Virus record (IMG/VR): IMGVR_UViG_3300047491_000541
DNA length: 20,000 nucleotides
Source of the DNA: an uncultured virus (IMG/VR IMGVR_UViG_3300047491_000541)
Lineage: Duplodnaviria; Heunggongvirae; Uroviricota; Caudoviricetes
Direction: 5' to 3' (one strand)
Part shown: positions 1-20,000 of the stretch, piece after piece
Position numbering within the stretch: position 1 is the first letter of the stretch
How the letters are laid out: each line of letters starts with the position of its first letter
The notes under the pieces: model-generated
The model's database searches: none
What the model saw: the letters and a program-made list of their open reading frames with translations, nothing else
What the model was told of the DNA's origin: nothing
Program-made: the position numbers and the translations under genes

Positions 1-87
1 CCCGCGTTCAACAAGGTGCGGACATGGTTTGGGAGCAGACAGAGGTGACATCCGCTTACAGCAGTCGCCACAGTGCAGACAGTACAT
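1..87 (-). CDS. Partial CxxCGxCC cysteine-cluster (YkgJ-like) protein, runs off left edge
   Basis: Manual translation from ATG at 87 (TAATG overlap with upstream stop, GGAGGT RBS): MYCLHCGDCCKRMSPLSAPKPCPHLVERG. Confidence 0.7.
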   Translation of the reverse strand, partial: MYCLHCGDCCKRMSPLSAPKPCPHLVERG

Positions 88-563
88 TAGCGTACCTCCG
101 ATCCAGAATATACCGACAAATGGCTGGTGCCTACATCGTCCCGCCCCGGCACATCACCGGAGTTATTGCCACACATCGGGCTGTTCGCATACTCAAACCG
201 CTCGCGCATCTGTCGCACCTTGTCATGCGGCACGCCGTGTACGTTCTGCCACTCTCCACGCATCACGACTTCACGCACTTCGTAGCCGAGGCGCTTTGCC
301 ACAGCGCGATAGTATTCCATCTCCCACAGGCGGGTAAACGTGTTTGAGACGACGCACGGGCGACCGGCCTCCATCGCCTGACGTGCTTTTTCCTGACACC
401 ACTCGTGCGCCTGTTTGATCTTCTCCGGATCATATCCGCCGTTGGCGTCAAACCACTTGTCAGCCTCATAATGATCTGGAATGCCGAGCGTTTTGGCGTA
501 CGTGGTCTTTCCACTTCCCGGCACGCCGCGAATCAAATAAAGAATTCGAACAGGGGTCGTCAC
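87..563 (-). CDS. P-loop nucleotide/polynucleotide kinase (AAA_33 / N4BP2-like)
   Basis: LYLIRGVPGSGKTT Walker A, EADKWF, AHEWCQ, VVSNTF, NVHGVP motifs; GGAGGT RBS. Confidence 0.9.
   Translation of the reverse strand: MTTPVRILYLIRGVPGSGKTTYAKTLGIPDHYEADKWFDANGGYDPEKIKQAHEWCQEKARQAMEAGRPCVVSNTFTRLWEMEYYRAVAKRLGYEVREVVMRGEWQNVHGVPHDKVRQMRERFEYANSPMCGNNSGDVPGRDDVGTSHLSVYSGSEVR
169..189 (+). repeat. Conserved attI-like/half-site motif copy 1 (CCACACATCGGGCT-GTTCGCA)
   Basis: Variant of motif seen 8 times; GTT at 183. Confidence 0.7.
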
Positions 564-619
564 CGTACACCTCCCACTGCGCGTCCGGTTGCCGGTGCGC
601 CTGTGCGTTCGCCGTCTTT

Positions 620-640
620 CCGTATATCGGACTGTTGGCC
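620..640 (+). repeat. Conserved attI-like/half-site motif copy 2 (CCGTATATCGGACT-GTTGGCC)
   Basis: Matches consensus; GTT at 634, abuts stop of 640..828. Confidence 0.75.
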
Positions 641-828
641 TAGAGCAATGCTTCGCATTTTTGGTCTTTCAGAACTCCGTCTTCCGCTCGTGCCTGTCCG
701 CAGAACCCGAGAGAACACGTTAGATTCCCGCCCTCGTTTGAGAAGTGTTCGCAAATTTCGCGTTCTCCGAAATGCTCCCAGCAGTACGACCCGCTCGGAA
801 CTTTTATCGGCAGGTTGACCTTTTTCAT
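640..828 (-). CDS. Hypothetical Cys-rich protein
   Basis: AAGGAG RBS, ATGA overlap with upstream gene, 5 Cys. Confidence 0.7.
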   Translation of the reverse strand: MKKVNLPIKVPSGSYCWEHFGEREICEHFSNEGGNLTCSLGFCGQARAEDGVLKDQKCEALL

Positions 829-1121
829 GTTCTCCTTTCGCACTGGCCGATGGCTGCGAGGGCGTAGCGCAGTGCCCGTTCTAGCTTTGCCGTTTCGTGT
901 CCACGTTGTGCAAACTCATTCGCCCATTTCTCAGTCATGGCGGTCAGTTCGGTTTCGAGTTTTTGAATCCGCTCGATAGCCGCTCCTACCGTGTCGGATG
1001 ATCGCTTGTCTCCTTGACTCAGTAAGGCTCCTTGCAACTGTTGCAAGGCGCTTGTGAGGGTCAAGGACTGGCCTTGCTCTATGCTGTCCAGTTTAATAGT
1101 CGTATCCTTTTCGTTCTTCAT
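825..1121 (-). CDS. Hypothetical coiled-coil protein
   Basis: ORF track 825..1148; heptad-like IERIQKLETELTAM; start uncertain. Confidence 0.6.
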   Translation of the reverse strand: MKNEKDTTIKLDSIEQGQSLTLTSALQQLQGALLSQGDKRSSDTVGAAIERIQKLETELTAMTEKWANEFAQRGHETAKLERALRYALAAIGQCERRT

Positions 1122-1149
1122 GCCAGCACTATCGCATAACCATTTCATA

Positions 1150-1181
1150 CATACATTACCGAATTTCGGTCAGAATAAGAA
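1150..1181 (-). promoter_or_regulatory. Putative phage promoter (TTCTTA-17 bp-TAATGT) with AT-rich upstream tract
   Basis: 24/30 identical to 18421-18450; intergenic, oriented with the genes. Confidence 0.55.
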
Positions 1182-1288
1182 AAAAATTTTTCAGTTTTCA
1201 CGGTTTTACCATATAAGTGAGATTTCTCACCCCTTATGCCAGTCAATAACAATTTTTTCAATTTCTGTCGCTCGGAAGGGACCGGAAT

Positions 1289-1345
1289 CCCAAACAGGGT
1301 CTCGGAGCCTACGGGTTCCCGCGAGGTTCTAGCCCAGTGTTGGCA
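1289..1345 (+). mobile_element. attC-like site (57 bp)
   Basis: CCCAAAC-AGGGT-CTCGGAGC ... GTTCTAG-CCCAGT-GTTGGCA; 5/6-nt spacers, extra base in left L box; overlaps MTase 3' end. Confidence 0.75.
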
Positions 1346-2139
1346 CTACTGACGCGCCGCCTTGCCACCCGGCAAAACTCTTCATTCGCGTCAATTCCGA
1401 TGTACTTTCGCCCTGTCTCGTTGGCGGCTTCCGTTGTCGCGCCTGCACCGTTGTGCGGGTCAAGAACCACGTCGCCGGGGTAGGTGTAGAGTTTGATGAG
1501 CCTGCGCGGTATCTCCACCGGGAACACGGCTGGGTGTTCCTTGCAAGACGCCCCGCGCACGAACCACACGTCCAGCGTCCACGCCATCCACTCCGCCTTC
1601 GTCATATCTCCACGGACGCACAGGCCGCGCCCTTCACCTGACAACACCCGCCGACCGCGCCCGCCCTTCGAGAAAATCAGGATCGGTTCAGATGCACACC
1701 GTATGCTCGGTCCAGACGGGGAAAGGTACGTTCCCCATCCACAACCTCCGCCGCCACACCCGCCGCTTGTGTGGACGTTGTTCGAGTCCCCCTTGATCCA
1801 GATGATCTTGTCAAGCATCGTCCATCCAACAGCCTTCGCCACGGTCTTGAACTGGAAAGGAACGTCCCGACGGGGCTTCTTACCCATCCACCACGGTAAA
1901 TTGACAGCAAGGCGGCACCCTGGCCGCGTCACCCTGAAAACTTCGCCAAGCCATGCTTCCGTCTGGCTCCAGTAGTCGCCCCACGGCAGAGCATCCGACG
2001 TTGTGCCATAGTCCTTGCCGCAGTTGTAGGGCGGCGAAGTCACGGTCAGATCAATGCACTCGGATGGGAGCGAAGACAAGACGGCCAGACGGTCGCCGTG
2101 GACAATCTGCCCCAATAAAGCGGTGGAGGGTACGCTCAT
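1309..2139 (-). CDS. DNA methyltransferase, N6_N4_Mtase family, beta class
   Basis: DLTVTSPPY catalytic motif N-terminal; HPAVFP; VVLDPHNGAG SAM-binding motif; RKYIGID. Confidence 0.93.
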   Translation of the reverse strand: MSVPSTALLGQIVHGDRLAVLSSLPSECIDLTVTSPPYNCGKDYGTTSDALPWGDYWSQTEAWLGEVFRVTRPGCRLAVNLPWWMGKKPRRDVPFQFKTVAKAVGWTMLDKIIWIKGDSNNVHTSGGCGGGGCGWGTYLSPSGPSIRCASEPILIFSKGGRGRRVLSGEGRGLCVRGDMTKAEWMAWTLDVWFVRGASCKEHPAVFPVEIPRRLIKLYTYPGDVVLDPHNGAGATTEAANETGRKYIGIDANEEFCRVARRRVSSANTGLEPRGNP

Positions 2140-2167
2140 AACGGCAGAATCCTTTTGATTTCTCCTT

Positions 2168-2452
2168 TCATCGCGAATCCTTCCACGCTTTCCACGCTTT
2201 GGCGCGTGACCATGCGCCTAACTGTTTGCGGCACTTCGCGCTCGAATCACTGCAATCTGCGCCTAGCGACTTAGCAGGGCACTTCAAACAAGTCCTGTAG
2301 CCGTCAATGAGTCCAGCCAGTACCTGCACCTGCCGCTCGGCAATCTCCGCACGGGCGGTCAGGGTAGTAAGTTCTCGGTTCAGTGTATCCGCAAGCTCTC
2401 GTAATTCAACGGTCTGCTTGAATGGTTTGTCAATCTTCGGTTTCGCTCTCAT
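2168..2452 (-). CDS. Hypothetical protein (coiled coil plus CxxC)
   Basis: ORF track; CLKC and later Cys pair. Confidence 0.65.
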   Translation of the reverse strand: MRAKPKIDKPFKQTVELRELADTLNRELTTLTARAEIAERQVQVLAGLIDGYRTCLKCPAKSLGADCSDSSAKCRKQLGAWSRAKAWKAWKDSR

Positions 2453-2571
2453 CCCTTGCCTACCTTCTCTGCTGCGTGATTCTTTTCGAGAACGAACTTA
2501 ATACCCCAGTTTCCGCCCCAGAAGATCGTCTTCTAGTCGCCTTTAGTTCATCCACGCCTTGATTTCTTTTA

Positions 2572-2955
2572 TCAATCATCATCGTGTAGTTCGTCACAAA
2601 TCCGACTCGGTATCAGATCATCAAGCTCTGTACGATCATCGTCCTCGTCGTCTTTTTCACCCTCCTCGTCATCCTCGTCAACATCATTGTCCCGAGCAGA
2701 ACTCTTGATTGGTAAGTAATACCGAACATTCTTAACATCAGAGAATAGATAAGAATCCTCGTTGTCGCTCGACAAGTCCATAAAATCATTGTCCTTTATT
2801 CTCGGCCAACAAGGACCAATCTCCAAATTGTTCTTAAGCCGAATATCACAAAACTCTGGAAAAGGCTTGGTGTTTCTGAATGTTTCCCAAACCTTGCCCG
2901 GACGAACATGATTGTCTTGCATCCAATCCGCTTTGTCAAAATCACTCATAATCAC
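2572..2955 (-). CDS. Hypothetical protein with acidic C-terminus
   Basis: ORF track; GAGGAG RBS; D/E-rich tail. Confidence 0.7.
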   Translation of the reverse strand: MIMSDFDKADWMQDNHVRPGKVWETFRNTKPFPEFCDIRLKNNLEIGPCWPRIKDNDFMDLSSDNEDSYLFSDVKNVRYYLPIKSSARDNDVDEDDEEGEKDDEDDDRTELDDLIPSRICDELHDDD

Positions 2956-3019
2956 TCCTCATTTATCCCTTGTCATTCAAATCACATTACCAAATGGACG
3001 ATGAAATATAATTTATATT

Positions 3020-3292
3020 TTAAAAGTTTATAGGACCACTCCCTAAAACATAACCATCTGGATGATCGCCTACCGATTCCAATAGAGGTAAGAGCTTGGT
3101 CGAAGAGACGATCTGAGCCTCACCAGCCTCACCATACCGGATTGAAACCAGGGTAGCTCTCCGTGGAGGATCAGCAGGACTCCCGACTAGATTCTTAAAT
3201 GCCTTCTCGACACCCTGAACCTCGGCGAAAAGCTGAACATTGATCTCGCCACTCTCTTCCTCCATCAACAACACGCCTAATTCTTTTCTCAT
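3020..3292 (-). CDS. Hypothetical protein
   Basis: ATG at 3292 overlaps upstream stop (ATGA), GAGG RBS. Confidence 0.7.
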   Translation of the reverse strand: MRKELGVLLMEEESGEINVQLFAEVQGVEKAFKNLVGSPADPPRRATLVSIRYGEAGEAQIVSSTKLLPLLESVGDHPDGYVLGSGPINF

Positions 3293-3816
3293 GCACCTCT
3301 CCATTTCCAGAACCACTTTTTCTCGACCTTACGAATCATGTCTTCCACACTATATCTTGGATTACCCTCATGCCTCATCTCATCAGGAATGTCTTTCTTC
3401 AATTTTCCACGATAGAGCTTGTCCGGCAAGTTGATAACCAAACCATCATCCTGACCGGTGTTCGCATAGGCATGAATGACTCCCGGTGGAACAACCACCG
3501 TAGTCGGCTTGGATACTAAAATCGTTTTCTTGATGCCATAAGTCTTAGAAAGAAAACGCTCATCCCAAAGCCTGACAACCCACTCCCCAGTCAAAAAGAT
3601 GAATATGTCGGTTTGCTGAACATGCTCGTGTGGACCTCGCACGGTGTCCGGCTTCGTGCAAGAGATGTATGACATCGCTGGCATCACCGGAATATCCAAG
3701 TCATCCGAACGCCATACCTCCATGAGCCATCCTCGATGATCCTCATTCTTCGCGAGCAACTTGACCGAAACACCATCAATAAAATATCCAGATTTCCATT
3801 CCATTTTCCCCCCCAT
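3289..3816 (-). CDS. rmlC: dTDP-4-dehydrorhamnose 3,5-epimerase family (RmlC-like cupin)
   Basis: DHRGWLMEVWR, VRGPHEH, VVVPPGVIHAY motifs. Confidence 0.85.
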   Translation of the reverse strand: MGGKMEWKSGYFIDGVSVKLLAKNEDHRGWLMEVWRSDDLDIPVMPAMSYISCTKPDTVRGPHEHVQQTDIFIFLTGEWVVRLWDERFLSKTYGIKKTILVSKPTTVVVPPGVIHAYANTGQDDGLVINLPDKLYRGKLKKDIPDEMRHEGNPRYSVEDMIRKVEKKWFWKWRGA

Positions 3817-3840
3817 ACACTCGTTTGCCTACATCAACGA

Positions 3841-4065
3841 CTACCGTTCCATATTGTTGCTGTCCACGTCATCGTAAGCGGCCTTTAGTAAAACCTGCGC
3901 CATCTCATATACACCCTCCGGACCATACTTGCATAACAACATATCCACAGACTCAGCCTCACTTGGATTGAAAGAAACAACCTCTTTGGGCAGACGAGAT
4001 ACCGGAGAACATTCTTCGGTCACGCTACCGATTGGACCATTATAATTGCAATGTGCCATTATCAC
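3841..4065 (-). CDS. Hypothetical protein
   Basis: ORF track; coupled to upstream gene. Confidence 0.6.
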   Translation of the reverse strand: MIMAHCNYNGPIGSVTEECSPVSRLPKEVVSFNPSEAESVDMLLCKYGPEGVYEMAQVLLKAAYDDVDSNNMER

Positions 4066-4457
4066 CCTCCCTTTCGCTTTGGTTTACCTAACTTCTTTGC
4101 CTCATCCACGAAGGCATCAAGTGTTTTATTCACATATTCTTTCCAAAGGTCATTCGCTATGCGAGTCAACATCCCATTCTTCGCTATATCCTCAATCTTT
4201 ATAGGAACCCCTCCTATACGAATTTGAAGAGCCGCTAGACACTTCACAAGCATCTGCCCATCACCCTTGACCGTATGCACTAAAACGATGACTGTGGGCA
4301 GTATCCGTCCGTTTACCATGATGTCCACGGACCAATTACTTAAAGTGATCTCAGTTGCGGTGTCCCCAGCGTTGCCTTTATCATCAAAGTCCACCAGAAT
4401 GTTCTGACCCGATGGACCCAATACCACATACCCATTTGGAATGTCTGTCGCCTTCAT
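4062..4457 (-). CDS. Hypothetical protein
   Basis: ORF track; AGGGGT RBS. Confidence 0.7.
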   Translation of the reverse strand: MKATDIPNGYVVLGPSGQNILVDFDDKGNAGDTATEITLSNWSVDIMVNGRILPTVIVLVHTVKGDGQMLVKCLAALQIRIGGVPIKIEDIAKNGMLTRIANDLWKEYVNKTLDAFVDEAKKLGKPKRKGG

Positions 4458-4590
4458 TTAACCCCTATCCCATTAATCATTCAAACTGTCGTATTCTACC
4501 CCGCCTGCCAACTTCCTGATAAGAAAAAACATCATTTCCACCGCAATCAGAACATAGTCCATCTATATGTCGAACACGTAGCACGTACAT

Positions 4591-4884
4591 TCATCTAACC
4601 CTCTCATCATCGTAAACATAAACCCTCCCACCCGGAAAATTGCCGACAGACATAGTCCTGTCAAACTTGTATTCACAACGACAATACCCGTACTTCATCC
4701 ACTCTCTTAAATCACTGGCGCTCTGAAACACCGTCCTGCTCAAACATAGGGAACACTCCACCCAATACCAAGTCTCATGCCCTAAAGCCTCATTCAAAAC
4801 CATCCTAAGCCGATCTAGAGTCATGACCTTGAAAAAGGAAATCTCCCTATCTACTTCTTGCTCTGCTTGAACTATCCCGCCCAT
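4591..4884 (-). CDS. Hypothetical protein with CxxC/CxC motifs
   Basis: ORF track; VECSLC, YCRC. Confidence 0.6.
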   Translation of the reverse strand: MGGIVQAEQEVDREISFFKVMTLDRLRMVLNEALGHETWYWVECSLCLSRTVFQSASDLREWMKYGYCRCEYKFDRTMSVGNFPGGRVYVYDDERVR

Positions 4885-4999
4885 TCTTTACCTTTTTGTT
4901 TTTACTAAACCACTTGATGCTATCATACCCCTTCCGGTATCGATCTATATCCTTGACCCGACTCACTGACCCCTTGCCCGCCTCATGCTCTCCTATCAT
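4847..4999 (-). CDS. Small basic hypothetical protein
   Basis: ATG at 4999 with GAGGGGT RBS; AGKGS...YRKGYDSIKW. Confidence 0.55.
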   Translation of the reverse strand: MIGEHEAGKGSVSRVKDIDRYRKGYDSIKWFSKNKKVKNGRDSSSRARSR

Positions 5000-5230
5000 C
5001 TTACCCCTCTCCAAATAACTCTGATAAACCACTAAATCTTCCGCTTCATCCACCCATGTACAAAAATAGCCATTTTCCAAAACCTCGAAATTTTAAATTT
5101 TGAAACACCCTTTCTCTAAATATCTTCTTTCAACCATTTTACCCCATTTCCTAAAATGTAAATTTTATAAATTTCCGAAACGTAGAATAGGCCCCCGCTC
5201 TTGAAATTCATTCAGCTAGATTTATAGCTG

Positions 5231-5296
5231 TCCTATCCTATCCTATCCTGTTAAACTTACCCCTCTGATTATACCCTATCTCTGATTATACCCTAC
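5231..5296 (+). repeat. Short tandem repeats: (TCCTA)x~4 and 17-bp CTCTGATTATACCCTAY x2
   Basis: Seen at 5231-5249 and 5263-5279/5280-5296. Confidence 0.85.
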
Positions 5297-5519
5297 CCTC
5301 CGCTTTCACGATGATCCTCCCCCTCCCACAGACACCATCTCTGACGGATCTGCAGGCTTTTTATAATTTTAATGTGTTCCACCAAACTGTAAAATGAGCG
5401 TAATAATATAATAAGCATAGTTTTCGCCCTTGACGGACTACACACCATTCTACTCTGTAAATAGTTTGCAATTGAATCACTTATGAGATTTTACAAGCAT
5501 TTTTTACTTGATTCTGAAA

Positions 5520-5555
5520 GTGAGTGTAAATACCACTTTTCGTGAGTGTAAATAC
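5520..5555 (+). repeat. 14-bp direct repeat GTGAGTGTAAATAC x2, 22-bp period
   Basis: Copies at 5520-5533 and 5542-5555 in AT-rich non-coding region. Confidence 0.85.
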
Positions 5556-5635
5556 TTTCAAAAGTAAAGAAAAAAGTTTGGTTTTATACATCATAGGGGG
5601 ACTTGTAAGATTAACCCATTTTGGGTGTCACGTCC

Positions 5636-5848
5636 TCAGTAAGTCTTCGTTATCAGAACAGTTCTCTCCGAGTTTTTATCGCTAGGGATAGTGTCCTGCG
5701 GATACCACATAGTCGGCTCACTATCGAATGAAGTCAGCTTGTAGCCCTGACACCGCTTTGCAAAATGAGACTCCAACATGTGGATACATGTAATGCAATT
5801 TCTTGGATCAAAATTCCCCAGACCAACTTTGTCTTTTTTCTCCGACAT
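5636..5848 (-). CDS. Hypothetical CxxC protein
   Basis: ORF track; NCITCIH. Confidence 0.55.
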   Translation of the reverse strand: MSEKKDKVGLGNFDPRNCITCIHMLESHFAKRCQGYKLTSFDSEPTMWYPQDTIPSDKNSERTVLITKTY

Positions 5849-6386
5849 ATGCCTAGCTTTTTTGATAGTTTTTGTCTCTATTTATGTCCTTATATGATAC
5901 TACCCTTACTTTTACCCTTACTTAGTGATTATTACCCTTTCTCGCCTTCTAGGTGGGGGGGGTCAATTTCTATTAATTACAAGTGACGTATAAACTGAAG
6001 ATTTTTCTATAGTATAGGAGAACATCAATTTACAACAGCGTGTGGAAATATTATTATGGGTGTTTGATTTCGACCCATCTTTTTGGTTATTAGAGGGGTG
6101 TTGGTTTCATTGTGTCTGACTTCATGCGTCCTTTTTGGGGCATATAAGATTCGATGTCCCATCTGCGTGTTTCGGCTTAACAGGACAGAACAAGCGACCG
6201 TTGAACAAAAGGTGGAAACACCTTCATGTGTCACGGGCTACGGTAATAAATGCCCATCCAAGAACCGTTGAAGTAGATTCATGGTGGCGTTATGGTCATG
6301 CGGATGACGCTGACCACAGGCGGTGCTTCGTTTATGATATTTGGACGGGAGTATGAGGCTTTCCTGTTGCCGGGAATATTGTGGCT

Positions 6387-6923
6387 TTAATCATTGGTCC
6401 ACCTCCATTTTCTAAACAATGATTTTTGTGATTGAGCTTTAAATTCCGTATTTGTGAATGAGTGTCCGGCAGCGTTGGTATAGACTGGCAGGTTATTCGT
6501 CACATAGGCCAGATAAAATATTTTATTGACATCATTGGCAGCCAGAGCAGACGGGATAAAGGACCAGTCTACTTTGGCCATTTTGATGATTTGATCGGGA
6601 GCATTGGGGATCGGATTAGGCATAGCCTCAACGACGGTTGTATTACCGCCTCTGGCTGCGCTGAAAATCATAAGTGTGCAGATTAAGCCATAGAGGGTTT
6701 TGATTGAGAGTTTTTGCCCATTACTGGCAGTGACCATTAGGACGGCAAAGATGGCACTTAGTGACAGTGCTACGATAGCCGATGGCAAGACAGGGAAGGA
6801 CGAGCAAAGGCTCGTGGTGAAGGCCAGAACCATGGCTGAGCACGCTCCTGCCCCTACTACTGGCTTTGGACTGAGAAATTCGGACAGTTTGACTGCTTGT
6901 GAGGGTTCGACTGGTTCTGGCAT
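6387..6923 (-). CDS. Hypothetical membrane protein (about 3 TM segments)
   Basis: AAGGAG RBS; three hydrophobic stretches in N-terminal half. Confidence 0.75.
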   Translation of the reverse strand: MPEPVEPSQAVKLSEFLSPKPVVGAGACSAMVLAFTTSLCSSFPVLPSAIVALSLSAIFAVLMVTASNGQKLSIKTLYGLICTLMIFSAARGGNTTVVEAMPNPIPNAPDQIIKMAKVDWSFIPSALAANDVNKIFYLAYVTNNLPVYTNAAGHSFTNTEFKAQSQKSLFRKWRWTND

Positions 6924-6997
6924 GATTTTGGTCTCCTTGTTTTTGAGTTATCGTTCTATAGTGATAAATCGAAAAGGTCTGCCTGCAGGAGCCGAAT

Positions 6998-7273
6998 TCA
7001 GTTTAGCGTCATTCTTGGAGGATTAATTGGCGACGGCTCTGATGATTTAGATATAGCAGACTGACCATTAGGTTTGCAATAGCCTCCGCCAACGACGACC
7101 AATAATTTGACGGCAAAATACAAAAACAAAACAAAAATCAAACAGCCTAATGGCCCCCACCTGTCGTCGTCGTCTTCTGCTTCTTCTGCTTTATAGAGCC
7201 CGTACAGTTTTGCCACGTCGATGCAATGCTGACCCTCTGGAGTGGGTGGTTGTTCTGGGTTATCATCACTCAC
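6998..7273 (-). CDS. Hypothetical single-TM protein
   Basis: Probable GTG start 7273 with GAGGT RBS; acidic run then hydrophobic segment. Confidence 0.6.
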   Translation of the reverse strand: MSDDNPEQPPTPEGQHCIDVAKLYGLYKAEEAEDDDDRWGPLGCLIFVLFLYFAVKLLVVVGGGYCKPNGQSAISKSSEPSPINPPRMTLN

Positions 7274-8054
7274 TGAGATTACCTCTTCGTTGTCTCTTGC
7301 GAAAAGACCATTTATCAAAGCCATGAGATTCAGCCTTGATTTTGTCAAGAACTGGATGATCTTTTATTGATCCATCCCTTTTCACATCCCTCTTAGCCAG
7401 TTCATTTGTAAGATACCTCTCAATTGAATTAAATGCGGAAAATGGATCAATCCTCCGGTGCATCAGGACGACAGAAAGAACTGGATTTATGATAACTGAG
7501 GATGAATACTGGCATAGTCCATCCCTTCTCGCGTAATTAGCATCATCGCCCATCATTTCTGGAACACCGTCGGCATGACAGAAAATAGGGGCATTCAATT
7601 TACGATGCATTTCATCGATGGAGATTTTCTGAGCGACAGCATGACCGGGCAATTTTACGGCGGTAAAATCTATTGCGCCCCACGGCTTATCAGCTAGATC
7701 GAAAAGAGCCTTCATCCTTTTTTGGGGCGAGAAATCAAATGCATTTTTATCATTGATAATCTTGGACGGCAGATCATTATACGAGAAGACATAAGACTCC
7801 CGACCAGAAGTTGTGGTTATACGAGCCACTGGGATAGCTTTCCCGCAGAACCAAATGACAAAACCGAAAACGTCAACACCAGCAGGCTGCCTCTGAGGCT
7901 TATAAATCCGCTCGCCAAGGAGAACTGGAGAAGGAATGGCAAATTTGACATCAACTACTTTTGGTTTTCTTTCCCAAGAGTAGGTTTGATCTGACATCAT
8001 TTTATCACGAGCTAGATAGTCGTAATAGTCTTTGTATGTGCTAATTAGTTTCAC
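7266..8054 (-). CDS. Phage hypothetical protein
   Basis: 262 aa; ends MKLISTYKDYYD and HGFDKWSFRK resemble a phage hypothetical family as I recall it (not verified). Confidence 0.8.
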   Translation of the reverse strand: MKLISTYKDYYDYLARDKMMSDQTYSWERKPKVVDVKFAIPSPVLLGERIYKPQRQPAGVDVFGFVIWFCGKAIPVARITTTSGRESYVFSYNDLPSKIINDKNAFDFSPQKRMKALFDLADKPWGAIDFTAVKLPGHAVAQKISIDEMHRKLNAPIFCHADGVPEMMGDDANYARRDGLCQYSSSVIINPVLSVVLMHRRIDPFSAFNSIERYLTNELAKRDVKRDGSIKDHPVLDKIKAESHGFDKWSFRKRQRRGNLSE

Positions 8055-8512
8055 TCTTGTCTTACTTCCTGTTCGATAGGTCTATTTTCTACTAAATTGG
8101 TATGTCCATCGAGATAAAGAAAACGCACGGCATTAGTCCCCTGATAGTCCCCCGAACATACTGGACACTGAAATCTTGCATAGGTCGGAAGTCTTTTAAT
8201 GGAATCACATACTGGGCAAGCCGGACTTGAAAACTCGTCGGTTTGACAAATTGAGCAAAAAATTTGTTTGGTTGGTTCTGGATTAACTTTGAGTCCCTTA
8301 GATATGATTGACAACATCTTTTCCTTCTCCACTGGAGAGAATTCTCCTTCGGGTTTAAAGTTGACAGTCATACGGGAATAAGGCAAGGCAAGATATTGAG
8401 TGCCGTTCCCACCGACACAACCAGCCAAAATAAAACCAATAAACACGGTTGGCAACAATACCATCTTAAACATTCTCATCTTTTTATTCCTTTTTTTTAG
8501 ATAAAAACTCAT
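8051..8512 (-). CDS. Putative lipoprotein with three CxxC motifs
   Basis: Basic N-terminus, hydrophobic stretch, ILAGC lipobox; CSIC, CPVC, CPVC. Confidence 0.7.
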   Translation of the reverse strand: MSFYLKKRNKKMRMFKMVLLPTVFIGFILAGCVGGNGTQYLALPYSRMTVNFKPEGEFSPVEKEKMLSIISKGLKVNPEPTKQIFCSICQTDEFSSPACPVCDSIKRLPTYARFQCPVCSGDYQGTNAVRFLYLDGHTNLVENRPIEQEVRQE

Positions 8513-8757
8513 TCATGGTCATTATACCCCTCAGACATGTTTTTATGAGATTCTTTCTTCATCTCTCACGACGATTGTCCCTGAAGGTACTTTATAAAAC
8601 ATCCGTGGATGAATGTGATCCCATATCAATTGTTCCACATAGAACTTTACTAAAAACTACAGATTTTTCTTTAGTTTTCACAATCATGATCTTTCAGTTG
8701 ATATATCGGAAGAACAAAAAACTAAAGATTTTTCTTCACTTTTCTCATTTTACAATT

Positions 8758-9123
8758 TCATTCTGTCTGTCCAAGTGGATGCAAGATATGGATGACACCC
8801 CCTGCTGTGACGTGGAAATTTAAATGTTCAGGCAATTCTCGTAAACACAACTCTTGCAACTTAGACAGGATTGATTTCAAAAGTTCTTGACCAGACTTCA
8901 TCTTATTACTTCCACTGACATGAAGATAGAGTGTGTCATTATAATAATCCATAGAGACAATCATCCGGGTATTATCCTCAAAGTCGAAAATATTTTCCCG
9001 ATGATTTCCGGGGCGATCAGCACCCGCATTACACATCTTTTCAACGTCGTAGATTCGTTTCAGGGCAAACGGAAATCTTGCCGTCAGGTCTTGAATCGAT
9101 TCTTTTTTAAATGGCAATCCCAT
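8758..9123 (-). CDS. Hypothetical protein
   Basis: ORF track 121 aa. Confidence 0.75.
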   Translation of the reverse strand: MGLPFKKESIQDLTARFPFALKRIYDVEKMCNAGADRPGNHRENIFDFEDNTRMIVSMDYYNDTLYLHVSGSNKMKSGQELLKSILSKLQELCLRELPEHLNFHVTAGGVIHILHPLGQTE

Positions 9124-9214
9124 AAAGTAACACCTATCGGTAATATCTACAACGAACTAAGCACAATCTGAATCATAATGATGATTATGAGGAAAGTTGA
9201 TGTAATATCGTCAC

Positions 9215-9478
9215 TCATACTCTTCCGATCCTCACGGTGATTTTCGTATGATCAAGCGTAATGTCCATCTCGGTCATGTTGGCATCTCGAAGCACCTTGT
9301 CCAGAGTAATCGCAGCCGCCTGAGCGGTCGTGCTACTGAATCCAACAGGATCATACAAATCCTTTGCAATCGTCCGAACGCCCCTAGCTAGAGTCTCATC
9401 ACTCCATTCCAGAAATGTCGGGGCTGCACGCTCGGCATCTGTCAACGTCTTGTCAAAATCTTCCACTTTGGTGCTCAT
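9215..9478 (-). CDS. Hypothetical protein
   Basis: AAGGAG RBS; 87 aa. Confidence 0.75.
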   Translation of the reverse strand: MSTKVEDFDKTLTDAERAAPTFLEWSDETLARGVRTIAKDLYDPVGFSSTTAQAAAITLDKVLRDANMTEMDITLDHTKITVRIGRV

Positions 9479-9500
9479 GTCACAACTCCTTATTCTGTTT

Positions 9501-9677
9501 CTATTTCTTTTCTATTTCATCCAAGACGAGTTCCCAAACAGAATCCAGTGTCTCGTCTTCAGCCCAAGGAACATGCTTATCCGCCCATGTATCGAATGTG
9601 GCACGGCGAAATGAAGAATGCTTCATGCTTTTTACGAATGCCTTGGCTACATCAACGTTGATCGTGTTCTTTCCCAT
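9501..9677 (-). CDS. Hypothetical protein
   Basis: GGGAGG RBS before ATG 9677. Confidence 0.65.
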   Translation of the reverse strand: MGKNTINVDVAKAFVKSMKHSSFRRATFDTWADKHVPWAEDETLDSVWELVLDEIEKK

Positions 9678-9703
9678 AGACCCTCCCATAATCCCAGTGA
9701 ACA

Positions 9704-10300
9704 TCAATTGGAGATCACAAATGGTTTACCACAATAAGGGCAGAACGCCCAAGACTTCCAACACTCTTCGCTACAGGTGGACTTCCCGCAAAGAGTCATC
9801 GGCTCATACTCGATATGCCCTGAAATCATGTCGTCAGGCTGCCGTTCACACCTCATCCCACACTTCGGCTTCTCAACCAGTTCCTTGATCGTGTCCGCCA
9901 AAGCCTTCAATCCTGCCGGAGTATCCACATGGTAATGACCACAGGCAAGCCCGTGAAACCAATCGCGAGGGCTAGGACACCCACAATGACCATCGATCCT
10001 TACTTCCTGCCCAATAGCATTATGGAGTCTCTCTGCGGCTTTTACTTCGATCCCCGGTCCCTTGCAAACCCAGTAATTCCAAGACCGCTCGAATGTCCAG
10101 CCGTACAGTGAACCCATGATCGCTGACTTCACTTCGGCATTAAGATGTTGTCGACATTGATCCATGCCGCGACGAAGAAATTCGTAATTATTACGATGAC
10201 GAAGAAATTCGTGGTTGTCGACATTGATCCCTGCCGCTTTCAACTCAGCAGCCAGGACATCATCTGTCTTCAAAACCCCAGCCATATTAGGAAAACTCAT
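9704..10300 (-). CDS. Hypothetical phage protein with C-terminal zinc-ribbon-like motif
   Basis: VRIDGHCGCPSP, YHVDTPAGL, FCPYCGK. Confidence 0.8.
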   Translation of the reverse strand: MSFPNMAGVLKTDDVLAAELKAAGINVDNHEFLRHRNNYEFLRRGMDQCRQHLNAEVKSAIMGSLYGWTFERSWNYWVCKGPGIEVKAAERLHNAIGQEVRIDGHCGCPSPRDWFHGLACGHYHVDTPAGLKALADTIKELVEKPKCGMRCERQPDDMISGHIEYEPMTLCGKSTCSEECWKSWAFCPYCGKPFVISN

Positions 10301-10301
10301 T

Positions 10302-10526
10302 TCATGCCTCCAATCTAATATTCACGAATCCGGGTTGATCTGCACAAGGCTCACGCTCTGGTCCACCCTTAAGGTCTTTATTGCCCTTGCGAACGATTGC
10401 CCACCCGTTACCAGTCCAACACTCCTTCTGAGTGTTGGCGAATTCCTTGACCTCTTCATCTGTCCAATCCTCTGGAACACAGACTTGCATGTCTGACACG
10501 TTGATATACATTATCTTTGGTTTCAT
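10302..10526 (-). CDS. Hypothetical protein
   Basis: AAGGGAG RBS; MQVCVPEDWTDEEV. Confidence 0.75.
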   Translation of the reverse strand: MKPKIMYINVSDMQVCVPEDWTDEEVKEFANTQKECWTGNGWAIVRKGNKDLKGGPEREPCADQPGFVNIRLEA

Positions 10527-10527
10527 T

Positions 10528-10761
10528 TTATTCTCCCTTCTTAGAAAGAAGTTGTGGATCATCCGAAATGCCACCAGACAACCCGACCATATACTCCACA
10601 AAAGATGATCTTGTCTCAAGAGTAATCGGCAATGATGAAAAAACTGTATGAGTCCCGTAGTGTGGCTGAACTCCAATTAAGAAACCAGTGTCAATACATT
10701 TGATCACTGGTTTCTTTCCAGTTCTCTTTTCGATCTCGTTTACCACTTCATCACAAGTCAT
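10528..10761 (-). CDS. Hypothetical protein
   Basis: ORF track; RBS; operon packing. Confidence 0.65.
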   Translation of the reverse strand: MTCDEVVNEIEKRTGKKPVIKCIDTGFLIGVQPHYGTHTVFSSLPITLETRSSFVEYMVGLSGGISDDPQLLSKKGE

Positions 10762-10963
10762 AAATTATCCTTCCTTTGTCTCCATGATTCCTCGCTAAGC
10801 TCTCTTTGGCATCGTAGAATTTCGCAAGTCGTTCAACATATAATTATACACTTGTGCAAACCATCTGGATAGTATGATTCGTCCTCGCATGTGCATGGAA
10901 AGATAATGTATTCACCATCCTCTCCAACACTGTCTTGTTCGACCACTCACTCATAATCAACTC

Positions 10964-11260
10964 CTATTGCTGATCCTCTGGGACCACAACTATCTCCAAC
11001 ACTTTGTAGTGCAGGATTTTGAAAGGCGTCCGAACACGCTCTGACTCTGCAATCGCAAGATCAATTGCGAGAGTAACTCTGGCAACATCCACCTCTTCCC
11101 CATGCTTATAGTCAATAATCATCTTGGTAGGAGTCCCTACTCCCGTTAGTCCAAGCCCTGCCGCCGCCATGAAGTCCGAGACGTTTCGATCTCCTTGCAG
11201 AATCTCGACAATGGCTCGGTAATGTCCTTTAACTTGAGTCGTCTCTTTTTCTGAATCCAT
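10964..11260 (-). CDS. Hypothetical protein
   Basis: GAGGGG RBS before ATG 11260. Confidence 0.7.
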   Translation of the reverse strand: MDSEKETTQVKGHYRAIVEILQGDRNVSDFMAAAGLGLTGVGTPTKMIIDYKHGEEVDVARVTLAIDLAIAESERVRTPFKILHYKVLEIVVVPEDQQ

Positions 11261-11465
11261 AACCCCCTCATTGATCTTCAAATGCTCCCGACAACACCAT
11301 GGATGTCTTTGTTCCATCCACTGCCACTAAGACGCCTCCTGTATCAAAAGCCTGTGTTGCCCCTTCCAGAGCCCACCGATGATACTCTGTATCTATAGCG
11401 ACTTCGCACCATCCAACACGATCCTCTTGGCCTAGACATTACCGATTTCTGGTCAGCATAAGGAG

Positions 11466-11723
11466 TTATTTCATCTTGGCTATCACTTCCATAGCTATTG
11501 CCTTGCACTCTCGCCAGATTTTACGGCTGCCAATGTCATTCGGAACAAAGGGCTTCCTGAATCTCCAACACGGAAAAGATAAACAGACTTGCTCGACCTT
11601 GGACGAGTCTCCGCCACTCATCTCCACGATGACTCCGGCAATGCGAGCCTTTTCTTCCATAGACTTTTTGGCCGCCTCTCCATATAACGTGAGCGTTATT
11701 GCGATTTCGTTTGTCATTTTCAT
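11466..11723 (-). CDS. Hypothetical protein, weak resemblance to Hydrolase_2 N-terminus
   Basis: AAGGAGG RBS; AITLTLYGEA and FPCW recall the LARTIYGEA...QFSCW pattern (weak). Confidence 0.6.
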   Translation of the reverse strand: MKMTNEIAITLTLYGEAAKKSMEEKARIAGVIVEMSGGDSSKVEQVCLSFPCWRFRKPFVPNDIGSRKIWRECKAIAMEVIAKMK

Positions 11724-11737
11724 GTCCTCCTTGATAG

Positions 11738-12193
11738 TCACCAACCAACACTTAACGGTTGGGAACTCGCAAATGTTGAATAAAAAGTAGTGCCACGATG
11801 TTCTATTTTGGGCAATTCTTTCCGAGGCTGCTTGGCAAGTCGGTAGATACCATCAACAGTCACATAAAGATGTCCAGTCTCTACTAATTCTGCCAACCCC
11901 ACGTCCCAATTGCGCCGCTTGGTTTTATCGGTGGCAATTTCTCTGGCAATAACGCCCATCATGGCATCTGATGAAGCCGAGCCTCCAAGAGACTTGATGA
12001 TATCTAAGAACATCTTTCCGCAAGGACTTACCTCGTCTTTTCCAGGTCGTCCGATTTTAGTAGGTAGTTTTCTCATAGATTTTCTCACAGATTTTCCCTT
12101 AAACGAATTCGGTCGCTTACAACCGACACTCTGCCATACTGTTGGAGCGACCTCGAACATGCTCGACAATCGCAATGCAGTGCGGGCCGACAC
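11738..12193 (-). CDS. Hypothetical basic protein, possible winged helix
   Basis: ORF track; LAELVETGHLYVTVDGIYRL. Confidence 0.6.
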   Translation of the reverse strand: MSARTALRLSSMFEVAPTVWQSVGCKRPNSFKGKSVRKSMRKLPTKIGRPGKDEVSPCGKMFLDIIKSLGGSASSDAMMGVIAREIATDKTKRRNWDVGLAELVETGHLYVTVDGIYRLAKQPRKELPKIEHRGTTFYSTFASSQPLSVGW

Positions 12194-12209
12194 CTCAACA
12201 GTAGAGCCA

Positions 12210-12458
12210 TCAGGTGTCTGATATCCACTCCCCCCTTTTATTTCTCAGAAACTCCAGCATCTTTATGCCATCCATCCTACACGAACAACGTTGAGTCTTT
12301 CCACGACCTACATACGGGACTTCTCCTCCATTTTCCTTGAAAACCGGACAGAGATTGCAATGACCTTGCCCGCTTTTCTCACACGTCTCTTGTAATGCAG
12401 TCACGATGTCGGATTCTTCAATCGGCTCCTTGTACACCAGTTTCATCAGAATGCTCAT
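12210..12458 (-). CDS. Hypothetical Cys-rich protein
   Basis: GGAGG RBS, ATGA overlap; CNLCP, CSC. Confidence 0.7.
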   Translation of the reverse strand: MSILMKLVYKEPIEESDIVTALQETCEKSGQGHCNLCPVFKENGGEVPYVGRGKTQRCSCRMDGIKMLEFLRNKRGEWISDT

Positions 12459-12838
12459 ACTTCCTCCACTTGATCACAGTTACACCATCTCTCCTCGTCT
12501 TCACGGACCCATGTCGCACAACGCTTGCAACGAAACCCGACATGCCCAGAAGACCTCTCAAACACCCAGTCACCCTTGCTACTCTGAGACCATGACCGGC
12601 GATCATGCTCCAAATCCTTGGAGACCTTGTTGTCAGTAACGATGTCTACCTCGTCAAAGTCAGGATAGTACCGGCAGCAACCGTTGCTCATGGAAAGTCT
12701 GCGCTTCTCCCAGTCAATCGTGATGATTCGGCAGACGCCAGGATCAGGCGATCGCCGCTTGTATCGAGCTAAAAACGGAGGATCTGCCAACAAAATGCAG
12801 GGTACAGTTGCCCCGCTCGCGTTTTCCTGTTCACTCAT
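12455..12838 (-). CDS. Hypothetical protein, probable two-cassette fusion
   Basis: AAGGAG RBS and ATG lie in loop of site 12785-12882; internal GTT core at 12629; C-terminal CKRC...CNC. Confidence 0.7.
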   Translation of the reverse strand: MSEQENASGATVPCILLADPPFLARYKRRSPDPGVCRIITIDWEKRRLSMSNGCCRYYPDFDEVDIVTDNKVSKDLEHDRRSWSQSSKGDWVFERSSGHVGFRCKRCATWVREDEERWCNCDQVEEV

Positions 12839-12882
12839 GGTGTTCTCCTTTGGGCAACTGCCCCTGATTTCTGAAGTTGGCA
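12785..12882 (+). mobile_element. attC-like site (98 bp) with RBS and start codon in loop
   Basis: TGCCAAC...GTTGGCA complementary ends; stem CAGGG-TA-CAGTTGCCC / GGGCAACTG-C-CCCTG. Confidence 0.8.
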
Positions 12883-12961
12883 ATCAATGCATGGTCTAGC
12901 GGCTCTTCTCTCCCCATGCACGGCGTAGTATGGGGTTGCCCCCTCCACCGCTCAGCCGGAT

Positions 12962-13018
12962 TGCCAAAAATCGTGTCAAAACTACCTCGCTTCGCTCGGA
13001 ATGTACCTGTGGAGCGGC
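12962..13018 (+). mobile_element. Degenerate attC-like site
   Basis: GATTGCCAAA pairs 9/10 with GTTGGCAATC at 12876; CTCGCTTCGCTCGG centre; right core decayed. Confidence 0.5.
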
Positions 13019-13227
13019 AGCTCAATGCCGCGCTTTGCAAGTAAGACTGCGAACCACTCCGCGCGAGTGTTGTTGTATTTCGGCCCCATCTCGAAAGCCG
13101 CGTCAATAAGGATGCCAGCAAGTTCGTCGCGTTCGGCGTCGTTCAACATGCCCAAGTCGAGCGTCGTCGACGATTCGACCACTTGCACGGTTACGAAACT
13201 GCTTGTGTGTCTGACCTTGATTTCCAT
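12982..13227 (-). CDS. Hypothetical protein
   Basis: AAGGAG RBS; 81 aa. Confidence 0.75.
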   Translation of the reverse strand: MEIKVRHTSSFVTVQVVESSTTLDLGMLNDAERDELAGILIDAAFEMGPKYNNTRAEWFAVLLAKRGIELPLHRYIPSEAR

Positions 13228-13240
13228 CGTTTGTCTCCTT

Positions 13241-13540
13241 TCAGTGTTTGTCCGTACGGCTGTCCGTGCGCCACACCAATACTATGCGGCTGTCCGTGCG
13301 CCACACCAATACTATGATCAGCACTAACAGCGATACCAAGGCCGTGAAGCAGAGGGCGCCGACGCAGAGGGCGAGCACCGTGAACCAGCGATCACCGCCG
13401 GCGGAGTGATTCAGCAAGGCGGCGATGCCGGCGGCCATCGTGAATGCACCGGCGGCCATCGTGTAAGCGATGATCCATGAAAGCGAGGGCCATTCGAGGA
13501 GGGCCACGAGAAACAGGTGTTTGAGGTTCTTCTTATTCAT
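13241..13540 (-). CDS. Hypothetical membrane protein
   Basis: AAGGAG RBS; 2-3 hydrophobic segments; duplicated IVLVWRTDSR. Confidence 0.7.
   Translation of the reverse strand: MNKKNLKHLFLVALLEWPSLSWIIAYTMAAGAFTMAAGIAALLNHSAGGDRWFTVLALCVGALCFTALVSLLVLIIVLVWRTDSRIVLVWRTDSRTDKH
13257..13316 (+). repeat. Perfect 30-bp tandem duplication
   Basis: CGGCTGTCCGTGCGCCACACCAATACTATG x2. Confidence 0.95.
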
Positions 13541-13568
13541 CGAACTCCTTTTTGGGGGTGGCAAAGAG

Positions 13569-14231
13569 TCACCTCTTGGCGTTGGGCTTCGTAACCCTAA
13601 GTGTCTTAACCAACCGATAGTTGTCCGAGTCGAAGTCCTCAGAGCAACCAGCTCGACCTACATTGCGACCAGCGACGCACACATGCAGTGTGCCGCGGTG
13701 CCGACTCTCATAAACCTCGACCAAGTTGCCGACCACTGCCATAACGCAATCAATTGGCGGATAAGGCTTGCCATCCGGGCCAGTAACATTCCTGTCGATT
13801 TCGATGCTGATGTGTCGTACTACGTCGAACCACACAAAATGCTTTTTCCCGAAACCGAGCAACCGTTTGATCTTCTTCCACATGTTCTTCATCGTTGTCC
13901 TTTCGTTAGATTCTTGCCCGAACAATCGCTTGAGCCAACGGCAAGTACGCCATGGCTCACCTCCCGTGTTGGCCTTGCGCGTAACCCACGTCACCAAGCC
14001 CAACGGCGTGTACAGATTCCAGTATCTGGCCGTGCCGTTCGCGCCGCCGTACTTGCAAGCGACCCAGCCGCTGCGTGCACGGTACACGTCCAACGTGAGG
14101 CGTCCGACGTGCAGGCGAATCAGCCGCTTGCCCCACGTCGAGACGTTCAGAGATCGCCAGCCGTAGGTGTGCCTATCCGCTTCGGCAGAGTACGGGTCCA
14201 GTGTTGCATCAATCGTCGTTGTCCCGTTCAT
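13569..14231 (-). CDS. Hypothetical ORF spanning two cassettes (internal start 13892)
   Basis: AAAGGA RBS before both 14231 and 13892; reads through site 13917-13974. Confidence 0.65.
   Translation of the reverse strand: MNGTTTIDATLDPYSAEADRHTYGWRSLNVSTWGKRLIRLHVGRLTLDVYRARSGWVACKYGGANGTARYWNLYTPLGLVTWVTRKANTGGEPWRTCRWLKRLFGQESNERTTMKNMWKKIKRLLGFGKKHFVWFDVVRHISIEIDRNVTGPDGKPYPPIDCVMAVVGNLVEVYESRHRGTLHVCVAGRNVGRAGCSEDFDSDNYRLVKTLRVTKPNAKR
13917..13974 (+). mobile_element. attC-like site (58 bp) inside coding sequence
   Basis: CCCGAAC...TGAGCCA-ACGGC-AAGTAC-GCCA-TGGCTCA...GTTGGCC hairpin. Confidence 0.75.
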
Positions 14232-14261
14232 TGTGTCCTTTCTGCACCGGCTGACCAAGAA

Positions 14262-14318
14262 GGCCAACCAGCGCATCGAAGCGACGACTACCCGCCGTGC
14301 CTCACGCTTTTGTTATTG
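14262..14318 (+). mobile_element. attC-like site (57 bp)
   Basis: GGCCAAC-CAGCG-CATCGAAG ... CCTCACG-CTTTT-GTTATTG; left end pairs 9/9 with 13968. Confidence 0.75.
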
Positions 14319-14894
14319 CCGCATATCGGACTGTTGGGCTGTCAGCATATCAGCCAGTCCCGCTGCGATGGCCTCGTGCCCTGCGCGATTCGGGTGTATG
14401 TCGCGTCCGTCAAAGTGATGAGGCAGAAGGACACTTCTCGTGTCGAAGGTCTCAACACCATCCGGCAATGCGCCGCATATAGCAGCGTTGAGCAACGGGC
14501 ACGCGATTGCTGACCTGATGTCTCGTCCGCAAAACGGGTCTGCGTACAGCAGAACAATAGTGCGTGCCTTTCGGACGGTCTCCACCGTGCGCCGCAACGC
14601 GGACACCCCGGCGCTGACCTCATCCGGCGTCACGGTTCCGTCTGCTATCGCCGCAAAAGCGTCGTTGCCGAGCAGCGAAATGATAACCACGTCGGCGGAT
14701 GTCTGTGCGGCACGAGTCAAGCGTCCATCGAAATTATCGGCCCACTGCGCGGCCGTGCTGCCAGCGATGGCCTGCCGCAGGTCGTCGGCAATGCCAAGCA
14801 TCATCGGCCAGCCCATGCGGTCGCCCTCTCCAGCAACCACGGCTGAGGACCACGAATCCCCGACAACTAGCGCATTCAGTGAGATCGTCTTCAT
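14313..14894 (-). CDS. SGNH/GDSL hydrolase (esterase/deacetylase)
   Basis: VVGDSW block I, AIAGST block II, LLGND block III, DIHPN block V; ATG 14894 overlaps upstream stop. Confidence 0.9.
   Translation of the reverse strand: MKTISLNALVVGDSWSSAVVAGEGDRMGWPMMLGIADDLRQAIAGSTAAQWADNFDGRLTRAAQTSADVVIISLLGNDAFAAIADGTVTPDEVSAGVSALRRTVETVRKARTIVLLYADPFCGRDIRSAIACPLLNAAICGALPDGVETFDTRSVLLPHHFDGRDIHPNRAGHEAIAAGLADMLTAQQSDMRQ
14319..14339 (+). repeat. Conserved attI-like/half-site motif copy 3
   Basis: CCGCATATCGGACT-GTTGGGC; GTT at 14333. Confidence 0.8.
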
Positions 14895-15361
14895 TCCTTG
14901 TCCCCTCCTACATCGTTCCGCCGAGGAACATCCCCGGCGGTATTGAGGCGTATCGCGCTGTTGGCCTTGCGGATGGCCTGCACCACTTCGCCCAAGGCGA
15001 CTGATCGTCCCTTGAACCACTCTGCGCGAATTGCGTTGCCTGCGGCTTCCTGCTGCTGCGCGTGTTCCCACGCCAGATCGGCAGAGGATTGAACCTCGGC
15101 CAACACTGCGGCCAACACTGCGTCCAAGGTACGCGGCTGCACCGCGCCCGTGACACTGGCGTTCGGCTTCAATGTCCCGCCGTATGCGTGGTCTGGACAG
15201 TATGTCTTTCCGTTGCTGAGGCACTGCCATCCACGCTTCTGCATGACCGGCTCAACGGCACGCTGCCCGTCAAACTCTCCGTTGACGTACTCAGACTCGA
15301 CCGAACATCCTCCAAAGTCGCACTGCAACTTGCTTTGCCCACGTCCTACGATTGTGCCCAT
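14891..15361 (-). CDS. Hypothetical two-module protein (Zn-finger-like plus helical) fused through an attC-like site
   Basis: AAGGAGGT RBS; CDFGGC...YCPDH, then linker encoded by 15110-15167. Confidence 0.75.
   Translation of the reverse strand: MGTIVGRGQSKLQCDFGGCSVESEYVNGEFDGQRAVEPVMQKRGWQCLSNGKTYCPDHAYGGTLKPNASVTGAVQPRTLDAVLAAVLAEVQSSADLAWEHAQQQEAAGNAIRAEWFKGRSVALGEVVQAIRKANSAIRLNTAGDVPRRNDVGGDKE
14946..14966 (+). repeat. Conserved attI-like/half-site motif copy 4 (divergent)
   Basis: AGGCGTATCGCGCT-GTTGGCC; lies in a 59-bp block homologous to 130-188. Confidence 0.7.
15110..15167 (+). mobile_element. attC-like site (58 bp) inside coding sequence
   Basis: GGCCAAC-ACTGC-GTC[C]AAGG-TACGCGG-CTGCA-CCGCGC-CCGTGAC-ACTGGC-GTTCGGC; canonical spacers and extra C. 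Confidence 0.85.
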
Positions 15362-15362
15362 A

Positions 15363-15626
15363 TCAGACCTCCTTCCGAAAAGTCGAGCCAGAGCATTCAG
15401 GCGCGGGTACTCCAGCCTGAGCCTCGGCGTTCGCCTTCTTGATCTTGTCATGCAGGTTCTCGTACCGTTTTGCCAGCCTATTTGCGGCGCGGACCGTGCG
15501 CGTCTGGTCAGGTGTCTGATGCCACGGTTCCAGCGTGTGAACGTCGGCAATGGACTCTTGCCAGAGCTTGGCGTCCCACAGCGCGGACAACAGGAGCGGA
15601 ATGTCCCGGCGAGCGAGAGGCTTCAT
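15363..15626 (-). CDS. Hypothetical protein
   Basis: AAGGGAG RBS; C-terminus runs through degenerate site 15374-15435. Confidence 0.7.
   Translation of the reverse strand: MKPLARRDIPLLLSALWDAKLWQESIADVHTLEPWHQTPDQTRTVRAANRLAKRYENLHDKIKKANAEAQAGVPAPECSGSTFRKEV
15374..15435 (+). mobile_element. Degenerate attC-like site
   Basis: TCAGGC/GCCTGA stem; CCTGAGC-CTCGGC-GTTCGCC right arm. Confidence 0.5.
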
Positions 15627-15841
15627 GATATCGTCTCCCTTCGGTCGCCGAAGCATGAGTCTCGGCGTTGGATGTTCGGTTTACAGTTCCGGCAAAGCGG
15701 CAGAACTTGAGTGATGCCAACGTTACCGACGCTGTAGAACTCAACATGCGTCGTTGACCTACAAACCGAACACGCCGGTGCAGAACTACCGGCGACCAGC
15801 GCCGCTTGCGTCTGTCTCTCAACCATGCGTTGTGTGTTCAT
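15623..15841 (-). CDS. Zinc-ribbon microprotein
   Basis: GAGGAG RBS; CSVC...CRNC. Confidence 0.7.
   Translation of the reverse strand: MNTQRMVERQTQAALVAGSSAPACSVCRSTTHVEFYSVGNVGITQVLPLCRNCKPNIQRRDSCFGDRRETIS
15765..15835 (+). mobile_element. attC-like site encoding N-terminus of 15623..15841
   Basis: ACCGAAC-ACGCC-GGTGCAGA ... TCTCAAC-CATGC-GTTGTGT; left end pairs 9/9 with 15674. Confidence 0.65.
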
Positions 15842-15844
15842 CGC

Positions 15845-16453
15845 TCACTCCTCCTTCGCGCTGGCTGGTTTTACGTCAACCGGAACCAAGTTTGTGTCGA
15901 TGCGAGCCTCATTGGATAGCAGTTTTCGCACGAAGTTGTCCGCCTCGGTCCAGATTCCCCCCTTGAGACTACCCGCCGTAACCACGTTTGTGCAGAGGCC
16001 AGCCTCATCGTCTAGCGGTTTTTCGTTTTGGTCAGACACGGTCCACATACCATCCTTGTACATACCCACACTCACTAGGTTTGTGCCGAGGCTAATCTTA
16101 CCGTATAACATCACTGTGATGTGGTCAGATATACCGAAGACGGGCCACTTGCGCATGTATACCGTGACCATGTTTGTGTCGCTTGTTCCATTGAGACTGC
16201 CCATCGTAACCCTTTTTGTCACGGTGACATGCTCTTCGGCTAGTATTCTTATGGTGGGGTCCGGAAAGATGTCGTGGGCCTGACTCATCGGAAGCCATTT
16301 GTCGGTGCGATCATCCTCGGCTGGCGGGTTTCTCTGTAGTTTCAGCTTGTCACTGCCTACCGCCACCCCCAGCGCAAAGCAAATCACGTAGCTAATTGCC
16401 CTCGCCACATACCGCACAACCCGCCCACGCTGCTTAAATGTCTTCACTGTCAT
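15845..16453 (-). CDS. Hypothetical membrane-anchored protein
   Basis: AAAGGGGTGA RBS; N-terminal hydrophobic segment. Confidence 0.75.
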   Translation of the reverse strand: MTVKTFKQRGRVVRYVARAISYVICFALGVAVGSDKLKLQRNPPAEDDRTDKWLPMSQAHDIFPDPTIRILAEEHVTVTKRVTMGSLNGTSDTNMVTVYMRKWPVFGISDHITVMLYGKISLGTNLVSVGMYKDGMWTVSDQNEKPLDDEAGLCTNVVTAGSLKGGIWTEADNFVRKLLSNEARIDTNLVPVDVKPASAKEE

Positions 16454-16502
16454 ACAATCACCCCTTTCTCATTACCGCCCCGCCACGGCCATTTATTGGC
16501 CG
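16450..16502 (+). repeat. Leader repeat A copy 1 (hairpin, RBS, ATG on minus strand)
   Basis: Identical to 17087-17138 except one T. Confidence 0.95.
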
Positions 16503-16504
16503 TT

Positions 16505-16526
16505 GCGCATATCGGGCTAGTTGGGC
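16505..16526 (+). repeat. Conserved attI-like/half-site motif copy 5 (1-nt insertion)
   Basis: GCGCATATCGGGCT[A]GTTGGGC; GTT at 16520. Confidence 0.75.
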
Positions 16527-16831
16527 GTACAGGGTATTCCTTGCTGCGTCAGGAACACCGATCCGTGCCCATACTTCATGGCGTATCGTTGAACAGCCAT
16601 CCAGAACGAGTCCACGTTTCCGTTGCACTTCGCGGACCAGTTCGCCATGCGAAACGTAAGTCCTTGCGTGCCCTCTACGCAGTAATGCGTCCGGCCATAA
16701 TCACCAGGCGCCCACTCCACCAGCGCGATGAAGTTCAGGCCGTGCGCCTGCGCGTCCTTCGCCAGTTCGGACAGTTTCGGGGCAATCACTTCATCGTAGT
16801 ATTTCTCTCCGTCTGTCACTTGCCACCTCAA
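16517..16831 (-). CDS. Hypothetical protein
   Basis: ORF track; EKYYDEVIAPKL...GNVDSF; start uncertain. Confidence 0.75.
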   Translation of the reverse strand: MRWQVTDGEKYYDEVIAPKLSELAKDAQAHGLNFIALVEWAPGDYGRTHYCVEGTQGLTFRMANWSAKCNGNVDSFWMAVQRYAMKYGHGSVFLTQQGIPCTPN

Positions 16832-16839
16832 TTCATTAC

Positions 16840-16896
16840 GCCCAACAAGCCGTCGTGATCGACGGCTACCCGCCGCGCTTCATGCTTTCGTTGTGC
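16840..16896 (+). mobile_element. attC-like site (57 bp)
   Basis: GCCCAAC...GCTTCAT-GCTTTC-GTTGTGC; left end pairs 10/10 with 16520, right end 11/11 with 17043. Confidence 0.8.
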
Positions 16897-17090
16897 GTCT
16901 GCTTACGAAGTTCCGTCATGCACTTGGCGCACATCCTGATTTCAAGGTGCCGATGTTCGTCGTTGGACCGCACCACCCACACCATGCGCTCGGTGTTGCG
17001 CGTGCAGAAATTGCATCCGCCACTGTTTGCCGTTGACTCCCAAGACGCACAACAAGTTCGTCGAGGGCATTCCTCATTCGCTGCGCTCAT
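16866..17090 (-). CDS. Zinc-ribbon microprotein
   Basis: CNFC...CAKC; start supplied by leader repeat A. Confidence 0.75.
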   Translation of the reverse strand: MSAANEECPRRTCCASWESTANSGGCNFCTRNTERMVWVVRSNDEHRHLEIRMCAKCMTELRKQTHNESMKRGG

Positions 17091-17138
17091 ACAATCACCC
17101 CTTTCTCATTACCGCCCCGCCACGGCCATTATTGGCCG
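17087..17138 (+). repeat. Leader repeat A copy 2
   Basis: See 16450-16502; lies between GCACAAC (17047) and GTTAGGC (17151). Confidence 0.95.
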
Positions 17139-17151
17139 GTAGCATTGGCGG

Positions 17152-17463
17152 TTAGGCTTGTTGCCATTCAGCCCCACAGTCCAGACATCGCGGCGGGTCC
17201 GACATGTGCGACACGCGACAGACGTGCCCTGTCGAACCAGCCACTTGAGCGGACGGAGTACCGCCGATCACTTGCACGTCCGCATCCGCGAGAGCCGCCC
17301 GCGCGAGGTCGCGCATGGCGCAGGCTGTCGTGTCGCCGTCCGCGAGCGCGTTGGCAGCGAACCGGCAGTCCTCTGAACATGCCATCAACCTATCGCACTC
17401 CGGGCAGGTCGCAATTGAGACAAGCGCGGCGTGCAATCCCTCGCACTTGCTGCATGTAGTCAT
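17152..17463 (-). CDS. Cys-rich protein, probable fusion across site 17231-17284
   Basis: CSKC, CPEC, CLDC; stop lies in GCCTAAC. Confidence 0.7.
   Translation of the reverse strand: MTTCSKCEGLHAALVSIATCPECDRLMACSEDCRFAANALADGDTTACAMRDLARAALADADVQVIGGTPSAQVAGSTGHVCRVSHMSDPPRCLDCGAEWQQA
17231..17284 (+). mobile_element. Degenerate attC-like site inside coding sequence
   Basis: GTCGAAC-CAGCC-ACTTGAGC-GG...CCGCCGATCAC-TTGCAC-GTCCGCA. Confidence 0.55.
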
Positions 17464-17515
17464 GACGTTTCCCCCATCCCCATTATTTGCCGTTCTTGCC
17501 GCATATCGGGCTGTT
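17437..17515 (+). repeat. Leader repeat B copy 1 (includes motif copy 6, RBS, MTTCSKCEG codons)
   Basis: 78/79 identical to 17947-18025. Confidence 0.95.
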
Positions 17516-17518
17516 CTG

Positions 17519-17680
17519 CTAATTGGCGTCGGAGTATCGCCCGCACGAGCCGCAATAGCGATGTATCTTCCCCGGCCTTTCCGGCGACGACAGGCGAAGC
17601 ATGTGTGTGCTCTTACAGAACTGGCACCGTCGAACAGGCCTCTTGAATTGACCGCTCACAGCGCGTTTATTTTTAGTCAT
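17519..17680 (-). CDS. Zinc-ribbon microprotein
   Basis: ATG 17680 after GGGGAGGG; CQFC...CGSC. Confidence 0.7.
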   Translation of the reverse strand: MTKNKRAVSGQFKRPVRRCQFCKSTHMLRLSSPERPGKIHRYCGSCGRYSDAN

Positions 17681-17731
17681 GACGTTTTCCCTCCCCATTA
17701 TTGGACGTTTCCGCATATCGGGCTGTTCGGC
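17674..17731 (+). repeat. Leader repeat B divergent copy (includes motif copy 7)
   Basis: TAGTCATGACGTTT...TCCCCATTATT...CCGCATATCGGGCT-GTTCGGC. Confidence 0.85.
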
Positions 17732-17973
17732 AATACAAGCCGGTAGCACGGGAACTCGCGGTCCATATCCAGCACCGGCAACATCGTTGACTTGCGAAAC
17801 CGAATGACATGCTGCGAGTCAACCGCGCGGGCGTGCCACTCGGTTCTGGTCTCTTTGCACAGGATGCCGTCTTTCGTCGGCTGATAGCATCCATAAGACG
17901 GAACAAGCCGAACCATGCGGTCCATATTACTCCCTCCCTGCGGTCTTCCCTCGCACTTGCTGCATGTAGTCAT
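17698..17973 (-). CDS. Hypothetical protein (alternative start MDRMV)
   Basis: First 9 aa identical to 17152..17463; ends PNSPICGNVQ in the motif. Confidence 0.65.
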   Translation of the reverse strand: MTTCSKCEGRPQGGSNMDRMVRLVPSYGCYQPTKDGILCKETRTEWHARAVDSQHVIRFRKSTMLPVLDMDREFPCYRLVLPNSPICGNVQ

Positions 17974-18029
17974 GACGTTTCCCCCATCCCCATTATTTGC
18001 CGTTCTTGCCGCGTATCGGGCTGTTGGCG
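17947..18029 (+). repeat. Leader repeat B copy 2 (includes motif copy 8)
   Basis: See 17437-17515; GTT at 18023. Confidence 0.95.
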
Positions 18030-18331
18030 ATCACCCGATTCTCTCCAGCACCAGCCGGTATTTTGTCACGTCCTTGGCCCACAGGATGGGCGGCCACTTG
18101 AGCCGGTGTGTTGGGCTGATACAACTTGAACCCCCACGCATTGCATTTGGCTGTAGCCTCTTCTTCTGACTTTTCGCCGGAGCATAAAGCCACCTTGTTG
18201 CGTGCTGAAACAGTACACCATCCCGTCTTGTGCGCTCGCTGGTGCTGGTTACAGTACACCCATGCGTCACCAAACTCTTTGAAGTCTTCCGTTTCGCGTT
18301 CCACCCGATGCTTCTTGAATCTCACGTTCAT
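17993..18331 (-). CDS. Hypothetical protein with tail reading through two GTT sites
   Basis: AGGAGG RBS; WVYCNQHQRAHKTGWC; sites at 18110 and 18023. Confidence 0.75.
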   Translation of the reverse strand: MNVRFKKHRVERETEDFKEFGDAWVYCNQHQRAHKTGWCTVSARNKVALCSGEKSEEEATAKCNAWGFKLYQPNTPAQVAAHPVGQGRDKIPAGAGENRVIANSPIRGKNGK

Positions 18332-18347
18332 CGTCCTCCTGTCGGAT

Positions 18348-18407
18348 GCCGAACAATGGCATCCAGTTTATCTCTCTTCGCTCGAAAACTGACGCCGAGC
18401 GTCATTG
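18348..18407 (+). mobile_element. attC-like site (60 bp)
   Basis: GCCGAAC-AATGG-CAT[C]CAGT ... ACTGACG-CCGAGC-GTCATTG; canonical spacers and extra C, GTT changed to GTC. Confidence 0.8.
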
Positions 18408-18420
18408 CCGCCCTTACACC

Positions 18421-18452
18421 CATACATTACCAAAATCCTGCCAAAATAAGGA
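18421..18452 (-). promoter_or_regulatory. Putative phage promoter (TCCTTA-17 bp-TAATGT)
   Basis: 24/30 identical to 1150-1179. Confidence 0.55.
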
Positions 18453-18488
18453 ATGAATCAGCATGCCAATGAATCCGCGCACTCGTGT

Positions 18489-18803
18489 TCAGACATTTCC
18501 GTCCTCCTTCTGAGGCTTCATTGGCCGCTCAATGCTAGTGTTGGCAACACAAGGCTCGCGCCCGTATTGAACGTATCCCACCAGTGCGAACAGCGAAGGA
18601 TTGTCGGCGTCCATCGTGCCGAGCAGGGCATCAGTGCCACGCCGTTCCTCAATCGTGCCGTCCTCGTATGCAATCTTGACCGTTCCGTCCTTCATCACTC
18701 CGACGCTGGACGTGCCGGTTATCATGTGCTCGATGGTCGGGGCTACAATCAGCAACCAGTGGCCATCTTTCAGCGTCGTCAGTCTCTCTTTGATCGTCTG
18801 CAT
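18489..18803 (-). CDS. Hypothetical protein
   Basis: AGGAGG RBS; tail ANTSIERP encoded by GCTCAAT-GCTAGT-GTTGGCA (GTT at 18540). Confidence 0.75.
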   Translation of the reverse strand: MQTIKERLTTLKDGHWLLIVAPTIEHMITGTSSVGVMKDGTVKIAYEDGTIEERRGTDALLGTMDADNPSLFALVGYVQYGREPCVANTSIERPMKPQKEDGNV

Positions 18804-18821
18804 GTTTCCTCCTATTCAGAT

Positions 18822-18903
18822 TGCCAACGCCGAGCATGGAGCGCTACGACGCTCCGCGCCGAAGCGTGAGCCTCGGCTCCGAAGCTGAGCTTGATCGTTG
18901 CCC
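18822..18903 (+). mobile_element. attC-like site (82 bp), intergenic
   Basis: TGCCAAC...CATGGAGC...GCTGAGC-TTGATC-GTTGCCC; left end pairs 8/8 with 18540. Confidence 0.8.
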
Positions 18904-19113
18904 TTATTCATACCACTTGGCCTGCTTGTCGAAGATCGCCACGCCGTCGCGGTATCCGAGTTCGACTAGCACGCGGCAAAGCACTTCATCCATGCGAATG
19001 TGCGCTATTACCTCGTCGCCTCCCACTTCTTTGCGTATCTTCTGCATATCGTCTCTGAACTGTTCTGGCGTTGTTATGTTCCCTTCCCGCTTGATAACTG
19101 TCCTCTTCATCAT
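18904..19113 (-). CDS. Hypothetical protein
   Basis: GAGG RBS; AHIRMDEVLCRVLVELGY...KWY. Confidence 0.8.
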   Translation of the reverse strand: MMKRTVIKREGNITTPEQFRDDMQKIRKEVGGDEVIAHIRMDEVLCRVLVELGYRDGVAIFDKQAKWYE

Positions 19114-19248
19114 ACCTCTCCCCACAGTAAGTCCAACCTTGCTTGCTGCTGAGCTTCTTCGACGGCTTCTTCATACCGTTGCTGTCTGAAGTCAGACAGC
19201 AAAGGAGCCAAGTCACCGTATTCGTCTCAAATACGTTCCCACTCAGCA

Positions 19249-19545
19249 TCAACCTTCGAGCAGTGTACCGCGCACCTCCCAGTATCCGGTGCGTCCATCC
19301 TTGCGCGAGTGCCTACGGCAAGGCAACCGGTCGCACAATTCTTGGTCTTCAAGAGCGAAGCACACCACGCAAGGCGATGTCCGTTCCATGTAGGACGCCT
19401 CGACGAACTCCAGCCGCCGCGTATCCAGCGCCGAGTTCTGATCTTCCGCCACCTCGACGCCACACGGCGCAACCGGCTGGGCGGCTGGCGGGCAAATAGC
19501 GTCAAGGATTCCTCGGACAGTCTGATTCACATGTCCGTTGCTCAC
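19249..19545 (-). CDS. Hypothetical Cys-rich protein
   Basis: ATG overlaps upstream gene end; CVVC...LCDRLPC. Confidence 0.65.
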   Translation of the reverse strand: MSNGHVNQTVRGILDAICPPAAQPVAPCGVEVAEDQNSALDTRRLEFVEASYMERTSPCVVCFALEDQELCDRLPCRRHSRKDGRTGYWEVRGTLLEG

Positions 19546-19742
19546 ATCGCACCGCCTTTCCGCTGATCGTCGGGCGTCTTCTCATCCCGCTTTGCTCTGG
19601 CGATCCAATACCGCAGCTTGGATACCCCGCTTTTCCCCTCGGCTTCGGCGCTGTCGAAATCTACAATCGCCACCTCGACACCCTTGCTTGCATACGCGAT
19701 CTCTACCACGCCACCACGTACGCTTATGACTACCTGGTTCAT
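19542..19742 (-). CDS. Hypothetical protein
   Basis: AAGGAG RBS; VVISVRGGVV...VAIVDFD. Confidence 0.75.
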   Translation of the reverse strand: MNQVVISVRGGVVEIAYASKGVEVAIVDFDSAEAEGKSGVSKLRYWIARAKRDEKTPDDQRKGGAM

Positions 19743-19767
19743 CGTCTTTCTCCTTTGGTTACGGAAC

Positions 19768-19825
19768 GCCCAGCAAGGCGCTCCCGTTGGCTCACTTCGT
19801 TTGCAATTGAGCTTGGTTGTTGGGC
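19768..19825 (+). mobile_element. attC-like site (58 bp)
   Basis: GCCCAGC-AAGGC-GCTCCCGT ... ATTGAGC-TTGGTT-GTTGGGC; 5/6 spacers. Confidence 0.8.
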
Positions 19826-19983
19826 GTATTACGTTCTAACCGCCTTTTCCCCATCGCTCGCCGCAGTATGTTCTCGGCGAACAACACATTCAACGTTTGG
19901 TGGCACAGTGACTCGGCATCCCGAGGACATACGTCGTCGGCAAGAACCACCTCGTCCCACACCTGTTGAAATGCGTTGGTCAT
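19792..19983 (-). CDS. Hypothetical protein (may start beyond window edge)
   Basis: ORF track; stop lies within site 19768-19825. Confidence 0.55.
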   Translation of the reverse strand: MTNAFQQVWDEVVLADDVCPRDAESLCHQTLNVLFAENILRRAMGKRRLERNTPNNQAQLQTK

Positions 19984-20000
19984 TATCAGGTCAATGTGCT

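Follow-up and report, generated by a model that had tools for sequence, protein, structure and literature searches.

The window, by which we mean the whole 20-kb stretch of DNA that was analysed, comes from an uncultured freshwater phage and looks like a phage accessory region; the contig to which it belongs measures at least 73 kb. Families named in it include an AAA_33 ATPase (563..87) and a GDSL-type hydrolase (14894..14313), and the window also encodes many small Cys-rich proteins of unknown function. One window protein is 53% like proteins of RP12 and RP31, two jumbo phages of Ralstonia. The DNA is present in freshwater and lake metagenomes, and a run search found no RNA run that contains this stretch. 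No gene for an RNA polymerase, a sigma factor or a regulator was seen in the 20 kb.

We found eight copies of a short motif in the window, all of them on the plus strand as scanned and none on the opposite strand, in agreement with the places given in the initial annotation. Seven of the eight were identified at three or fewer mismatches, against 0.07 expected by chance (200 shuffles), and the remaining copy (14946-14962; 4 mismatches) was recovered once up to five mismatches were allowed. The genes at the copies lie on the minus strand, on which the motif reads (G/C)CC-AACAGCCCGATATGCGG-(C/A)AA, and every copy is found at the 3' end of a small gene or closely after it. The copies are as follows:

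169..185, minus strand: copy 1; 2 mismatches; the AAA_33 ATPase gene 563..87 reads through it, with the tail ANSPMCG...; next start (87-85) 81 nt downstream
620..636, minus strand: copy 2; in-frame TAG of gene 828..640 two codons before AAC; ATPase GTG start (563) 56 nt downstream
14319..14335, minus strand: copy 3; the 3' end of the GDSL-type hydrolase gene 14894..14313 runs over it in a different frame (QQSDMRQ*); ATG 14231 87 nt downstream
14946..14962, minus strand: copy 4; the most diverged, with 4 mismatches; forms the tail ANSAIRLNTAGDVP... of gene 15361..14891; hydrolase ATG (14894) 51 nt downstream
16505..16522, minus strand: copy 5; an extra base before GTT makes the TAG of gene 16831..16517 (...TPN*); ATG 16453 51 nt downstream
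17499..17515, minus strand: copy 6; consensus; TAG of gene 17680..17519 two codons before AAC; ATG 17463 35 nt downstream
17711..17727, minus strand: copy 7; consensus; forms the tail PNSPICGNVQ* of gene 17925/17973..17698; ATG 17680 30 nt downstream
18009..18025, minus strand: copy 8; forms the tail ANSPIRGKNGK* of gene 18331..17993; ATG 17973 35 nt downstream, database start 17925

The conserved length common to all copies is approximately 17-24 nt, with a core of about 20-23 bp, and the information content reaches 2.0 bits at 9 of 17 motif positions. Past the GTT/AAC edge it falls to 1.0-1.5 bits over three bases and then to ~0-0.9, which bears out the earlier remark that identity drops right after GTT. 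Conservation ends abruptly upstream and fades downstream by approximately position 20-24. Relative to the consensus, six copies show 0-3 changes (in one case a single inserted base), yet their leaders are of unrelated types, and the sequences behind the motif belong to at least five such types. The initial annotation had seen no complementary left arm, and had named an arm folding with each copy as evidence against its own reading; such an arm was found within 200 nt on either side for none of the eight copies (best 9-13/18, against a shuffle mean of ~10 and a maximum of 12-14). Folding revealed neither a conserved structure that includes the motif nor a hairpin common to the copies, and an Rfam search returned no match for the motif. 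Hairpins do occur just behind the motif in the leaders of copies 1, 4 and 5, and the other leaders are without them.

Downstream of the motif, the next start codon follows at 30-87 nt in all eight copies, with a Shine-Dalgarno-like sequence. Such a position on the coding strand, ahead of the following gene, was left unweighed at first; it points to a regulatory element. Gene pairs separated by 3 nt or less have no motif inside the gap; in two of these pairs (copies 1 and 4), the motif lies within the read-through tail of the upstream gene. Not a single sigma-70-type promoter was predicted in 12500-20000 on either strand, where 3.5 were expected, and the only sigma-70-like site in 1-2500 is on the strand opposite to the genes.

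The peptide tails at gene 3' ends quoted in the initial annotation are real in the four read-through copies (ANSPMCG, ANSAIRL, PNSPICG and ANSPIRG), but in three copies an in-frame TAG stop stands just ahead of or within the motif, and one copy is translated in a different frame. Copies 1 and 4 have a 20-residue tail in common. TAG is an ordinary stop in the window (10 of 48 genes). Seven of the eight upstream genes share the frame of AAC-AGC-CCG (binomial p ~0.003 if each frame has a chance of 1/3).

The following blocks, leaders, partial copies and junction-like sites were also mapped in the window:

17437..17515, minus strand: 79-nt block comprising the motif, its leader and the opening 9 codons of gene 17463..17152 (MTTCSKCEG); second copy at 17947-18025, 99%
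16450..16506, minus strand: 57-nt leader behind copy 5; repeated at 17087-17143 (89%)
130..188, minus strand: 59-nt block of motif and leader; shared with 14907-14965 (76%)
14282..14314, minus strand: leader behind copy 3; repeated at 16860-16892 (85%) with no intact motif before the repeat
16837..16851, plus strand: inverted partial copy of a junction (flank and first motif bases); 14 of 15 bases match the complement of 16515-16529
13581..13973, minus strand: stretch between two (G/C)CCAAC sites (13968-13973 and 13581-13586), neither with the remainder of the motif

The 79-nt duplication stops precisely at the AAC/GTT edge. Three leader types are each present twice, and a decayed motif at ~17140-17162 lies upstream of the second copy of the 57-nt leader. 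Gene 16819..16517 (also called from 16831) is bracketed by a junction and the inverted partial copy, after which there is an 8-bp perfect hairpin at 16848-16867.

Breakpoints at the same edge were observed in relatives. For three upstream genes, the homologues keep to the window up to and including the AAC codon, directly beyond which identity is lost and other peptides follow. The ATPase homologues run ...RFEYAN and then differ (YAN in 23 of 27 aligned), both homologues of gene 17925..17698 diverge right after ...PN, and six homologues of gene 16819..16517 have ...PN followed by tails absent from the window. Among relatives with proteins 70-93% identical, NSPICG-like tails were found in 0/26 ATPase homologues, 0/2 and 0/21, a comparison in which motif copies behind a stop codon are invisible. 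Some metagenome contigs connect different flanks at motif edges: 14945 is joined to 18001, 16503 leads back to 14942, and at 14963 two X3 contigs depart from the window; some contig joints have the topology of deletion and circle/duplication products between copies, although joints at repeats may derive from other loci or organisms. One contig (~90% alike) skips 13581-13967, with 5 bases shared at the joint. Contig depth of the motif-bearing parts is up to 16 times that of the middle part of the window, so that many variants of these parts exist.

We propose, at about an even chance, that the motif is a phage-specific promoter-type regulatory linker that also serves as a recombination joint. 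It would form the conserved core of a family of intergenic linkers, in which the end of one gene leads into the motif, then into a leader of 30-87 nt that contains a ribosome-binding site, and on to the following gene; this anatomy, the conservation of the motif above its flanks, the duplicated blocks and the AAC breakpoints are observed, and promoter activity, start site and polymerase are what we infer. The promoter reading is favored because the copies have one orientation and a regular placement, are conserved above their flanks, lie where sigma-70-type promoters are absent and resemble phage promoters in size and asymmetry. A phage-encoded RNA polymerase, or the host polymerase redirected by a phage factor, would read the putative promoter, with transcription predicted to start at a purine at motif position 12-14. 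The same 20 bp recurring in one orientation could also provide joints for recombination, which may duplicate, delete and reshuffle modules of motif, leader and gene. The latter role is suggested because the 79-nt block ends at the AAC edge, leaders are repeated, homologues diverge at AAC, contigs join other flanks at motif edges and the motif-bearing parts have the greater contig depth. Counting against the promoter-linker reading, two leaders are present without an intact motif, and the frame shared by seven of the eight upstream genes is not something that a promoter predicts.

The motif is ordinary in kind and new in sequence. T7-type promoters are the promoters of phage-encoded RNA polymerases, and the ~20-bp length, asymmetry, co-orientation with genes and upstream placement expected of a phage-polymerase promoter were all found here. 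The phage-specific promoter of LUZ19 is described as a 20-bp motif (PMC10914365), and our motif shares with such promoters, as they are portrayed there, a length of ~20 bp, asymmetry, a single orientation, high similarity between copies and a position upstream of genes or overlapping the end of the preceding gene. The same source describes characterised phage-polymerase promoters as nearly invariant among relatives in sequence and position (PMC10914365), with Phikmvvirus promoters conserved at the same positions; here, such conservation was unseen in protein tails, and, by that comparison, the other peptides that follow AAC in relatives would count against the promoter reading. Late promoters of jumbo-phage non-virion RNA polymerases are given as A(-11)ACA-(6N)-T-A/G(+1) for AR9 and as the element T(-3)ATG(+1) for phiKZ (PMC7598289). 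The first 12 motif bases fit the AR9 pattern in seven of eight copies (the exception being the one that has the inserted base) and TATG occurs in five of eight, fits that are compatibilities by sequence and not tests. Those promoters, as reported, specify 4-6 bases, in contrast to the 17-20 conserved here, and the likeness implies neither such a polymerase nor uracil DNA in this phage.

The PeSL cassettes of T4-type phages are described as ~100 bp long and AT-rich, with a sigma-70 consensus promoter and a terminator stem-loop (Arbiol et al. 2010, PMC2839356; Comeau et al. 2014, PMC4122927). As in those accounts, the elements described here are repeated intergenic cassettes between the stop of a small gene of unknown function and the next ribosome-binding site, are concentrated in variable regions, carry the expression signals of the downstream gene and provide the joints at which insertions, deletions and replacements arise between relatives, circle-type products among them. 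The motif lies between small unknown genes in a variable region and marks indels between relatives. Unlike PeSLs, it is ~20 bp long, G+C-rich and often inside the upstream reading frame, and the sigma-70 consensus early promoter (-35, -10) does not accompany it, with 0 sites in 12500-20000; no stem-loop is constant, with hairpins just behind the motif in some leaders and none in others.

The initial annotation had interpreted the copies as attI-like sites or, alternatively, as truncated attC right arms. An integron has one attI next to intI, and therefore eight attI sites without intI do not fit its layout; in place of a single site beside intI and a cassette promoter, the window has eight copies and no integrase, recombinase or transposase family among the 54 ORFs scanned. 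An attC site comprises two inverted box pairs that fold into a 57-141 nt hairpin, whereas no arm folds with the motif, no fold is shared and attC-like box pairs with inner complementarity number 0 on either strand of the window. What is shared with attI and attC is a GTT at the edge of changing flanks, GTTGGGC in some copies and small, promoterless-looking genes in a one-orientation array. In contrast to integrons, there is no inverse core with inner complementarity, the genes are antisense to the orientation first assumed, and the conserved part travels with the leader of the downstream gene. Of the dispersed insertion platforms once suggested, there remains the joining of different genes at the GTT/AAC edge, in homologues, in the 79-nt block and, at motif edges, in contigs; the integron reading of them is unsupported. 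In more general terms, a site-specific recombination site with its crossover at AAC/GTT, either integron-like or of the shufflon type, at which cassettes are inserted and excised, appears improbable to us. In its favor, three gene families cease to match their relatives precisely at AAC, an indel has a CCAAC site at either end, certain joints show the arrangement expected of deletion and circle/duplication products between copies, and some copies fit the GTTRRRY core on the plus strand. However, GTT is present in all eight copies and the bases after it fit RRRY in only two (GTTGGGC at 14333 and 16520), the copies are without exception direct repeats, adjoining leaders that look expressed, no recombinase (54 ORFs scanned), hairpin partner, attC-like structure or Rfam match was found, and those joints are accounted for by homologous recombination between repeats of 20 bp. 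We assign a similarly small chance to a hairpin-less cassette exchange, in which a dedicated enzyme encoded elsewhere in the genome, or microhomology-guided copying, would cut and join modules of promoter-like motif, leader and small gene at the fixed (G/C)CCAAC. Such a system would be the functional analogue of an integron, working on simple double-stranded sites. The AAC breakpoint in three unrelated gene families, the CCAAC-flanked indel and the inverted partial junction copy are compatible with it.

Stoperators of cluster A mycobacteriophages are 13 bp long and genome-wide, and belong to temperate phages with a known repressor. Like them, the motif is short, asymmetric and present in many copies at gene junctions, with an orientation tied to the direction of transcription; unlike them, it occurs in a window where no repressor or lysogeny gene was seen. 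We consider it unlikely that the motif is a comparable operator, at which a phage DNA-binding regulator would block or tune transcription through gene junctions. Its single orientation, non-palindromic sequence, location at gene junctions and conservation above the flanks agree with this, and small Cys-rich proteins of the window are candidates for binding DNA, but no regulator was identified in the window, the distance of at least 30 nt to the next start that every copy keeps is needless for an operator, and the genes would be left without a promoter, as no other type was found in the region. More doubtful still is a small non-autonomous mobile element (MITE or IS200/IS605 type) of which the motif would be the end, and which would insert 3' of AAC as its target and have spread recently in this phage lineage. 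A sharp left boundary at a short target-like sequence pre-existing in relatives, the uniform orientation and the absence of the exact motif from relatives' protein tails would suit such an element, yet a common right end, subterminal hairpins shared by the copies and a transposase (54 ORFs scanned) are all missing from the window; at least five unrelated sequence types follow the motif, and only 17-24 nt are common to all copies. There is just as slim a prospect of an RNA-level signal in a polycistronic transcript, namely a processing or protein-binding site controlling the downstream gene. The motif does lie between genes in the transcribed strand, with hairpins just behind it in several leaders, but neither a conserved structure including it nor an Rfam match was found, and, at a spacing of 30-87 nt, it does not overlap ribosome-binding sites. 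Very improbable indeed is a functional C-terminal peptide tag (..A/P-N-S-P-I-C-G..) common to unrelated proteins: in-frame placement in seven of eight upstream genes, read-through in four and the tail common to copies 1 and 4 speak for it, and against it are the stops in three copies, TAG being an ordinary stop, the copy in another frame, the differing tail ends and the fact that copies behind stops are as conserved as those that are translated.

For annotation, these findings carry a warning: translated by gene callers, the motif yields C-terminal tails whose sharing is spurious. Should it be a recombination joint, the regulatory-cassette shuffling of T4-type phages would extend to a short, G+C-rich, non-sigma-70 element. 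If it is a promoter, it would mark separately driven small genes, predict a phage-specific polymerase or factor and offer a way into the transcription programme of a group of freshwater phages that is abundant but uncultured.

A scan with the consensus proposed in the initial annotation found seven copies of the motif, a repeat of 17 to 20 bases, at three or fewer mismatches, all on the plus strand, against 0.07 expected from 200 shuffles. Raising the limit to five mismatches added the copy at 14946-14962 and produced none on the other strand. The eight copies first noticed from the sequence alone are thus real and non-random, and the positions given for GTT were all correct. Of the 17 positions, 9 have maximal information content; it falls abruptly beyond GTT, as had been reported, with three adjoining G+C-rich bases still weakly conserved. 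On the minus, coding strand, where the GTT edge becomes an AAC edge, the motif reads AACAGCCCGATATGCGG, with (G/C)CC-like bases before it and (C/A)AA after it.

All eight copies lie at the 3' end of a gene, as the initial annotation held, and the next start codon follows after 30, 35, 35, 51, 51, 56, 81 or 87 nt, with a Shine-Dalgarno-like sequence ahead of it. The peptide tails quoted there correspond to four upstream genes that read through the motif. Two copies have an in-frame TAG stop two codons ahead of AAC, an inserted base in another makes the gene end AAC-TAG, and one upstream gene reads the motif in another frame. By our own count, seven of the eight upstream genes therefore share the frame AAC-AGC-CCG (binomial p ~0.003 by our arithmetic, with a 1/3 chance per frame; ~0.04 if one frame, which would fuse genes, is excluded). 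TAG is an ordinary stop in the window; since it ends 10 of 48 genes and family-supported genes are intact, read-through or recoding was ruled out.

Nearly all genes are on the minus strand, judging by G+C skew, ribosome-binding sites and the few family matches, which are as follows.

563..87, minus strand, AAA_33/PHROG ATPase
2139..1309, minus strand, N6/N4 DNA methylase
3804..3289, minus strand, cupin
14894..14313, minus strand, GDSL-type hydrolase

Family searches assigned none of the remaining ~50 ORFs, and a tRNA search of the window found none. The ATPase has a wide distribution among phages, one of the window's proteins matches a protein from the Ralstonia jumbo phages RP12 and RP31 at 53% identity, and 0.91-0.94 of the window's sampled words are present in freshwater/lake metagenome runs from two studies. 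Taken together, these matches point to a region of accessory genes in an uncultured phage. Small Cys-rich proteins with CxxC pairs, and hence zinc-ribbon-like, are common beside the motif (17463-17152, 17090-16866, 17680-17519, 15841-15623 and 87-1); none has a family match. Gene 13540..13241, small and membrane-protein-like, contains 30 nt duplicated exactly in tandem as well as a 20-nt near-duplicate (13257-13316 and 13428-13468). In a low-G+C island, an AT-rich 34-nt repeat pair, 85% identical (8649-8682 and 8714-8747), lies in the gap of 245 nt ahead of gene 8512..8051.

The leaders, the stretches between motif and next start codon, belong to at least five unrelated types. Self-blastp matches among the proteins flanking the motif comprised shared tails only, so that paralogy of these genes was ruled out. 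Six copies nevertheless differ by 0-3 changes, one being the single inserted base, and this retention of the motif amid unrelated surroundings argues for a function residing in the 20 bp themselves. Motif-plus-leader blocks are also copied between places. A 79-nt block made up of the motif, its leader and the opening nine codons of gene 17463..17152 recurs at 99% identity ahead of gene 17925..17698 and stops precisely at the AAC edge. A 57-nt leader is repeated at 89%, the motif ahead of its second occurrence being decayed; a 59-nt block recurs at 76%, and a 33-nt leader at 85% without an intact motif. Through the duplicated block, gene 17925..17698 has another in-frame start (MTTCSKCEG...) at 17973, 16 codons ahead of the database start at 17925 (MDRMV...), which leaves its N-terminus uncertain. 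Just upstream of gene 16819..16517, within 16837-16867, an inverted partial copy of that gene's junction (14 of 15 bases) brackets the gene with inverted 15-mers; next to it comes a hairpin with a perfect 8-bp stem and a loop of 4 nt.

Homologues of three genes share sequence up to AAC and then differ. For the ATPase, 31 homologous sequences (~65-88% identical) were obtained, and the alignment of 27 comprised the window's protein and 26 homologues. The string ...RFEYAN is present in 23 of the 27, the tails beyond it are all different, two of them ending one residue later, and the NSPMCG tail of the window's protein is absent from all aligned homologues. Both homologues of gene 17925..17698 (87-89% identity) share ...YRLV(L/M)PN and then differ, one with a tail resembling that of window gene 18803..18489. 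For gene 16819..16517, 6 of 21 homologues continue for 7-21 residues past ...PN, a point at which the window shows a stop codon and the motif. The AAC therefore pre-exists in the gene families, the window's sequence changing right behind it.

Metagenome contigs from two runs with at least 80% likeness to the window contained joints at motif edges: 14945 to 18001; 16503 back to 14942, with the topology of a circle or a tandem duplication between two copies; 16514 to 17279; and 168 to 19822. Also at motif edges, one contig (X1, depth ~90 vs ~119) carries in tandem the 36 nt of 605-640, motif copy 2 included, and two X3 contigs diverge at 14963. Another contig lacks 13581-13967, a gap between two CCAAC sites. 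A motif copy is touched by 4 of the 15 joints listed, and most other breakpoints are other gene boundaries. As joints at repeats may stem from other loci or organisms, the contigs are supportive of a joining role, short of decisive. Depth is flat at ~63-73 in the middle low-G+C part (~2,000-12,600) and reaches 1,194 in motif-bearing parts, which indicates many variants of the latter. The middle part, at 37-49% G+C vs 54-61% in the flanks, holds no motif copies, and single contigs span it; it resembles an island specific to the strain within a backbone common to relatives. The minus-strand frame 14231-13569 (220 codons) resembles two modules fused in frame at GCCAAC (13968-13973), the second being absent from one related metagenome contig.

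The initial annotation read the copies as attI-like insertion platforms or, alternatively, as truncated attC right arms. The absence of a left arm, as stated there, is borne out: complementarity within 200 nt on either side reaches at best 9-13 of 18, as it does in shuffles. With no attC-like box pairs of inner complementarity in the whole window and no integrase, recombinase or transposase family among its ORFs, the integron-type interpretation fails its defining tests and is not supported. What has support in the platform idea is the GTT/AAC edge as a joining point. The boldest reading compatible with the evidence, a system dedicated to cassette exchange without hairpins and with its crossover at (G/C)CCAAC, is in our judgment improbable. 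The edge joints speak for a site-specific recombination site, one of the rival explanations; the family searches, with no recombinase or transposase among the window's ORFs, speak against it and against a small mobile element, another rival. An RNA signal, a further rival, has in its favour the position of the motif between genes; against it, RNA folds of the eight copies have no common structure involving the motif, and Rfam gave no matches at E up to 1.

We give about an even chance to the motif being a phage-specific promoter-type linker with a second role as a joint for recombination. It is a short asymmetric sequence that points the same way as the genes and always has a leader and ribosome-binding site downstream; an asymmetric operator is a rival account. 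Its size matches that of phage-specific promoters such as the 20-bp motif described for LUZ19 (PMC10914365). The first 12 motif bases fit the AR9 late promoter pattern and the late element of phiKZ occurs in 5 of 8 copies, as these are given in PMC7598289, fits that are only a lead because both consensus elements are very short. Sigma-70-like promoters in 12500-20000, where six of the copies lie, numbered 0 vs 3.5 expected. Against a promoter stand the upstream frame bias, for which a peptide tag is the rival explanation, and the relatives' proteins, which lack the same peptide tails; characterised phage-polymerase promoters, in contrast, are described as nearly invariant among relatives (PMC10914365). 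It also counts against a promoter that none of the sequencing runs searched was an RNA run containing the window; the coverage by two RNA-labelled runs was confined to ~45 bases of low complexity near 2635-2686.

Another motif, ~25 nt long and likewise in one orientation, has a TTGACA-like part followed 9-10 nt on by GGTAATGT, and is located upstream of gene blocks within long intergenic stretches rich in AT.

1140-1187, minus strand, second motif
11423-11470, minus strand, second motif
18411-18458, minus strand, second motif
near 12950-12980, weaker copy

It may represent another promoter class; its spacing does not suit sigma-70, and the GG of sigma-54 is absent in most copies.

An exact-motif scan gave one unrelated match in viral contigs and 117 loci in metagenome contigs, each single. 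As none of the 118 loci had a second same-strand copy at three or fewer mismatches, we consider these chance matches. Blastn of 13000-20000 against 50,697 phage records returned no match, protein searches of viral contigs and species genomes returned ATPase relatives only (at most 50% identity), and in tblastn of all 48 window proteins against 181 loci only the ATPase and one RP12 protein were common. Full-text literature searches with sub-strings of the motif returned 8 papers, each unrelated by title and abstract, so that within the library covered the motif does not occur in published work.

The promoter-type linker reading has its nearest counterpart in the PeSLs of T4-type phages (PMC2839356, PMC4122927). 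These repeated linkers contain a promoter, lie ahead of small genes without known function, and bring about insertions, deletions and mini-circles. The recombination behaviour of the motif is similar; unlike the PeSLs described there, it has no sigma-70 consensus and no constant stem-loop, is ~20 rather than ~100 bp long and is G+C-rich. It probably works like a PeSL, yet is not one. We would class the element as a regulatory linker of the phage, or a promoter-like repeat, that takes part in modular shuffling; its sequence family is new, its kind known.

Follow-up and report, generated by a model that had tools for sequence, protein, structure and literature searches.

Does the series of small genes at this locus bear the footprint of circular cassettes integrated at G|TT? 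The initial annotation of the window (the whole stretch of 20,000 nucleotides from an uncultured virus that was analyzed here) claimed that it does, in the form of units whose two ends are complementary. We find such ends in about half of the units, whereas the circle and the exact cut at G|TT belong to the interpretation. We tentatively favor the view that the locus is an array of mobile units exchanged as circles by a recombinase acting at or near G|TT.

Organization of the locus

The window most likely comes from an uncultured freshwater (lake) phage, possibly a large one. Its proteins have phrog and Pfam matches and their relatives occur in phage records; no nucleotide match was found in the phage collection, T4-type phages included. 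A hyperplastic array of small ORFan genes, on the minus strand throughout, occupies 12.45-20 kb and 1-850; it reaches the edge of the window at 20000 and continues past it. The second piece holds an AAA_33 ATPase gene (563..87) and a 62-aa ORF (828..640), with one junction element each. The GTT/AAC pattern is absent from the low-G+C block (1150..12450), which was recovered as single contigs of even depth in three runs. No integron integrase, tyrosine recombinase (PF00589), or any other recombinase was found among the 100 ORFs (44 + 56) of the window, which makes up 20 kb of a 32.7-kb source contig.

The genes are separated by repeated junction elements of about 60-130 nt (57-128 nt as measured), built from few repeat families: E1 (8 copies), D7, D3, and D15 (Table 1). 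Read on the + strand, each element opens with an xxxxAAC box and closes with a GTTSGSC box. The latter is the consensus of the 18 junction cores, six of which fit the strict GTTRRRY. The conservation of E1 ends at GTT, with a sharp right edge in 8/8 copies: the top-base frequency averages 0.74 ahead of GTT and 1.0 at GTT itself, drops to 0.69 over the 4 nt that follow, and is 0.42 farther on. Five elements share a conserved AT-rich CAATAATGG box. Repeats extend into signals and coding sequence. For example, the 79-nt D3 repeat of element c, which shares 99% identity with 17947-18025, takes in the opening 8 codons of gene 17463, and the D7 repeat of element d carries the RBS and ATG of gene 16453..15845.

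The folds of the elements have z-scores from -3.4 to +1.8. A fold closed by the AAC/GTT boxes was obtained for elements g, d, b, k, and f (in d, the ends pair with z -1.7 and -2.2). Stable hairpins occur in d (z -2.7) and e (z -3.4), both without a T tract, and a stable fold is absent from the type-1 elements a and c (for a, z +0.8 and +1.8). None of the folded elements displays a symmetric R/L box layout with symmetric L boxes. Circularizing the units in silico and folding the reconstituted site, the check put forward in the initial annotation, had a mixed outcome, as the own start of the unit folds better for g, f, and k, whereas for e, a, and c other starts do at least as well. The closing stem of g improves from -13.9 to -19.4 kcal/mol, with a mean of -12.8 and a best of -15.6 for nine other unit starts.

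Table 1. Regions, junction elements, and units of the array, with positions counted from the first nucleotide of the window.
Feature	Position	Strand	Description
Main array	12455..20000	-	about 20 small genes; G+C 52-62%; nearly all without known family
Second array piece	1..850	-	left of the low-G+C block; AAA_33 ATPase gene and 62-aa ORF
Low-G+C block	1150..12450	-	splits the array; G+C 37-50%; stable; N6_N4 methylase and phage-family proteins
Element a	17902..18029	+	AACAAGCCGAAC box (11/12 complementary to 17151-17162), D3 and E1; G|TT at 18023
Element b	17629..17731	+	ends pair (TCGAACAGG / CTGTTCGGC region); G|TT at 17725
Element c	17437..17519	+	D3 repeat and E1; G|TT at 17513
Element d	16412..16529	+	CCGCACAAC box, D7 repeat, hairpin, E1 end; G|TT at 16520
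Element e	17043..17157	+	AGACGCACAAC box, D7 with RBS and ATG of gene 17090, hairpin (z -3.4), GTTAGGC at 17151
Element f	14260..14339	+	AAC box, D15 repeat, E1 end; G|TT at 14333
Element g	16837..16899	+	about 60 nt; TACGCCCAAC, then 8-bp hairpin, then GTTGTGC
Element h	541..643	+	AAC box 544-551, RBS and GTG start of the ATPase inside, E1 end; G|TT at 634
E1 copy i	14939..14966	+	G|TT at 14960
E1 copy j	162..189	+	closes with G|TT at 183; crossed by the ATPase ORF for 32 codons
Element k	18821..18903	+	three small hairpins, CAACG/CGTTG closure; G|TT at 18897
Element n	19743..19828	+	GTTGGGCGTA at 19819
Unit	12876..12968	+	ORF-less; flanks GTTGGCAATC / GATTGCCAA, 9/10; fold z about -2
Unit	13581..13967	+	gene 13894..13569; absent from one diverged variant contig
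Unit	13968..14268	+	9/9 pair GTTGGCCTT / AAGGCCAAC; 85-aa gene module 14231..13977
Pair	15674..15772	+	10/10, TGTTCGGTTT / AAACCGAACA; inside zinc-ribbon gene 15841..15623
Unit	16520..16846	+	10/10 pair; gene 16819..16517, only its stop codon beyond G|TT
Unit	16890..17053	+	11/11 pair; both arms within 74-aa zinc-ribbon gene 17090..16866
Unit	18540..18828	+	8/8 pair; gene 18803..18489

Complementarity of the unit ends

The footprint takes the form of bases after GTT, at the left end of a unit, that complement the bases before AAC near its right end. All 12 pairs first reported were recovered with the same positions and match counts. When the same 12 left and 12 right cores were paired within units, their perfect runs summed to 73, while permutations averaged 43.9 (sd 5.4, p ~1e-5), a comparison that is biased because the pairs had been picked in the initial annotation. 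The unbiased count covered positions 12400-20000 and considered perfect inverted repeats with a span of 40-800 nt and GTT within the first 3 nt of the outer end, relative to 300 dinucleotide shuffles. It gave 14 repeats with arms of at least 8 nt (3.14 +/- 1.88 in shuffles), 9 with arms of at least 9 nt (0.79), and 4 with arms of at least 10 nt (0.23), values reached by 0/300 shuffles in each class. The mirror arrangements lack enrichment in the same region (outer AAC, 4 vs 2.98; inner AAC, 6 vs 3.03).

Outer-GTT repeats are also frequent at long range, at 1.08 per million position pairs in the real sequence vs 0.58 in shuffles (about 1.8x), and a dispersed motif family accounts for part of the excess. 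The local excess remains after correction for the long-range rate, with 14 repeats vs 5.9 expected for arms of at least 8 nt and 9 vs 3.1 for arms of at least 9 nt. At the level of single junctions, 7 of the 18 GTT sites are perfectly matched over 8-11 nt by a partner up to 1 kb to the right, two more have a partner of 10-12 nt with one mismatch, and a convincing partner is lacking at the other nine. Five of the 12 reported pairs (12629/12784, 14960/15110, 18110/18348, 18897/19490, and 183/544) are singly no better than background. When the anchors are defined independently, 5/14 have a right-hand partner that beats those in every other stretch of the array. Three consecutive units show a register shift (17151/17913, 16890/17053, and 16520/16846).

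It had also been claimed that most pairs have a sequence of their own. This is true for part of them, but several boxes are shared. TACGCCCAAC is found on the + strand at 16837, positions 16520 and 19819 carry its reverse complement, GATTGCCAA(C) is present at both 12959 and 18819, and two units begin with GTTGGCC. The AAC box at 18828 (GATTGCCAAC, 18819-18828) is common to three unit starts, as it also matches those at 18023 (9/10) and 12876 (10/10). The latter match and that of 14960 with 14268 (9/9) equal those within units. Pairs can be overlapping or nested (13581/14004 with 13968/14268), and the C that is missing in the pair of unit 12876..12968 is present in variant contigs. The pair 15674..15772 is at odds with a clean cassette.

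Position of the genes relative to the junctions

Under the + polarity of the units, the genes remain intact, run antisense, and have their element upstream. Genes 563, 16453, and 17090 each have a start codon within their own element. With the classical polarity, at least six genes (starts 563, 12838, 15841, 16453, 17090, and 17925) would start outside their own cassette. At 12 of the 13 gene-abutting junctions the ORFs read past G|TT, by 1-39 codons, and the polarity proposed in the initial annotation explains why they run across GTT into tails that depend on the context.

Homologues diverge directly after the AAC codon. Among 16 relatives of gene 16819, five retain ..PN but not the residues that follow, one homologue (P0020) is identical up to ..KQTHN before diverging, and the phage matches of the ATPase end at residue 123-125 in 7/8 among the matches listed, with the junction at residue 126. 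One viral contig (L002) shares only the unit 13968-14268, with its 85-aa gene module, and the relatives L008-L019 share only gene 16819..16517. Several AAC boxes sit 5-27 codons within conserved coding sequence.

Variation of the array in lake metagenomes

The contigs of three public runs from two studies, the only data type used, contain 90-92% of the sampled words of 12400-20000. Positions 1-12918 form one contig with a depth of 63-94; the array falls apart into hundreds of variant contigs, whose depth reaches 1184 and differs 5- to 15-fold. Three of the 13 distinct places with loose ends, among those listed for X1-X3, coincide with cores of the initial annotation (12967, 14963, and 16893; binomial P 1e-4). 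Variant contigs diverge straight after GTTG at 14963 and 16893, and the loose ends found at 12967 and 19738 are consistent with the reverse polarity or with no polarity. An exact contig begins at 18111, directly after the G of GTTGGGC.

One diverged variant contig lacks one whole unit (joint 13580->13968), and is joined within the shared GTTGG. This deletion is flanked by direct repeats of about 17-20 nt (GGGTTACG..AAGSCCAAC). Crossovers occur inside elements too, at the joints 16503->14942 and 17984->14941 (in E1/E2) and at the loose end 16486 (in D7), and several joints where variant contigs go back gather at element n. The pairs 13581/14004, 13968/14268, and 15674/15772 are covered by exact contigs. 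The segment 15962-17473, which holds the two best pairs, is uncovered among the exact contigs listed, and its unit order may be one path through a repeat-rich assembly graph.

Comparison with integrons and PeSL cassettes

In integrons, the attC site folds into an imperfect hairpin, 57-141 nt long, in which the R and L boxes pair, a spacer is left unpaired, and some bases are extrahelical; an R' core (GTTRRRY) lies at every cassette junction, and each site starts with R'' (RYYYAAC). The lengths of the junction elements fall within this range, and the complementarity of the cassette start to its own R'' (TTRRRY...) holds for the set of units (7/18 perfect over at least 8 nt, 2 more with one mismatch). 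The array does not have its ORFs on the R''->R' strand with attC downstream of the gene, and no integrase-linked site (attI, Pc) was seen at either of its ends within the window.

A sedentary chromosomal integron in Vibrio phage Va_90-11-286_p16 (MK672802) served as positive control with the same script. The rate of outer-GTT repeats per million pairs is 2.56 locally vs 1.08 at long range in the window, and 2.71 vs 1.06-1.89 in the Vibrio phage integron; the strength of the footprint equals that of a true integron array measured alike. In both, the conservation of the elements ends at GTT. Unlike the window, MK672802 has its ORFs on the sense strand and IntIA beside the array, with uniform attC sites of about 130 nt (column identity 75%, consensus stem of 21 pairs). 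Most of its cassettes have, on our reading of the listing, a pair of at least 8 nt, vs 7-9 of the 18 junctions in the window. A covariance model built from 14 attC sites of MK672802, narrow and of Vibrio type only, identified 18 sites in its own phage and 0 in the array. Its best scores in the window (E 1.1 and 4.9) are both in the low-G+C block.

CALINs, cassette arrays without integrase, have been reported in virulent phages (Qi et al. 2023, PMC9892861). They resemble our array in being one-directional and phage-borne, with small, mostly unknown genes, a GTT core that bounds each unit, unit starts that complement an AAC box near the other end, junction elements (57-128 nt here) with inverse AAC/GTT boxes, ORFs that enter the neighboring element, and gain or loss of units between related genomes. 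The array differs in having genes antisense to the classical layout, an element upstream that carries the start codon of the gene, and a GTTSGSC core, and most of its elements lack an attC hairpin with R and L boxes.

The promoter-early stem-loop (PeSL) regulatory cassettes of T4-type phages (Arbiol et al. 2010, PMC2839356; Comeau et al. 2014, PMC4122927) also lie in ORFan hyperplastic regions, with a repeated composite element upstream of each gene and exchange between copies that leads to insertions, deletions, and replacements. The intermediates proposed there are circles that carry a chimeric element, a dedicated recombinase is not known, as here, and the mini-circles are described as arising by homologous crossovers inside hairpin-like elements (PMC2839356). 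In line with PeSL, our array has repeated intergenic motifs beside ORFans (E1, D7, D3, D15) and exchange between copies, visible in the joints and the unit-level variation of the three runs. Unlike in PeSL cassettes, its elements end sharply at a GTT core and have inverse AAC/GTT boxes 60-130 nt apart, and the array has no sequence likeness to T4-type phages. A PeSL element contains a strong early promoter of sigma-70 type and a stem-loop that ends transcription; we found no sigma-70-like promoters in 12400-20000 (0 vs 4.1 +/- 2.5 in shuffles) and no excess of terminator-like sites (6 vs 6.5 expected).

Possible mechanisms of exchange

In the exchange of circles that we tentatively favor, the mobile unit would comprise the bases after G|TT, the antisense gene body, and the next element rightward up to its final G, and this right-hand element would supply the gene's own ribosome site and start codon. 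Units would enter and leave as circles, a recombinase cutting the circle open at the G|TT of its element, or beside it, and linking it to the G|TT of a resident element. Relative to the gene, the layout would be that of an integron cassette in mirror image. We observe the anatomy, complementary ends in about half of the units, the stop of conservation at GTT, the ORF read-across, and the breakpoints with one unit-sized deletion at the cores, and from these we infer a circular intermediate, its exact cut site, and a site-specific enzyme. A more specific version, somewhat unlikely in our view, is a phage-borne mirror-image integron with self-expressing cassettes, in which an attC-like element, equipped with ribosome site and start codon, lies upstream and an unrecognised recombinase of the phage or host works on non-canonical sites; recombination would occur at G|TT by the 3' end of the gene, the ORF borrowing its stop and a short tail from the adjoining element. 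The complementary ends, the gene-sparing polarity, and the breakpoints at cores speak for a cassette-like reading, but the search for an integrase, the GTTRRRY cores, the attC folds, and the Vibrio attC model do not. This reading is therefore partly supported. The window shows no integrase, its elements are not canonical attC sites, its genes are antisense, and crossovers fall inside elements as well, so PeSL-like homologous recombination is a strong rival.

In that rival, which we consider possible, each junction element would serve as an expression module with start site, ribosome site, and hairpin, and the general homologous recombination of the phage would swap units wherever elements are alike. 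A crossover in a hairpin-like element can produce hybrid stems, and thus complementary ends without a site-specific enzyme; since the same footprint can be left in this way, a crossover exactly at G|TT is a matter of interpretation. The phage context, the RBS and start codon held by the repeated elements, the joints and loose end within E1/E2 and D7, the 79-nt D3 duplicate that takes in 8 codons of a neighboring gene, the deletion between direct repeats, and a window without recombinase all agree with it. However, homologous exchange should give ragged edges, whereas all copies of E1 stop abruptly on the right at GTT. The counts of promoters and terminators also argue against this rival, the boxes, with 60-130 nt between them and the start codon inside, do not resemble a compact terminator stem, and the core is similar to the integron GTTRRRY. 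It is improbable that GTTGGSC / GSCCAAC words, with a few longer variants, are simply common at gene ends for regulatory or compositional reasons, in which case complementarity would be a by-product, silent on the insertion of units. The cross-unit matches 12876/18828 and 14960/14268, the three occurrences of TACGCCCAAC over both orientations, the long-range rate, and the 9/18 partnerless junctions fit such words; a local rate above the long-range one, the 5/14 independent anchors with the best right-hand partner, mirror arrangements at shuffle level, and population variants that break at cores speak against them. Finally, hundreds of contigs with very different depth, a segment (15962-17473) lacking an exact contig among those listed, and repeats of 57-79 nt, longer than the assembly word length, would suit a chimeric path through a repeat-rich metagenome graph, with unreal unit order and some unreal pairs. 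We regard this as very improbable, as most sampled words of the array are present in three runs from two studies, exact contigs cover three of the pairs, and the strong pairs span just 100-430 nt each.

Taken as swappable units marked by GTT and AAC, these genes suggest a cut-and-paste route, with a putative enzyme and mechanism, for shuffling phage genes of unknown function.

Gene content of the window

Nearly all plausible genes of the window lie on the minus strand. Between 1150 and 12450 the G+C content is 37-50%, and the products include an N6_N4 DNA methylase, a cupin/sugar-isomerase-like protein, and members of the phage families phrog_4243 and phrog_35792, the latter showing 53% identity with a protein encoded by the Ralstonia jumbo phages RP12 and RP31. 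The regions 12450-20000 and 1-850, which make up the array, have 52-62% G+C and hold about 22 small genes, almost none with a family; the array genes that could be assigned encode an SGNH/GDSL hydrolase and an AAA_33 ATPase (618 phage records matched). The low-G+C block, with its phage-family genes, thus has the higher-G+C array on both flanks. An AT-rich, gene-free stretch at 1150-1310 separates ORF 1148..825 from the methylase gene, while genes are tightly packed elsewhere. The window belongs to a contig of 32,705 nt. Judging from gene content rather than from structural genes, we assign it to a phage, which may be large.

Searches of the window against Rfam (at the gathering cut-off, then at E up to 5) returned no family, and a tRNA scan returned none. 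Both halves of the window had no nucleotide match in the phage collection, tblastn against phages found nothing for genes 8054..7266 and 16819..16517, and genes 16453..15845 and 10300..9704 had no relative among viral contigs. Neither the D7 repeat of the array nor a 30-mer from the stable low-G+C block matched any of the viral contigs, which indicates that close kin are absent from that collection. The relatives of single array genes are found on viral contigs of 16-74 kb, within ordinary, tightly packed phage gene runs, and the contigs carrying one such relative have nothing else in common with the window.

The products of at least five small array genes are rich in Cys and have CxxC motifs in pairs, resembling zinc ribbons, and none could be assigned to a Pfam family (Table). 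Gene 13540..13241 contains a perfect 30-nt tandem duplication (13257-13316), so that ten residues close to the C-terminus occur twice in the product, a predicted membrane protein. Gene 16453..15845 (202 aa) has three copies of a repeat of about 47 nt, 62-79% alike (15880-16250); variant metagenome contigs skip 145 nt here (15972 to 16118), and do so at high depth in each of the three runs analyzed below, so that the repeat number varies across the population.

Junction elements and their polarity

Composite elements of 57-128 nt, built from repeat families, sit between the array genes. The E1 family consists of TTGCCGCATATCGGGCT followed by GTT on the plus strand and has 8 copies, including two in 1-850. 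D7 (57 nt), D3 (79 nt, 99% identical) and D15 (33 nt) have 2 copies each, and a GCCGAG..CTTCGGC hairpin is a further component. The conservation of E1 stops at the GTT: the mean top-base frequency is 0.74 over the 25 nt before it, 1.0 at the GTT, 0.69 over the next four positions (GGSC), and 0.42 farther on. On the plus strand, each element has an xxxxAAC box first and GTTSGSC last, and it holds the ribosome site and the start codon of the minus-strand gene on its left. For example, D7 includes the ATG of genes 16453 and 17090, and D3 the first eight codons of gene 17463. The E1 motif gave five single matches in contigs of unrelated genomes, about the number expected by chance according to our own estimate, and its sole match in a viral contig otherwise unlike the window (L001) was dropped as chance. 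An AT-rich box, CAATAATGG on the minus strand, is conserved at a distance of 20-40 nt upstream of several starts, within DNA that is G+C-rich otherwise; it lies in the loop of a CGGCCA/TGGCCG hairpin in two copies, and may be a phage-specific promoter.

Coordinates of array features and folding of the junction elements (kcal/mol)
Feature	Coordinates	Strand	Fold	Circularised with own unit start	Other starts
Element g	16837..16899	+	closes via ACGCACAAC/GTTGGGCGT around 8-bp hairpin; z -2.5	improves from -13.9 to -19.4	9 others: mean -12.8, best -15.6
Element f	14260..14339	+		improves from -10.9 to -13.5	another equally good
Element k	18821..18903	+		improves from -17.3 to -23.8	another better
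Element d	16412..16529	+	boxes pair
Element b	17629..17731	+	boxes pair
Element e	17043..17157	+	strong inner hairpin, ends unpaired	no help
Element a	17902..18029	+	no structure; z +0.8 to +1.8 (a and c)	no help
Element c	17437..17519	+	no structure; z as for a	no help
CAATAATGG box	16488-16504, 17124-17139	-
CAATAATGG box, weaker	17474-17494, 17689-17709, 17984-18004	-
CxxC genes	12455-12838, 15623-15841, 16866-17090, 17152-17463, 17519-17680
Gene starts outside own cassette if coding strand is attC top strand	563, 12838, 15841, 16453, 17090, 17925

Since an inverted pair alone cannot tell which box is the crossover box, we judged polarity by the reading that keeps genes whole. At first we took the coding strand for the attC top strand, in the classical order of ORF and then attC, but this reading was abandoned because at least six genes would start outside their own cassette. 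The plus-strand polarity assumed in the initial annotation keeps the genes whole: each unit comprises a whole gene and its own upstream element, and it is just the end of the ORF that extends past the junction, by 1-39 codons at 12 of the 13 junctions next to a gene. With this polarity, the same gene should carry different C-terminal tails depending on context, and this is what we see. Of 16 relatives of gene 16819, five retain ..PN (AAC), where the window ORF ends, and then diverge in sequence and length. P0020, a related protein, matches the 74-aa protein without any difference up to ..KQTHN (AAC), and has another sequence beyond. Alignments with phage ATPases stop at residue 123-125, beside the junction at residue 126, in 7 of 8 cases among the matches listed. 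Another related protein, P0018, has the N-terminus MSAxNE in common, and this stretch is encoded within the element that belongs to the gene. In the AAA_33 ATPase ORF, the 32 final codons (87-189) are part of an E1-type junction element, and the seven phage alignments just mentioned end short of this tail.

Complementarity of unit ends

The initial annotation claimed that the GTT core at the left end of a unit complements the inverse AAC core at its own right end, as expected from cassette integration at G|TT. All 12 pairs behind this claim were recovered at the same positions and with the same match counts. In the comparison that the annotation itself proposed, their summed perfect run was 73 within units, against 43.9 +/- 5.4 for pairings between units (p about 1e-5), a result that depends on the pairs chosen there. 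For an unbiased count, we took the perfect inverted repeats of region 12400-20000 with a span of 40-800 nt and an outer end at GTT within 3 nt, using 300 dinucleotide shuffles as the null. There were 14 with arms of 8 or more, 9 with arms of 9 or more, and 4 with arms of 10 or more (shuffle means of 3.14, 0.79, and 0.23), values reached by none of the 300 shuffles, and mirror arrangements occurred at the shuffle expectation. Because shuffles ignore word bias, the long-range pairs of the real sequence (1.08 per million position pairs) served as a second baseline, relative to which the local counts stayed high, at 14 versus 5.9 and 9 versus 3.1. As a positive control, the same script recovered the expected cassette-specific pairs in the 13.3-kb integron array of Vibrio phage Va_90-11-286_p16 (2.71 local versus 1.06-1.89 long-range). 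The effect in the window (2.56 versus 1.08) has the size of that control.

End complementarity stands for about half of the units and fails at 9 of the 18 junction-type GTT sites, where the search within 1 kb to the right found no partner. A perfect partner of 8-11 nt lies within 1 kb rightward at seven sites (13581, 13968, 15674, 16520, 16890, 17725, and 18540), and a 10-12 nt partner with one mismatch at two (17151 and 18023). When anchors were defined by repeat edges alone, 5 of 14 had a right-hand partner that beat every other array window. Over three consecutive units the complementarity is shifted in register (17151/17913, 16890/17053, and 16520/16846). We dropped the idea that the low-G+C block is one giant cassette: no partner turned up for the GTT at 634, and the block lacks the GTT/AAC pattern.

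Resemblance to attC sites

The junction elements are partly attC-like, not canonical (Table). Upon circularisation in silico, element g folded more stably with its own unit start than with any of the 9 others; elements f and k also improved, but other starts matched or beat their own, and elements e, a, and c gained nothing. Strict GTTRRRY is present in 6 of the 18 junction cores. A narrow covariance model made from 14 Vibrio-type attC sites identified 18 sites in its own phage and 0 in the array. When arm duplexes were scanned for AAC...GTT pairs resembling attC (45-150 nt), the top ranks were mostly intragenic, so the scan does not support canonical attC hairpins. No recombinase was found among the 100 ORFs scanned in the window.

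Variation in lake metagenomes

Words sampled from 12400-20000 were present at 90-92% in three public metagenome runs (two studies, lake and fresh water), whose contigs constitute our population data. Six loose-end rows from a fourth run with next to no array words were excluded from the counts, and joints with less than 30 nt on one side (16514 to 17279, 17145 to 17279, and 18900 to 19738) were excluded as evidence. The loose ends and joints described here are the best supported, with 604 further loose ends and 7 further joints beyond them. Single exact contigs with a depth of 63-94 span positions 1-12918. The array is broken up into hundreds of variant contigs (684, 585, and 717 in the three runs); roughly one in five reach 99% or more, and a similar share fall below 90%. 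Its summed depth rises to 1184, and array units reach 5-15 times the depth of the even low-G+C block. Hence, array units occur in more genomic contexts than the window backbone.

The best-supported loose ends of the three runs fall at 13 distinct places, 3 of which are at the cores of the initial annotation (binomial P 1e-4, with 144 of the 20,000 positions adjacent to cores). Contigs agree through GTTG at 14963 and 16893 and diverge beyond, they agree through GATTGCCAA at 12967, and an exact contig begins at 18111, directly after the G of GTTGGGC. In one diverged contig, 13580 is joined to 13968 within a common GTTGG, so that exactly the unit with gene 13894..13569 is missing. Several observations speak against purely site-specific exchange. 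Both ends of this deletion lie within direct repeats some 17-20 nt long, crossovers also fall inside the elements (see below), and the breaks at 12967 and 19738 would suit the reverse polarity or neither. The exact contigs listed leave 15962-17473 uncovered, where the two best pairs are located. Variant contigs also have well-supported joints that go back, from 19823 to 19740 and, with 16 extra letters, from 13000 to 12877. They suggest that short segments devoid of ORFs (19740-19823 and 12877-13000) occur in tandem or as circles, and their junctions are not exactly at G|TT.

Possible origins of the array

The likeliest single reading, which we hold tentatively, is an integron-like process in which circular units would enter the array at or next to G|TT. 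In its favour are the sharp edge at GTT, the complementarity shifted in register across three consecutive units, element lengths that match those of attC sites, and the breaks at cores. The main rival, possible if less probable, is exchange of the PeSL type through phage homologous recombination. A crossover within any hairpin-like element leaves the same footprint of complementary ends, and crossovers inside elements are observed here (joints 16503 to 14942 and 17984 to 14941, and the loose end at 16486). However, the elements depart from the definition of PeSLs: no sigma-70-like promoter was found versus 4.1 expected, and terminators are at expectation. That the pairs reflect a bare motif family seems unlikely to us, and that the array is an assembly artefact very improbable.

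Relation to known systems

ORFan-rich hyperplastic regions account for much of what is unknown among phage genes, and how genes trade there is poorly understood. The cited accounts describe two routes: exchange by homology at the PeSL regulatory cassettes of T4-type phages (PMC2839356, PMC4122927), and rare clusters of integron attC sites in phages, including integrase-less ones in virulent phages (PMC9892861). PMC9892861 is the sole report on phage-borne integron parts among the 10 best-ranked papers on CALIN, attC, phages, and viromes from 2022 on. The array resembles integrons in its end footprint and sharp GTT junction, to which it adds unit swapping at the population level, whereas it differs from them in lacking canonical attC folds, in having no integrase visible in the window, and in its reversed gene orientation. 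What would be new here is the mirror-image arrangement, in which the element lies upstream of its gene and includes the start, and the ORF continues past the junction. Non-canonical elements with a GTTSGSC core would be new as well, as would the view of unit swapping at the level of populations.

If a site-specific enzyme is behind the array, the integron principle would extend to a new type of site and to self-expressing phage cassettes. If it is homologous recombination, the classic integron footprint would not be specific to integrons, which would matter to anyone scanning genomes for cassettes.

Follow-up and report, generated by a model that had tools for sequence, protein, structure and literature searches.

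A hairpin enclosing a start codon at a mosaic junction in an uncultured phage: a possible mRNA leader structure

Introduction

Several phage leaders are known to pair with the early codons of the gene that they precede, including the alternative structures of lambda cIII and the RNase III sites of lambda and T7. Structured elements also stand between genes in T4-type phages, where they form promoter-early stem-loop cassettes, or PeSLs (PMC2839356, PMC4122927). In integrons, attC sites follow the extended consensus RYYYAAC/GTTRRRY, and their bottom strand carries extrahelical bases on one arm, near L'', as described in PMC5027507. Clusters of attC sites that lack an integrase, called CALINs and made up of at least 2 sites, are known in phages (PMC9892861).

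Here, we analyze a stretch of 20,000 nt (the window) from a contig of at least 73 kb. An original prediction, made from the letters of this DNA, described an attC-like hairpin whose loop holds a ribosome-binding site and a start codon, proposed that a recombination site doubles there as a translation-initiation module and may form a regulatory mRNA hairpin, and pointed to three further loci of similar layout. We find that the hairpin itself is well supported and sits at the seam between shared and strain-specific DNA, and that the three further loci are of a different kind.

Results

Small genes, most without a family match, fill the window

The window contains ~48 small minus-strand ORFs, many of which overlap stop to start. 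Matches to PHROGs were found for 4 of 29 ORFs in one set and 0 of 24 in another, and Pfam matches for 6 of 48 at E <= 0.01, with two of these below the curated cut-off. The genes that can be named encode an AAA_33 kinase-like ATPase, an N6_N4 DNA methylase, a cupin and a GDSL hydrolase, and the product of 9704-10300 shares 53% identity with proteins from two jumbo Ralstonia phages, RP12 and RP31. No recombinase family was found among the window ORFs scanned, and the window contains no detectable tRNAs. Its DNA occurs in lake and freshwater metagenome runs, and we read the element as an uncultured phage.

A stable hairpin encloses the start of gene B

The features at the center of this study are as follows.

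12785 to 12882, minus strand: 98-nt imperfect hairpin, with 5' arm 12882-12852, 38-nt loop 12851-12814 and 3' arm 12813-12785
12845 to 12850, minus strand: Shine-Dalgarno sequence AAGGAG in the hairpin loop, 6 nt ahead of the start codon
12455 to 12838, minus strand: gene B, 127 aa, with its ATG (12838-12836) in the hairpin loop

Along the minus strand from 12882 to 12785, the hairpin reads TGCCAAC, TTCA, GAAAT, CAGGG, G and CAGTTGCCC, then the 38-nt loop AAAGGAGAACACCATGAGTGAACAGGAAAACGCGAGCG, and then GGGCAACTG, TA, CCCTG, C, ATTTT and GTTGGCA. The outer stem, TGCCAAC/GTTGGCA, has 7 bp and is followed by the 4-nt bulge TTCA on the 5' arm. Inward of this bulge, GAAAT pairs with ATTTT, a C is bulged, CAGGG pairs with CCCTG, a G faces TA in an internal loop, and CAGTTGCCC pairs with GGGCAACTG, which brings the total to ~27 pairs; 3 extra pairs are possible between 12885-12883 and 12783-12781. 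The 3' arm corresponds to codons 9-18 of gene B (GATVPCILLA), and the claim that early codons are read from one arm of the hairpin is thus borne out.

The predicted layout of AAC...GTT ends and a long inner stem around the ribosome-binding site and ATG was recovered by folding the sequence both as RNA and as single-stranded DNA. As RNA, the hairpin folds at -38.9 kcal/mol, compared with -25.2 +/- 3.2 kcal/mol for shuffled sequences (z -4.37; 0/200 shuffles as good). As DNA, the gene strand folds at -19.7 kcal/mol (z -3.36; 0/200 shuffles as good) and the other strand at -18.0 kcal/mol (z -2.84; 2/200 shuffles as good), which makes the gene strand the more stable DNA fold. The hairpin still forms in a 246-nt context, and in the partition function of a 286-nt context, it dominates the ensemble with stem pair probabilities of 0.90-1.00, the Shine-Dalgarno sequence having a mean probability of being paired of 0.16.

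The hairpin is strong yet not unique within the window. It ranks 9th among the non-overlapping minus-strand structures in an Lfold z-scan of the window (z -4.38), and z < -4 is reached by 8 of 996 100-nt windows (15 shuffles each). Searches against Rfam returned 0 matches at the gathering score over the whole window and 0 at E <= 5 in 12600-13450, and no sigma-70-like promoter was found in 12300-13700. In one RNA run, a single contig matches the window, with < 90% likeness, at 2636-2677, and the hairpin region is not covered.

Two other structures of the window are described here in their own right. The strongest local structure lies at 10668-10725 and has a 12-bp perfect stem, AAGAAACCAGTG/CACTGGTTTCTT, with a plus-strand z of -8.0 and minus-strand values of -4.6 to -7.2; it probably acts as a terminator in both directions between genes. 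The second is a 127-nt structure at 709-835 (z -5.1), whose closing stem GGAGAACATG/ACGTGTTCTC takes up a GGAG and the ATG at 828. This possible start is thus sequestered, compared with the exposed start of gene B.

The start codon of gene B lies inside the loop

In the source annotation, gene B (P0001) is a protein of 78 aa that covers residues 50-127 only and starts at ATG 12691. A full HMMER search of metagenome proteins yielded 210 relatives at E <= 1e-3, of which 35 have E <= 1e-10. The alignments of P0002-P0036 all lie inside residues 4-88 of the 127-aa reading, starting at residue 12 in P0003, P0004, P0014 and P0036 and at residue 4 in P0006. Because relatives align there, the residues upstream of 50 are coding, and the 78-aa call is truncated. 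The duplex with the anti-Shine-Dalgarno sequence gives a consistent picture: it reaches -8.9 kcal/mol for ATG 12838 at 6-nt spacing, compared with +0.5, -2.1 and +0.9 kcal/mol at the nearby TTG codons 12883, 12793 and 12790, respectively, and -6.9 kcal/mol for ATG 12691, whose GGGAG lies ~15 nt upstream. These values support the site of ATG 12838 as the only good ribosome-binding site. With relatives aligning from residue 4 and the sole good Shine-Dalgarno sequence at ATG 12838, the placement of the ribosome-binding site and true start in the loop holds; we asked whether the true start falls outside the hairpin, and it lies inside.

Gene B consists of two small domains. The N-domain (~residues 12-75) carries the motif ARYKxRxPDPGxCxIxSIDWE...SNGxCRYFPxFDEV, and the Cys-rich C-domain (residues 81-126) has four cysteines in the pattern CxxC...CxC. 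Both domains are also found singly or in other fusions among the 210 metagenome proteins. Five residues (R29, P31, G34, C36 and F61) are invariant in an alignment of 23 sequences, in which the residues of codons 9-15 fall in a poorly conserved N-terminal tail. Neither domain has a family match in Pfam or PHROGs, and tblastn with gene B against phage and plasmid collections gave no match. The corrected reading therefore mends a mis-called start in a widespread two-domain family of unknown function.

The hairpin straddles the seam between shared and strain-specific DNA

Upstream of gene B, the following features adjoin the hairpin.

12877 to 13000, minus strand: unit U, 124 nt, comprising the last 19 nt of gene A and the intergenic region
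12982 to 13227, minus strand: gene A, 81 aa, conserved in related metagenome elements apart from its C-terminus
13257 to 13316, minus strand: 30-nt exact tandem repeat in 2 copies (family D16), directly upstream of gene A

We placed contigs of three DNA runs from two studies on the window at a likeness of at least 85%. The window's own contig spans 1-12918 at single depth (63 in X1), and from ~1335 to 12673, no other contig of at least 85% likeness adds depth. The bin 12674-13340 has ~5x the neighboring depth, and depth is also high in 16009-18009 and 19344-20000. One joint leads from 13000 to 12877 through 16 other letters and is present in all three runs at a depth of 113-137; a second leads from 13242 to 12879 through 10 letters. 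Similarity ends between 12876 and 12877 at the first joint and within 12876-12879 at the second, and the contig breakpoints thus lie 0-3 bases from AA|C (TGCCAA|C on the gene strand), which is where cutting by an integron integrase would be expected. The variant junction sequences were compared by eye.

Left of this seam, ~1335-12876 forms an ~11.5-kb block with a GC content of 0.37-0.49, compared with 0.52-0.61 in the flanks, and is represented in the three runs by the window's own contig only. This low-GC block is a strain-specific accessory block, and it includes an orphan N6_N4 DNA methylase (1309-2139) and the cupin (3289-3816). The word TGCCAAC occurs again at 1339-1345, near the return of extra depth (the boundary falls between 1194 and ~1335), a proximity with a chance of ~5% given the 6 copies on that strand. 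Word counts show no over-representation of TTGGCA, GGCAAC or GCCAAC.

Unit U recurs in other contexts on other metagenome contigs. Its last 6 nt are the TGCCAA of the hairpin outer stem, and the inner 19 bp come from gene B's own, unique leader, paired with codons 9-15. In its two other contexts, the letters at this junction read T|TTGGCA and GTC|GGCA, not G|TT. Unit U also has a 9-bp inverted repeat of its own, TTGGCAATC (12877-12885) and GATTGCCAA (12959-12967), and its end may thus be conserved for its own reasons.

Gene A has 12 relatives (P0152-P0163, on contigs of up to 25 kb) with 70-93% identity, which diverge past GIELP. A word related to the D16 repeat (GCACGG..GTAGTATGG) lies in the opposite orientation at 12908-12929, directly downstream of gene A. 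Judged by sequence, the repeat and this word could be binding sites that bracket gene A.

Two homologous loci differ in the pairing around the start

A metagenome scan for gene B loci recovered only two, L001 and L002. Scans of viral contigs with genes A and B, with the hairpin word, with the pattern of motif D1 (see below) and with the alignments A2 and A3 gave no match, as did scans of genome contigs, and no window-like DNA was found in phage or plasmid collections.

L001 is 75% identical over gene B residues 16-70, as a domain inside a 233-aa ORF. It carries TTGTTGGCAGATC (codons L-L-A-D) as well as GGGCAAC and GTACCC in the same order as the window; neither a partner arm nor an enclosing hairpin is present (z +0.3). 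Since L001 has the outer 3' arm without the hairpin, this arm is ancestral coding sequence rather than the import of a mobile site. L002 has 69% amino acid identity to gene B, a start at TTG 31, behind AAAGAGGGAGG, and a leader that can be aligned with that of the window's gene B. Its predicted fold has a 7-bp stem, AGGGACA/UGUCCCU, around the ribosome-binding site and start, with the 3' half located three codons past LLSD, not ahead of it. In the model, this stem would be a relocated partner; with z -0.9 and 37/200 shuffles as good, it is not significant alone, and the contig begins at the stem. Our look for compensatory changes thus covers two homologous loci only, L001 without a hairpin and L002 cut at the stem.

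Similarity to attC sites is partial

For comparison with attC sites, whose features include a central spacer left unpaired between the R and L boxes, we drew on PMC5027507 and on PMC9892861 (section 3.4, Table 2 and supplement Table S3). The outer stem resembles a pair of R boxes, as TGCCAAC and GTTGGCA carry AAC...GTT and are complementary at 7/7 positions. Such pairs are common in the window, with 40 sites at <= 1 mismatch (80 over both strands) compared with 40.9 +/- 10 over both strands in shuffled sequence. Each box fits the extended consensus at 5/7 positions. On the strand whose 5' arm contains AAC, the bulged C and TA are confined to the 3' arm, and when TJE1_attC2, a validated phage site (NC_019930, L003 1016-1075), was run through the same script, its bulges fell on the same arm. 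The spacer beside the R box has 4 unpaired nt on one arm vs 0 on the other, and the bulges are spaced by 5 bp, compared with 6 bp in TJE1_attC2.

When the window's 161 AAC..GTT candidates were folded, the R box was closed in 72 strand-folds, and in 15 the stem ran unbranched for at least 16 bp. The hairpin at 12785-12882 surpasses all of these in stem length (26 and 30 bp) and folds at the lowest energy, and none of the 161 is a second comparable AAC..GTT-closed hairpin in the 20-kb window. This absence is weak evidence because the scan recovered 1/3 reported TJE1 sites. No integrase family was matched by the 29 + 24 ORFs searched in PHROGs or the 48 searched in Pfam, and within the 20-kb window, we see neither an array nor an integrase. 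The placement also differs from that of an attC site: the hairpin is at the 5' end of gene B and holds its Shine-Dalgarno sequence, ATG and codons 1-18, and gene B is on the bottom-like strand, whereas a cassette ORF is expected on the top strand, upstream of the site. The membership of the hairpin among attC sites is thus not shown.

The three further loci share another upstream motif

The layouts thought to be similar, at 17047-17157, 17629-17731 and 17907-18029, do not fold as start-enclosing hairpins. The first has z -3.37, which is due to two distinct local hairpins that flank the start; the second has z -0.29 (73/200 shuffles as good) and the third z +0.99 (169/200 shuffles as good). The AAC noted at these loci is the CCAAC of a motif that we name D1, and the rest derives from repeated leaders of families D4, D6 and D7. 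The layouts at 17629-17731 and 17907-18029 arise because D1 copies lie there, and that at 17047-17157 because of a 57-nt D7 leader. The idea that the hairpin is one of several such sites is therefore not upheld, as the other three loci fold differently and share another upstream motif.

162 to 190, 613 to 641, 14312 to 14340, 14939 to 14967, 17492 to 17520, 17704 to 17732 and 18002 to 18030, all minus strand: seven clear copies of motif D1, ~29 nt, consensus CCAACAGYCCGATATGCGGCAAKAAC, PWM scores of 37-44.5 bits
17087 to 17143, minus strand: 57-nt repeated leader (family D7), with a second copy at 16450-16506 and a local hairpin, ACGGCCAATAATGGCCGT, ahead of the ribosome-binding site

The D1 copies lie 27-90 nt ahead of start codons, often with a local stem-loop next and then the ribosome-binding site. 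They overlap upstream ORFs in different frames and are thus conserved as DNA or RNA, not as protein. No sigma-70 promoter consensus is seen in D1. A weak candidate at 16498-16526 (minus strand) scores 11.5 bits, below the best of 20 shuffles (12.2). We also considered the 5' arm of the hairpin as a degenerate copy and rejected this, as no PWM score > 8 occurs there. Several metagenome joints (168, 640, 14941/14942, 16503 and 16514) fall within D1 copies or within the weak candidate, and some link copy to copy, such as 16503 to 14942. Joints like these often arise at repeats; at the least, they show that related genomes carry D1 beside other neighbors. By analogy with PeSLs, D1 may be a promoter-type cassette through which genes are shuffled.

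Other repeats occur in the window. The paralogous small genes 17152-17463 and 17698-17973 share a 79-nt leader and first codons (family D4, 99% identity), and their Cys-rich products both start with MTTCSKCEG. A 48-nt unit, family D5, with the perfect palindrome ACCGAA(N)TTCGGT occurs at 1140-1187, 11423-11470 and 18411-18458. Its sequence suggests an operator serving three leftward transcription units, and one metagenome joint ends at 18412, in a D5 copy.

Discussion

We tentatively favor, with a confidence that stays somewhat short of an even chance, a model in which 12785-12882 is the mRNA leader hairpin of gene B at a mosaic junction. The structure and stability of the hairpin and the positions of the start and of the seam are established; that it acts as a regulatory mRNA hairpin is plausible. 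In the model, gene B would be the first gene of the strain-specific block on a phage-like contig, and the ~24 nt of its gene-specific 5' leader, together with the last 6-7 nt of unit U, would pair with codons 9-18. The resulting ~27-bp interrupted helix would leave the Shine-Dalgarno sequence and AUG single-stranded in the 38-nt loop. The RNA would likely serve either to shield or mark the 5' part of the message, since a long interrupted helix resembles an RNase III-type substrate, or to tune initiation, because a ribosome would have to enter a closed loop before unwinding the helix. The sole strongly predicted conformation leaves the Shine-Dalgarno sequence and AUG exposed, and a simple on/off switch is thus not seen. 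The poorly conserved codons 9-15 leave room for co-variation with the leader. The related leader and start-enclosing fold of L002 speak weakly for this model, and the lack of a second attC-like site and of an integrase family among the window ORFs scanned also favors it; L001, which has no such hairpin, speaks against it. In the outer stem, the end of unit U pairs with the Leu-Leu-Ala codons, each conserved independently of the other, and this could be a coincidence. Since the helix lies where shared meets unique DNA, the recombination that brought the two together may have produced it in part, and the AAC/GTT ends, one-sided bulges and AA|C breakpoint fit a DNA site equally well.

These last features lead to a second explanation, which we consider unlikely: that the hairpin is a reversed attC-like recombination site acting as single-stranded DNA, with the gene strand in the layout of the recombinogenic bottom strand. 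Such a site would stand ahead of its gene and carry the ribosome-binding site, start and first 18 codons of gene B, and gene B, or the block that it heads, would be moved along with its own start by crossover at AA|C (12877|12876). The 98-nt total length, the ends complementary over 7 bp with AAC...GTT, the C and TA bulges confined to the 3' arm as in the bottom strand (PMC5027507) and in TJE1_attC2, and the greater stability of the gene strand than of its complement all agree with it. So do the contigs of 3 runs and 2 studies that lose similarity at 12877 and once at 12876-12879, the single depth left of the seam compared with ~5x to the right, the repeated TGCCAAC at 1339-1345, and the precedent of phage attC clusters (PMC9892861). 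However, the boxes fit at only 5/7 positions each, the spacer is 4 vs 0 nt, the bulge spacing is 5 vs 6 bp, the site is a singleton among 161 candidates (in a scan of low sensitivity), and no integrase family appears among the scanned ORFs. Moreover, the T|TTGGCA and GTC|GGCA contexts of unit U are unlike the uniform crossovers of integrons, the outer 3' arm consists of conserved LLA codons found in L001 without a partner, and the unique block extends leftward for ~11.5 kb, far above cassette size. Extended to a whole phage-adapted system of reversed cassettes, in which a single-stranded DNA site doubles as a ribosome-loading region and swaps entire gene blocks, the idea is likewise one to which we give little credence; the D1 junctions would then be a second, homology-based layer of shuffling in that genome.

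A joining event could also have left a quasi-palindrome without function, formed by template switching or inverted duplication of the first codons as unit U met gene B, and tolerated because the start codon stays exposed. We regard this as doubtful, though it deserves serious weight: the two arms are nearly reverse complements of each other, with 18 matches, one indel and one small replacement, which is the look of a recent inverted copy. The position at a mosaic seam, the lack of a hairpin in L001 as the closest homologue, and the finding that similar z values are not rare (8/996 windows at z < -4, with the hairpin 9th on its strand) also fit. Yet a 27-bp helix across a translated region would be expected to decay and to burden translation if unselected, its imperfections are bulges rather than mismatches, so that pairing is preserved, and L002 weakly keeps an enclosing stem with a different partner. 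Finally, a transcription attenuator can be drawn in which the unit U words UUGGCAAUC (12967-12958) and GGGCAAC (12941-12935) pair with the 5' arm and the freed 3' arm forms a small hairpin at 12816-12797, followed by AUUUUGUUGG. The complementary words are present and a terminator-like site is flagged at 12816-12797, but the 4 terminator-like matches are not a significant enrichment over the 1.2 +/- 1.1 in shuffled sequence, the alternative pairs have a probability of 0.00 in the ensemble, the two upstream pairings cross and cannot both exist in a nested fold, and the U-run is weak. We consider an attenuator very improbable.

Compared with the leaders of lambda cIII and the RNase III sites, the hairpin is alike in pairing a leader with early codons and in having a helix of a length that would suit a double-strand-specific RNase. 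It differs in that the ribosome-binding site and AUG are exposed and no credible alternative fold is predicted. If the hairpin acts as RNA, it would be a further example of phage leader structure.

If it is instead a reversed attC-like site, a freshwater phage would join the few phages with integron-type sites, and a recombination site and a translation start would form one unit. With integron attC sites and CALINs, as described in PMC9892861 and PMC5027507, the hairpin shares an imperfect fold of ~100 nt, 7 complementary closing bases with AAC...GTT, unpaired bases on one arm, one more stable strand and a module junction at or beside AA|C. It differs from them in its 5/7 boxes, its one-armed spacer and 5-bp bulge spacing, its place ahead of a gene and on the "wrong" strand with a start and 18 codons inside, the lack of a second site or integrase family in 20 kb, and the other unit U junctions, which are not G|TT.

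With PeSLs, as outlined in PMC2839356 and PMC4122927, the likeness is in the window as a whole rather than in the hairpin. The hairpin has no D1 (PWM <= 8), encloses the start and is not of the terminator type. D1 differs in having no sigma-70 consensus. The window, by comparison, is likewise a one-strand run of small, mostly unknown genes, with a conserved upstream motif, D1, between which and the ribosome-binding site a local stem-loop often lies, and its related contigs join D1 copies or leave them, as in the gene shuffling of regulatory cassettes. On either reading of the hairpin, the window appears to show gene shuffling at short conserved upstream motifs, a process known to date chiefly from T4-type phages.

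Follow-up and report, generated by a model that had tools for sequence, protein, structure and literature searches.

We find that a 156-codon ORF in this phage DNA is read in frame, and backwards, through an attC-like site, and that it consists of three parts meeting at two G|TT cores. On balance we favour an origin of this three-part fusion by integron-type recombination, with the integrase supplied from outside the contig and a unit without start or stop codon placed between the two cores. That hairpin-plus-helix unit is likely a portable protein tail, attached to neighbouring genes by integron-type recombination. The site is very probably a real recombination boundary, and the fusion is probably translated as one chain; selection for the fusion as such is quite possible, if short of probable. 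The window referred to below is the whole stretch of 20,000 nt that was analysed, which forms the end of a linear 73.3-kb virus record whose completeness is estimated at 33%. Its features at the locus are as follows.

14316-14894, minus strand: GDSL-like lipase/acylhydrolase gene (PF13472, E 5e-11); its start overlaps the stop of the fused ORF
14891-15361, minus strand: fused ORF (protein P0001, 156 aa) of head, site-encoded linker, helical module and tail; spanned by single contigs
14891-14959, minus strand: tail, derived from the arm of the attI-like repeat; residues 135-156 and a stop codon that shares bases with the ATG of the GDSL-hydrolase gene downstream
14939-14966, plus strand: attI-like repeat with the core GTTGGCC at its end, belonging to a non-palindromic repeat family; G|TT 14960/14961, read as Asn134
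14961-15161, no strand assigned: cassette A, site plus helical module, 201 bp or 67 codons; in the ORF's frame it contains neither a stop nor an ATG
14963-15109, minus strand: helical module, residues 85-133 (49 aa), a predicted two-helix hairpin (pLDDT ~90+); found alone in P0008
15098-15109, plus strand: 12-bp tandem duplication of R'' and spacer that lengthens the beginning of helix 1 by four residues and is missing from homologues
15110-15167, top strand plus: attC-like site with R'' at 15110-15116, R' at 15161-15167 and presumed crossover G|TT 15161/15162; read backwards, an 18-residue linker from Asn67
15164-15361, minus strand: head module, residues 1-66; Cys14, Cys19, Cys47, Cys55 and His58 invariant in 4/4 sequences; found alone in P0005-P0007
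15368-15374, minus strand: Shine-Dalgarno-like AAGGAGG, separated by 6 nt from the downstream ATG at 15361; the same start is used in P0005-P0007
15373-15435, plus strand: second attC-like site with degenerate R''; G|TT 15429/15430; 20.1 bits, E 0.009

The fused gene and its setting

A first-pass annotation had described the ORF as reading in frame through a complete attC-like site that fuses two modules. The read-through holds, with 156 codons open from 15361 to 14891 on the minus strand, and a head and a helical module are indeed joined, but the boundary at G|TT 14960/14961 had been missed and the ORF is therefore three-part, not two-part. Asparagine is read at both cores (Asn67 and Asn134). 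Three freshwater metagenome runs, drawn from two studies, contain the stretch, and the DNA may come from any one of them, whereas two RNA-labelled runs yielded no contigs, a result that carries no information on expression; single contigs cover all of it with 0 differences in three of four runs (X1, X2 and X3, possibly its source), an assembly error is therefore unlikely, and we reject an assembly artefact as the cause of the ORF. We class the feature as a variant of integron-type cassettes, outside the canonical kind, because its orientation and ORF features depart from that kind and its site is a candidate integrase substrate. Nearly all plausible genes of the window lie on the minus strand; among them, by eye, the ORFs at 1309-2139 and 87-563 (both minus) resemble a DNA methyltransferase and a P-loop kinase.

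Neither Pfam nor PHROGs gave a significant family for P0001 or its homologues, an Rfam scan of the window returned 0 matches, and a fold search with the full predicted model returned 0 at E <= 0.001. In that model pLDDT falls below 50 at residues 54-76 and a two-helix hairpin spans residues 79-144; the linker is accordingly predicted to be disordered, with its far end starting helix 1. AlphaFold modelled the head too poorly for use (mean pLDDT 45), and its Atlas neighbours are unnamed proteins of 68-80 aa (0.91), while an Atlas search with linker plus helix gave nothing above 0.75. To judge from its invariant Cys and His residues, the head is likely metal-binding. The predicted hairpin would most likely serve as a coiled-coil-type binding or oligomerising tag, which is a guess, and a small metal-binding head carrying such a tag is our best guess for P0001 as a whole.

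The attC-like site and its duplication

The ORF crosses the 58-bp site backwards, and the minus strand of the site encodes (P)NASVTGAVQPRTLDAVLA, as the first-pass annotation had proposed for a linker. The AAC triplet of R'' (15114-15116) and the GTT triplet of R' (15161-15163) are conserved. R' is GTTCGGC and R'' is GGCCAAC, each one position off the GTTRRRY consensus or its complement, and most cores of this genome likewise depart from GTTRRRY at one position. On a hand-set pairing table the site has 5- and 6-nt spacers, a paired L box, extrahelical G and A and a 5-nt loop; the L box contains one C-T mismatch, at a position that is paired in the DNA homologue L005 described below.

The window site is a weak example of attC. 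Its bottom-strand hairpin is no stabler than shuffles (z -0.08). A structure (covariance) model built from 14 other sites of the same genome, with a hand-set structure on an imperfect alignment, matches at exactly 15110-15167, and does so weakly (15.5 bits, E 0.097); a sequence-only model of those 14 sites does not find the window site. Our ad hoc site scanner gave 1 match scoring at least 10.5 in the window versus 1 in 30 shuffles.

The two copies of the duplicated 12-mer start at 15098 and 15110, and the predicted R-box pairing probability, 0.80-0.86 for the site alone, drops to ~0.3 with the duplication included. The duplication had also been said to preserve the frame: it is real and keeps the frame, but it is not what sets it, the unit having 67 codons with it and 63 without. 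As a cause of the frame we reject it, given that P0003, P0004 and L005 lack it and the unit is in frame either way. In X1 and X2 a second short contig matches positions 15111-15163 only, with 4 differences and unrelated flanks on both sides; the site therefore also serves another gene body. Elsewhere in the window, at 13257-13316, there is a perfect 30-bp tandem duplication at the 3' end of the ORF 13241-13564.

Cassette A and its neighbours

A typical integron cassette, though this is not obligatory, carries a complete ORF on the attC top strand that ends before attC. Cassette A does not: its coding frame lies opposite the attC top strand and passes through the site without start or stop. All three of its bottom-strand frames are open, and all three top-strand frames contain stops. 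The reverse complement of R'' equals the core at 14960-14966 in 7/7 bases, versus only 5/7 for R' in place, and a 7/7 match is the expected outcome when a circular cassette inserts at G|TT. The same holds among the sites with a core nearby, of which 8/9 match their own core in all four variable bases versus 2/9 for R' in place (20 sites were considered; the 9 with a listed core within 400 bp were counted and the 11 without such a core excluded).

Other contigs diverge behind 14963, at the core of the attI-like repeat, and the tail that follows differs in P0003/P0004 and in P0008. An attI proper is a simple non-palindromic site with a GTT core that recombines as double-stranded DNA and is associated with an intI and a promoter. 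No intI is linked to the repeat at 14939-14966, and an exact-pattern scan of viral contigs for it returned no match. A non-palindromic motif ending in GTT has 19 loose matches, all on the plus strand and some probably false (window 169-18029; G000:C1 41926-51795), and possibly this genome holds many attI-like sites.

On the other side, cassette B (15162-15429, 268 bp), bounded by the second attC-like site, holds the head module. The gene upstream of the fused ORF crosses the site at 15373-15435 at an Asn, and its stop lies 2 nt before the ATG of the fused ORF. No joint with cassette A excised was seen in the contigs of X1-X3, which as contigs drop rare forms. Farther upstream, a degenerate attC-like site (10.7 bits) lies at window 15608-15680, and after it comes a pair of GTT cores spaced by 7 bp; by eye, the ORF upstream of the site appears to use the outer GTT core in the Asn phase.

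Exchange of partners

A full-length protein search identified 3 proteins among 121 candidates. P0002 is the shorter database gene call of the same contig, starting at a TTG two codons before the core. In P0003 and P0004 this linker and helix, lacking the duplication, follow heads that are 50 and 60 residues long. The heads of P0001, P0003 and P0004 are mutually unrelated, and in each protein the break coincides with the Asn of the G|TT core. A search with the head gave P0005-P0007 (3/3 candidates, each of 73-75 aa); immediately past that Asn, P0005 and P0006 continue into different 8-residue tails, and P0007 diverges a few residues earlier. The helix profile search, with 4 of 928 candidates, adds P0008, a stand-alone helix protein of 75 aa. 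The first-pass annotation had proposed searching the halves separately, and the partners do differ, with breakpoints at the site; among the proteins searched there is no full-length homologue lacking the site, which it had named as one of the findings that would count against a fusion at the site. All three protein searches covered near lengths only, and they under-sample distant homologues of both halves.

Residues 8-15 of P0008, its leader, are identical to the peptide from an attC at G000:C1 52227-52250 (8 residues, E 0.006). P0008 thus likely has a different, start-supplying site, judging from the protein alone, and its leader suggests that gene bodies change attC sites. Scans of viral contigs with protein or alignment queries and DNA patterns, scans of metagenomes, and INPHARED searches with blastn and tblastn gave no match; G001, the bin containing L005, was the only one of 401 genomes of its class to match.

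Read-through across the genome

The fused ORF belongs to an arrangement that recurs along the contig. The attC-shaped sites have their top strand on the plus strand in 21/24 scanner matches, including 9/9 of those scoring 10 or more. At 21 of the 26 usable sites the crossing gene reads AAC as Asn (p 9e-7, expectation 1/3), and at the other 5 it is in another phase, a count based on partly hand-picked and partly repeated sites that are not independent, with longest ORFs rather than annotations taken as genes; the 26 were left from 35 candidates after dropping 6 with no GTT at the expected place and 3 with no upstream ORF of 40+ codons. Among the 21 Asn-phase sites, 13 stop the incoming frame inside the site, 1 does so at its edge, and 7 let it run on for 55-133 codons; at 3 of these 7, among them the window site, no ATG lies within the site or shortly beyond it. 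The fused ORF is therefore one instance of a general arrangement. The attC-like sites at 13916, 14262, 15110, 15373 and 16840, with no integrase close by, make the locus a CALIN; the 73.3-kb contig (33% complete) yielded neither a tyrosine recombinase nor an integron integrase, with no match to PF00589 or TIGR02249, and does not qualify as a complete integron.

Several further observations concern the same contig. The ORF 13572-14276 (minus) runs through the site at 13916-13974 in the Asn phase for 133 codons, and one X1 contig lacks 13581-13967, passing directly from one GT end to the other, as would a relative without that unit. Asn-phase read-through also occurs at G000:C1 38755, 43880, 45556, 51696 and 36665. 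Two units of G000:C1, 45475-45609 (135 bp) and 51556-51768 (213 bp), have lengths that are multiples of three, like cassette A. At G000:C1 ~15300-25400 and 42480-43103 lies a tandem array of >12 small paralogous genes that have an N-terminal motif in common and contain low-complexity repeats.

Such frequent read-through is also what one would expect if the fusion were a by-product, in which an attC without an in-phase stop fuses genes and the fused chain is translated and tolerated, with only one module, the helical one or the head, that matters and a site that is perhaps decaying. Chance alone leaves 70% of shuffles of the site stop-free (14% for shuffles of the 201-bp unit), and we reject stop-free read-through as evidence in itself. 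Both halves are also found alone, each fusion is known from one cluster only, and R'' is damaged in L005 and duplicated in the window. Against a by-product, the start-less unit persists over dS ~0.75, in three fusions, without having gained a stop or an ATG, and dN/dS of the linker is below 1. We regard this reading as unlikely.

Possible selection on the linker

L005, which encodes P0003, lies on a 7.2-kb contig of a Planctomycetaceae bin (it may be mis-binned), near a terminase-like ORF (a weak Pfam match, below cut-off). Of the two fused homologues, P0003 alone is represented by DNA, which extends no farther than the contig end; this DNA resembles the window DNA only from the R' core onward. 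Against L005, dN/dS is 0.24 for the linker (18 codons, one pair, Fisher p 0.013, computed without a term for the hairpin) and 0.08 for the helix (30 codons, one pair, p 6e-5). Differences in the linker fall at third positions in 8/14 cases (p 0.058), and the linker signal is common to one top-strand frame. This one pairwise comparison suggests that the site-encoded linker is under selection as protein.

One compensatory pair, G-C here and T-A in L005, occupies third codon positions on both sides, and both changes are synonymous, a first hint of a dual constraint on the site from protein and hairpin. In L005 the conserved triplet of R'' is changed, synonymously; the structure model does not find the site on L005, and no other attC was found in the 7.2 kb of the contig. 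The L005 copy of the site may be dead, and the pattern fits, for a single pair of sequences, a peptide that would be kept while its site decays. The bin that holds L005 also contains L007 (G001:C354:347-1288), an integron integrase that scores above the cut-off of TIGR02249 and has one internal TAA.

The first-pass annotation had gone further and proposed that cassette recombination could act as domain shuffling with the site as linker. The partner swap at G|TT and dN/dS of the linker agree with this, but the halves also occur separately (P0005-P0008) and read-through is common in the genome.

If the long ORF were only a merge made in gene calling, the helix would be translated separately from a TTG or GTG in or beside the site. 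P0008, a stand-alone helix protein with its start inside its own site-derived leader, gives this idea some ground, as do the start of P0002 at the TTG before the core and a TTG at linker codon 17 that is common to L005. The head, however, has no stop at its end; its Shine-Dalgarno match is strong and it starts where its homologues do, while no internal start has a good Shine-Dalgarno match (no internal GTG or TTG in the site exceeds 3 bases). Moreover, the shared TTG lies downstream of every one of the 14 linker differences, and these still favour synonymous change. We consider separate translation of the halves very unlikely.

A model for the fusion

Under integron-type recombination, an attC in this genome would normally supply a stop to the incoming gene and a start to its own gene. 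The window site would supply neither, and the cassette gene at the R' side would thus be extended by the linker and the helical hairpin, with the arm of the site on the other side of cassette A supplying tail and stop. Partners would change through cassette insertion or excision at G|TT, presumably by an IntI-type enzyme encoded elsewhere. In favour of this model are the partner swap at Asn67 in P0003 and P0004, the boundaries, the frame, the three heads and the stand-alone halves. Against it are a hairpin like that of shuffles, a weak own-genome model score, no integrase in the 33%-complete contig, the damage to R'' in L005, the weakened predicted R-box pairing in the window copy, and the database gene call P0002 starting at a TTG just before the site.

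Phage mosaicism has also been modelled as homologous recombination at short shared boundary sequences, and the site might be such a sequence rather than an integrase substrate, a reading that draws on the weak hairpin and model score, the lack of an integrase in view and the near-identical site copies in other contigs, but which we consider highly improbable given that the breaks fall at the G|TT core and not anywhere in the shared sequence, that R'' matches the far end of its own unit, that the extrahelical bases and the compensatory pair are kept, and that the sites of this genome differ widely in sequence yet have the same anatomy.

A bolder version of the integron-type model would have phages run natural domain shuffling on integron hardware, with phase-locked antisense, partly exon-like cassettes, attC as a selected linker and a borrowed integrase, the 201-bp unit being an obligate C-terminal tag on three heads. 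We put this forward tentatively, as possible though doubtful.

Comparison with known systems

The idea of attC as a linker has been raised before (PMC2926619), and synthetic attC sites are reported to work both as recombination sites and as protein linkers, with module shuffling proposed as a use (PMC7439510). Those linkers were engineered; the window site would be a natural case. Fused gene cassettes, in which two cassette ORFs are joined into one unit or protein, are described in review (PMC8876359). The closest natural precedent is GCUF1-OXA-28 of a class 1 integron, where, according to the published account, a natural ORF runs through an intact attC, one fusion protein was shown experimentally, and the cassette is still excisable by IntI1 (PMC3375312). 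There, as reported, the cassettes have the usual orientation, and the downstream gene keeps its own start and loses activity through the fusion (PMC3375312). Here, by contrast, a phage ORF reads through on the opposite strand, its downstream module lacks an ATG, and three partners are seen.

CALINs in phages, attC clusters without an integrase, have been described, with 5/6 tested sites recombined by IntI1 (PMC9892861). The main text of that paper, whose supplements may show orientation, does not mention antisense, opposite or in-frame reading, and its one mention of fusion concerns plasmids. Insertion by attC x attG, reported for SALINs, lets cassettes enter genomes at non-classical sites (bioRxiv 10.1101/2022.09.11.507474), and such insertion could explain the L005 copy. 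The window unit differs from SALINs in that it lies in an array beside a repeated attI-like motif; the text on SALINs mentions neither fusion nor in-frame reading (bioRxiv 10.1101/2022.09.11.507474). Our search, with most subscription papers and supplements outside it, found no paper describing antisense cassettes that lack a start and are fused to varying partners.

Integrons are known for the shuffling of whole genes, and a natural cassette holding only a module, its recombination site constrained both as hairpin and as codons, would, if true, extend integron recombination to the inside of genes. Such a cassette would also offer a concrete route for the origin of the many small orphan phage proteins. 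With a 58-bp site and a 156-aa protein, the locus is directly testable. To the systems above it adds one start-less unit on three heads, both halves of the fusion also occurring alone, and the first hint of dual constraint.
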